Shown here: positions 1-38,812 of the stretch, piece after piece
Layout: each line of letters begins with the position of its first letter
How positions within the stretch are numbered: the first letter of the stretch is position 1
Assembly (NCBI GenBank): GCA_038062135.1
Contig: JBBTXT010000012.1
Coordinates: forward strand, 1 to 38,812
Direction of reading: 5' to 3'
Length of the DNA stretch: 38,812 bases
Source of the DNA: Patescibacteria group bacterium
GTDB taxonomy: Bacteria; Patescibacteriota; Minisyncoccia; 2-02-FULL-40-12; GWA2-44-9
Notes under the pieces: generated by a model
The model's input: only the letters and a program-made list of their open reading frames with translations
Database searches by the model: none
What the model was told of the DNA's origin: nothing
Program-made: the position numbers and the translations under genes

Positions 1-84
1 GTGCTGACGAGCGGGAGGATAATTTGTCAGGGAAGCGGGTAGGTGGAGGAAGAATGAGGCGAGCGAAAGTTTTAATGTGGACAA

Positions 85-111
85 TTAGCACTCTTGACAC
101 TAGAGTGCTAA
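85..111 (+). promoter_or_regulatory. CIRCE operator (HrcA binding site)
   Basis: Exact TTAGCACTC-N9-GAGTGCTAA directly upstream of hrcA. Confidence 0.97.
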
Positions 112-121
112 TGAATATAAT
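94..121 (+). promoter_or_regulatory. sigma70 promoter of the hrcA-dnaK operon
   Basis: TTGACA (94-99, inside the CIRCE spacer), 16 nt, TATAAT (116-121); ATG 7 nt downstream. Confidence 0.88.
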
Positions 122-128
122 TGGGTGT

Positions 129-878
129 ATGTTAAGCGAGCGTCAATCACAACTCCTAGATTTTATTATCAGGGAATACGTAAAAACCGCTGAACCGGTT
201 GGTTCGGCGATGGTTTGCGAAAAGAGCGATTTTGAGGTCAGTCCGGCAACTATCCGCAATGAGATGGGAGAGTTGGAGCGAACTGGGTATTTAGCCCAAC
301 CGCATACTTCTGCCGGCCGCGTTCCGACAGATAAGGCCTATCGCTGGTTTGTGAACAAATTGATGGAAGAGGGTCAATATGAAGTTGATCCACGGTCCAA
401 GCGAACGATTAATGACGCGATATCCAATGCTGGACCTGATCCGCGCGAACTAAGCCGCAATGCCGCGCAAGCAATCCAAGAACTTTCCGACAACCTAGTT
501 ATTGCAAATATTGAGAGTAGCCCTGATTTTTATAAAGTTGGACTTTCACGACTTATGGCCTTTCCAGAATTTCGCGAACTTGGACGGATGATTCAACTCA
601 CAAGCATGTTTGACCAGTTTGATGAGTTGTTTGGATCGTTTGAACGGGAGTTCTTCGGTGATCACCGCGCTGACCAGAACTTTAATATCATGATCGGTCA
701 TGAAAATCCGTCCCGAAATATCCAAGGCGAGACGATGATTATTGTTAAACATCGTTTGCCTGGCGGAAATGTTGGTACCTTGACGATTATCGGTCCAACG
801 AGAATGGATTACCGAAAAAATATAGGCCTTGCCCAGTACACATCAAAACTTTTAGATAAATTATCGGAAAGAAATTAA
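129..878 (+). CDS. hrcA: Heat-inducible transcription repressor HrcA (short form, 249 aa)
   Basis: MLSERQ..IIREYVKTAEPVGS..SPATIRNEM..L.QPHTSAGRVPTDKAYR and C-terminal IIGPTRMDY; start moved to ATG 129, downstream of the promoter. Confidence 0.95.
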   Translation: MLSERQSQLLDFIIREYVKTAEPVGSAMVCEKSDFEVSPATIRNEMGELERTGYLAQPHTSAGRVPTDKAYRWFVNKLMEEGQYEVDPRSKRTINDAISNAGPDPRELSRNAAQAIQELSDNLVIANIESSPDFYKVGLSRLMAFPEFRELGRMIQLTSMFDQFDELFGSFEREFFGDHRADQNFNIMIGHENPSRNIQGETMIIVKHRLPGGNVGTLTIIGPTRMDYRKNIGLAQYTSKLLDKLSERN

Positions 879-882
879 AACC

Positions 883-1338
883 ATGGCTGACGAACAAAAC
901 CAAAATATAAGTGAGATTAATCAGACCGAGCAGTATCTCAATAATTGGAAACGCGCAGAGGCTGATCTGGCAAATTATAGAAAGGGTGAAGCACAAAGAA
1001 TCCAAGATTTGCTAAAGTTTGGTTCTGAATCGGTGGTTAAGGAGTTTGTGGAAGTGATTGATAACTTTGATATAGCTCTCAAGCATGCACCGCCGGATAC
1101 GCCAGGTTCGTGGCTGGAAGGGTTAAGGCAAGTTGGTAAGCAGTTCCTTGAGGTATTAAAGAAGAATGGTGTAGAGAAAATAGAGGCAACGGGAAAAGTG
1201 TTTGATCCGGTGCTACACGAAGTTATAGAAACCTCGCCAGGAGAAGGGGAAAGTCATGTGGTGCTTGAAGAGCTTCGTGCCGGATACGTCATGCACGACA
1301 AAGTAATTCGCCCCGCAAGAGTAAAAATTAGTCAATAA
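883..1338 (+). CDS. grpE: Nucleotide exchange factor GrpE
   Basis: RAEADLANYRK, FDPVLHE, GY.MHDKVIRPARVKI; lies between hrcA and dnaK. Confidence 0.96.
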   Translation: MADEQNQNISEINQTEQYLNNWKRAEADLANYRKGEAQRIQDLLKFGSESVVKEFVEVIDNFDIALKHAPPDTPGSWLEGLRQVGKQFLEVLKKNGVEKIEATGKVFDPVLHEVIETSPGEGESHVVLEELRAGYVMHDKVIRPARVKISQ

Positions 1339-1355
1339 TTAATTAAAACAAAACT

Positions 1356-3245
1356 ATGGCAAAAATACTTGGAATTGATTTGGGAACGACAAATTCGGCG
1401 ATGGCAATTATAGAGGCGGGCCAGCCACGCGTGCTGGAAAATAAAGAAGGCATGCGCACAACCCCGTCCATTGTTGCGGTGGGGAAAAACAGCGAACGTT
1501 ATGTCGGCGTGACTGCAAAGCGGCAAGCAGTTACGAATCCTGCGAATACGATTTTCTCCGCAAAGCGCTTAATTGGACGCCGATGGAACGACGAAGAGGT
1601 CCAGCGCGACCGCAAGCTCTTGCCATATGAAATAAAAGAGGGTGCACACGGCGATGTTGAAATTAAACTCGGCGATAAATGGCTCAAGCCGGCCGAAGTT
1701 GCGGCTATGGTTCTGCAAAAGCTAAAGCAGGATGCTGAAGATAAACTGGGTGAAAAGATTACCGAAGCGATCATTACCGTTCCGGCGTATTTTGACGACT
1801 CACAACGTAAAGCAACTAAGGATGCCGGAGAAATTGCCGGTCTCAATGTGAAGCGCGTTATTAATGAGCCGACGGCTGCCGCGCTCGCGTACGGCTTCAA
1901 TAAAAAGAAAGACGAACAGATTGTGGTGTATGACTTTGGTGGTGGAACGTTTGACGTGTCGGTGCTTGAAGTCTCCGAAGATACGATTGAGGTAAAAAGT
2001 ACCGGCGGCGATACACATCTTGGCGGTGATGACCTGGATCAGCGAATTATTAATTATCTTGCCGAAGAGTTTAAAAAAGAGCAGGGGATTGATGTCTCTA
2101 AAGATCAGCTTGCGATCCAACGCTTGAAAGATGCCGCAGAAAAAGCGAAGCATGAGTTGTCGTCGGTTATGCAGACCGAAGTAAACATCCCGTTCTTAAC
2201 TGCGGATGCATCCGGTCCAAAACACTTTGCGCTTAACTTCACACGAGCAAAGTTAGAAGACTTAGTTAGGGACTACATAGACAAATCGATTGATCTGACC
2301 AAGAAAACTGTTGAAGAAGCCGGATTCAAGCTTTCCGACATTGATGAAGTTATTCTTGTTGGTGGACAGACTCGTATGCCGGCAATGGTTGAGGCGGTCA
2401 AAAAACTATTCGGCAAAGAACCGCATAAAGACATCAACCCAGACGAAGTTGTAGCCATCGGCGCGGCAATCCAAGGCGGTATTATGCAGGGCGACGTGCG
2501 CGACGTTCTTTTGCTTGATGTAACGCCACTTTCTCTTGGTATTGAGACGCTCGGCCAGGTGATGACCAAGATGATTGAGAAGAACACCACTGTGCCGGTG
2601 TCTAAGTCACAGACCTTCTCAACGGCTGCGGATAACCAGCCGTCCGTTGAAATTCACGTACTCCAAGGTGAGCGTCCAATGGCGGCAGACAACAAAACCC
2701 TTGGCAGATTTATTCTAGATGGCATTCCACCAGCTCCGCGCGGCGTGCCGCAAGTTGAGGTTACCTTTGACATTGATGCCAACGGTATTTTGAACGTTAC
2801 TGCGAAAGACAAAGCTACTGGTAAGGCGCAATCGGTCCGCATTGAAGGGTCATCCGGTCTTACGGAAGACGAGAAAAAGCGCATGACTGAAGACGCAGAG
2901 AAGCATGCCGCCGAGGATGCCAAGAAAAAAGAACTCATTGATGCGCGCAATGCCGCCGAATCTCTAGCGTACATTTCTGAAAAGACTCTTAAAGATGCCG
3001 GAGAAAAAGTTTCGGCTGATGATAAAAAAGCCGTTGAAGAAAAAATTGAAGCAGTCCGCAAGTTGAAGGACAGTGAAGACGCGGACGCAATTAAAAAAGC
3101 AACCGAAGAACTCTCTACGGCGGTTCAAAAAGTCGGCCAGGCAATGTATGGTTCGGCAGGCTCACCACAAGCAGAATCAAGCCAGCAAAAGCCGCCAGAA
3201 CAGACCGTTGAGCAAGATCCTCACAAAGAGGAAGATAAAAAATAA
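1356..3245 (+). CDS. dnaK: Chaperone DnaK (Hsp70)
   Basis: [49 protein letters not shown]. Confidence 0.99.
3149..3167 (+). repeat. Short REP-like palindromic repeat in frame in the DnaK tail (GSAGSP)
   Basis: TGGT-TCGGCAGGCTC-ACCA; same TTCG..GCTCA core as 4414-4433. Confidence 0.5.
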
Positions 3246-3260
3246 TTTGGTTTTAGGACC

Positions 3261-3328
3261 ACACCAGCTCTCCTCGTCCCGTGGTCGCGCACACTGTATA
3301 GCGCCCACAAAACAAGGAGAGCTAGTGT
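3261..3328 (-). other. Long intergenic hairpin folding on the minus strand
   Basis: 24-bp arms 3261-3284 and 3305-3328; all 5 plus-strand mismatches are C.A (G-U on minus); inner GCGC/GCGC stem. Confidence 0.75.
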
Positions 3329-3347
3329 ATAAATGACGTAACCCCGT

Positions 3348-4145
3348 ATGCCTAAAAAGATTGTAATCCTGCTAGCTGTATTCGCCGCTTTCCTTGCCTT
3401 TTGGATTGCGGCGAATATTTGGTTAGATAATCCAGCCTCCGCACTAAATGATTATAGTCGTTGGATTGTTCCATTGGTGCTCATGATTGCATCCTCGGCC
3501 ATATTGGCGCTTGCGATTCTTCTTGTAAATAAAGATTGGAAATGGATTCTGGTATATTCTGCCGCCGTGATTTTACCAGGTCTCTTCGTTGTTGGATTCG
3601 GTAGCCTTACTGTTATCGGGGGCTTGGCGGGAATGGGAGCTTTGATTAGTGGAGCTGCTCAAAAAATCCGCAACGAATCGGAAACGCGCATACGGGTAAA
3701 CATTAATGCAATGATTGGTTCCGGCACCCGCTTCATTCTTGCCGGAGCAATCGTATTTTTATCGGTGGCGTATTACGCAAGCCCGGCGGTACAGATAAGC
3801 AAGGAGACGCGACAACTCCCTCCAACGATCATTGAAATGATCCAAGGGTTGACGCGTAGGCTAGTAGGCGATGAGTTGGCGATCTTGCCGGCAAAAGAGC
3901 GTGCGCAGGCCGAGAAAACAGTTGTTCGCGAAGTGCTAGATCAGATAAATGATCTTGCCGGACCGTACTTGAAGTTTTTGCCGTTTATCCTGGCAATTGG
4001 TTTATTCCTGCTTCTTCAGAGTTTGAACTTTATTTTTGCCTGGTTGGCCGGATTGATTGCGGCGGGAGTATTTTGGATTCTTATTAAAGTTAACTTTATT
4101 AAAATAGAAAAAGTGATGATAGAAGGCGAAAAGATTTCTCTCTAG
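3348..4145 (+). CDS. Hypothetical multi-pass membrane protein
   Basis: 265 aa with about 6-7 hydrophobic segments; stop is 1 nt from the dnaJ start. Confidence 0.85.
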
Positions 4146-4146
4146 T

Positions 4147-4929
4147 ATGGCAGATCCATACACAATTCTCGGAGTTTCTAAAAATGCCTCGGCTGACGAT
4201 ATAAAAAAAGCATATCGTAAATTAGCGCATCAGCATCATCCCGACAAAAAAGGCGGCGATGAAAAAAAGTTTAAAGAAATAAACGAGGCGTACCAGATTT
4301 TATCCGATCCCGAAAAGAAGTCTCGCCTTGATCAATTTGGGCATGCAGGCGCGAATGGCGGCTTTGGCGGGGGTGGTCAGGGCTTCGGCGGTTTTGATTT
4401 CGGCGGGGGTGGCCCCTTCGACTTCGCTCAGGGTAAAGGTTTTGAAGATATTTTTAATATGTTCTCCGGCGGGTTCGGCGGAGGTGAACGCAGGGAACCT
4501 GCTAAGGGCGAAGATCTGCACATGGAAATCCATTTAAACAAAAAAGACCTTGGGCAAACTCGCCACCTAGAATTTGATGTTCAAAACTCATGCCAAGAAT
4601 GTTCGGGCAGCGGGGTTGCAAAAGGATATAGTTTAAAAACTTGCGGAACCTGCAAGGGCGCGGGTCAAATCCAGCAAAACGTACGCACTATGTTTGGCAC
4701 ATTTAGCACGGCGAGTGTTTGCGGAGAATGCCGAGGAAAAGGCAAAATTCCAGAAAAACTATGCTCTGAATGCAAAGGCCACGGCCGGGTTAAGGGCAAA
4801 CGTTCAATGGAGATCCACGTCCCTGAAAAAATAGAGGACAACTATTCAATCATTGTTCCCAAGGGCGGCAACGCCGGCCCGGAAGGAAAACCTGCAGGAG
4901 ACTTGGTGATTCAGTTAAGGATAAAATAA
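4147..4929 (+). CDS. dnaJ: Co-chaperone DnaJ, C-terminally short (260 aa)
   Basis: J-domain with HPD, G/F-rich linker, four CxxCxGxG motifs; ends at [10 protein letters not shown]. Confidence 0.93.
4414..4433 (+). repeat. Short REP-like palindromic repeat in frame in the DnaJ G/F linker (PFDFAQG)
   Basis: CCCT-TCGACTTCGCTC-AGGG. Confidence 0.6.
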
Positions 4930-4938
4930 GTTCATATT

Positions 4939-5087
4939 TAATCAAAAGACCCCCTGCCCTGACTCGGATACGGGATGGTTTTGAGAACCAGAACGTTCCC
5001 AAAACCTCCCTCCTCCTCATCATAAAAGAGTTCTCTCTTTTATGACTCCGGCGAGTCCTCACTGTGACAAGGGGTCCTTTTTGATTA
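4939..5087 (-). ncRNA. Candidate structured RNA or element with a three-way junction
   Basis: Closing stems 4939-4958/5066-5087 and 4961-4966/5052-5057; hairpins 4972-5010 and 5020-5045; mismatches are G-U on the minus strand. Confidence 0.5.
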
Positions 5088-5089
5088 TT

Positions 5090-7669
5090 TTATCTTTGGT
5101 AAGCCGGTACCTGCCCCAAGCTCGTATACTCTGATCCTTTAGGATACCAGGCATACTCGTTGTTATTGATGCAGAATATCTTCTGATTAAAGAAGGGATC
5201 TTGTTGTGTTGCTTGTTCCTGGGTGATGTTAAGCCAGTGTAAGACTCCCGTGTCTTCTCCGGTAACCTGGACAGCATAAACCTTGGGATCGTTGGTTTCG
5301 CAGTTCTTAAAGTAGAGTGAGGTCTTAAAGGCATCTCTAGTACTGGCAGAGACCGTTTTAACGTTCTGGAAGCCTCCCAGGTGGCCATAGAAGGAGAAGA
5401 TAACTGGGTTAAGGAATAATCTCTTGAATCCGTTCTGGTTAATGATGTATATGTCTGGATCAGCAGAGTTGGCTGCACTAACCAGATCGCCTTCACGCAG
5501 GCCATATTGGCCCGGAGTTACGCCACCGGTAGGGGTGGGAGTTGGTGTCTGGGTGTTCTGAATGCAGTTAGGATGCTGATTAACTATCTCTGCCACTTCA
5601 GCACTCTTTTTACCCGTTGAGACGTCTATGAGCCAGAGGATGGAGGTGCTGGGTGATGTAGAGCAGCCCGCCGTATAAGACCAGCTAACCGTGCCTTGAG
5701 CACTAACGGCATAGTTAGGAGATAAGCGTACGTTATTGTTGCTGCCTGCAGCACGCACCCATCTTTCTACATTTCCGTTCGGCGTATAGCCGGAGCCGGA
5801 GAATATAAAGGGTTCTAATTGTCTGCGAGTTGAGATGAGGGCTCCATCTATCAGGAAGGTGGGCAGGGAGCCTGGGGTGGGAGTTGGAGAGATGGTTGGA
5901 GTGGGGGAAACGGTTGGGGTGGGAGTAATGGACACGGTGGGGGTGGGAGTTGCAGCTGTTACCTGGACTGCCACATTAGGTGTCTTGTCTCCAAACCAGC
6001 CAACGAGGCCCTGGTTTAACTGCCACTGGAAGTTATAGGTGCCTGGAGTGGAAGGTGCGGTGACGGTGAAGTTGAAGGTTGCGTTTTGGTTGGGGAGGAT
6101 GGGGGCAGAGGACATCGGAGCGGAGGCAACTCCCCAGGTTGTGTTGTCTGGGGGGTTCTGGGGTTTAATTCTCCAGGTATAGGCTTGATCTCCTCCCGCA
6201 ACGAAAGTCCTATCCCAAGGGCTGTCCCCGGTATTTTTTAGAGTTATTGAAACGGGGTACTGTTGGCCCGCAGTCATGGTTGTTGGAACGCTTTGAACAA
6301 TAAATTGTGTTTTTCGGTTTGAAAATTCTCTGGCAGCGGGCTGCATAAATAGCGTGTTCAGCGGATTGTTTTGCGGTATAAAAGTATAGTGTGAAAAAGA
6401 CAGTGCTCTTATTTTTCTTTGAGGGGGACCAAAGACGGTTATTAACGGTCTCAAGCGGCCAGCATTATCAGTCCAGGTGGCAATACTGTAAGTGCCCGGT
6501 TGGAAGTCCATAAACGGCGTTGGGTTCCAAACCCACGCTCCTGCGATGCGAGTTCTTGCTTCGTCTAAGATTGCTTTGTGCTGGAGCAGTTGATTGTTCG
6601 GTTCCGGCCATTGGTATGCTGTGGCATTTCCACCGCCTCCAAATTCACCCAGAATAAGCGGCTTTTGTGAGGCGGCCACAAGTACGTCCATTGCGGTTTT
6701 AGCGTTTTCTGGTCCCTGGTAAAAGTGAATGCCATTAATGTCGGTTACGTCTTCAAGAGAAAACGGCTGACCGCCGCGGAGATTGTGGATGTCCGTGAAT
6801 TTAACGAAATTAACGCCCTTGCTCTCAAGCCATGGCCAGCGATTATCTGAAGGTCGTTCAATGACGGCAGTTTCGCCGCTCACGGTAAGATGATTGGGGT
6901 CTATACTCCTTACCACATCAAGAATGCGCGTCACGTAGCTCAAAAGTTGTTCCTGATAACCAACTGCACGTATGGTACCGTTCAAAAGCATTTCATTGCC
7001 GACTTCGTATGCTAAAACGCCGGGTTCATTACGCATGGTCGTGGCAAAATTCCGAGCCCAGCGAAGGGTTTTTGTTTCCGCTTCGCTTCCGGGCGGCATG
7101 AGTCTCGCACCGCCAATGTCCGGGATTCCGCGCACATTGCAGGGGGTATAGGTTCCGTCCGGTTGGGGACATTCAAACCCGGGCACCCCAAAGAAAAGAG
7201 TCCAGGTGATGCGAATGCCCTGGCGGTATGCCATTCTTGTGAATTCAAGTAATCTGGCTTCGTAACCCGGTTTCCAGTAACCATCCAAATCTAGTCCTAC
7301 CGCATTTAGCCGCATTGTGTTTATGCCGGTAACCTCGTGGAGCCATTGCAATTCTTTTTCTAACTCCTGTGGTTTCCACTGATCGGCATCGAGGTATTTC
7401 ATGTTGCACCAAGCCTCGGTGCCTTCAGAGAAAGGACAATATTGTGTGACTGTTCTTGAGCCTAGCCAATTTGATCCCTTGGACCACCACGGCTGGCCGT
7501 TGAGCATGAGCTGTTTGCCTTGTACGTACACAAAATTGGTCTGCACGGTTCGATCGTTTTCAGCGGCAAAGAAACGGCTAATATCTATATCAAAATATCG
7601 AGTAACAACAAAACCGCCAATAAGAAATCCTACGAATACACTTAAAACTACGAAAATTTTAGGTCGCAT
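5090..7669 (-). CDS. Membrane-anchored multidomain GH5-like (clan GH-A) glycoside hydrolase with Ig-like domain and Pro/Thr linkers
   Basis: N-terminal TM; FVYVQGKQLMLNGQPW..GSN; acid/base LAYEVGNE; nucleophile KPLILGEFG; Ig-like domain (SITLKNTG..W..FTVTAPSTPGTY); two PT linkers; CPR-type C-terminal domain (LREGDLV..DPDIYII..KRLF). Confidence 0.8.
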   Translation of the reverse strand: MRPKIFVVLSVFVGFLIGGFVVTRYFDIDISRFFAAENDRTVQTNFVYVQGKQLMLNGQPWWSKGSNWLGSRTVTQYCPFSEGTEAWCNMKYLDADQWKPQELEKELQWLHEVTGINTMRLNAVGLDLDGYWKPGYEARLLEFTRMAYRQGIRITWTLFFGVPGFECPQPDGTYTPCNVRGIPDIGGARLMPPGSEAETKTLRWARNFATTMRNEPGVLAYEVGNEMLLNGTIRAVGYQEQLLSYVTRILDVVRSIDPNHLTVSGETAVIERPSDNRWPWLESKGVNFVKFTDIHNLRGGQPFSLEDVTDINGIHFYQGPENAKTAMDVLVAASQKPLILGEFGGGGNATAYQWPEPNNQLLQHKAILDEARTRIAGAWVWNPTPFMDFQPGTYSIATWTDNAGRLRPLITVFGPPQRKIRALSFSHYTFIPQNNPLNTLFMQPAAREFSNRKTQFIVQSVPTTMTAGQQYPVSITLKNTGDSPWDRTFVAGGDQAYTWRIKPQNPPDNTTWGVASAPMSSAPILPNQNATFNFTVTAPSTPGTYNFQWQLNQGLVGWFGDKTPNVAVQVTAATPTPTVSITPTPTVSPTPTISPTPTPGSLPTFLIDGALISTRRQLEPFIFSGSGYTPNGNVERWVRAAGSNNNVRLSPNYAVSAQGTVSWSYTAGCSTSPSTSILWLIDVSTGKKSAEVAEIVNQHPNCIQNTQTPTPTPTGGVTPGQYGLREGDLVSAANSADPDIYIINQNGFKRLFLNPVIFSFYGHLGGFQNVKTVSASTRDAFKTSLYFKNCETNDPKVYAVQVTGEDTGVLHWLNITQEQATQQDPFFNQKIFCINNNEYAWYPKGSEYTSLGQVPAYQR

Positions 7670-7719
7670 CTTGGTTGGATATATTTTACCATCCTTGCCA
7701 AGATGCGCTAGGGGATAAA

Positions 7720-8286
7720 TTACTTCGCGCGTTCTGCGTACTCTCCGGTTTCGGTATTGATGATGATCTCTTCACCCTCTTCAATAAAGAGGGGAACGTT
7801 GATGATAGCTCCCGTATCAAGTTTAACCTGTTTGTTTCCGCCAGTAGCGGTATCGCCGCGGATTGCCGGCGGTGCCTCAACGACTTTAAATTGCATTTTA
7901 ATCGGAAGAGAAACGTTTATGACTTTGTCGTTCCAGCGCAGGGCTTCAAGAATTGTATTGGGTTTCAAAAATTTGCCCTGGTCTCCAATAATCTCGGCAG
8001 AAAGTTCAAAACGATTTGCCGGGTTTTTAGGATCTACGAACCAAAATTGGTCGCGGTGGTTATAAAGGAATTTTACTTCACTCCGAACCACGTCAGCCGG
8101 CTCAAAAACATCTGACTGGGCAAAGTTGCGTTCCAACACCTTTCCATTGAGAAGGTTGCGAAAACGGGTTTGCACAACCGGGCGTCGCTGCTGCATCTTT
8201 AAATGGTGGGTTTCTAAAACAATGCAGGGCTGGTCCTCAAATATAATATACGTTTTCGGTTTTAGTTCGTTTACTCCAAGTGCCAT
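7720..8286 (-). CDS. efp: Elongation factor P
   Basis: PPAIRGDTATGGNK, VPLFIEEGEEIIINTETGEY.ER. Confidence 0.95.
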   Translation of the reverse strand: MALGVNELKPKTYIIFEDQPCIVLETHHLKMQQRRPVVQTRFRNLLNGKVLERNFAQSDVFEPADVVRSEVKFLYNHRDQFWFVDPKNPANRFELSAEIIGDQGKFLKPNTILEALRWNDKVINVSLPIKMQFKVVEAPPAIRGDTATGGNKQVKLDTGAIINVPLFIEEGEEIIINTETGEYAERAK

Positions 8287-8347
8287 AAGCGCAATAACAG
8301 CCTGCCAGAGGCAGACCGCCTTTGATAAAAATTACCAATAAATACTA

Positions 8348-9115
8348 TCAAAAATCGTTACGTACGGCAAGGGTTATCAAAAACATAAGGCCCCCGGCAA
8401 GGACAACGATCGGTCCCGGTACAACTCCAAACGCGTTGGCGGCAATAATTCCAGTGCCGGCCGTTATTGCGCCGAAAAACGCCGATAGTCTAGTGTAGCT
8501 TGTTAAATCTCTGGAAATATTTTTTGCGGCGGCGGCGGGAATGATTACCAATGAGCCCATAAGCAAAGTTCCAGCAACCTTGAGTCCGAGTGCCACCACA
8601 ATTGCGACCATAAGCAAAAATATCAGGTTTATGTTTTTTAATTTAAATCTTGCGGAGTGGGCGAGATCCGGAGAAATTACCCCCAAGATCGTGCCCGGAA
8701 TAATTCGGGGCATCACAAACAATACGGTTGATGTAAGTATTAATGTAAGAATTGCATCAAACACCCCGATCTTGGTGATGTCTCCAAACAAAGCTTCTAG
8801 TAGTTCTGGCTCCGGGGTGATAAGCAAGCCGATTGCCAAACTAATTGTAAAAAGAATTCCGACCAGAGTTTCCGGGGGCAGAGTAGTTTTTCTTTCCAAT
8901 CCCCAGATGCCGATTACCGCGAGCGTTAAGGCAAAAAAACCTCCGATAAAAGGGTTTACACCAATAAGTAATGCAATAGCTATTCCCGGTAACGCGACAT
9001 GAGACAAGGCGTCTCCAACCAGCGACATTCTGCGTAAAACCATAAATGAGCCAAGATAGCCTGCGCCAATGCCGACTAAGACCCCGACAAATAGTTGAAG
9101 TAAAAACGGGTTCAT
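8348..9115 (-). CDS. znuB: Zn/Mn ABC transporter permease (ZnuB/MntB family)
   Basis: LRRMSLVGDALSHVALPG, GTLLMGSLVIIPAAAA. Confidence 0.9.
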   Translation of the reverse strand: MNPFLLQLFVGVLVGIGAGYLGSFMVLRRMSLVGDALSHVALPGIAIALLIGVNPFIGGFFALTLAVIGIWGLERKTTLPPETLVGILFTISLAIGLLITPEPELLEALFGDITKIGVFDAILTLILTSTVLFVMPRIIPGTILGVISPDLAHSARFKLKNINLIFLLMVAIVVALGLKVAGTLLMGSLVIIPAAAAKNISRDLTSYTRLSAFFGAITAGTGIIAANAFGVVPGPIVVLAGGLMFLITLAVRNDF

Positions 9116-9822
9116 TAGTTTTTTATATGAGTGTGGCTGTCGTGGTGGTGCTCATAAAGTCCCGCCTCGTGTCCGTATAAATGTGAAAGCGCTTCGGAGT
9201 TTAAAACTTCCTGCGGATGTCCGAAACAGACCATTTTCCCGTTTATACAGACAACCTTGGTTGCGTAGCGATATACCATATTTAAATCGTGCGACACCAC
9301 AATAACCGAAAGCCTCCTTTCGTCTTGCAGGCGCTTAAGCAAAAGATAAATAGCTTCTTCTCCGCCGGCGTCTATTCCCGTCGTCGGTTCGTCGTAAAGC
9401 AACACGTCCGGATGGTCAATTAACGACCAGCCGATCATCGCGCGCTGGAGTTGTCCGCCGGAAAGCGTGCCCAATCTCTGGTTTAATATCCTTTCATCAT
9501 TTAGACCGACGGCATTTAAAACTTCTGAAATTGTGCCCTTGCTAGCTTTTTTAAAAGCAAAAAATTCACGCACGCTTAACGGTAAACTTGTATCCACTGC
9601 GATCCGTTGAGGAACATAACCGATATGCGCATCCTTTTTCCAAGAAATCGTACCGGAGTAGGGGACGAGCCCCAGAAGTGCGCGAATAAGTACAGATTTT
9701 CCGGCGCCGTTAGGACCGATAACCGCTAGAACTTCGCCCTTATGCAAATCAAAAGAAACGTTCTTTAGAACATCTCTCTCAAATTTAACACCAACTTGGT
9801 CTACGGTGAGTAGCGCTTCCAT
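9115..9822 (-). CDS. znuC: Zn/Mn ABC transporter ATPase
   Basis: GPNGAGKS, LSGGQ, DEPTTGID, His-rich tail HHHDSHTH. Confidence 0.9.
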   Translation of the reverse strand: MEALLTVDQVGVKFERDVLKNVSFDLHKGEVLAVIGPNGAGKSVLIRALLGLVPYSGTISWKKDAHIGYVPQRIAVDTSLPLSVREFFAFKKASKGTISEVLNAVGLNDERILNQRLGTLSGGQLQRAMIGWSLIDHPDVLLYDEPTTGIDAGGEEAIYLLLKRLQDERRLSVIVVSHDLNMVYRYATKVVCINGKMVCFGHPQEVLNSEALSHLYGHEAGLYEHHHDSHTHIKN

Positions 9823-9854
9823 ACGATTATTCAGTATATCACGAGATCTAAAAC

Positions 9855-10802
9855 TTATTCTAAAACCGAGCCGATAAAATCTTTTTTACCATTGATAAAC
9901 TCTTTTGCGGACATTGCGCGGCCGCCCGCGATCTGGATAATTTCTAGTGCAAGTGATCCATGCCCGGTTGAAACGACAATATTTCCATCTCTCTCACTGA
10001 CCATTCCAATATCGTCATGATTTTCTTCAGTAGCCGGGTGAGCTTTTATAATTTTCAAAGTCTCACCATTCCACGTTGTCCAAGTACCAGGCTCGAGACC
10101 CAGTGCGCGTACACGATTGTAGATTTGTTCCACGGGACGAGACCAGTTTATTCGTCCATCGTCGCGGGTAAATACTTTTGCGAGCGTTGCTTGGGCATGA
10201 TCTTGTTTTTGAGGTTTTATCTCGCCTGAAAGATATTTTTTTAGAGTTACGACCAAAAATTCAGCTCCTTCTTTTCCGTACTCTTTCAATAAGTCTTCGT
10301 AATAGAGATCTCCTGGTATGGCAATTTTCTTTTGATCTAAAATCGGTCCGCTATCCACTTCCGGCTCAAGGAGTGCAACGGTTACTCCACTTTCTTTGTC
10401 GCCGTTCATTATCGCGGTTTGAAGGGGGGAGGCGCCTCGATATTTAGGCAGGAGCGAATAGTGGACGTTTATAAAACCAAGCGGAACAGCGTTCAAAAAT
10501 TCCGGCGGAAAAATCTTTCCGTACGAAATCACAATGCACAGATCGGGTCGTAACTCTCGAAGCTGGTTCAAAAATACACCGTCTCGCAATGTCGCCGGTT
10601 GAAAAACGGGAATACTTAATTCTTGTGCGGTTACTTTTGCGGGTGGGGGAGTCAGGGCGCCTTGCCTACCAGTCGGCTTGTCTGGCTGGGTTACCGCTCC
10701 GATGATATTAAAACCAGCTTTGCGGAGCGTGCGCAAAGTTTCCGCCGCTATTTCAGGAGTTCCGAAGAAAACTATTCTTTGTTTTTGATTTTCAGGCGGC
10801 AT
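9855..10802 (-). CDS. fmt: Methionyl-tRNA formyltransferase
   Basis: VFFGTPE, VTQPDKP.GR, NVHYSLLPKYRGASP. Confidence 0.96.
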   Translation of the reverse strand: MPPENQKQRIVFFGTPEIAAETLRTLRKAGFNIIGAVTQPDKPTGRQGALTPPPAKVTAQELSIPVFQPATLRDGVFLNQLRELRPDLCIVISYGKIFPPEFLNAVPLGFINVHYSLLPKYRGASPLQTAIMNGDKESGVTVALLEPEVDSGPILDQKKIAIPGDLYYEDLLKEYGKEGAEFLVVTLKKYLSGEIKPQKQDHAQATLAKVFTRDDGRINWSRPVEQIYNRVRALGLEPGTWTTWNGETLKIIKAHPATEENHDDIGMVSERDGNIVVSTGHGSLALEIIQIAGGRAMSAKEFINGKKDFIGSVLE

Positions 10803-10803
10803 A

Positions 10804-10846
10804 TTGATTAAATTAGTATTTTATTGTATTATATATTTAGGAGGAG
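10804..10846 (+). promoter_or_regulatory. sigma70 promoter and SD of mini-cassette 1
   Basis: TTGATT 10804-10809, 17 nt, TATTAT 10827-10832; AGGAGGAG 10839-10846. Confidence 0.7.
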
Positions 10847-10849
10847 TAC

Positions 10850-11083
10850 ATGCGCGAGATGCTTTTCGAGGTGGCGCCGTTAGTGCTTCCGGTCTCTGGT
10901 TTCCTTCTGGGGGTCGCGCTGGTCACGCTGGTTGCGGCGATCTGCGCCCAGGACGGATCGGTTCGGAAGTTCTTGCTGGGCACGAGCCTGGTGTTCGTCG
11001 TTGCACTCTTCGTGTTTGGCTGTTTCGGTCTCGTTGTCGCAATGGCGACCGTCAAGGAGGCACTGGTCGCCGGGGGCTCGTAG
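10850..11083 (+). CDS. Small two-TM membrane protein (GC-rich mini-cassette 1)
   Basis: 77 aa with two hydrophobic helices; own promoter, SD and terminator; about 60% GC in a sampled line. Confidence 0.75.
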   Translation: MREMLFEVAPLVLPVSGFLLGVALVTLVAAICAQDGSVRKFLLGTSLVFVVALFVFGCFGLVVAMATVKEALVAGGS

Positions 11084-11097
11084 CCCCCTTTTAATTT
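11072..11097 (+). terminator. Intrinsic terminator
   Basis: GGGGGCT-cgt-AGCCCCC followed by TTTTAATTT. Confidence 0.8.
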
Positions 11098-11567
11098 CCC
11101 GAACGGTCTTTGATCGTGACCCCATTTAGATGATCTGTCTCATGCTGAAGTACTTTTGCCAGCATCCCGCGCGCCTTTATTTTAATCTTATTGCCATCAA
11201 CATCGTACCCCTTAAATTTAATTTTCTTGGGCCTGCGGATCAATCCAGTAAAGCCGGGAATTGAAAGACAACCCTCCTCCATTTCATCCGCATCATTAGA
11301 TGATTCCGTAATCTCCGGATTAGCAAAAGCATTAGGGATTTTATTTTCTTCGGCTAGTTTTTTATCAATCACAAAAAAGCGAAGGTCGCGCCCGATTTGA
11401 TTTGCGGCCAGGCCGATGCCATTGGCTTCAAGCATGACCCCATGCATTTCATCGGCTAATTCTTTTATTTCCTTACCCCCAAACCAATCATCCGGCACGT
11501 CGTTTAAGCGTTTCTTTAGTAATGGATCAGGGAGGATGGTAAGTGTTGTTTTAGATTCCTTTGCCAC
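11091..11567 (-). CDS. def: Peptide deformylase
   Basis: GIGLAANQIG, EGCLS, QHETDHLNG. Confidence 0.97.
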   Translation of the reverse strand: MAKESKTTLTILPDPLLKKRLNDVPDDWFGGKEIKELADEMHGVMLEANGIGLAANQIGRDLRFFVIDKKLAEENKIPNAFANPEITESSNDADEMEEGCLSIPGFTGLIRRPKKIKFKGYDVDGNKIKIKARGMLAKVLQHETDHLNGVTIKDRSGN

Positions 11568-11602
11568 GCCAATATTCTAGCGAAAAACCCAGATTTAGGC
11601 AA

Positions 11603-13510
11603 TTAAACTGCGCTTCTTGGATCGGGTTCTATATACCAAGTTGTCGGGACGTATTTCAAAATAGTATCTAATCGCATGTCGGGCGAAATTTTTAGAAGAA
11701 TTGCATAAGCGTATAATCCTTTTTCTCTGGCGGTAAATGCGGGATTTGCACCCATAATTTTTACAAAATCCGAAAGTTTGTCGTGCTGGATTGCTTGGTT
11801 GAGGCGGGCAAACAGCTCCCTGGCGGCAAACGACGCGCGCGAAGCCGTGTTGTGTCGGAAAGTAAGCTTCACAAGCCTACAAAACGGCGGGTATCCGAGT
11901 AATTTTCGAACCGAAAGTTCGTTTTTATAAAATTCTAGGTAATCTCTAGCAACAAAAGCTTTCAAGACCTCGTTTTCGGGGCGGAATGTCTGGATAACCA
12001 GACGTTGAGGTTGAAAATCAAGCAGGCATTCCATTAATTGAATAAATCTTTCGTCGGTGCGAAAGTCAGGGTTTGTCGCGAGTGTGTCGGCGGTGGGAAC
12101 GATGATTAAATCAAAACGTTCCGAGAATCTGTAGCTAAAAATAATCGGTGTTGCAATGATAATCGTATTTGGTTTTTTTTTAATATTGTTCCAGGCCTCG
12201 TGTTCATGTTCTTCGGTTCGGATAAGGTCGGTGTCAAAAACAGCGGTCGGAGTATTTTCAATGTTTGAACGCACAAGCAGGCGCTGGATTGATTCTTCAA
12301 TTTTTTGGCTTCCTGGCGAGCCAGACGGATAAAACTTTGTTCCTTTGCACTTCGGACACTCCTTCGGCCAATTCCTGAATGCGCCGCACTTATAACACAC
12401 AAGCATTGATTCGCCGGCATCCGAAATCTTATTAACGCGCATCGGAATACTGCAATTTTCGCAATTGGTTGTCGTTTTACATCGTTCACAAACCAGGATC
12501 GCGGAGTATCCTTTGCGGCCGGATAATATGAGAATTCTTTTTTTATTCACAACGGCTTCTATGATCAGGTTTTGGACCCGCAGGCTTAAGAGGGGAATAT
12601 CACTCCTGGATTCTTGAGTAAGGGAAATTATTTCTATAGAAGTTTTACTCTTTTCGTTTTTCTCGCTGACCAATTCGGATTGATAAGAATCGCTGACTGA
12701 AACAAATGAAGAAACAATAACCATCTGTGCGCCGGTTAGATCAGCGATTTGCCGTGCCGTTTCAACCGCTTCGTATTTTGGAGTAGTGTCCGATTTATAG
12801 CCTTCCTGGTCGGAATCAATAGCGATTATTTTTTTGAGATTGCTCCAGGGCAGGAATAATACTGAACGCGTTCCAATAACGATACTTGAATCGCCAGAGG
12901 CAATCTTTTGCCAAAGAGCGAATGACTCCGAGTTGGGCAATCTGCCGCGAGCGACGACGATATTCTTATTAAATTCTCTACACATATCTGCGAAGAAATC
13001 TATCATCTGGCGATCCGGGACAAGGATCAATGACTGACCTTCATTTCCTGAAAGACTGTCCTTAATTATTTTACGAATTGTTGTGCTATTTGCGGTTACT
13101 AACCTTGTTGGATTAATTTTGGTGGGGGAGGGGAGTTGTGTTTTTTGCCGATCCGAAAGAATATATTTTTTCTTGCCAAAAAATTGAGGCAGGACAGTTT
13201 TAAGCGCTAATCCGAGCGGGGCATAATACTGTTTTGCGAGCCATGCCGTAACTTTTAATTGGAGTGAAGTTGTTTGCGGAATTTCCGTAAAGACACCGAC
13301 CAGTTTTTTTAGTTGAAATCCAGATTTTTTAACGGAGATTTTTCTACCAGTTAAAGCTTCGGAACCGATTACGATTGCTAAAACCTCTCGTCTTCCAATG
13401 GGAGCCTTAACGACTGCTCCATGGGGCAATTGAGTATCAAAATAGTAACTTAAAACCTGCGGCGCCTGGGGCGGTAAGGAGGCTAATGGAATAACTTCAA
13501 TAATGTACAT
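11603..13510 (-). CDS. priA: Primosomal protein N' (PriA) with degenerate helicase motifs
   Basis: N-terminal 3'-binding domain, IVIGTRS..F.P, Cys-rich region with four CxxC, GYPPF; no GxGKT or DEEH. Confidence 0.85.
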   Translation of the reverse strand: MYIIEVIPLASLPPQAPQVLSYYFDTQLPHGAVVKAPIGRREVLAIVIGSEALTGRKISVKKSGFQLKKLVGVFTEIPQTTSLQLKVTAWLAKQYYAPLGLALKTVLPQFFGKKKYILSDRQKTQLPSPTKINPTRLVTANSTTIRKIIKDSLSGNEGQSLILVPDRQMIDFFADMCREFNKNIVVARGRLPNSESFALWQKIASGDSSIVIGTRSVLFLPWSNLKKIIAIDSDQEGYKSDTTPKYEAVETARQIADLTGAQMVIVSSFVSVSDSYQSELVSEKNEKSKTSIEIISLTQESRSDIPLLSLRVQNLIIEAVVNKKRILILSGRKGYSAILVCERCKTTTNCENCSIPMRVNKISDAGESMLVCYKCGAFRNWPKECPKCKGTKFYPSGSPGSQKIEESIQRLLVRSNIENTPTAVFDTDLIRTEEHEHEAWNNIKKKPNTIIIATPIIFSYRFSERFDLIIVPTADTLATNPDFRTDERFIQLMECLLDFQPQRLVIQTFRPENEVLKAFVARDYLEFYKNELSVRKLLGYPPFCRLVKLTFRHNTASRASFAARELFARLNQAIQHDKLSDFVKIMGANPAFTAREKGLYAYAILLKISPDMRLDTILKYVPTTWYIEPDPRSAV

Positions 13511-13622
13511 CCTGGCTAGATTGTACGGTAGATATAAATAAACGCGATATTGACAGCCGGCCGCCCCGCTTGTGGAATAAAGTCTGTTCGTTTTTATGGA
13601 CGTTTGGGATATAATTAACCCA

Positions 13623-14975
13623 ATGTCTGTAAGAGTAAGAATCGCCCCGAGTCCAACGGGGAATATGCATATCGGAACGGCCTACGCCGCGGCTTTTAAT
13701 TTGTTGTTTGCTCGGCATAACAACGGCCAGTTTATTATAAGAATAGAAGACACGGATGTTGAGCGGTCAAATAAGGAGTATGAAAAGAGTATTTTAGACG
13801 GCCTTGAATGGCTGGGCATCAAGTCTGACGAGCCGGTAACACGGGATAGCGAACGCTTGGCGATTTACCGTTCGTATATAGAAAAACTTTTGGAATCAGG
13901 AAAAGCTTTTTGGTGTCACCACACTAAAGCAGAATTGGAAGCTGAACAAAAAGAGCAAATGGCCAACAAACAGCCCACGCGCCATGTTTGTTCAAATAAA
14001 AATACTGAATTGGCAAAAACACCCGGAGCCGTTATTCGATTGGCGGTTGAGGATGAAGATAATATTGTTGGATTTGAAGATGTTATTCGCGGAAGAATAG
14101 AAGTCAGTCAGCGCTCGCTTGGCGACTTAAGCATTGCAAAGAGTCTTGATACTCCGCTCTACAATTTTGCGGTCGTGGTTGATGATATAGAAATGAAAAT
14201 CAGCCATGTCATCCGGGGTGAGGACCATATATCCAATACTCCCAAGCAGATACTTATTTACCAAGCATTAGGCGCTGAACTGCCAAAGTTTGCGCATATG
14301 CCGTTAATGCTCGGCACGGATCGTTCAAAATTATCTAAGCGCCATGGGGCGGTGTCGGTAGTGGAATATCAAAAAGATTACCTACCGGAGGCGTTAATGA
14401 ATTTTATCTGTTCGCTTGGCTATACTTTTTCAAAAGAAATCATGACCTTCAACGAAATGGTTGAGGAGTTTGAATTAGAAAAGATGCATAAATCCGGTGC
14501 GATTTTTGATGTTAAAAAATTAAATTGGATAAACGCGCAGTATGCCCGCACTCTCACCCTAGATAAGTTAAGAGAAGTCACGGGGATAAAAGAAATTCCT
14601 AATTCCGCGGTAACGATCATTACCGAACGCTTGGAAAAACTAAGCGAGGTCTCTAATTTTAAATATCTTTGGCAGCGCCCCGATTGTGAGCCGGGATTAT
14701 TGGCATGGAAAGAAGCACCCAATGACCAGACGGTCCGAGCCCTAACCGCAGTGAGGACAATCGTGGCGGATATTCCGGTTCTGGACGCTCCAGCCTTGCG
14801 TTCCGAGCTAGATGAACTTTCAAAAGATTACGGGGGCAGGGGAGCAGTATATTGGCCGTTTAGGGTGGCCTTAAGCGGAGAAAAAGCCTCTCCCGACCCC
14901 ACAGGCATAGCTTCTGTAATCGGCCGAGAAGAAACGCTGGAAAGAATAAACCTTGCTTTGCGCAAGCTTGCTTAG
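13623..14975 (+). CDS. gltX: Glutamate--tRNA ligase
   Basis: RVRIAPSPTG.MHIG, RIEDTD, RGEDH.SNTPKQ, KLSKR; start placed at ATG 13623, 7 nt after TATAAT. Confidence 0.96.
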   Translation: MSVRVRIAPSPTGNMHIGTAYAAAFNLLFARHNNGQFIIRIEDTDVERSNKEYEKSILDGLEWLGIKSDEPVTRDSERLAIYRSYIEKLLESGKAFWCHHTKAELEAEQKEQMANKQPTRHVCSNKNTELAKTPGAVIRLAVEDEDNIVGFEDVIRGRIEVSQRSLGDLSIAKSLDTPLYNFAVVVDDIEMKISHVIRGEDHISNTPKQILIYQALGAELPKFAHMPLMLGTDRSKLSKRHGAVSVVEYQKDYLPEALMNFICSLGYTFSKEIMTFNEMVEEFELEKMHKSGAIFDVKKLNWINAQYARTLTLDKLREVTGIKEIPNSAVTIITERLEKLSEVSNFKYLWQRPDCEPGLLAWKEAPNDQTVRALTAVRTIVADIPVLDAPALRSELDELSKDYGGRGAVYWPFRVALSGEKASPDPTGIASVIGREETLERINLALRKLA

Positions 14976-14984
14976 TTATTAATA

Positions 14985-16241
14985 ATGAATAATTTCCGAT
15001 TATTAATTCTGACCGGAACCGTGTTGGTTCTACTGGCTGTGCTTCCAGTTTCTGTTAACGCACAGACCGATTCGGAAAGAATAGAAGACCTTAAAAATCA
15101 GATAGAACTTCTTGAAGCGCAGGCCGACCAGTATCGCAACGGTATTGCAAGTGAACGTGCAAAGGCGGCATCTTTACAGCAAGAGATTAATGTCATAAAA
15201 AAAGAGATTCAGTCCCTTGAAACACAAATCGTCCTTACGGATAAAAAAATAGGTAAAACCGAATTAGAGATCACGGGCGTCAGCAATAATATTAGTAGTA
15301 CCGAGATCAATATCAATCGACAGAAAGAAAGTATCGGCCGCTTACTCCTGTTTCTTAATCAAAGGGATAGTGAAAACTTAATTGCGCTTTTGATGAAAAA
15401 TGACAGTTTTTCAGAATTTTTCAGACAGGAACAATACGCAGAAAACATAAGCACCCAGCTCGTGTCGCTCATTGGAGAACTTAAACAAGTTAAAGAAAAA
15501 CTTGCCGATGACCGAGCAGATCTCGAACAGTACCAAGGCCAGCTTGAGCAGCTTAATCAGGAACGCGAAGCCAAAAAGGTTTCTCTCGCCGGCGTAAAAT
15601 CTGGCCGCGATACCCTCTTAAAGCGAACAAAGGGGCAGGAAGCGGAATACCAGCGCATGCTTGCGGAAGTGGAAAAGAAAAAGACCGAATTCTTCACAGA
15701 GTTACAGCAACTTGAAAACAAAGTTATCGCCGGAGGCTTGTATATTGTTCGTGTAACCGCACCCAAGGTTCCCCCGAAAGGGAAAATTTTTCAATGGCCC
15801 GAGGACGGTTACGTTATTACGCAAGGATACGGTTGTACAAAGTATTCAAAATACTGCTCTCCTCGCGGCCCGTACGGTACGGCCGGCCATAACGGTATTG
15901 ATATGACAAGCGGCCGCGGTACGCCGATAAAATCAATAGGGGATGGAACCGTAATTGCAAATGGAACCAATGACGGATTCGGGAACTGGGTGGCAATCCA
16001 GCACACTAACGATCTTGTCAGCGTTTACGGGCATATGAGCTCGTTTACTTCGCGGGCAATCGTCGGCACCGCGCTCGGGGTCGGCGAAGCCATTGGTTAC
16101 GAAGGCTCTACCGGAAATTCTACCGGTTCGCACCTCCACCTAAGTTTATATAAAGATTTCTTCACGTATAAGAACGAAAAAAAGAACCAACTCTACTTTA
16201 ACTATTTTGAAGGCTCAATTAATCCTGCGAATTACCTATGA
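14985..16241 (+). CDS. Secreted coiled-coil M23 peptidase (murein hydrolase)
   Basis: Signal peptide (VNA-Q), long coiled coil, intact HNGID and HLH zinc motifs. Confidence 0.9.
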   Translation: MNNFRLLILTGTVLVLLAVLPVSVNAQTDSERIEDLKNQIELLEAQADQYRNGIASERAKAASLQQEINVIKKEIQSLETQIVLTDKKIGKTELEITGVSNNISSTEININRQKESIGRLLLFLNQRDSENLIALLMKNDSFSEFFRQEQYAENISTQLVSLIGELKQVKEKLADDRADLEQYQGQLEQLNQEREAKKVSLAGVKSGRDTLLKRTKGQEAEYQRMLAEVEKKKTEFFTELQQLENKVIAGGLYIVRVTAPKVPPKGKIFQWPEDGYVITQGYGCTKYSKYCSPRGPYGTAGHNGIDMTSGRGTPIKSIGDGTVIANGTNDGFGNWVAIQHTNDLVSVYGHMSSFTSRAIVGTALGVGEAIGYEGSTGNSTGSHLHLSLYKDFFTYKNEKKNQLYFNYFEGSINPANYL

Positions 16242-17485
16242 TGGGCAAGATACTGATTCTTGGCGGAGGATTTGGAGGAATCCGTGCCGCTCTTGATCTT
16301 GAGAAGCGGCTTGGTGATAGTGCTTCAATAACATTGATTGATAAAAACGGGTACCACGCTTTTACTCCGTCTCTATACGAAGTCGCGACGGCTGATGGCG
16401 TGTTTGGGGATTCATTCAACATGCGCCTGCGAAAGACTATCTGCATACCGCATGCTGATATTTTCAAAAATAAAAAAATAAACTTTATTCAGGGCGAAGT
16501 GGTAAGGGTTGATCTTGAACGCAAAACTGTTTATACGCGTGGAGAAGGGGAGTTTAATTACGATTACCTCATTATCGGGCTTGGAAGCGAACCGGCCAAC
16601 TTTGATATACCCGGCGTTGCGGACTATGCCTATCAGTTTAAGACCATTGAACATGGCTTGATGATAAATCAAAGATTGGAATCTATTTTTTCAGACATCA
16701 AAGAAAATCGTCGCGGACAAGGGATGAGAATAGTGGTCGCGGGTGGCGGATTTACAGGTATTGAATTTGCGGCCGAAGTTGCGGTGAGCGTCCGCAGGAT
16801 GGCTCGTGAATACGGCATTAATCAGCGCGCAGTACAACTTACGATTATTGAGGCTAGTGATCGCATCTTGCCGGACATTTCTGATGGCGACCGCCGGATT
16901 ATAATAGACAGACTTACTGGTCTGGGTGTTGTGGTTGTGGCGGGGACCAGGGTGCAGGAGGTCGATCCCGATTTCATCAAGCTCTCAAACGGCCAAACTC
17001 TGACGAGCGATTTAACCGCTTGGACCGCTGGAATACGGCCGAATAGATTTTTAAAAGAGATAATCGGACTTGCGCTTACTGAACAGGGCAAGATTATCGT
17101 TGATGAACATCTGAATACCGCCGCCGACCCGACAGTATTCGCCGTTGGAGATGCTGTTGAGTTTATAGATCACAGAACAAAAAAATCTGAGCCGTCACTT
17201 GCGTATGTAGCTATTAATCACGGAAAAATAGTTGCGGAAAATATTATCCAAAGCATTAATAAAAAAGAATTTAAATCCCACCTTCCGTTTACGCAGGTTT
17301 GGGTGGCTCCGGTCGGCGGTAAGTTCGCCGTTGCTCATCTGGGAAGCTTCGGTACGTTTAAGGGAACACTCGGGTGGATTATAAGAGGGTTGGTTGACCT
17401 GAGGTACTTCATGTCTATTCTACCATGGCTCAATGCTTTGAGATTGTTCCGCGAAGACGTAGAGGTATTTACAAAAAATGATTAA
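16238..17485 (+). CDS. ndh: Type II NADH dehydrogenase-like FAD/NAD oxidoreductase
   Basis: Two GxGxxG folds (ILGGGFGG, VAGGGFTGIE), WTAG, FAVGD. Confidence 0.85.
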   Translation: MMGKILILGGGFGGIRAALDLEKRLGDSASITLIDKNGYHAFTPSLYEVATADGVFGDSFNMRLRKTICIPHADIFKNKKINFIQGEVVRVDLERKTVYTRGEGEFNYDYLIIGLGSEPANFDIPGVADYAYQFKTIEHGLMINQRLESIFSDIKENRRGQGMRIVVAGGGFTGIEFAAEVAVSVRRMAREYGINQRAVQLTIIEASDRILPDISDGDRRIIIDRLTGLGVVVVAGTRVQEVDPDFIKLSNGQTLTSDLTAWTAGIRPNRFLKEIIGLALTEQGKIIVDEHLNTAADPTVFAVGDAVEFIDHRTKKSEPSLAYVAINHGKIVAENIIQSINKKEFKSHLPFTQVWVAPVGGKFAVAHLGSFGTFKGTLGWIIRGLVDLRYFMSILPWLNALRLFREDVEVFTKND

Positions 17486-17688
17486 TGTTGTCTTTTATGT
17501 TTTGAGTAGGGAAGTGGGGTGCCCGATGGGGAGGGGTATAAAACAGGAAATAAACAAGGCGAGTTAACAGAGAACAAAGACACTGGGGAAAATATTTCTG
17601 ATACTAAAATAGGCGATACGAAGTGGTGAATTTAAGTTTTTGAATTATTAGGATTTTAGAACGATTCATAAGGATTCTTTTGTATATA

Positions 17689-17716
17689 ATGTCGCATAAG
17701 CCACATTGTGCGACTG
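17689..17716. other. dif-like Xer recombination site (symmetric, 11-6-11)
   Basis: ATGTCGCATAA-GCCACA-TTGTGCGACTG; left arm resembles the XerC arm GGTGCGCATAA; lies in a 320-bp non-coding gap. Confidence 0.6.
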
Positions 17717-17805
17717 TGTTAATGCTTTAAAACACCACTTCCCCGGCCAAAAAATGGACTCTTTAAGCCTTGTGGTTATATTCCCGAACGGATACAATGG
17801 ACTCC

Positions 17806-18480
17806 ATGCCAAGACTTGTATTTGATATAGAAACGGTGGGAGCTGAATTTGAAAGCCTGGATGAAACCTCGCAGTCTTCCCTTCTCCGCTACGCCCAGAC
17901 CCCAGAGGATGAAGAGGAAATAAAACAGCATACCGGATTTTCCCCGCTCACGGGACAGATTGTAGCGATAGGCATTCTTAATCCGGATACCAACAAGGGT
18001 GCAGTTCACTTCCAGGCTCCTGAAGCGAATTTAAAGACCGTTGAGGAAAATGATGTGCAGTATATCCCCTCTACCGAAAAAGAAATTCTAGAAAACTTTT
18101 GGGAAGTCATTCGCTACTACGATCAGTATGTAACTTTTAATGGCCGCGCTTTTGATTGTCCGTATATTATGATCCGTTCCGCTATTCTGGGCATTAAGCC
18201 CTCGCGGAACCTGATGCAATATCGGTACAGCACCGAAGCACACATTGACCTCCTTGATCAGCTTTCTTTTTACGGCGCGGTGCGAAAACCGGGCAACCTG
18301 CACCTCTGGTGCCAGGCGTTCGGAATCACCAGCCCCAAGGCCAAGGGCGTATCCGGCGACGACGTGGCGCGCCTCTTTAAGGAAAAAGAATTCCTCAATA
18401 TCGCCCGCTATTGCTTTGACGACATCAAAGCGACCGCCGAACTCTTTCGGCGGTGGGAGAAGTACGTCAACATCAAATGA
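17806..18480 (+). CDS. Stand-alone DEDD 3'-5' exonuclease (PolB-exo / RNase H-like fold)
   Basis: FDIET (ExoI), TFNGRAFD (ExoII), YCFDD (ExoIII); start ATG 17806, 7 nt after TACAAT. Confidence 0.88.
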   Translation: MPRLVFDIETVGAEFESLDETSQSSLLRYAQTPEDEEEIKQHTGFSPLTGQIVAIGILNPDTNKGAVHFQAPEANLKTVEENDVQYIPSTEKEILENFWEVIRYYDQYVTFNGRAFDCPYIMIRSAILGIKPSRNLMQYRYSTEAHIDLLDQLSFYGAVRKPGNLHLWCQAFGITSPKAKGVSGDDVARLFKEKEFLNIARYCFDDIKATAELFRRWEKYVNIK

Positions 18481-19223
18481 AGTACAAGAACCTTGAAGAG
18501 TTTAAAACAAGCTCCGGCTACGATGTTGATGGTCTTTGGTATCCTCGGGTAACCTCTATTATCTCCATCAAAGCTAAGCCGGAGCTTTATCGCTATTACG
18601 GCGGTCTCCCCAGCTTTGCGGCCGGTGAGGCAATCAAAGAACGCTCTGCCCTAGAGGGTCAGGCGGTTCATAGCGCCGTTGAATCTATTTTAAAGCGAGA
18701 ACACGCAGAGATCCCCCGCCATATTCAGCCGGCCGTGGATGCGTTTATTGAATTCGCCCGTCATCATCAAATCAATCCGCTTAAAATAGAAGAGCGCGTG
18801 GCAAGCAAGACTCATCGCTATGCCGGAACGATAGATGTTTTGGCGGAAGTGGACGGTGTAGTGGGTGTTTTGGACATTAAAACTTCGCAAGCTATTTATC
18901 GCGATTACGGAATGCAGACGGCGGCATACGTTGAAGCGTTTAAAGAAGACCCCAACCTTCCCCCGCTCACAAGTTGGATTTTAAGATTGGATCAAGCGCA
19001 AGTATGTAATCTGTGTGGGGCCAAAATGCGCTCCAAGGGCGGAAACACAAAAATTAGAAACAACACAAAGAGTTGGCGAAATAATTGCCAGCACGAATGG
19101 TCAGAAGTTAGAGGTGAGTATGAGTTTCAAGAAGTCCCCGATTTTGAACACAACATCAAAGCATTCCTTGGCGCTAAAGCGCTATGGGAATGGGAACACC
19201 ACGAGTTTTTAGAAAAAATTTAA
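18477..19223 (+). CDS. PD-(D/E)XK nuclease (RecB/Cas4-like) with Cys insert
   Basis: G.AVH, EE, YAGTID..LDIKT, Q..AY; CNLC...CQH; ATGA overlap with the upstream stop. Confidence 0.85.
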   Translation: MKYKNLEEFKTSSGYDVDGLWYPRVTSIISIKAKPELYRYYGGLPSFAAGEAIKERSALEGQAVHSAVESILKREHAEIPRHIQPAVDAFIEFARHHQINPLKIEERVASKTHRYAGTIDVLAEVDGVVGVLDIKTSQAIYRDYGMQTAAYVEAFKEDPNLPPLTSWILRLDQAQVCNLCGAKMRSKGGNTKIRNNTKSWRNNCQHEWSEVRGEYEFQEVPDFEHNIKAFLGAKALWEWEHHEFLEKI

Positions 19224-19241
19224 TAAAAAAGCCCGCTACAC

Positions 19242-19296
19242 TTGATTTTAAGCGGGAAAAGTGTTATGATATCTATGAACGTATTTAAGGGGGAGG
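19242..19296 (+). promoter_or_regulatory. sigma70 promoter and SD of mini-cassette 2
   Basis: TTGATT 19242-19247, 17 nt, TGtTATGAT (19265-19270); AAGGGGGAGG ending at 19296. Confidence 0.7.
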
Positions 19297-19304
19297 AACC
19301 GTAA

Positions 19305-19550
19305 ATGAAGAGTAATATCGTCTTTGTGATCCTAGTGATCCTGCTGGTTGGTGTCACTGGGAGACGTTGCCTCGTCGAGAGTAGGATGAACAAAGACGGC
19401 AAGAAGTTCGACGAGGGCTACAACGACGGGTGTGCCGACGTAAAGAGCAAGACGGGCAAGAAGGCGTTCTACGTCAAGCAAGATGGGCCGTATGTGCTCG
19501 GCTACAACGCTGGGTACAACGACTGTGTGACGGCCAGACCGAGCCGGTGA
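19305..19550 (+). CDS. Small exported protein with repeated [YF]xxGYxxG motifs (mini-cassette 2)
   Basis: 81 aa; N-terminal hydrophobic signal; FDEGYNDGC and YVLGYNAGYNDC; GC-rich codons. Confidence 0.75.
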   Translation: MKSNIVFVILVILLVGVTGRRCLVESRMNKDGKKFDEGYNDGCADVKSKTGKKAFYVKQDGPYVLGYNAGYNDCVTARPSR

Positions 19551-19554
19551 CCGG

Positions 19555-19609
19555 GATGCCGGGTGGGTGTGCGCAAAGTATCGCGCCACTCCCCGGCTAT
19601 TTAATTTTT
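19555..19609 (+). terminator. Bulged GC hairpin with T tract (homologous to 33558-33619)
   Basis: GAT-GCCGGG-T-GGGTG-t-GCGC..GCGC-CACTC-CCCGGC-TATTTAATTTTT. Confidence 0.75.
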
Positions 19610-19615
19610 ATAAAC

Positions 19616-19999
19616 TTATTGGCAATTACCTGCTAGAGTATACCCCGCTGTTTCAGCCGCCTGGGCGGTATCAAACCAAATTTGATTCTCTGGATTTATT
19701 TGTTTTGCTCCGGCGCACCAGATATGATGATACTTCTTAGAACTAGAATTTTTTGAAACGACAACGCGCGGATCCTTAGGTTGCGGAGCTTTTTGAACAA
19801 CGGTCTTATCCCCCTCTGTTTCTTGTGCTCCGGAAACGGCATTAAAAATTGAGGCATCCTGGGTTACTTTCAGGGGCGACTTTTGAACGGCCTGCATGCC
19901 GCCGAGGTTGTAGCTGATAACGGCTATCATGGCGACAGAAGTCACCATAAAAAGCTCATAGGCGTAGGATTTGACCCATTTGGCCATTTTTGCTATCAT
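19616..19999 (-). CDS. Membrane-anchored protein with Ada-like metal-binding C-terminal domain
   Basis: One TM, linker, then SK.S.KYH..WC...KQI..EN..WF.T...AE.AGY. Confidence 0.8.
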   Translation of the reverse strand: MIAKMAKWVKSYAYELFMVTSVAMIAVISYNLGGMQAVQKSPLKVTQDASIFNAVSGAQETEGDKTVVQKAPQPKDPRVVVSKNSSSKKYHHIWCAGAKQINPENQIWFDTAQAAETAGYTLAGNCQ

Positions 20000-20025
20000 A
20001 TTCGTGCTTTTATTCTAACACAGCT

Positions 20026-20304
20026 ATGGCACATACAAAGGCAATAGGAACGACACAACTAGGCCGCGATTCACGGCCTAAGTACCGTGGCTTAAAACTC
20101 CACGACGGCCAACCGGCCAAGGCCGGAAGTATTATTATTCGCCAAACCGGGAGCTCGTTTTGGCCGGGAGAAGGTGTCCGACAGGGTTCGGATTATACTA
20201 TTTACGCTGTTATAACCGGCAAGGTAAAGTTCACAACTAGGCTAAAAAAGAACTACGACGGCTCCAGAAAGATTATGAAGATCGTCAATGTGGTTGCTAA
20301 GTAA
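20026..20304 (+). CDS. rpmA: 50S ribosomal protein L27
   Basis: MAHTKAIGTTQLGRDS.PKYRGLK..G.IIIRQ.G. Confidence 0.95.
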   Translation: MAHTKAIGTTQLGRDSRPKYRGLKLHDGQPAKAGSIIIRQTGSSFWPGEGVRQGSDYTIYAVITGKVKFTTRLKKNYDGSRKIMKIVNVVAK

Positions 20305-20309
20305 ATCAG

Positions 20310-20345
20310 CTAACTAAAACACCCCAGGCGGGGTGTCTTAGTTAG
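20310..20345. terminator. Hairpin between convergent rpmA and rplI
   Basis: CTAACTAAAACACCCC-aggc-GGGGTGTCTTAGTTAG. Confidence 0.7.
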
Positions 20346-20359
20346 TCTTGATCCGTGGC

Positions 20360-20818
20360 CTAGCGGCCTTCCTTAGCGGTAATATTAACCTTTATGGTAG
20401 CGGATACTTCGTTGGTAAACTTTATCTCAACTTCATGTTCCCCGACGGTTTTGATGGCGTGTTCATGAATATGGATGGCATCCTCCGCTACCTCATACCC
20501 AGTTGATTTCTTAAGCGCTTCGGCGATCTCTTTTCGGCCTACCGCCGCAAAGAGCTTGCCGGATGAATTTGCTTTTTCCGAAAGTTCCAATACGACATCT
20601 TTGAGTTTGTCAGCAATTTCTTTAGCTTGAGCTTCCTCAATTTTTGTCTGCTCGCTCAGCTTTTTCTTTAAGTTCTCGGCTTCTTTAACCGAATTCGCGC
20701 TGGCCGCTTTAGCCATGCCGTGAGGGAGTAAATAATTGCGGGCGTAGCCGTCCGCAATTTCTTTGATATCCCCTATCTGTCCGACTCCGCGTATGTTTTT
20801 TAAAAATATAACTTTCAT
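20360..20818 (-). CDS. rplI: 50S ribosomal protein L9
   Basis: MKVIFLKNI.GVG..GDIKEIADGYARNYLLP; GKLFAAV. Confidence 0.96.
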   Translation of the reverse strand: MKVIFLKNIRGVGQIGDIKEIADGYARNYLLPHGMAKAASANSVKEAENLKKKLSEQTKIEEAQAKEIADKLKDVVLELSEKANSSGKLFAAVGRKEIAEALKKSTGYEVAEDAIHIHEHAIKTVGEHEVEIKFTNEVSATIKVNITAKEGR

Positions 20819-20832
20819 AGATAGTATCTTGA

Positions 20833-20992
20833 GCGAACGGCTGCCCCTTCTCGCCGAACTCACGGAGGCGGATTAGCTTGGCCGGACTGGTAAAATCTTG
20901 CAAGACCAGTCCGTAATCCGCCGAGTGTGTAGGCCCCATGACGCCGCCGGAGCGGCATGAGGGCTGGTCTGGCGAAAGGGATTGCCGTTCGC
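20833..20992. ncRNA. Candidate 160-nt structured RNA (6S-like or Y-shaped)
   Basis: Nested perfect helices GCGAACGGC/GCCGTTCGC, CCCTT/AAGGG, TCGCC/GGCGA, GGCGGATTA/TAATCCGCC, CGGACTGGT/ACCAGTCCG, plus a side hairpin 20933-20964. Confidence 0.55.
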
Positions 20993-20999
20993 GTAAAGC

Positions 21000-22238
21000 C
21001 TAGGGATTATTGACGATCTTGATTGCCCTGTCAAGCTGCGGGTCTTTACCCGGTTCGCCGATTGTTATCTCGCCTTTTTTGAATGCCTCCGGGTCAATGG
21101 CAATTTTTACATCCGCCTCAATGCCGGTTTCTGAAATTGAAACGCCGTTCGGGGTAAGCCACTTAGCGATCGTAACCTTAAGCGATGAACCATCGGAAAA
21201 CTTCTCCAGTTCTTGGACGGAACCCTTGCCGAAACTCTTTTCTCCAACAAGTGTTATGCCCCTGTTATCATGCACGGCGCCGGCCAGGATTTCAGAAGCG
21301 GACGCCGAACCGCCGTTGATCATAAACGCCGTCGGATATTCGCGAAGCGCTGCGTTTCCGTCCGTTCTATACTCGCGACGAGTTTTATCGCCGAACTCCT
21401 GAATCGTAACGAGGCTGTTGCGGGACAAAAACCAGCCAGCTGTCGTAACCGAAGAATCTAATAGGCCGCCCGGATTGTTGCGAAGGTCTACGATAATTTT
21501 TTTAGCTTTGGACTGGGTGATTTCTTTTACGATATTTTCAAACTCACGATCCAGATTCTGGCTAAAGGTCGTCAGCTCAATATAGGCAATATCGCCGTCT
21601 AGCATCTTCCAAGTTGCGGCGGCAACCTTGATTACATCGCGCACAATAGTTACTTCTCGAGTTTCAGAATCAGTTCCCGAGTTGATGGTAAGGGTAACTT
21701 TTGTACCCTTTGGCCCGCGGATCTGTTTAACCGCTTCCTCAACCGAAATTCCTTCCGTTGATTCTTCGTTAATTCTTAAAATTCGGTCTCCAGCCTTGAG
21801 ACCGGCCTTCATTGCGGGGCTGTCTTTAAGCGGAGATATTACAACCAGCGCCCCGTCGCGTTTTCCGATTTCCATGCCAACGCCGCTGAATGCTCCAGCA
21901 ATATCTTCTTCAAATTTTTTGCTTTCTACCGGTTCAAAAAATGTCGTATAAGGGTCCCCCACGGCTCCAACCATGCCCTGAATGGCCCCGTATACCATCG
22001 CACGTGTGTTGAGCTTACCTTGGTCCACGTAGCGATCGCGAAGAGTTGTCCAAACCTGCCAGAAAAGGCTGAAATCAACATCGTTGGGTTTGCCCAGGTC
22101 TTGGTTAATCAGATTCTCAAGAGCGGCGGTAACCGCGCCGTTACCCTCTTTGTGAGCAAATAGAAACCCTCCGCCAAAACCAATAGCGAGGGAAACGATT
22201 ATAGAAGCTATTAAAACTTTTCTTCCGATTAATTCCAT
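21000..22238 (-). CDS. ctpA: Carboxyl-terminal processing protease (S41A, PDZ)
   Basis: DPYT, PDZ, DLRNNPGGLL, SASASEI, GEKSFGKGSVQ. Confidence 0.93.
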   Translation of the reverse strand: MELIGRKVLIASIIVSLAIGFGGGFLFAHKEGNGAVTAALENLINQDLGKPNDVDFSLFWQVWTTLRDRYVDQGKLNTRAMVYGAIQGMVGAVGDPYTTFFEPVESKKFEEDIAGAFSGVGMEIGKRDGALVVISPLKDSPAMKAGLKAGDRILRINEESTEGISVEEAVKQIRGPKGTKVTLTINSGTDSETREVTIVRDVIKVAAATWKMLDGDIAYIELTTFSQNLDREFENIVKEITQSKAKKIIVDLRNNPGGLLDSSVTTAGWFLSRNSLVTIQEFGDKTRREYRTDGNAALREYPTAFMINGGSASASEILAGAVHDNRGITLVGEKSFGKGSVQELEKFSDGSSLKVTIAKWLTPNGVSISETGIEADVKIAIDPEAFKKGEITIGEPGKDPQLDRAIKIVNNP

Positions 22239-22239
22239 T

Positions 22240-23070
22240 TTATTTTCTTTTTGGGCGAATGCCGTGAATGAAGAAGTATCGAATGCCGTCGGTAAGGTGC
22301 CAGCGTGCCTCCCGCTTAAATATCAGGTCCCACAACGGAAAGCCGCCTTTTGAGCTGCGGCCTAGATAGTGATACAGCTTGGCGCCCGGATAATAGACAA
22401 CCTTCAAGCCATTTTCCCAAAATCGGTGAGCCCAGTCAACATCGCTAAAATAATGAAAAAGTTTTTCATTCAGGAGGCCGATCTTTTCCATAGCTTTACG
22501 AGACACCATCATTGCCGCTCCGGATATCCAATCCGGCTCAATAATCTGTTTTGGGTCCGTGTCGTGCATCAAAAAAGAATCAAGGATTCTTTTTCCGCCT
22601 GGCAACTCCGGCAATCTCCGGTAGATAACCGTTAACGGCGTGTAAAAACGAAAATAAGAATCCTGGTGCGTGTCGGTGAAGTTTAACAGTTCCGGGCCAA
22701 TGAGTCCGATTTCCGGGTGCTGGCGATGAAAATCTAAAAGAGATTTAATCGCGCCGGGGCGCACGATAATATCGTAATTTAGCGACAGGATATATTCTCC
22801 CCTTGCAGCGCGAAATCCTTCATTGACCCCGCGTGTATAGCCCGTGTTCTCCTTTAACGGCAAGAGGCGCAGGTTCGGAATCTTACCCACAAACTCTTCC
22901 AAGACTACATTTTGAGTCTCGGGGATGGTCGCATTGTCCACAACGATTGTCTCGGTGGTTATATCGCGGGGCAACGCTTCGGCCAGCGAATTTAAACACA
23001 TCCTAAGCATTGCGGGATTGCGGTAGCTTAGGATGGTAATAGAGAGGTCGTATGATTCTTGGGCACTCAT
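22240..23070 (-). CDS. Glycosyltransferase family 2 (WbbL-like)
   Basis: VVDNA, N.GY..GVN.G, LNYD, WISGAAMM, YFSDVDW. Confidence 0.9.
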   Translation of the reverse strand: MSAQESYDLSITILSYRNPAMLRMCLNSLAEALPRDITTETIVVDNATIPETQNVVLEEFVGKIPNLRLLPLKENTGYTRGVNEGFRAARGEYILSLNYDIIVRPGAIKSLLDFHRQHPEIGLIGPELLNFTDTHQDSYFRFYTPLTVIYRRLPELPGGKRILDSFLMHDTDPKQIIEPDWISGAAMMVSRKAMEKIGLLNEKLFHYFSDVDWAHRFWENGLKVVYYPGAKLYHYLGRSSKGGFPLWDLIFKREARWHLTDGIRYFFIHGIRPKRK

Positions 23071-24050
23071 GGTTTGGCCGGAGTCAGGGTTCCTTTAAAG
23101 TAATCCTGAATAGTCTTTAGGGTGTCGTTCTTTGGAAGGAGAATATAAATTTCTGGAATATCCGGGTGGTAGAGCAGGTTGTCGGGCGACAGAACCTCTC
23201 GGCGCATTGAACCGGACACGTTTTCAAAGTCCTTAGCCAGATTAATCAGTGTTCCGGTGTCGGTCAAATTAAAATCTGTCGTAATATGATTGCGAACGGT
23301 ATTTAAGAAACTTAATGCATCCAAGGGATTTGATAATAGGTCCATCTGTCCGACTTTTGTTTTTATGGCGCTGATAATTTGTTGCTGTCGACGGGCGCGG
23401 TCAAAGTCACTGGATGAATAGCGGGAACGGGCATAATAAAGGGCTTGTTCGCCGTTTAGGTGGTTTTCCCCGGCCGGCAGAGAAAATTCGTAACCCCACT
23501 GACTTTTTTCATAAAAAGGCTTATCAAGCGTTACATCAATGCCTCCAAGCCCGTCAATTATTTGTTTGAAGGCGGCGAAATCAAACACGACGGCGTTATC
23601 TATGTAAACTCCGGTAACCTTTGAAAATAGTTGGCGTGTTTTTTTGAGGCCGAGCGTTTCATAGGCCGCATTTATTTTATTGGCGTGCTTATCATTAAAG
23701 TAAACGTATAAGTCGCGCGGAATTGAGACCAGTGATGAACGCTTAGTTTGGCGATCGTAACTGAAAAGCATGATTGTGTCCGTTAACAATCCTCCGTCAG
23801 GATCATCCTTACCCCGCAAGCCGAGAATAAGAATATCCAGCCGGTCCTTTTCTTCTTTCGGCAAAACATATTCGGATAAATTGAGCTTATCTTTGGCAAA
23901 CGGGAAAATCAAAGCCTTTTCATCTTCTGTTTTAGTGTTGTTGCCGATAACATCAATTTCTTTATTAAAAAAACCTTTAACCCACCATAAAACGCCGCCC
24001 ACAATGACGGCTAATATCGCCAGAAAAATAGTTTTCTTGGTCAGGTGCAT
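23067..24050 (-). CDS. LytR-CpsA-Psr (LCP) family phosphotransferase
   Basis: N-terminal TM, LTDTIML, SIPRDLYV, KINAAY, YARSR..SDFDRARRQQ. Confidence 0.92.
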   Translation of the reverse strand: MHLTKKTIFLAILAVIVGGVLWWVKGFFNKEIDVIGNNTKTEDEKALIFPFAKDKLNLSEYVLPKEEKDRLDILILGLRGKDDPDGGLLTDTIMLFSYDRQTKRSSLVSIPRDLYVYFNDKHANKINAAYETLGLKKTRQLFSKVTGVYIDNAVVFDFAAFKQIIDGLGGIDVTLDKPFYEKSQWGYEFSLPAGENHLNGEQALYYARSRYSSSDFDRARRQQQIISAIKTKVGQMDLLSNPLDALSFLNTVRNHITTDFNLTDTGTLINLAKDFENVSGSMRREVLSPDNLLYHPDIPEIYILLPKNDTLKTIQDYFKGTLTPAKP

Positions 24051-24055
24051 GCTCG

Positions 24056-25087
24056 CTATATAAACCAACGATGAATCTCGGACGGTGTAACTCGCGCTGC
24101 CGCCATAACCATTTTTCGGCGGCGGAGCATTTTAGGCAACAGTTTTAAGAATCTCACGATTTCAAGAAACATTGCCCGCTCAAATAAAATCCAATACCCA
24201 AATGTTGCAATCTCGCGGATTAGTATCCGCGGCGCATCCTTCAGAATATTGATTATATAGTCATTTTTGATGATTGTAAATCTAACATTTGACCAATCTA
24301 GGCGTCTCTTGTGTATCGGAATAGAGCGACGCAATGACAGTCTTTTTACCTGTCCGAGAACAGGAATTTCTGCGGCTCCTTTTGTCGTTGAACGGTCGTG
24401 CCATCCGATCATACTCGGAACAAACAACTGTTTCCATCCGAACATGTTTATGCGCCAGGCAATATCTAAATCATCCCCATACCAAAAGTAATCCGGATCG
24501 GCTATTTTATCCTCAATGCGAATGTCTTCAAGCGCGGTGCGCCGGAAAAAAGGAACGGCACCTTCAACTCCGAATATTTCCTCGGATTTATTATATTGCC
24601 CGAAATCGCGCTCCCCGTGTCCGATATTTCCAATTTTTCTGGATTTAAATATTTTAAAACCGCAAGTATCTATTATCTTTCCGGAGCGATATGAATTATT
24701 TGCGAGCTGATCAAAGTGATACTGATAAAGCTTGCCTTGGATTGCCCCGATCCTCGCATCTTTTTGTATTTCCCCTAAAGCGTACGACACAAATTCCTCC
24801 TCTATCATTACATCCACAGAAAGAGACACAATATATTCTCCCGTTGCGTACTCCAGCGCTGCCTCCTGTCCAGGCCACGTGCCGAGGTTGGTCGGATTCT
24901 TTACCATCTTAACGCCGGGAAATTCCTGGCTGACGATTTCTCTTGTGCGGTCGGTTGACGCGTTATCAAAAACAACAACTTCGCAGTTGGGATACTTTTG
25001 TGCTAGCGTCGCGCGCAAGCAGTGGCGGATATATTTTTCGCCGTTATAAACAACGACGACAATGCTAACGAGAGGAGATTGTTCCAT
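24056..25087 (-). CDS. Glycosyltransferase family 2
   Basis: VSIVVVVYNGEKYI..CL, FDNASTD, YGDDLDIAWR. Confidence 0.9.
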   Translation of the reverse strand: MEQSPLVSIVVVVYNGEKYIRHCLRATLAQKYPNCEVVVFDNASTDRTREIVSQEFPGVKMVKNPTNLGTWPGQEAALEYATGEYIVSLSVDVMIEEEFVSYALGEIQKDARIGAIQGKLYQYHFDQLANNSYRSGKIIDTCGFKIFKSRKIGNIGHGERDFGQYNKSEEIFGVEGAVPFFRRTALEDIRIEDKIADPDYFWYGDDLDIAWRINMFGWKQLFVPSMIGWHDRSTTKGAAEIPVLGQVKRLSLRRSIPIHKRRLDWSNVRFTIIKNDYIINILKDAPRILIREIATFGYWILFERAMFLEIVRFLKLLPKMLRRRKMVMAAARVTPSEIHRWFI

Positions 25088-26651
25088 TTTCTTTAACGTC
25101 AGCTACCAAGCCGACAGTTACTACAAACAACAAGAATGCTCTTTCATCAAATAGAGCAACATCAGTCAGTGAGTAGGCCATAACCCAGGGGATGTATAAA
25201 ACCAACGCTCCAAAATAAACGGCGAGGGATGCGTCTTTTGTGGCGACGAAATTTTTGTAAGCCGTACTGAATAGCCGCCACAGCAACCAGATTGAAATAA
25301 TAAGTCCTAGTACGCCGATCTCTGCCGCAATGTTCAGATATATGTTATGTGCCGATGATCCTGCCTTGGCGAGGAATATCTTTTGATCAAGCACTACCGG
25401 AAAGTTTCCGATGCCGACTCCGAGCAGTGGGTGTTCTTTAATTGAGCTTATGGATTTTTTCCAGATTTCAATTCGTTGCGCATTAGAAGTTTCCCCAAAA
25501 TCAATTATTGAACGTATCCGGCCGGCGAGCAGGCTCCAGTCCCCTTTTGAGAGTAAAAATTGAGGCGAAGTAAAAATCGGATAAGCTAAACTGAATAACA
25601 TAAAGAATAGAACCAGGAATGAGGATGTGTAAGAAAATAGCGCTCTCCTTTCCCTGGATACTCCCTCCTTGCGTGCATATAAGGCCATTAGAACGGCCAA
25701 AACAACAACTCCTATACTGGCAGCCCAAATACCCCTTGTACCGCTTAAAATGGCGATTAGAAAGGCCAGGGGCACCCAAAGGATAAACAGAGTGGGGCGG
25801 GTTCGGACAAGCTGTTTTAGGCTTAATCCCAAGCTGGAAATCTTGCGGGTTGCGACAGCAAATAGCGCCGGGATTCCCAACAGCACAAATATGGGAAATG
25901 AATGAGAATCCGGGAATAAAGAGAAAACGCGCAGGGACAACTGGTCTCCGTAATAGGCAAACCATGTGTTGCCCAACCGGACAGCAATATCTGACCACAC
26001 CGCCCCAAACTGTCGCATCTGAATTCCCTCGCCCCAGACCCGCATGAATTGGTAAATGTCTATAAAATATGTGGCGATGACTTGAATGTATCCTGCGGTA
26101 ATCGCTAAAACGGTTGCAGTAGCGATACTTTTGACTAAGCGACCCGCGACAAGCGACCCGCGACAAACTAAGTCATAAATAATGAAACCGATCAACGAAA
26201 GATTTAAAAAATATATGATTCTCTTTATTGCCACGATTTTATCCGGTGCGACAAATACCGATATAATTGCAATTAAAAAAAGCGTAATAAGCGCTATCGC
26301 CGTCTTTGATCGCAAAATTCTGCGGAACAGATCATAATACCTTGTCGCTTGTTGCTTGTTGCCATATTGCCACAGCCAGCGGCCAAACAATATAAGCGAC
26401 AAAATCCGCCAAGTGTTGAAGTTATCAAAAGTCGGCGTCAGCGGGAGCGCTAAAAAAAGAGGTATAGAACGTACAAATAAATTAAGCGCATCTTCAATTG
26501 GCGCCAGGAGCGTGTAGAGCGCTAATCCGCTCCCCAGCCAGAGGGCAGCCTGTCGGGGAATAATTCCCAAAACAATCAAGACAAAGAGGATAATTTCCAG
26601 CACAAAAACCGCATTTAGCGGCGTTATTAGAGCTCGTAATCTGGCGATCAT
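25065..26651 (-). CDS. O-antigen ligase / Wzy_C-like membrane glycosyltransferase
   Basis: About 12 TM; LSGTRG; R..IW..S...I..HPLLGVG.GNF; AHNIYL..AAEIG. Confidence 0.88.
   Translation of the reverse strand: MIARLRALITPLNAVFVLEIILFVLIVLGIIPRQAALWLGSGLALYTLLAPIEDALNLFVRSIPLFLALPLTPTFDNFNTWRILSLILFGRWLWQYGNKQQATRYYDLFRRILRSKTAIALITLFLIAIISVFVAPDKIVAIKRIIYFLNLSLIGFIIYDLVCRGSLVAGRLVKSIATATVLAITAGYIQVIATYFIDIYQFMRVWGEGIQMRQFGAVWSDIAVRLGNTWFAYYGDQLSLRVFSLFPDSHSFPIFVLLGIPALFAVATRKISSLGLSLKQLVRTRPTLFILWVPLAFLIAILSGTRGIWAASIGVVVLAVLMALYARKEGVSRERRALFSYTSSFLVLFFMLFSLAYPIFTSPQFLLSKGDWSLLAGRIRSIIDFGETSNAQRIEIWKKSISSIKEHPLLGVGIGNFPVVLDQKIFLAKAGSSAHNIYLNIAAEIGVLGLIISIWLLWRLFSTAYKNFVATKDASLAVYFGALVLYIPWVMAYSLTDVALFDERAFLLFVVTVGLVADVKENGTISSR
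26137..26166. repeat. Intragenic tandem repeat, 2 x 14 bp (heptamer-based)
   Basis: AAGCGACCCGCGAC twice plus AA. Confidence 0.7.
26341..26361. repeat. Intragenic 3 x 7-bp tandem repeat
   Basis: CTTGTCG CTTGTTG CTTGTTG. Confidence 0.6.
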
Positions 26652-26683
26652 AATTTATTTACCCTAGCACAAAAAAATGGGTT

Positions 26684-27799
26684 TTAAAACGTTTTCAGTG
26701 CGTCCAGCAGCCGATCTGCGTGAGATTTCCAAGTAAACTGGCTAACAACGCTTGGGGCCGAATTAAGTATCTTTTCCCGGCGATCTGTGTCAGTTAGGGT
26801 ATCCCTCAATGTATTATAGATTGATTCAATGGTTATCAGTTCTGGAACCATAAAAGCATTATCTCCAAAAAGTTCATGGCTTAAGGTGTTGTCGGCCACC
26901 ACCGGAATACTTCCGTGTGCAAGCGCTTCAAGCGGCGGCAAACCAAATGCCTCCCTGCTTGAAATGTACGTTATTGCCTTGGCGTGTTTGTAGAGCGACG
27001 ATAGTTCCTTGTCTGAAACATTTTTCCGATGTATGGCGCGAGACGAACCAAGGCGATTGTTAATTTCATTGATTAGGCCATCAATAATTAGCGGCGAATA
27101 TTTATCCGTTCCAACGAATATAAAATCCAGGTTCGGAAACTCCGGCGCCAGTTTTTCAAACGCCAAGAGGGTTTCTCTAAGATGCCTGCGCGGGAACGCC
27201 TGGCCAACGAATAAAACAAAGGGTTCAGGGGTTAGGGTGTAGGGTTTAGTAGCAACAGAAGGCAAATCAACTCCGAGGTGGTTTACGGCAATCCTATCCG
27301 GATTAATTTTAAAAAGCCGAACTAGTTCCCGTTTTGATGTTTCAGAAATAGCCATAATCTTGGTTGCAAATCGGGCTGCCCAGTTGCCAAACACCCAGTA
27401 TGCCAAGCGATGATGAGGACGTTGATCAGGAGATCGCATTTCGTAATAGATATCGTCAGTTAGAAGAACGAGCGATTTTCCCCAGAAAATTATCGGCAGC
27501 ATGTAATTTGGGAAATACATCGCGTTTAGTCGGGCAAACCAAAGCCGGATCGGTAAGAAAACATAGTAATAAAGAACAAATGAGCGATATGAAAATGGCT
27601 GCCAAACTACCTCTTTAATAAATATCGGATTATCTAAGAACGGATAATCAGGAATTTTTGATTTAAAGTAAAGATAAAAGCGATGTGTCTTGGCCAATTC
27701 CGGTCGGCGCGAAATCTCTTCAAGCGTCTTTAAAATGATACGGGCGATGCCGAACGTGTCTTGCTCAATTGATTCACACTCAATACCGATTCGCTTCAT
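26684..27799 (-). CDS. Glycosyltransferase family 4 (GT-B)
   Basis: AISETSKREL, EAFGLPPLEALAHG. Confidence 0.9.
   Translation of the reverse strand: MKRIGIECESIEQDTFGIARIILKTLEEISRRPELAKTHRFYLYFKSKIPDYPFLDNPIFIKEVVWQPFSYRSFVLYYYVFLPIRLWFARLNAMYFPNYMLPIIFWGKSLVLLTDDIYYEMRSPDQRPHHRLAYWVFGNWAARFATKIMAISETSKRELVRLFKINPDRIAVNHLGVDLPSVATKPYTLTPEPFVLFVGQAFPRRHLRETLLAFEKLAPEFPNLDFIFVGTDKYSPLIIDGLINEINNRLGSSRAIHRKNVSDKELSSLYKHAKAITYISSREAFGLPPLEALAHGSIPVVADNTLSHELFGDNAFMVPELITIESIYNTLRDTLTDTDRREKILNSAPSVVSQFTWKSHADRLLDALKTF
27221..27248. repeat. Intragenic degenerate 4 x 7-bp tandem repeat
   Basis: GGGTTCA GGGGTTA GGGTGTA GGGTTTA, encoding the inter-domain linker TKPYTLTPEP. Confidence 0.55.
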
Positions 27800-28683
27800 G
27801 GTTGGAGTTTTCCAAATCTGTGTGCCCTATAATCAAATATACCGGATAAAATTGCTTGCGAAGCCTCTTTTTTTGAACGGAAGAATGCGATCTTAATTAA
27901 CTGCCCGATGATCAGGATAACCACCCAGAAAGGTAAAAATGTTTTTACGGCGTTGAAACCGTTTACGTGTGCAAATAATAAATTATTTCGCGCGTGGTAA
28001 CGCAAAAGCATTGGGTTGCCGAGTTTTTTAGTAGATGCGGAGCCGGCGTGTTCAATGATCGGTCCCTCCAAAGGTATAATCTGAAACCCCGCCTTTCTTG
28101 CCCGCATGCTAAAATCCGCGTCCTCAAAATAGAGAAAGTATCTTTCATCCCATAAACCGATTTTTTCAACCACCGAGCGATGAAACGCCACGCCTCCACC
28201 AATGGCGTATATATTTCCCGATCGTTTCCTCGCTTCAGCGAGACTGTAGATATGCGGCAAAGTTATTGAGAACCACTTGATTAATCCGGCATATGCGACA
28301 TGATCCCCCTCTTTCAAGGGGATGTTTGCAAGACAGGGCTGGGTTTTAGACAGTTCTTCTAGGAGCCTGGTTACAAAGTCCTGTTTAACCAGCGTATCGT
28401 TGTTTATGAGGGCGATCCATTCGGCGCCGTCAGCCACGGCCTGTTTGATGGCGAGATTATTGCCAGCAGAAAACCCATTATTTTCCGCGCTTGCGATAAA
28501 AGAAATATCCGGCGTTTGCGCGCTTTTGACCCATGATTCCAGAGTATTTTTATCTTCCGATTCCGAGGCATTATCAACCACATACACGCGCACGTCGTGT
28601 TCAAGCTGGTTTTTGAGAGATTCCAGAAGAGCAATCGTGCGTTCTGCGTTATTGTAATTAACCGTTATGAGTGCGAGGCGCAT
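27796..28683 (-). CDS. Glycosyltransferase family 2
   Basis: VDNAS, N.GFSAGNN, INND, FLYFEDADF. Confidence 0.9.
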   Translation of the reverse strand: MRLALITVNYNNAERTIALLESLKNQLEHDVRVYVVDNASESEDKNTLESWVKSAQTPDISFIASAENNGFSAGNNLAIKQAVADGAEWIALINNDTLVKQDFVTRLLEELSKTQPCLANIPLKEGDHVAYAGLIKWFSITLPHIYSLAEARKRSGNIYAIGGGVAFHRSVVEKIGLWDERYFLYFEDADFSMRARKAGFQIIPLEGPIIEHAGSASTKKLGNPMLLRYHARNNLLFAHVNGFNAVKTFLPFWVVILIIGQLIKIAFFRSKKEASQAILSGIFDYRAHRFGKLQP

Positions 28684-28711
28684 GCGCAGTTATTATTTAG
28701 GGGTCCCCATC

Positions 28712-29767
28712 CTAAATTATGTTTTTTATTTCTTTATTAAAATGTTCGCGGGAAAACTTTTCTGCCGTTGCCAACATTGCCGCCTTGTCGTAATTCTCCA
28801 GGTTTTTATTGAGTCGGAAAACCGCTTCAGCAAGCACTTCCGGCCGAGGATCGTTAAAGAACTCACCTGTCACTCCTGCTTGAATTATCTCGGTAGCCCC
28901 TCCTCTTTGGAGCGCCAGTACCGGAACTCCGCTGGCGATAGCTTCTACCGCCGTAAGCCCAAAATCCTCTTCCTGGGGCATAATAAAGGCCTTGGCGTGC
29001 TTATACCAGGTTACCACGGCGCTATCCGGCTGGAAACCTAAAAAGCGGATGTTTTGCTTGGCCTGCTTCTCAAGCTCTGTCCTCATTGGGCCTTCTCCTA
29101 TTATATAAAGCGGGTAACCGAGCTTATTAAACGTTTCAATAGCGACATCAACATTCTTATTCGGATAAAGGCGCGACACAATAAGATAATACGGTTCTTC
29201 AATTGGCCGCGGTTGAACAGAAGCAACATCAAGAGTAAGTGGCGGATAGATAACCTGCGACTCGCGTCCGTAATACTTTTTTATTCTTTGCTGTGCTGTT
29301 TCAGAAATGGCCACGAACTCATCAACCCTGTCTGCGGCATGGCGATCCCAAATGCGCAAAAGATGCTGGCCAATCTTTTTAAATATTCCCTGTTGGTTTT
29401 TAGCATCATCCCAGAGTTGGCGCGCCGGACTGTAGCAATAGCAGATGTGTTTCGTTCGCGGACGCGTAACCACTCCCTTAGCAAAAAACGGCGATGAAGA
29501 AATAACCACATCAAAACCGGACAAATCAAAAGACTCTATCGCAATCGGCATGAATATTGCGAGCTTTGGGTAGATGTTGAATATTCCAGGTACTTTTTGG
29601 AGGAAGCTTTTTTTTATTTCAGCTTCGGGAAGATGAGCTTGAGTAAACTCTTTCTTTGCAAACAGCGTATAGATGGGTGCTTCGGGAAAAGTTTTGTGCA
29701 GTTCAATAAGCACCCGTTCGGCGCCTCCGAGCTGAACCATCCAATCGTGAACGATAGCTATTTTCAT
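28712..29767 (-). CDS. Glycosyltransferase family 4 (mannosyltransferase-like)
   Basis: MKIAIVHDW...GGAERV, EDFGLTAVEAIASG. Confidence 0.92.
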   Translation of the reverse strand: MKIAIVHDWMVQLGGAERVLIELHKTFPEAPIYTLFAKKEFTQAHLPEAEIKKSFLQKVPGIFNIYPKLAIFMPIAIESFDLSGFDVVISSSPFFAKGVVTRPRTKHICYCYSPARQLWDDAKNQQGIFKKIGQHLLRIWDRHAADRVDEFVAISETAQQRIKKYYGRESQVIYPPLTLDVASVQPRPIEEPYYLIVSRLYPNKNVDVAIETFNKLGYPLYIIGEGPMRTELEKQAKQNIRFLGFQPDSAVVTWYKHAKAFIMPQEEDFGLTAVEAIASGVPVLALQRGGATEIIQAGVTGEFFNDPRPEVLAEAVFRLNKNLENYDKAAMLATAEKFSREHFNKEIKNII

Positions 29768-30234
29768 TGCGCAATTAAACCATCAGCAGTTGCACGAGCG
29801 TAGTTAAAGTCTTTGTAATGATTCGCGTATTTAATAATCGCATTAATACTTGCTATCTGAATTACCTCCCCTTGAGGAGTTAACCCAACACCGAAGGTGT
29901 CTTTTGGCCACTGAAACAGGTATTTATCAAAAAACTTTGTGGAAGAATCATTTATTAGGGTAATTTCTACTAATACACCGCCCCATTCGTATGCTCGTTT
30001 GTGAGAAAAATGTTTCTTAGTCACCTCTACGATGCCTGGTTGAGTCTTTATCCATTCTTCAAGAAGTGAGAAGTTTTTTGCGGGATAAATAAAATCTATG
30101 TCTTTATGCTCACGTGGAGGAATAAGAGCGTGTAATTCCTGTGCCCATCCTCCAAAAAGCCATACATTTATACCAGCACTTTTGAGCTGCTCATATACCC
30201 CAAAAAGGAATTCGGAATTATTAGTTGTTCCCAT
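29764..30234 (-). CDS. Nucleotidyltransferase, ANT(2'')/LinA-like family
   Basis: WLFGGWA.......R.HKDIDF motif; start ATG 30234 just after the mreB stop. Confidence 0.72.
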   Translation of the reverse strand: MGTTNNSEFLFGVYEQLKSAGINVWLFGGWAQELHALIPPREHKDIDFIYPAKNFSLLEEWIKTQPGIVEVTKKHFSHKRAYEWGGVLVEITLINDSSTKFFDKYLFQWPKDTFGVGLTPQGEVIQIASINAIIKYANHYKDFNYARATADGLIAQ

Positions 30235-30239
30235 CAGGC

Positions 30240-31244
30240 TTATCTTTTCGCAATAACGTTTTTCTTGTAGACGTCTAAGTTTTCTAAAACAATGCCGGTT
30301 CCGCGGGCTACACAAAAGAGCGGATCATCAGCAATACGGGCAGGTACGCCGGTAACTTTAGTGATGAGCTGGTCTATGTTGCGTAATAACGCTCCGCCGC
30401 CCGAAATTACGATGCCCCGATCCATAATATCCGAGCAAAGCTCCGGCGGGGTTACTTCAAGCACGCTTTTAATAATCTGTATGATTTCGCGCAAGTGTTC
30501 GCCAAGGGCTTCGGTAATTTCGTTAGAGGTAATCTCAACCGTTTTAGGCAGTCCGGTTGCAAGGTCGCGCCCACGGACGCTTATCTTTTCTTCGGCCGCC
30601 TGTTTTACAGCGCTACCAATGTTTATTTTAATGATTTCAGCAGTGCGTTCGCCGATAGCAAGGCCATGCTTCTTTTTAGTGTAGTCAACAATTGCGGCAT
30701 CCAATTTGTTGCCGCCGATGCGCACTGAAGACCACGAAACAATGCCGCCCAAAGAAACAACAGCTAGTTCGGTTGTGCCCCCGCCGATGTTGAGAATCAT
30801 ACTCCCCACCGGATTGTTAATTGGAATCTTTGCGCCGATGGCGGCGAGGACTGGTTCTTTAACAAGGTAAACGGCCTTAGCGCCCGCATCAAGCGTTGAT
30901 TCAATGACCGCGCGTTTTTCGGTTGAAGTAATTCCGGCAGGAACGGAGATTAAAACTTCAGGCTTAAAAAAATCAAATACCCCCGCGCCCTTTCTTATAA
31001 AATACTTAAGCATTGCGCCGGTGACGCGGTAGTCCGCGATGGCGCCGTCCACCAAGGGGCGGGACACAATAATACTATCCGGCGTGCGGCCGATCATCTC
31101 TTTTGCCTCGTTGCCTACCGCGAGGATTTTATTGTCTAAAACGGAGATGGCGACAACCGAAGGCTCATTCAAAATAATCCCCTTTTTCGGGACGAAGACT
31201 ACGGTGTTGGTAGTACCTAAATCAATGCCTATTTTCTTAGCCAT
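30240..31244 (-). CDS. mreB: Rod shape-determining protein MreB
   Basis: IGIDLGT.N, NEPSVVA, IGGGTTE, TPPEL..DI...GI. Confidence 0.96.
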   Translation of the reverse strand: MAKKIGIDLGTTNTVVFVPKKGIILNEPSVVAISVLDNKILAVGNEAKEMIGRTPDSIIVSRPLVDGAIADYRVTGAMLKYFIRKGAGVFDFFKPEVLISVPAGITSTEKRAVIESTLDAGAKAVYLVKEPVLAAIGAKIPINNPVGSMILNIGGGTTELAVVSLGGIVSWSSVRIGGNKLDAAIVDYTKKKHGLAIGERTAEIIKINIGSAVKQAAEEKISVRGRDLATGLPKTVEITSNEITEALGEHLREIIQIIKSVLEVTPPELCSDIMDRGIVISGGGALLRNIDQLITKVTGVPARIADDPLFCVARGTGIVLENLDVYKKNVIAKR

Positions 31245-31305
31245 ACGCTCATAGACTCTAGCCCGAACCTGGATTTTTTACAAGGTAATCTGTATTATGG
31301 ATTAC

Positions 31306-32142
31306 ATGACCAAAGGAACTCGCAGGTTTGCATTCTACATTGCCGTTATTGTTTTCATCGGCGCCACCTATATAGCGATTTTATATGCCCAAGGCTACAA
31401 GTATAGCGCCCAGGAGCACCGCTTCATCAGAACCGGCGCGATTAGCCTGAATGCCAACGCCGACGCTAAGGTGTTTGTGGATGATGAACTTTCCGGAACA
31501 ACCTCGTTTTTAACCAACCGATTTAGTGTAGACGGCCTTCTGCCCGGCCAGTATTCAATTCGCCTTCAGCGCGACAACTACTCAAGCTGGCAAAAAGTCC
31601 CAACGGTGCAAGAGGGGTTTGTAACAGATTTTCCAAAAGTTTTGATTTTGCCTTTAGACGATGAAAACCTTGCCAAGCTCGCTAGCGAGGCGGCCGAAAT
31701 ATTTGCATCCAAGCCTACTCCAACGCCTACCTTAACCGTAAAACCGACCCCTACACCCAAGGCGACAATTAACCCCACCGCAACACCTTCTCCCACTCCA
31801 ACCGAACCTTTTGTTTTGAAAAATAAAGTCCTGACCTGGCAAGAGCAAGGCGGTGAACCGCAGGAATTAGCCAAAAATGTTGCTGGATTCATAGTCTCCG
31901 AAAGCAACAAAAAAATGGCCTGGTGGACATTTAATAACGAACTTTATGTAATGTGGCTTGCCGACACCGACTATCAGCCCGCCAAAAAGAAGGGCGATCG
32001 CGAACTGGTTACCCGCTTTGCAACTAGCATCAATGATATCGCCTGGTTCCGAGGTGATGATCAAGTAATCCTCTCATTCAAAACCGGCTACCGCATCGTA
32101 GAAATCGATACCCGCGGAGGCGTGAATATTATTAAGATCTAA
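31306..32142 (+). CDS. Membrane-anchored PEGA-like domain protein with Pro/Thr linker
   Basis: TM then YAQGY, TGAI, A.VFVD, LLPGQY.I.L....Y..W.K; PT linker; start probably ATG 31306. Confidence 0.8.
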   Translation: MTKGTRRFAFYIAVIVFIGATYIAILYAQGYKYSAQEHRFIRTGAISLNANADAKVFVDDELSGTTSFLTNRFSVDGLLPGQYSIRLQRDNYSSWQKVPTVQEGFVTDFPKVLILPLDDENLAKLASEAAEIFASKPTPTPTLTVKPTPTPKATINPTATPSPTPTEPFVLKNKVLTWQEQGGEPQELAKNVAGFIVSESNKKMAWWTFNNELYVMWLADTDYQPAKKKGDRELVTRFATSINDIAWFRGDDQVILSFKTGYRIVEIDTRGGVNIIKI

Positions 32143-32165
32143 CGGCTGGCTTGACTGACTTGGAC

Positions 32166-32238
32166 GGGGTCCTGCCCCTCCCACCCCATACGTGCTCAAA
32201 AGACTGCGCGCGTATGGGGTCCCCGTGAGGGCCACCCC
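32166..32238 (+). other. Irregular GC-rich hairpin between convergent genes at the island edge
   Basis: GGGGT..GCCCCTC..ACCCCATACGTGC / GCGCGTATGGGGT..GAGGGC.ACCCC. Confidence 0.6.
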
Positions 32239-32260
32239 TATGCGACCATAAAGTATGTTT

Positions 32261-32716
32261 CTAATCCTTCAAGGTGACTGTTAGGGGCGTACTATAAGTC
32301 TCAGTCAAACCCTTACTTTTAGGGTCTAACGCCTTAATGTTAAAGGAGTAGTCCCCTTCCTTCTGTATACCAAGAGCATTTATGTTGACAACAAAACGAT
32401 TACGCAACATACCCGAAGGAATAATCAACTCTTTCGTCATTTTGCTAACTTCCTTATTGTTAGAGTCATTAAAGCTTACTTCTGCAATAAACTTAATTTC
32501 GTTTTCAATAGAGCCCTTATCCCACAAAGTTACTAGTTCAAACTTTATGGGAACGATTTTATAACCTTTTTTATTTTCAGGAAGGCTGTTGAAAAATTCT
32601 CTCTTGATATTCAGTTGATCAGTTATCCCGAATAAGCTAATATTATTACTTTTTTGGTCAGTGCTGGTCCCAGAACAAAGAATAGCCCAACGTAATTTTA
32701 ACTTTTCTTTTAACAT
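32261..32716 (-). CDS. Predicted all-beta hypothetical protein (DUF6941-like by recall), third gene of the TA operon
   Basis: WAILC....D..SNNISLFGI.DQL; alternating beta pattern; EGDYSFNI; 4 nt from the antitoxin stop. Confidence 0.7.
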   Translation of the reverse strand: MLKEKLKLRWAILCSGTSTDQKSNNISLFGITDQLNIKREFFNSLPENKKGYKIVPIKFELVTLWDKGSIENEIKFIAEVSFNDSNNKEVSKMTKELIIPSGMLRNRFVVNINALGIQKEGDYSFNIKALDPKSKGLTETYSTPLTVTLKD

Positions 32717-32720
32717 GTTT

Positions 32721-33143
32721 TTAATGAGTTAAATAATCTGATGATGAGTGAAGCCACGGCACTTCTTGGGAGTTATCAAGTGTTGATAATGCCAGATCAC
32801 TATACGAACTTTCGACAGCGGTATTGTTTACAGTAAGCTTACTATCTAAACAACCTAGTGTAGGGGCTATTGCCTCTGTTTTCAACGCCTTAGAAATTCT
32901 TTCAAACATTGCAAGACTGTCAATCTTGCCACGTTCTATGCGCGCTATATTTGGTTGACTAGTCCCAATAAGATCAGCGAGTTCTTCTTGTGTATAACCC
33001 TTCAAAATACGTGCTTTTGCCACATTGCGACCGGTTTGATATCGTATAGAAGGGTTTTCATATAGCTCACGAAAAGCCTCGTCTTGCATCAATTCTTCGT
33101 GCAACTCTTCTGGTGTTACAAATATTAACTTTTTCTTTTTCAT
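32721..33143 (-). CDS. XRE/HTH antitoxin (HigA-like) with a C-terminal extension of about 45 aa
   Basis: ARILKGYTQEELADLIGTSQPNIARIERG; low-complexity S/T/D/N tail. Confidence 0.85.
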   Translation of the reverse strand: MKKKKLIFVTPEELHEELMQDEAFRELYENPSIRYQTGRNVAKARILKGYTQEELADLIGTSQPNIARIERGKIDSLAMFERISKALKTEAIAPTLGCLDSKLTVNNTAVESSYSDLALSTLDNSQEVPWLHSSSDYLTH

Positions 33144-33149
33144 ATGTTT

Positions 33150-33467
33150 TTATGTTTTCAAATTTTGGATCTCTCTGGCGATATTTTCCGATTTCTTAAA
33201 CTCTCTCTGTTCCTGGTTCAAATCTTTTTTTATGAACACCTTTACGAGGTATACTGTCTCATCCTTGACCGTAGTAACCAATCTGTATCTACCCTGTCTT
33301 GTTTTATAAATATCATCACATGATCTTATGGGTTTTAGACAATGTGGAATTAACTGCTCCCGACTCTGTCCCCGAATATCTTCTATGAGATCTTTAAGAA
33401 GCCTTTGGTTTTTGGCATCCTGACTTATTATAAATTCCGAAGCCTCTTTTAATAATATAACTCTCAT
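33150..33467 (-). CDS. RelE/HigB (Gp49-like) toxin
   Basis: 105 aa; LKPI....IYKTR.GRYRL; YLVKVFIKK...EF..S..IA; toxin-first gene order. Confidence 0.8.
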   Translation of the reverse strand: MRVILLKEASEFIISQDAKNQRLLKDLIEDIRGQSREQLIPHCLKPIRSCDDIYKTRQGRYRLVTTVKDETVYLVKVFIKKDLNQEQREFKKSENIAREIQNLKT

Positions 33468-33489
33468 TTAGCGTATGTGTATCCATAGA

Positions 33490-33528
33490 ATATATCTTAT
33501 ATGATATATCAACGGTTTTAAATGTCAA
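33490..33528 (-). promoter_or_regulatory. TA operon promoter with palindromic operator
   Basis: Minus strand TTGACA-16-TATCAT; ATATATC-N6-GATATAT (33490-33509) overlaps the -10 and start site. Confidence 0.7.
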
Positions 33529-33557
33529 TAGTCCTAATACTTTTATTATACTCTTCT

Positions 33558-33619
33558 CAAAAATAAAAAAGTGCCTGGGAGCGCGACGCGTTCTGTATCG
33601 CGTGCGCTCACCAGGCATC
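33558..33619 (-). terminator. Bulged GC hairpin with T tract (homologous to 19555-19609)
   Basis: Minus strand GAT-GCCTGG-T-GAGCGC-ACGCG..CGCGT-c-GCGCTC-CCAGGC-ACTTTTTTATTTTT. Confidence 0.78.
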
Positions 33620-33621
33620 TC

Positions 33622-33975
33622 TCACTCGAAGGTGGCTCCGTGGCGAGTCAGCTTGAAGACCGAGCCTGTCTTCATCGCTTCCCTGACATCCTGCGCGTGG
33701 ATGATGATCGTCTCGGTCGGGGCTAGCGGATCGTCCGCGGGGGTGACCAAACAGGAGGTGGCGTACTCGTTGACCTTGTTGATCTTGCAGCCCCACACTC
33801 GGTAGCTCATCCCTTTTTCGCCAGGCTTGGCCTTACCGAGGCCGTAACGGAAGCCCTCGTCGTAGGCGGCCTTCTGGGCACCGCCGAGGTCGAAGCGACC
33901 GGTCGTCATGCAACCCGCCAGGAAGCCGAGAACGATCGAAGTGACCACCAGAATGTTCAGAACAGTCTTGTTCAC
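33622..33975 (-). CDS. Small putative lipoprotein (GC-rich mini-cassette 3)
   Basis: 117 aa; GTG start with SD AAGGGGGA; signal peptide ending in lipobox LAGC; YDEGFRYG motif. Confidence 0.78.
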   Translation of the reverse strand: MNKTVLNILVVTSIVLGFLAGCMTTGRFDLGGAQKAAYDEGFRYGLGKAKPGEKGMSYRVWGCKINKVNEYATSCLVTPADDPLAPTETIIIHAQDVREAMKTGSVFKLTRHGATFE

Positions 33976-33996
33976 AACATCCCCCTTGAACTACTG

Positions 33997-34112
33997 CTCG
34001 GTATGTTGCCGAGACATGGGAAAAACAACCTAATATTCAGATTGTCTTTCCAGTATCTCGGAGTTCTTAATGATCTTTCAGTATTATAACATTTATAGTG
34101 TACTTTTGTCAA
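33997..34112 (-). promoter_or_regulatory. Consensus promoter and structured 5' leader of mini-cassette 3
   Basis: TTGACA (34107-34112), 18 nt, TGtTATAAT (34083-34088); leader hairpin 34009-34061 with 4 G-U pairs. Confidence 0.72.
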
Positions 34113-34117
34113 ACAAG

Positions 34118-34143
34118 CAAAAAGCCCCAAAAGGGGCTTTTTG
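34118..34143 (-). terminator. Intrinsic terminator of the ribosomal protein operon
   Basis: CAAAAAGCCCC-aaaa-GGGGCTTTTTG, 14 nt after the rpsI stop. Confidence 0.88.
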
Positions 34144-34157
34144 TAGATTAGTAGGGT

Positions 34158-34781
34158 TTAACGCTTTGACCAGCGGCCCATCTTACGGGCTTTTTTATGG
34201 CCGTACTTGCGGCGCTCTTTGACGCGCGGATCGCGGGTCAGGAGGTTTGATTTCTTGAGCTTCTTTCGGAAATTACCGTCAAATTTTTCAAGGGTGCGGG
34301 CAAGACCGTGGACTACGGCTCTGGCTTGGCCGGCCAAACCGCCGCCACGGACGATAACCGAAGCCTTAAAGCGGTTGAGCGATTTGAGTTTACGGAACGG
34401 AGTTTCAACCTGGGCAATCAAAGCAGAATCCTGGAAGTAGTCCTGATAGTCCTTGCCGTTGATGGTTAAGAGGGCTTTATCGTTTTTGAGTTCGTCGGTT
34501 GATTTGCGGGTTGAGAGACGGACGCGGGCGACGGATTCCTTTCGGCGGCCGACGGCCGGGTAATACTTTTCTTTAGCTCCCGCTTCAGCTTTTTCATCAA
34601 AGCGCTCTTCCGGCGGAGTGTAGTCGTCGCTATCTGCGGTTTCTTGCGGGACAACTGGCTCGGCTAAAACAGTTGGCTTTGCCAACTGTTTGCCTAAAGT
34701 TTCACGTCGCAAAACTTTTAGGGACACAACCTTTTCAATAGCTGGTTCTGGTTTTAATTTTGTTTTCGGCGTTCGGGGCAT
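34158..34781 (-). CDS. rpsI: 30S ribosomal protein S9 with long N-terminal extension
   Basis: GRRKESVARV, GGGLAGQA, LTRDPRVKERRKYG..KARK...WSKR. Confidence 0.96.
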   Translation of the reverse strand: MPRTPKTKLKPEPAIEKVVSLKVLRRETLGKQLAKPTVLAEPVVPQETADSDDYTPPEERFDEKAEAGAKEKYYPAVGRRKESVARVRLSTRKSTDELKNDKALLTINGKDYQDYFQDSALIAQVETPFRKLKSLNRFKASVIVRGGGLAGQARAVVHGLARTLEKFDGNFRKKLKKSNLLTRDPRVKERRKYGHKKARKMGRWSKR

Positions 34782-34783
34782 AA

Positions 34784-35125
34784 TTATTTAAATTTAAGAT
34801 TCTTAATGATAACGTCGCGGGTGCGATTATCCGGAAGCATGCGATACACGGTGTGCCGGATTACTTCTTTTGGATTCTTCTTCCACAACTCTCCAAGGTT
34901 GCGGTTCTTCATACCGCCTGGGTAGCCGGAGTAATGGTGGTATGTTTTCTGTTCCAGCTTGAGACCAGTGAACTTAATCTTATTAATATTTGTTACTTCC
35001 ACGATGATTTGCGGGGTAATGCGGGGCTCGTAGGTAGCCTTATGCTTGCCACGAAGCATGGTCGCAATCCGGCTTGCGAGCCGGCCGAGCGATTGATCAA
35101 TTGCGTCGATTTGAAAAGTTTCCAT
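34784..35125 (-). CDS. rplM: 50S ribosomal protein L13 (short)
   Basis: IDA....LGRLASRIA..LRGKHK..Y.P, HYSGYPGG, MLP.N. Confidence 0.96.
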   Translation of the reverse strand: METFQIDAIDQSLGRLASRIATMLRGKHKATYEPRITPQIIVEVTNINKIKFTGLKLEQKTYHHYSGYPGGMKNRNLGELWKKNPKEVIRHTVYRMLPDNRTRDVIIKNLKFK

Positions 35126-35129
35126 GGTA

Positions 35130-35483
35130 TTAGCTTACAAATTCAATGATAACCATGCGCGCCCCATCGCTAACCCTTGGCGGCAAGTGCATAATTCGTG
35201 TGTACCCACCCTTGCGATCTTCTAATGACGGTCCAATTTCAGTAACCAGTTTTTTGGCCGAAGCCGCATTAACGCGCTGAACCAAAAGCCTCTGCGCGAC
35301 AACGGTGTTCGTTTTCTTTGCAATGGTAATGAGCTTTTCTACGCTGGTGCGGAGCGTCTTTGCGCGAGCTTCGGTCGTAGTAATACGGCCTTTTGCGATA
35401 AGTGAATTCTCCAACGAGCGAACAAATGCCGCGCGCTGATCTCTTGGTCTTCCGAATTTTCGTTTATTTCCACGCTTCGTCAT
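35130..35483 (-). CDS. rplQ: 50S ribosomal protein L17
   Basis: I.TTEARAK, EKLIT.AK, R.GGYTRI, DGA.M.IIEFV. Confidence 0.96.
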   Translation of the reverse strand: MTKRGNKRKFGRPRDQRAAFVRSLENSLIAKGRITTTEARAKTLRTSVEKLITIAKKTNTVVAQRLLVQRVNAASAKKLVTEIGPSLEDRKGGYTRIMHLPPRVSDGARMVIIEFVS

Positions 35484-35485
35484 AA

Positions 35486-36220
35486 TTATTCAGATTTCTT
35501 TTTAGAGGCTTTCTTGGCAGGCTTAGCCGGAGCTTCTGGCACCGCAACCTGTGAAACAATCTGCATATGGTTTACTAATATCTCCGCTGCGTTCTTTAAG
35601 GCTTGTTCCGGCTGTATGGAGCCATCGGTCTCAATTTCCATAACGACTTTATTGAAGTCAATGCGCTGGCCGACGCGGACATCTTCAATCTTGAAGTTAA
35701 CCAGCTTAACCGGAGAAAAGATTGCATCCACGGCGATAACGCCGATCGGAAGCTTCTCGCGCTGGCGTTGTTCCACCGGAACATAACCGGCGCCCTTTTC
35801 AATCGTAAGCTCCATTGAAAACTCCATCTTCTTATCAGTAATGGTGGCGATGTGTTGTTCCGGGTTTACGATTTCAACATCGGAAGTCAGCTTGATGTCG
35901 GCAGCCGTTACTACACCTTCACCCTTGCTTTCAAGGGTTACGGTTACCGGTTCGTTTGAAAACGAGATAACGCGTATCTTTTTAATGTTCAGGATTATCT
36001 GGATGACATCTTCTAGAACTCCCGGCACGGTTGAAAACTCATGGTCAATTCCCTTGATCTTAACGGACGTTACTGCGGCGCCTTCGAGGGAAGACAATAA
36101 CACGCGGCGGAGCGGGTTGGCAAGCGTTGCTCCGTAGCCCGGCATAAGTGGGCCAATCTCAAAAACCGTCTTGTTATCTTCTTTTGATACCACTTTGACT
36201 TGTTCTGGAAGCTGAATCAT
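35486..36220 (-). CDS. rpoA: RNA polymerase alpha subunit (N-terminal domain only)
   Basis: PL.PGYG.TL.N.LRRVLLSSLEGAAVT, HEFST.PGV.ED, VDAIFSPV, RVGQ; 244 aa. Confidence 0.96.
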   Translation of the reverse strand: MIQLPEQVKVVSKEDNKTVFEIGPLMPGYGATLANPLRRVLLSSLEGAAVTSVKIKGIDHEFSTVPGVLEDVIQIILNIKKIRVISFSNEPVTVTLESKGEGVVTAADIKLTSDVEIVNPEQHIATITDKKMEFSMELTIEKGAGYVPVEQRQREKLPIGVIAVDAIFSPVKLVNFKIEDVRVGQRIDFNKVVMEIETDGSIQPEQALKNAAEILVNHMQIVSQVAVPEAPAKPAKKASKKKSE

Positions 36221-36308
36221 ATCTTTATTTCGTTGGTAGTTTGGTGAGCCGCTTTAAGGAGGTTACATGTCGGTGAGCGAACCGCCTAACCGGCCAGCGA
36301 AATGTTAA

Positions 36309-36944
36309 TTATCGTGAATAATACTCAATGATTGCCTGGATATCTTCTGGACGGACTCCGCTTTCCTCAACCGCCGGCTGGCCCTGAATCTTGCCCGTAT
36401 ATGCTTCTTTGTCCAAGCTGATCCAGACCGGCGCATCGTAATTCTTAAGCCATACCGGCATCAAGTTGCCCATGAACACATTTGCACGGCTGGCTTCGCG
36501 GATTGAAATTACATCCCCCGCCTTAACGGAATAAGAAGGAATGCTTACTTTTTTACCGTTGACCGTAATGTGGCCGTGGCCGACTAGCTGGCGCGCCTGA
36601 TCGCGGGACTGCGCAAAACCCATTCGGAAAACGACGTTGTCCAGGCGCTGTTCAAGAGAGCGAATAATTTCTTCGTAAGGATTGTGGTGGGAGGCGACAG
36701 CCTTTTTGATGTACGACTTAAACTGTTTTTCCATCAAACGATAGATATTGCGGACTTTCTGCTTTGACTGGAGCTGTTGGCCGAATTCAGAGACTTTGCG
36801 GCGGAAGTTTTGGCCGTGAACGCCAGGAGGATACGGACGCTTGGTCATCGCCGACTTCGGAGAACGCGAACGTTCGCCTTTCAGGTTTAGTTTTTCGCCC
36901 AGACGGCGTTCAATTCTTTCGCGTGGTCCTCTATATCGTGCCAT
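36309..36944 (-). CDS. rpsD: 30S ribosomal protein S4
   Basis: MARYRGP, PPGVHG, LEQRLDNVVFRMG, ARQLVGHGH, IIEYYSR. Confidence 0.98.
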   Translation of the reverse strand: MARYRGPRERIERRLGEKLNLKGERSRSPKSAMTKRPYPPGVHGQNFRRKVSEFGQQLQSKQKVRNIYRLMEKQFKSYIKKAVASHHNPYEEIIRSLEQRLDNVVFRMGFAQSRDQARQLVGHGHITVNGKKVSIPSYSVKAGDVISIREASRANVFMGNLMPVWLKNYDAPVWISLDKEAYTGKIQGQPAVEESGVRPEDIQAIIEYYSR

Positions 36945-36956
36945 ATTATTAAAAGA

Positions 36957-37403
36957 TTATAAGCGACGCGGCTTCTTAGCTTTAACGCCATTATGCGCAA
37001 CCGGCGTCACGTCCATGATGGAAGTGATATTTAAGCCCGTTCCCGCAATGCCGCGGATTGAAGATTCTCTGGCCGGACCGATTCCCCGCACCATAATCTT
37101 AACGTTGGTAAGGTTGAACTTCTTAGCTTTTTCAATGCAATCTTTAGCAACTAGGTTGGCGGCATACGGGGTTGATTTCTTGGTACCCTTGAAGCCAAGA
37201 AGTCCGGCGGATGACCAAGCAACCACGTTGCCCTTGGGATCGGTCACGCAGATATTCGTGTTGTTGTATGAAACATTAACGTGCGCAACGCCGTTGATGA
37301 CTTGTTTTTTAACGGACTTTTTTGAGGCTGCAACCGAAGGAGCGCCTTCTGTGACGGCTGTTGTCTCGGTGTCAGTCTTTGTAATAACTTTTTTCTTGCC
37401 CAT
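36957..37403 (-). CDS. rpsK: 30S ribosomal protein S11
   Basis: SYNNT, WSSAG..GFKGTKKSTPYAA, DVTP.AHNG. Confidence 0.98.
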   Translation of the reverse strand: MGKKKVITKTDTETTAVTEGAPSVAASKKSVKKQVINGVAHVNVSYNNTNICVTDPKGNVVAWSSAGLLGFKGTKKSTPYAANLVAKDCIEKAKKFNLTNVKIMVRGIGPARESSIRGIAGTGLNITSIMDVTPVAHNGVKAKKPRRL

Positions 37404-37423
37404 GTTTTTCGGAATGTTGTGGA

Positions 37424-37810
37424 TTATGTCTTGGCGTCTGACTTAATACGGCCGGAACCCATCGTCTTTCGGACATTGCCGCGGGTGGTTCGTGAATTAG
37501 TCTTAGAGCGGCCTTTAATCGGCAGGCGGCGGGCTAAGCGTGATCCGCGCCAAGTTCCGATTTCTTTATGCCGCTTTATGTTCTGGCCGATTTCTTTGCG
37601 AAGGTCTCCCTCTACCCGATAACGCTGTTCAATTATTTTCTGGATCTTATTGATTTCATCGCCGCTTAATTCCTTGGCTTTTTTGCTCGGATTAATTCCG
37701 GTTTCTGAAAGAATCACCTTGCTCGTTGTCAGGCCAATGCCGAAAAGATAAGGTAGCGAGTATAAAATCGTTTTGTCGTCAGGAATTGTAACACCGAAAA
37801 TACGTGGCAT
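37424..37810 (-). CDS. rpsM: 30S ribosomal protein S13
   Basis: MPRIFGV.IP, FGIG, VEGDLR, IG.WRG.R, NSRT. Confidence 0.97.
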   Translation of the reverse strand: MPRIFGVTIPDDKTILYSLPYLFGIGLTTSKVILSETGINPSKKAKELSGDEINKIQKIIEQRYRVEGDLRKEIGQNIKRHKEIGTWRGSRLARRLPIKGRSKTNSRTTRGNVRKTMGSGRIKSDAKT

Positions 37811-37822
37811 TTTAAAAATTAA

Positions 37823-37936
37823 TTAACCTTGGCGTTGTTTATGCTTCGGATTAGTGCAAAGACAATACAAGCGCTTCTTGCGCCTGACAAGCTTGCAGTT
37901 TATACACATCTTTTTTACCGAAGCGCGTACTTTCAT
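37823..37936 (-). CDS. rpmJ: 50S ribosomal protein L36 (not in the ORF track)
   Basis: Hand translation [37 protein letters not shown]. Confidence 0.97.
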
Positions 37937-37970
37937 GCGATTTTTGTTGGGTGAGGAGATGCGAAGCAGA

Positions 37971-38091
37971 CCTGCCTGCCGCAGGCAGGCGAACCCTTAC
38001 TAAAATCCACACCCGCCTAAATTTTGCCTTACAAAACTTGGGCGGGTAAGCATTTTAAGGATACCCCTGTGCTCGGTTAGCGATGCTAACC
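37971..38091. repeat. Cluster of three short palindromes in the infA-rpmJ spacer
   Basis: CCTGCCTGC-c-GCAGGCAGG 37971-37989; ACCCGCCTAA..TTGGGCGGGT 38011-38047; GGTTAGC-gat-GCTAACC 38075-38091. Confidence 0.7.
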
Positions 38092-38108
38092 TGCGCCCAG
38101 GTAAAATC

Positions 38109-38324
38109 TTAGTACCGGTACGTAATGCGGCCGCGGGCGCCGTCGGGACTTAATTCCAGAGCGACTCTGTCGCCGATGATTACCTTAATATAGTGAACCT
38201 TGCGCATTTTACCCGCCAGGTACGCAAGCACCCGTTTGCCATTTTCCAATTCAACTTTGAAGTTGGCATCTGGCAAGGCCTCAATGACTGTTCCGGTTAC
38301 TTTTTCTTTAATTTGGTTGATCAC
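38109..38324 (-). CDS. infA: Translation initiation factor IF-1
   Basis: G.VIEALP.A.F.VELENG, AGKMR, GDRV..ELSP, RGRITYR. Confidence 0.97.
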
Positions 38325-38379
38325 GCTGAACGAGCTAATAAAAAATAAGCGAACGACAATTCAGTTGTTCAACCGAACC

Positions 38380-38408
38380 ATGATAGCAAAACGTGACCTA
38401 TCTGTCAA
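38380..38408 (-). promoter_or_regulatory. sigma70 promoter of the infA-rpsI operon
   Basis: TTGACA (38403-38408), 17 nt, TGcTATCAT (38380-38385). Confidence 0.8.
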
Positions 38409-38441
38409 CGCTTTTTATAACTGATTAGGAGGCTGGACCGC

Positions 38442-38812
38442 CTAATTGGTTTTGTACTCCAGCTCTACCCTTATACGGCTTGGATCAGTGGGTACTTTTC
38501 TTATCCAGAATGGCGACAGAATAACCTTGGCCGAATCTACGCCAGGTACCTTTTGAAGGTAGGCGCGGATTTCGGGTTCAGGCTTTCCGCCCAAATTTTC
38601 AGCTATTTCCTTAGAATCTATAGACATATACCCAGGGCCGACGATTGAGACCGTAACCTCTAAAACCCCACGACTATCGTTAAATTTAGGGTTTTTTAGG
38701 TCAACCTTGGTTTGCTCCGGTATCACCACTACATCATAGTTTTTTTGAGCGTACTCCGTGACGAGCATCTCAAGGTCGCTATCTCTAAAACCCATGGTTT
38801 TTAAACTGCCCT
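38442..38812 (-). CDS. 3' end of a hypothetical protein, truncated by the window edge
   Basis: Frame open to the window end; ends SPFWIRKVP.DP.RI.VE, a C-terminus typical of a conserved CPR protein (recall). Confidence 0.65.
   Translation of the reverse strand, partial: GSLKTMGFRDSDLEMLVTEYAQKNYDVVVIPEQTKVDLKNPKFNDSRGVLEVTVSIVGPGYMSIDSKEIAENLGGKPEPEIRAYLQKVPGVDSAKVILSPFWIRKVPTDPSRIRVELEYKTN

Follow-up and report, generated by a model that had tools for sequence, protein, structure and literature searches.

Three unrelated single-gene units with Shine–Dalgarno sequences in a Patescibacterium, possibly part of a laterally exchanged accessory class

The window analysed here, a stretch of 38,812 nt from the 434 kb genome of a Yanofskybacteria-like Patescibacterium (assembly 89.6% complete, with an estimated contamination of 0.21%), contains three short GC-rich genes that carry Shine–Dalgarno (SD) sequences among genes that have none, and it raises the questions of what these genes are, whether they belong together and in which cell they are read. 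The units, U1, U2 and U3, are neighbours of def/fmt, a PD-(D/E)XK nuclease gene and rpsI, respectively (Table 1). The first-pass annotation had described each as a promoter, an SD, an ORF of 77–117 amino acids and a hairpin terminator, and every one of these elements is indeed in place. Its description of the promoters as near-consensus holds for U3, which matches at 12/12 positions and has the only promoter that is strong taken alone; the sites of U1 and U2 match at 9/12, and such matches occur at chance density in the window (33, versus 27.5 ± 5.4 and 29.5 ± 5.7 in shuffles). The units are, as had been claimed, richer in GC than their surroundings: their ORFs have a GC content of 0.54–0.62 and a GC3 of 0.76–0.81, versus a GC3 of 0.30–0.57 for the other 42 ORFs of the window, and their 200-nt GC maxima are 0.62–0.64, where the 99th percentile of the genome is 0.615. 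A strong SD is found only at U1, U2 and U3, and none of the other 42 ORFs shows one, which agrees with the description of the window as otherwise SD-less. Likewise, no transposase or integrase family is present among the 45 window ORFs. The three units had also been called a family; they share an architecture and a composition, but their proteins have no sequence similarity to each other, and they therefore form a class by architecture and composition and not a sequence family.

Table 1. Positions of the elements of the three units in the window.
Unit	Element	Position	Strand	Remarks
U1	Promoter-like site, TTGATT-17-TATTAT	10804..10832	+	9/12 consensus match
U1	Shine–Dalgarno, AGGAGGAG	10839..10846	+	3 nt 5' of ATG at 10850
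U1	ORF	10850..11083	+	77 aa; two hydrophobic segments, small 2-TM membrane protein; GC 0.62, GC3 0.78
U1	Intrinsic terminator	11072..11097	+	7-bp GC hairpin and T-run; -14.2 kcal/mol
U2	Promoter-like site, TTGATT-17-TATGAT	19242..19270	+	9/12; TG before -10
U2	Shine–Dalgarno, AAGGGGGAGG	19288..19297	+	
U2	ORF	19305..19550	+	81 aa; N-terminal hydrophobic anchor or signal; GC 0.54, GC3 0.76
U2	Intrinsic terminator	19554..19609	+	Long imperfect GC hairpin and T-run; -29.6 kcal/mol, z -3.66; equally stable shuffles 0/200
U3	Promoter, TTGACA-18-TATAAT	34083..34112	-	12/12; extended -10 TG
U3	5' leader	33988..34076	-	~90 nt; small hairpin; native-like GC 0.40
U3	Shine–Dalgarno, AAGGGGGA	33980..33987	-	4 nt 5' of GTG start
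U3	ORF	33622..33975	-	117 aa; GTG start; GC 0.60, GC3 0.81
U3	Intrinsic terminator	33556..33621	-	Long GC hairpin and T-run; -38.2 kcal/mol, z -7.62

The U1 ORF lies wholly antisense within the 288-nt spacer between def and fmt. On the opposite strand, the A/T-rich fmt leader overlaps its promoter-like site; its terminator directly adjoins the def stop codon, and GC3 is higher in the annotated frame than in the other two. Homologue searches returned no credible match. The U2 protein contains three conserved Cys residues and a repeated G-Y-N-x-G motif. Significant matches to it were found in 0/400 genomes, and its single homologue, P0003, has 66% identity, with Cys22, Cys43 and Cys74 invariant. 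The U3 promoter stands directly after the terminator hairpin of rpsI (34118–34143). Bacterial lipoproteins carry a hydrophobic N-terminal segment and then a lipobox that ends in Cys; in the U3 translation (...IVLGFLAGC...) the hydrophobic N-terminus ends in L-A-G-C, with the Cys as residue 22, and on this reading U3 is a predicted lipoprotein. It is an orphan: searches of 5.8 billion clusters and of 1.84 billion representatives gave no homologue, and it is absent from 40 relatives (0/40). Searches for donor, phage and plasmid matches to the three units found none, and none of the three matched a PHROG.

The design is not confined to the window: a sigma70-type promoter, an SD, a GC3-rich ORF and a strong terminator are common to ~20–30 genes, or roughly 5–7% of the genes of the genome. 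The distribution of GC3 is bimodal, with 381 of the 398 ORFs of at least 100 amino acids at <0.65 and 12 at ≥0.70. At the longest start, an SD of at least 5 nt is present in 26/381 ordinary genes, equal to the background (6.7% at 5000 random sites); the refuting condition named in the first-pass annotation, SD use and high GC3 being common in ordinary genes, was thus not borne out. The corresponding figure for the GC3-rich genes is 6/12, rising to 11/12 near the start, and 21/46 GC3-rich ORFs with coding periodicity have an SD of at least 5 nt (counted from the listing). Promoter matches of at least 10/12 lie upstream of 8/19 class genes versus 16/354 ordinary genes, and terminators of -12 kcal/mol or stronger lie downstream of 15/19 versus 32/120 (medians of -24.7 and -5.2). 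The promoters are of the same type as those of the native operons, and on average the class has a promoter GC of 0.26, a native-like leader GC of 0.44 and an ORF GC3 of 0.82. Its RSCU shifts are unlike those of the native highly expressed genes (correlation of 0.20), its amino-acid usage has moved toward GC-rich codons (Ile and Lys down; Ala, Arg, Val and Trp up) and its start regions are more folded (-8.8 versus -6.2 kcal/mol; p = 5e-4). Two relatives of the same family carry the class as well, with 29 ORFs in G015 and 14 in G006 (GC3 exceeding the mean by at least 3 s.d.; SD of at least 5 nt). A stricter filter retained 24 ORFs in the two genomes, of which 22 lack a Pfam family above the curated cut-off, one has a TraR/DksA finger and one a T4SS pilin domain. 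The genome-wide scan and the relatives thus agree with the earlier proposal that the units are autonomous, form one coherent class and differ from the core genes in their translation signals.

The first-pass annotation had asked whether the 16S rRNA retains the anti-SD. The 16S gene of the organism itself is absent from the assembly, and the anti-SD is intact in 7/7 16S genes of the same family. Neither uL1 nor bS21 was found in this genome. In the part of their survey used here, Tsurumaki et al. (2022; PMC9297842) report the anti-SD in only 48% of Parcubacteria, its loss overlapping with the group that lacks uL1.

The class includes a dCTP deaminase similar to those of Acidobacteria and Chloroflexi, two DGR target genes, a DksA/TraR protein and many orphans; PHROGs matched 4/24 of the class proteins scanned. 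Among its 80 best loci, the deaminase has 72–80% identity to Dcd of Acidobacteriota, Chloroflexota and Alphaproteobacteria MAGs and clearly groups with non-CPR phyla, and any dcd is found in just 4/40 relatives. The gene abuts tmk, with no terminator hairpin between the two. A second family, C23, is present in 7/400 class-level genomes and in 0/10 genomes of the same family; its homologues in the five other genomes examined have the same layout of promoter, leader, SD and terminator. The named C23 homologues are all from Patescibacteria, so that no GC-rich donor is identified for this family. The distribution of the class is thus patchy, the counter-example being a GC3-rich, SD-led DksA-type gene (DksA type B) that is syntenic in three genera (four genomes), where it separates ftsK from recA.

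The explanation that we prefer, and to which we give about an even chance, is that U1–U3 are unrelated self-contained single-gene modules of a laterally exchanged accessory class that is used in the bacterium itself. The class would be a reservoir of genes that are passed on laterally and inserted among core genes in the manner of phage morons, part of it coming from GC-rich non-CPR bacteria and part, including the DGR target genes, moving within the CPR. Its genes would be expressed inside the bacterium: core mRNAs would start translation on A/U-rich, weakly folded, SD-less leaders, and the GC-rich ORFs, with their more folded start regions, would rely on the SD:anti-SD pairing that the 16S rRNA of the lineage still offers. 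The 2-TM peptide of U1, the Cys-containing exported peptide of U2 and the lipoprotein of U3 would be putative envelope accessory proteins. The analysis establishes the architecture, the composition, the exclusive association with SDs, the patchiness and the foreign affinity of dcd, whereas the lateral origin of the orphans U1–U3, the SD dependence and the expression are inferred.

Horizontally acquired islets and ORFans have an atypical composition that subsequently ameliorates. The class resembles them in its atypical GC3 and codon usage, its patchiness, the foreign best match of dcd and the continuum of GC3 (0.47–0.96) among SD-led ORFs outside the core genes; it differs in that the anomaly stops at the ORF boundaries and persists over long divergence in DksA type B and C23. 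Closest homologues in a distant taxon, a trait of xenologues, are seen for dcd, with the named matches of C23 confined to Patescibacteria and U1–U3 being orphans. Phage morons, as described by Cumby et al. (2012; PMC3594210), are separately transcribed units that have been inserted among conserved phage genes. Like the units, they are single genes with their own promoter and terminator and a GC content unlike that of their neighbours; they lie between conserved genes, relatives lack them at the corresponding site, and their product is often a lipoprotein or small membrane protein. The units are unlike morons in that they reside in a cellular chromosome and outside any prophage, they start translation in a different mode from the host genes, and the class has at least one member that has been kept vertically across genera.

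Some observations count against a laterally circulating pool and lend weight to a native, selectively maintained expression class that is not foreign at all, an alternative that we regard as possible but doubtful. Here, the anti-SD would be kept to serve a few monocistronic, GC3-rich genes that form an SD-dependent regulon; composition and initiation mode would set these regulators (such as DksA), DGR targets and envelope proteins apart from the SD-less core, for example for condition-specific translation or mRNA stability. The leaders, like the promoters, are native in composition, which restricts the anomaly to the coding sequence, whereas a fresh module from a genome of 60–65% GC should bring GC-richer leaders. 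No empty-site variants were seen in four runs, which again speaks against the preferred explanation, as do the lack of any donor, phage or plasmid match for U1–U3, the lack of a GC-rich donor for C23 and, for the reliance on the anti-SD, the missing 16S gene, the missing uL1 and the published loss of the anti-SD in part of the Parcubacteria. The two DGR target genes have a GC3 of 0.83, while their cognate Avd and RT genes are native-like (0.49 and 0.48). DksA type B has a GC3 of 0.72–0.83 across genomes in which that of the flanking genes drifts over 0.31–0.64, and it keeps its promoter, SD and double terminator; as this design is kept across three genera, the state can be vertically inherited and maintained instead of ameliorating. 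The GC3 of C23 is above that of its flanks in 5/6 genomes examined (G000 included), even at 30–50% protein identity, and equals that of the flanks in the sixth, L291. The conservation of the anti-SD in 7/7 family members, although the core genes do not use it, and the many tRNAs with CNN anticodons in the genome also fit a native class. Against it, the codon preferences are not an extension of those of the native highly expressed genes and the amino acids have shifted too; most members are orphans with a patchy or nil distribution; dcd groups outside the CPR; and the GC3 of the SD-led non-core ORFs is spread as amelioration would give. In addition, G039 has an altered anti-SD, yet still carries four canonical SD-led GC3-rich ORFs in 228 kb.

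The remaining alternatives have less in their favour. Non-autonomous mobile cassettes had been suggested; these would be of the MITE, integron-cassette or IS-derived kind and served by a recombinase in trans. The units are indeed dispersed, compact, sharply bounded and placed between core genes, with the def–fmt spacer and the region after rpsI differently occupied among genomes. However, a search of the unit ends for terminal inverted repeats and target duplications gave nothing but AT-rich matches expected by chance, a genome self-comparison gave no DNA similarity among the units, the 89.6%-complete assembly contains no tyrosine integrase (PF00589) and the window ORFs contain no transposase; a MITE or IS-derived element was rejected on the lack of terminal repeats, target duplication and similar copies. 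The units recall integron cassettes in being compact, diverse, single ORFs of mostly unknown function, but they are dispersed, with no attC-like conserved end and no integrase, and as they have their own promoters and are not arrayed they are not integron-like. We therefore consider mobile cassettes very unlikely. It had also been speculated that these are effector genes meant for the SD-using machinery of a host cell; their mRNA or DNA would then be delivered to that cell. The contrast between SD-led GC-rich genes and the SD-less core, together with the few such ORFs of G039, would suit this idea, but it is disfavoured by the intact anti-SD in 7/7 same-family genomes, the native promoter type, housekeeping-type cytoplasmic members (dcd next to tmk and the DksA-like regulator) and DGR targets that are mutagenized by the retroelement of the cell itself; with their signal peptides, lipobox and TM segments, the proteins look suited to export by the cell that makes them. 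No means of transfer is evident, and the idea is highly improbable. Just as improbable is that the pattern stems from a chimeric assembly or from a GC-rich contaminant, to which the contrast in composition alone would point. The units lie inside contigs with exact boundaries between core genes, relatives that were assembled independently show this design too, and the contamination estimate is low. U2 and its upstream flank are covered by contigs from runs of two studies, that of the first spanning U2 and both flanks and that of the second crossing the upstream boundary into the neighbouring gene, and one contig extends from inside U3 into rpsI.

Of the three units, only U1 has a shape that would suit the type I toxin-like role that had also been suggested; for U1 alone, a module similar to type I toxin–antitoxin loci or to excludons is improbable, though less so than mobile cassettes. 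As its mRNA would be fully complementary to a def–fmt read-through transcript, the two would control each other. U1 shares with type I loci a small hydrophobic peptide gene and a predicted antisense overlap by another transcript, and in 4/24 relatives the spacer is occupied by another small antisense gene with an SD, three of the four coding for hydrophobic peptides (82 and 57 aa, 77 aa and 48 aa). The gap peptides have no sequence similarity to each other, however (all z < 1.1), and def and fmt abut in 14/24 relatives (<100 nt apart, from approximate aligned gaps). At 77 amino acids and with two TM segments U1 exceeds the typical type I toxin, no dedicated sRNA or fold sequestering its SD was seen, and U2 and U3 do not fit such a module.

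A broader reading, which we offer tentatively and think unlikely, is that two regimes of initiation exist in Parcubacteria that lack uL1 and bS21, the SD regime serving a maintained GC3-rich regulon for which the anti-SD is conserved. SD-independent initiation would then serve the core genome and SD-dependent initiation the monocistronic GC3-rich genes, that is, surface and envelope proteins, DGR variable proteins and a DksA-type regulator. Their foreign-looking coding composition would be upheld over genus-level time by selection or biased gene conversion, and initiation mechanism and codon usage would mark the class as a regulon and not merely as debris of gene transfer. Bacteroidota translate without SDs, retain the anti-SD and have rare SD-led genes, with rpsU as the exception. 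The present case is similar in its SD-less core, in the anti-SD kept in the 16S rRNA of this family and in its small set of genes with strong SDs; it differs in that this set consists of ~20–30 GC3-rich, mostly orphan monocistronic genes and not of a ribosomal autoregulatory gene.

Three GC-rich units in the window (U1, U2 and U3) had been described by the first-pass annotation as each carrying a promoter, a Shine–Dalgarno sequence (SD), a short ORF and a terminator, and all three are confirmed in the sequence at those positions. Their third-codon-position GC (GC3) is 0.78, 0.76 and 0.81, respectively, versus 0.30–0.57 in the rest of this SD-less window, where none of the 42 remaining ORFs has an SD upstream. 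The hairpin terminators are likewise present: those of U2 and U3 fold at −29.6 kcal/mol (z = −3.7) and −38.2 kcal/mol (z = −7.6), and that of U1 is a canonical GC hairpin of 7 bp with a T-run behind it. The claim of near-consensus promoters holds for U3, which has a perfect TTGACA-18-TATAAT with a TG, but not for U1 and U2, which match at just 9/12 positions, a score found at chance-level density in comparison with window shuffles. The native hrcA and infA operons have 11–12/12 promoters, which makes this promoter type a native one. The three units form a family in their common architecture but not in their products, which are mutually unrelated. The U2 promoter is overlapped on the minus strand by a short hairpin with a T-run after it (window 19214–19258; weak fold of −9.1 kcal/mol, z = −1.6). 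If this hairpin terminates the minus-strand gene at 19616–19999, as it may, a 3′ UTR of ∼360 nt would run antisense to the whole of U2.

The window is the entire contig C12 of the G000 assembly (434 kb in 29 contigs, 89.6% complete, 0.21% contamination) and carries hrcA-grpE-dnaK-dnaJ, efp, def-fmt, priA, gltX, a glycosyltransferase cluster, mreB and an rpsM-rpsK-rpsD-rpoA-rplQ-rplM-rpsI operon; an Rfam gathering scan and a tRNA scan of it returned nothing. The best RpoA similarity (up to 76%) is to records titled Candidatus Yanofskybacteria and other Patescibacteria. The public runs containing the window stretch are labelled as groundwater metagenomes, with no RNA run listed among them.

Searches of 40 relatives, 5.8 billion clusters and 1.84 billion representatives found no homologue of U3, nor did phage or plasmid tblastn; the Atlas look-alikes of U3 are unusable and its single-sequence AlphaFold model is poor (pLDDT 58.7). 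No credible homologue was found for U1, the only matches being weak TM-like ones within larger ORFs, with Atlas scores below 0.9. U2 has a single homologue (66% identity), which keeps three invariant cysteines, and we therefore argue that U2 is a real protein; IMG/VR and an alignment query of JGI metagenome contigs gave nothing for it, and 400 class-level genomes gave nothing significant (E-values of 0.003–0.006 only).

A genome-wide scan found the same pattern throughout G000, on a larger scale than first noted. These SD-led, GC3-rich single-gene units, here called the class, make up ∼5–7% of the G000 genes, and SD-dependent initiation would be confined to them. Across the 398 ORFs of ≥100 aa, GC3 has two modes, a main one at 0.45–0.55 and a small one near 0.8 (<0.65 in 381 ORFs and ≥0.70 in 12). 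An SD of at least 5 nt is found at 26 of the 381 ordinary-gene starts (6.8%) versus 6.7% of random sites; the combination of SD and high GC3 is thus not common among ordinary genes, whose SD frequency is that of the background. For the 12 GC3-rich genes the count is six at the longest starts and 11 if starts within 30 codons are allowed. When short ORFs are included, 46 have GC3 ≥ 0.70 and coding periodicity, 21 of them (our own count) with an SD of at least 5 nt. The reverse scan, for an SD of at least 6 nt, gave 36 ORFs located outside the ordinary genes; their GC3 is 0.47–0.96, and some are overlapping frames. Read singly, nearly all of the SD-led ORFs repeat the layout of U1–U3. Promoters of at least 10/12 precede 8/19 class genes versus 16/354 ordinary genes (at least 11/12: 5/19 versus 3/354) and terminators of −12 kcal/mol or stronger follow 15/19 versus 32/120 (medians −24.7 versus −5.2), a contrast that is inflated because most ordinary genes are operon-internal. 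The largest GC-rich island of G000 is a cluster on contig C10 (10807–12991, minus strand; 200-nt GC maximum 0.71) of three genes encoding 386, 235 and 105 aa, with GC3 of 0.63, 0.82 and 0.89 and an SD on each.

The class proteins share a layout rather than sequence similarity: all-against-all BLASTP of 23 of them detected no relation (best E-value 0.04). Among 24 scanned, a DksA/TraR zinc finger protein and a dCTP deaminase are the only two to pass a curated Pfam cut-off; a match to CHAP falls short of its own, and a PHROGs scan added little. IMG/VR searches with two larger class proteins returned nothing, and against phage the DksA-like protein gave one weak match only (42% identity over 48% of its length). 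N-terminal hydrophobic segments are weakly enriched (9/22 versus 97/381). Two of the larger members, on contigs C23 and C9, are target genes of diversity-generating retroelements (DGRs). The 3′ end of the C23 target differs from the downstream repeat at 30 positions, 24 of which are adenines of the template repeat; no reverse transcriptase (RT) was found on C23, which has a 129-nt stretch 88% identical to the 5′ region of the C9 RT. Both targets are SD-led and GC3-rich (0.83); Avd (0.49) and the RT (0.48) are native-like. A second reverse transcriptase is encoded on contig C16 (1543–2493; GC3 0.64; SD AAGGAGGT).

Coordinates of the three window units and of the two DGR loci of G000
Feature	Contig	Coordinates	Strand	Remarks
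U1	C12 (window)	10850–11083	+	77 aa
U2	C12 (window)	19305–19550	+	81 aa
U3	C12 (window)	33622–33975	−	117 aa
C23 DGR locus	C23	1042–2658		outside the window
C23 DGR target gene	C23	2017–2658	−	variable repeat ∼2021–2139, template repeat ∼1563–1681
C23 bAvd	C23	1172–1519		beside the DGR target gene
C9 DGR locus	C9	1047–3494		outside the window
C9 DGR target gene	C9	1047–1658
C9 template repeat	C9	1994–2105		variable/template pair 87.5% identical over 112 nt
C9 reverse transcriptase	C9	2502–3494		adjoins the repeat pair

The sites of the units vary among relatives. In each of the 24 relatives examined, def lies next to fmt in the same orientation, with approximate gaps (taken from aligned ends) of <100 nt in 14, where the genes nearly abut, 100–200 nt in four and larger in six. 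In four of the 24 the gap is occupied by a small antisense gene other than U1, equipped with its own promoter, SD and terminator and encoding a hydrophobic peptide in G006, G029 and G032 and a soluble 98-aa protein in G031; the small proteins of the spacer in five genomes show no similarity to U1 or to one another. The region after the rpsI terminator is also variable, and no U3 homologue was found there in relatives. Adjoining U3 is an AT-rich island of three genes (window 32261–33530, minus strand; GC 0.33–0.39, GC3 0.30–0.39), namely hyp105, an XRE-type HTH protein and a weak DUF6941 match, with its own promoter (TTGACA-16-TATCAT at 33528–33501); it is a second insertion, of opposite skew, in this variable region. 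Anchored on priA, a search of metagenome contigs turned up no close relatives in which empty sites could be sought, and contigs of four DNA runs have no joint that skips a cassette; coverage holes in these runs are not informative. Relatives carry the class as well: ORFs with GC3 at least 3 s.d. above the mean and an SD of at least 5 nt number 29 in G015 (GC 0.52) and 14 in G006 (GC 0.42), with 400 kb examined for each. A stricter filter (≥50 aa, SD ≥ 6 nt) leaves 24 in the two relatives, 22 of them without a Pfam family above the curated cut-off; the others are a TraR/DksA finger and a T4SS pilin domain.

The ribosomal-protein genes are SD-less in the 12 closest RpoA-match loci (RpoA at least 59% identical), including a 59%-GC Yanofskybacteria record. 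G000's own 16S is absent from the assembly; all seven same-family 16S 3′ ends that were recovered end GGATCACCTCCTTTCT and keep the anti-SD, so that translation of the units by a host cell, as had been speculated, is not supported. The 16S of G039, a relative of the same order (locus L007), ends GGATCACTTACTTACT in place of GGATCACCTCCTTTCT, and hence its anti-SD core is changed. Tsurumaki et al. (2022) report that the anti-SD motif is present in only 48% of Parcubacteria and that its loss overlaps the uL1-lacking group; the G039 change agrees with this loss in part of the Parcubacteria. uL1 was not found in G000, G015, G006 or G039, nor bS21 in the 89.6%-complete G000 assembly. In 228 kb of G039 seven ORFs have GC3 ≥ 0.70, four of them with an SD of at least 5 nt, which is fewer than in the other genomes, with numbers too small to decide. 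AGTAA is ∼4-fold enriched upstream of G039 genes, as are other A/T-rich 5-mers. Start regions fold more strongly in the class than in core genes, with means of −8.8 versus −6.2 kcal/mol at −25 to +25 (p = 5 × 10⁻⁴) and −7.7 versus −4.6 kcal/mol at +1 to +40 (p = 1.5 × 10⁻⁵), which fits a need for the SD in class genes where core genes have none.

The best-supported account, which we hold with evenly balanced confidence, is that the class units would be accessory genes from a pool that circulates laterally, each packaged as an autonomous module and translated in the bacterium itself via SD:anti-SD pairing. By the definition in PMC3594210, they resemble the autonomous modules termed phage morons. 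Class codon usage is unlike that of both the bulk and the native highly expressed genes (CTG 2.71 versus 0.77, ATC 2.66 versus 0.99 and GAG 1.47 versus 0.57 for class and comparison; RSCU-shift correlation with native highly expressed genes 0.20), and on this comparison translational selection was rejected as the source of high GC3; amino-acid usage is shifted as a GC-rich background would give. The class dcd is 72–80% identical to Dcd from Acidobacteriota, Chloroflexota, Alphaproteobacteria and Gemmatimonadota MAGs among the best 80 loci, and any dcd at all is present in only four of 40 relatives. The G000 gene (C7, 20913–21467) is followed by tmk without a terminator, and the dcd of G007 (locus L283) is just 36% identical to it; the upstream genes end ...GIEVK and ...GIDVK before the stop, a likeness that, taken from these ends, suggests in situ replacement or a recurrent landing site. 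The family of the C23 gene occurs in seven of 400 class-level genomes and in none of ten same-family genomes. Neither transposon-like mobility, which had been proposed for the units, nor an assembly artefact is supported. The 89.6%-complete assembly has no match to Phage_integrase, a family that takes in the XerC/D-type recombinases. A type I toxin-like role may apply to U1 only.

The main rival, which we regard as rather unlikely and which does not exclude a lateral pool, sees in the class a native expression channel that has been maintained; the foreign-like codon usage weighs against it, and several observations that count against simple recent import weigh in its favour. The GC anomaly does not extend beyond the ORFs: in the 12 units with a predicted promoter of at least 9/12, mean GC is 0.26 in promoters and 0.44 in leaders, with an ORF GC3 of 0.82, and the non-genic DNA of G000 has a mean GC of 0.46. 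DksA/TraR genes are present in 38 of 40 relatives and are of two kinds, one native-like and SD-less and one SD-led with GC3 of 0.72–0.83. The latter sits between ftsK and recA in G012, G024, G004 and G009 (three genera), where the flanking proteins are 80–93% identical and the flanking genes have GC3 of 0.31–0.64, and it keeps its promoter (9–11/12), SD and double hairpin terminator (−23 to −37 kcal/mol). Since promoter, SD, terminator and GC3 are all kept at this site across three genera, the whole design is inherited and its composition held. C23-family members in five other genomes have the same layout, with parts of the leader and 3′ UTR alike in several; their GC3 is above that of the flanks at five of six loci including G000 (0.58–0.85) and equal to it at L291. 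The contrast between the GC3-rich DGR targets and their native-like Avd and RT also counts against simple recent import.

To our knowledge, CPR/Patescibacteria have tiny genomes with few recognisable regulators, and their mode of gene expression is largely unknown. No prior description of an SD-led, GC-rich gene class in CPR was found at the level of abstracts. The combination of an SD and high GC3 with a promoter and terminator of the gene's own would give a simple signature for accessory, surface or host-interaction genes in such genomes, and the class offers a reason for retention of the anti-SD in a lineage whose core genes make no use of it. It also raises the question of what holds GC3 at ∼0.8 in single genes over genus-level times in genomes of 41–52% GC. 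There is also a consequence for annotation: a gene caller whose training set is the SD-less core may overlook these small genes or call them wrongly.

A GC-rich non-coding element of ∼150 nt is present in three copies, at window 20830–20990 (minus strand), C18 3389–3532 and C6 8175–8311. Rfam gave no match to it, even with the threshold relaxed to E ≤ 1. The window copy sits immediately 5′ of what is probably the true rplI start (an ATG near 20818). The consensus fold has 53 pairs, 22 of them with compensatory changes among the three copies, and the element may be an undescribed structured RNA or a cis-regulatory leader.

Follow-up and report, generated by a model that had tools for sequence, protein, structure and literature searches.

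The window examined here (the whole stretch of DNA that was analysed, 38,812 nucleotides) carries what appears to be a three-gene type II toxin-antitoxin (TA) module on a small inserted island. Its third gene encodes a protein, here called P3, that is not SecB. P3 is an Ig-like sandwich, distantly DUF6941-like. Because elsewhere it follows antitoxins that carry tails and belong to several unrelated families, it probably takes the role that a SecB-like chaperone plays in the known three-part (toxin-antitoxin-chaperone, TAC) systems.

The explanation that we favour, with fair confidence, is that the module is a SecB-independent analogue of TAC systems. Here, an XRE antitoxin would neutralise a HigB/Gp49-type toxin of the RelE fold, and would probably repress the single promoter of the module through a palindrome at its -10 hexamer. 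P3, in turn, would bind a tail of ~50 residues on the antitoxin, a tail that two-gene relatives lack. Bound to the tail, P3 would govern how stable or how soluble the antitoxin is, presumably in the stabilising direction, and the module would need P3 in the way that SecB-type TAC systems need their chaperone. Were P3 titrated away, perhaps by a phage protein, the toxin would be freed. The features on which this account draws are as follows.

32183 to 32220, no strand: inverted repeat with 16-nt arms (88% complementary) and a loop of 6 nt
32240 to 33560, no strand: low-GC island holding the module (GC profile, comparison with a relative, junction-bridging contigs)
32261 to 32716, minus strand: gene for P3 (151 aa), an Ig-like all-beta sandwich distantly related to DUF6941 and proposed as the third component, which would bind the tail (open reading frame, homologues, models)
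32721 to 33143, minus strand: antitoxin, 140 aa (open reading frame)
32721 to 32876, minus strand: C-terminal tail of the antitoxin, residues 90-140 plus stop codon, candidate P3-recognition ("addiction") element
32877 to 33143, minus strand: residues 1-89 of the antitoxin, the N-terminal part, which holds the XRE helix-turn-helix (HTH_3 match)
33150 to 33467, minus strand: 105-aa toxin with the RelE/ParE fold, of a divergent Gp49/HigB type (open reading frame, profile comparison, model)
33490 to 33509, no strand: 10+10 nt palindrome (arms 33490-33499 and 33500-33509, 90% complementary), candidate operator for the helix-turn-helix antitoxin
33501 to 33528, minus strand: sigma-70-like promoter, TTGACA-16 nt-TATCAT (11/12 matches, top site of the region)

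The island, its promoter and the toxin-antitoxin pair

The initial annotation described three tightly coupled genes in an AT-rich island behind a single TTGACA/TATCAT promoter with a palindrome, and the analysis bears this out. The three genes are co-directional on the minus strand, in the order toxin, antitoxin, third gene, behind one promoter-like site. The toxin-antitoxin junction reads TAA-AAACAT-ATG on that strand (a 6 nt spacer), and the antitoxin-P3 junction reads TAA-AAAC-ATG (4 nt). GC content is 0.31-0.42 over positions 32300-33650, compared with 0.47-0.52 in the flanks. In G241, the one family relative compared, the module is missing between rpsI and the orthologue of a 281-aa gene; the spacer between those two genes is 588 nt there and 2015 nt here. 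The island is no artefact of assembly: each of its two junctions is spanned by contigs assembled from other runs, with 0 differences. Seven runs were listed for the sequence, none of them an RNA run.

The -10 hexamer of the promoter ends 33 nt upstream of the ATG of the toxin gene and is overlapped by the palindrome, which may be an operator. A promoter scan of the region returned 10 sites, against 3.8 +/- 2.2 in shuffled sequences. At the other end of the module, the inverted repeat sits between the convergent P3 gene and 281-aa gene, and is possibly a two-way terminator; the terminator scan did not call it because a T run is absent.

The toxin is recognised most clearly when profiles and models are compared. 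Among Pfam families it matched ParE_toxin at E 0.025 and Gp49 (PF05973) at E 0.047 (14.2 bits, under the 23.9-bit cut-off), and its sequence gave nothing meaningful when searched against the PDB. Among PHROGs it matched phrog_1213, "RelE-like toxin", at 4.4e-5. When compared with a profile built from the Gp49 toxins of 11 such proteins at related loci, hhalign gave 96.4% probability and E 1.3e-9. The AlphaFold model (pLDDT 93.4) has HigB/RelE toxins as its top PDB fold matches, the best being the HigB toxin 6af4_C (E 7.9e-5, TM 0.69). Thus, the toxin is RelE/HigB-like, as had been read from the sequence at the outset. To judge from the activity of its family, it is most likely a ribosome-dependent mRNA nuclease.

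The antitoxin also fits its first description, as an XRE protein with a tail rich in S, T, D and N. Residues 42-89 match HTH_3 (PF01381) at E 1e-10 and 41.9 bits, above the cut-off of 23. The 51 residues of the tail, 49% of which are S, T, N, Q, D or E and three of which are aromatic, are probably disordered. A word-based homology search with the antitoxin found no protein besides the antitoxin itself.

Known TAC systems work in just the manner proposed here; their C-terminal tail, the "ChAD", is variable and aromatic, as set out in the available text of two sources (PMC6377645; bioRxiv 10.1101/2024.02.24.581848). The first of these gives the ChAD 13-mer of M. tuberculosis HigA1, and the peptide given in the initial annotation agrees with it letter for letter. 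Compared by eye, that 13-mer and the end of the tail here have Glu-Val-Pro, Trp, Ser-Ser and Tyr in like order. The tails of relatives are very different, and no motif common to the tails of all P3-linked loci was found. A Pro-Pro-x-Phe-x-Phe start, for example, is present in 8 of 17 HTH tails and is absent from the tail of this antitoxin.

The sequence and fold of P3

The prediction that the 151-aa third protein would be all-beta, and not SecB, held. The AlphaFold model of P3 (pLDDT 94.6) has strands almost throughout and is without the long helices of SecB, and a Pfam scan at E<=1 gave no match to SecB (PF02556). The initial annotation further took P3 to look DUF6941/Ig-like. The fold is Ig-like, and the match to DUF6941 (PF22091), the sole Pfam match down to E 1, stays under the cut-off (E 9.3e-5; 23.2 bits against 27).

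Foldseek placed RhoGDI, PDE6D and Wzt at the top for P3, with the RhoGDI/PDE6-delta matches at E 1.5e-4 to 1e-3 and TM 0.45-0.56. In VIA-align, the carbohydrate-binding domain of Wzt and the Ig-like domains of GH2 scored Z ~10, and RhoGDI Z 8.8; SecB is absent among the matches listed. RhoGDI and PDE6-delta are sandwiches of a size similar to P3, and they hold and shield the C-terminal tails of GTPases. Their likeness to P3 is, of course, at the level of the common Ig-like fold. There is no sequence relation, and P3 shows no sign of lipid binding.

Sequence searches with P3 returned little in curated collections. A word-based homology search found P3 alone, the PDB gave nothing meaningful (best E 0.26), PADLOC gave no match, PHROGs gave none at E below 0.17, and NCBIfam gave a chance-level match only. 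An exhaustive HMMER search, in contrast to the word-based one, returned 632 relatives at E<=1e-3, these being representative clusters at 50% identity. Three giant proteins among those retrieved (P0006, P0047 and P0117) consist of cadherin-like Ig or RTX repeats, and their scores are sums of many small ones; they were left out of the alignments.

Within the family, 42 of 87 aligned members match DUF6941 at E<=1e-3. The Atlas model resembles DUF6941 clusters with TM 0.71-0.85, predicted models being compared with one another throughout, and the value of 0.71 is that for a cluster whose membership is 93% DUF6941. The literature searched holds no mention of DUF6941.

A lipoprotein reading of the N-terminus of P3 was considered and rejected; residues 6-14 are confidently modelled as a strand, and W10 and C14 are positions of the fold that hardly vary. 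Near-invariant positions on the surface of P3 are D20, N24, R107 and Y123. Complex prediction for P3, given as an alignment of 87 rows, and residues 91-140 of the antitoxin scored 0.29 against a mark of 0.32 in a run made without controls, and so speaks neither way on binding.

Linkage of P3 to tail-bearing antitoxins

The initial annotation proposed a neighbourhood survey asking whether homologues of P3 sit behind tail-extended antitoxins. They do, in both collections surveyed. P3 was matched in 8 of the 401 sampled genomes of the phylum, the genome studied here included. In all four of the other strong genome matches (E<=2.3e-20), P3 directly follows a type II antitoxin, and each locus has a Gp49 toxin (E 1.4e-5 to 9.6e-15), then an HTH_3 antitoxin of 139-148 aa, then P3.

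A metagenome scan seeded solely on a P3 peptide motif found 32 loci. Setting aside four with P3 at a contig edge and four duplicate copies leaves 24 that are distinct and readable, and in 19 of these an antitoxin gene lies immediately upstream of P3 (13 HTH_3, five DUF2283 and one HicB). The other five (L019, L036, L038, L039 and L041) have no recognisable antitoxin upstream. The cognate toxins at the metagenome loci are Gp49 (seven, plus two weak matches), DUF4258 (four), HigB_toxin (one, at 2e-29) and HicA (one, weak). At linked loci, P3 and the upstream antitoxin are separated by 2-12 nt or overlap.

The linkage extends to the tail. In every one of the 24 P3-linked antitoxins measured, 39-118 residues follow the antitoxin domain. 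None of the 30 top-scoring Gp49 loci in the phylum sample has P3; downstream of these P3-free toxins, the antitoxin reading frames, called by length and by eye, have 89-117 aa (28 reading frames at 27 loci), compared with 132-232 aa beside P3. P3 is absent likewise from 30 DUF2283 control loci, in a search that recovered 3/3 positive controls. There, 4-33 residues follow the domain in 29 of the 30 (median 20.5), compared with 39-63 beside P3.

The P3 tree is poorly resolved, with 18 of 29 inner branches open. One pairing in it is firm, for the P3 proteins of L010, which has an HTH partner, and L023, which has a DUF2283 partner, are sisters with 99/98 support. On one contig two modules lie in tandem, and both of them include a P3 gene. 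Viral contigs gave one P3 locus only (L073), with a different partner. Canonical DUF6941 members L007 and L009 lie in other contexts, not beside TA pairs; the fold is therefore not confined to TA modules. None of the 401 sampled genomes of the phylum yielded SecB (PF02556), nor did the genome studied here.

Known systems and competing explanations

The closest comparison is with the SecB-type TAC systems, HigB1-HigA1-SecB(TA) of M. tuberculosis and HigBAC, MqsRAC and CmdTAC of E. coli. These have the same order of toxin, antitoxin and third gene. The toxin here is of the Gp49/HigB1 family, and HigB1 is assigned to PF_gp49 in the available text of PMC11980606. TAC systems too have a variable C-terminal extension of the antitoxin that is absent from two-gene relatives, and a third gene common to several TA families, which in the present case are HigBA, HicAB and DUF4258-DUF2283. 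They differ in that their third protein is the SecB alpha/beta tetramer, while here it is a DUF6941-related Ig-like beta-sandwich, and in that P3 comes from a phylum whose 401 sampled genomes gave no SecB. Two-gene modules of a Gp49/HigB toxin and an XRE HigA share the toxin fold and family, the HTH_3 antitoxin, the toxin gene in first position and probable auto-repression through a promoter palindrome. Among the controls, however, they have shorter antitoxins and no third gene, while the antitoxin here has 140 aa and is followed by P3. HipBST, PaaR-PaaA-ParE and omega-epsilon-zeta likewise have three co-transcribed genes and one toxin. In PaaR-PaaA-ParE and omega-epsilon-zeta the extra gene encodes a regulator that binds DNA, or else one part of a split toxin or antitoxin. 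The same holds for HipBST, as far as the available text of its descriptions goes, and P3 is neither.

Given the shared gene order and a tail end that resembles the mycobacterial ChAD peptide, one might suppose an ordinary SecB-type TAC system with a divergent chaperone. This is almost certainly wrong, as P3 matches DUF6941 and not SecB in Pfam, its all-beta model is nearest to Wzt, GH2 Ig-like domains and RhoGDI/PDE6D, and SecB is missing from the phylum sample. Nor is P3 at all likely to be an unrelated passenger gene behind the HigBA pair of the island. It does lack a Pfam match above cut-off, a PADLOC match and any word-based relative, as a passenger might; the arrangement nevertheless recurs in 4/4 other strong genome matches and 19/24 distinct, readable metagenome loci, and the 4 nt gap here is within the range seen there.

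Two further explanations keep P3 in the module and give it another job. It might read the tail as a degron or act as a pure trigger, delivering the antitoxin to a protease or displacing it, and thereby activating the toxin instead of shielding the cell from it. This would account for the linkage of tail and P3 as well as a chaperone does, and at L009 a canonical DUF6941 gene comes right after a gene for a ClpP-like SDH-type protease (PF01972, E 8.8e-15). That, however, is one locus, on the canonical DUF6941 branch and not on the TA-linked one. A protease gene is found among the listed reading frames of none of the TA-linked loci examined, and a toxin activator that is constitutively co-transcribed would be costly unless regulated. 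We regard this explanation as unlikely. The other would have P3 work apart from the tail, either as a second neutraliser that touches the toxin or, within the complex of toxin, antitoxin and DNA, as a subunit with a structural or co-repressor role, the tails being mere linkers. Such roles have precedent in other tripartite systems, whose third protein is a regulator or a split antitoxin (for HipBST, the available text of PMC9325769 and PMC10627512). Against this, P3 has partners from at least four toxin families (Gp49, HigB_toxin, DUF4258 and HicA-like) and three unrelated antitoxin folds, and the added C-terminal tail of the antitoxin is the sole feature that they have in common. Gp49-HTH two-gene modules are complete without P3 (0/30 have it), and the model of P3 has no DNA-binding fold. 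We therefore think this explanation quite improbable.

The analogue of TAC systems, in which P3 would hold the tail, is thus the reading that we carry forward. A broader version of it is offered tentatively, as a proposal that may well turn out to be wrong. Here, the Ig-like P3 family (~630 clusters at 50% identity) would be a second, independent addiction chaperone, swapped between TA families, holding the tails of HigA, DUF2283, HicB and other antitoxins, and doubling as a sensor titrated by phage. It would provide a TAC defence for lineages without SecB, such as this ultra-small groundwater bacterium. No description of a P3-type system was found in the literature searched. An earlier screen for two-gene systems by the authors of the TAC preprint, NetFlax, left out toxin- or antitoxin-like genes in longer conserved neighbourhoods, according to the available text of that preprint (bioRxiv 10.1101/2024.02.24.581848).

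In SecB-type TAC systems the chaperone is the sensor, and this accounts for the sensing of phage by some TA modules. If the reading proposed here is true, a design of tail plus holder would have evolved at least twice, this time by way of a non-homologous beta-sandwich, and the space to be searched for three-part TA defence systems would be wider. It would also provide a first function for part of the DUF6941 assemblage, and for the little-studied DUF4258-DUF2283 pair.

The island and its three genes

Three genes lie head-to-tail where GC content is low (0.31-0.42 at about 32300-33650, against 0.47-0.52 on either side in the GC profile of the window). The features of the island are:

33150-33467, minus strand: toxin gene (ORF of 105 aa), first of the three
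32721-33143, minus strand: antitoxin gene (ORF of 140 aa)
32261-32716, minus strand: gene for the third protein, P3 (ORF of 151 aa)
33528..33501, minus strand: promoter-like site TTGACA-16-TATCAT, the best in the region, 33 nt ahead of the toxin start
33490-33509: palindrome of 10+10 nt overlapping the -10 hexamer of that site
32183-32220: inverted repeat with 16-nt arms, between the P3 gene and a convergent 281-aa gene

The gaps are 6 nt (toxin/antitoxin) and 4 nt (antitoxin/P3), and both junction sequences quoted in the initial annotation match the window exactly.

The island is real, not a product of assembly. Contigs of runs other than the possible source run cover the region with 0 differences. 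Here, a single piece from run X2 (32070-32947) joins the end of the 281-aa gene, P3 and the antitoxin, while a single piece from run X3 (32898-34800) spans the antitoxin, toxin, promoter and next ORF and reaches into rpsI. Separate pieces from X4, a run of a second study, cover P3, the toxin and the promoter. The runs containing the stretch carry the label groundwater metagenome.

The island is also an insertion. G241, the one genome compared from the same family, keeps the neighbours mreB, a 298-aa orthologue of the 281-aa gene (46% identity), rpsI and rplM. From that orthologue to rpsI the spacing is 588 nt in G241, free of TA and P3 genes, versus 2015 nt in the window. A second foreign insertion may stand alongside, an ORF of 117 aa (33622-33975, minus strand) between the island and rpsI. 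It has 62% GC against a regional 47-52%, a lipoprotein-signal-like N-terminus and no Pfam match, and is missing at the corresponding spot in G241.

The Pfam matches of the toxin are unconvincing alone (ParE_toxin, E 0.025; Gp49, E 0.047); a PHROGs match names it a "RelE-like toxin" (4.4e-5). Its identity is settled by three things together. It can be aligned with Gp49 toxins from related loci, a profile of 11 of these matches it (96.4% probability, E 1.3e-9), and its AlphaFold model (pLDDT 93.4) finds HigB and RelE toxins as top structure matches (6af4_C, E 7.9e-5, TM 0.69). In the antitoxin, residues 42-89 form an XRE helix-turn-helix (Pfam HTH_3, E 1e-10), followed by a tail of 51 residues that is 49% S/T/N/Q/D/E and holds three aromatic residues.

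The third protein

An exhaustive HMMER search returned 632 representatives related to P3 at E<=1e-3, of which 83 reach E<=1e-10; almost all of them have 135-175 aa. Three matches of 2000-3000 aa (P0006, P0047, P0117) were rejected as family members; their scores are sums of small contributions from many cadherin-like Ig or RTX repeats. Positions W10, C14, D20, N24, W65, P85, R107, G121 and Y123 are near-invariant.

The model of P3, built from an 87-row alignment (pLDDT 94.6), consists of strands almost throughout and is that of a common Ig-like sandwich. Foldseek places RhoGDI, PDE6-delta and the Wzt carbohydrate-binding domain at the top (E ~1e-4, TM 0.45-0.56); in a search independent of Foldseek, Wzt and GH2 Ig-like domains reach Z ~10.5 and RhoGDI Z 8.8. 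SecB was rejected as an identity for P3, which bears out the earlier view of a non-SecB third protein. Against Pfam DUF6941, P3 scores 23.2 bits, under the 27-bit cut-off; 42 of its 87 aligned relatives match that family at E<=1e-3, and P3 superposes on Atlas models of DUF6941 clusters at TM 0.71-0.85. Thus, P3 is probably a divergent branch of DUF6941, or its sister.

P3 beside toxin-antitoxin pairs

By profile search, P3 occurs in 8 of the 401 sampled genomes of the phylum, its own included. In each of the four other strong matches (G159, G169, G264 and G109; E<=2.3e-20), P3 comes after a Gp49 toxin (E 1.4e-5 to 9.6e-15) and an HTH_3 antitoxin 139-148 aa long, and the genes overlap or are 2-12 nt apart. 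L007 and L009, two weaker matches, are plainly canonical DUF6941 proteins (E 2.4e-12 and 1.3e-18) and have neighbours of another kind; the eighth, L008, is weak and lies within a 354-aa frame. At L009 (474-3348) the DUF6941 gene directly follows a gene for a ClpP-like SDH-type serine protease and precedes a large methyltransferase-like ORF, which hints that the wider family works with proteases or in defence islands.

A scan of metagenomes used a peptide motif of P3 as its sole seed, which made it blind to neighbouring genes, and returned 32 loci. P3 lies at a contig edge in four (L022, L024, L027, L037), and identical ORF translations marked L020, L026, L032 and L034 as duplicates of L010, L025, L031 and L033; of these four duplicates, only L020 was itself scanned. 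An antitoxin gene lies directly 5' of P3 in 19 of the 24 distinct readable loci (13 HTH_3, 5 DUF2283, 1 HicB). The initial annotation had asked whether P3 homologues sit behind tail-extended HTH antitoxins; they directly follow an antitoxin gene at these 19 loci and in all four of the other strong genome matches.

The toxin before the antitoxin is Gp49 at E<=1e-3 in seven loci and weakly so in two others (E 0.0012, 0.0035), HigB_toxin (PF09907, 2e-29) in L035, DUF4258 in four of the five DUF2283 loci, and a weak HicA match in L040 (E 0.0014). The toxin-sized ORFs of L028 and L016 match no Pfam family; in L011 and L012 no toxin ORF was recognised. At L023, a HicB-like antitoxin gene (2047-2292, E 1.5e-8) lies just 5' of a DUF4258-DUF2283-P3 module, which makes the spot a cluster of TA genes.

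No recognisable antitoxin lies upstream of P3 in L019, L036, L038, L039 and L041. The P3 partner in L041 (230-1185) is homologous (pairwise E 2e-10) to that in L073 (1848-3441), the single P3 locus on viral contigs: both have 216-219 aa, a long polar tail and no Pfam family. These may form a further undescribed partner pair. In L073 a DUF7689/CHAP-like gene precedes the partner.

The P3 tree is mostly unresolved, with one pair at 99/98 support joining L010 (HTH partner) to L023 (DUF2283 partner). At locus L031 (1437-4172) two complete modules stand in tandem, and a separate P3 gene belongs to each:

Module A: DUF4258 - DUF2283 (with tail) - P3
Module B: Gp49-like toxin (129 aa) - HTH antitoxin (141 aa, with tail) - P3

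Antitoxin tails and what P3 may do

All 24 P3-linked antitoxins measured extend 39-118 residues past their Pfam domain. Both control sets come from the same 401 genomes, where Gp49 toxins occur in 62 and DUF2283 in 25. The P3 profile matched none of the 30 best Gp49 loci and none of 30 DUF2283 loci; in the DUF2283 search it found 3/3 positive controls. Just downstream of the Gp49 toxins, 28 ORFs in 27 loci, judged by length and by eye, have 89-117 aa, versus 132-232 aa (three starts uncertain) for HTH antitoxins adjoining P3. DUF2283 antitoxins extend 39-63 residues past the domain beside P3; in the controls the median extension is 20.5 residues, with 29 loci at 4-33 and the remaining one at 71. 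A candidate recognition motif, Pro-Pro-x-Phe-x-(Phe/Leu/Cys), opens the tail, immediately behind the HTH, in 8 of 17 P3-linked HTH antitoxins (L003, L005, L011, L015, L021, L025, L029, L033); it is absent from the control antitoxin ORFs and from the window's own tail.

In toxin-antitoxin-chaperone (TAC) systems of SecB type, a disordered aromatic C-terminal tail (ChAD) renders the antitoxin unstable unless it is held by a SecB-like chaperone devoted to it. Without its ChAD the antitoxin no longer depends on the chaperone, ChADs can be grafted, and the toxin of E. coli HigBAC is triggered by a phage tail protein that competes with the ChAD for chaperone binding (excerpts of PMC6377645; bioRxiv 10.1101/2024.02.24.581848). 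The mycobacterial TAC toxin HigB1 is assigned to Gp49 (PMC11980606, in excerpt), the family to which the toxin of the window also belongs. P3 modules share with these systems their gene order, their toxin family, a tail confined to modules with the third gene, and a third gene common to unrelated TA families. They differ in that the third protein is not homologous to SecB. SecB (PF02556) is found in 0/401 genomes of the sample, in a search that did match the positive control genomes. The genome of the window, very small at 434 kb in 29 contigs and 89.6% complete, gave no SecB match either.

Because these four features recur with a non-homologous third protein, we hold it very probable that P3 and the antitoxin tail are functional partners. 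That P3 binds the tailed antitoxin and keeps it stable, as in TAC, seems by this analogy rather likelier than its contrary. P3 would then take the chaperone's part. The main rival keeps the contact between tail and P3 and reverses its effect in sign: P3 would be a degron reader or a trigger. A direct likeness of tails is another matter. The mycobacterial ChAD 13-mer given in the initial annotation is correct (PMC6377645, in excerpt), and by eye the end of the window tail repeats its Glu-Val-Pro, Trp, Ser-Ser and Tyr in unchanged order, with Trp and Tyr one residue further apart. The tails of homologous P3 modules look quite different, and P3, the presumed binding protein, is not SecB; this likeness is therefore treated as coincidence, or as convergence on a short aromatic motif.

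By the same analogy with TAC, a role of the P3 module in phage defence is plausible. The freely accessible literature that was searched holds no mention of DUF6941 and no paper on DUF2283 together with DUF4258; DUF4258 toxins are termed undescribed in the excerpted PMC11980606. Nothing relevant was found there on a non-SecB TAC-like chaperone, a beta-sandwich third gene with a HigA extension, or a tripartite TA chaperone of Patescibacteria. No description of such a module turned up in that literature; it is read here as TAC logic with a different third protein.
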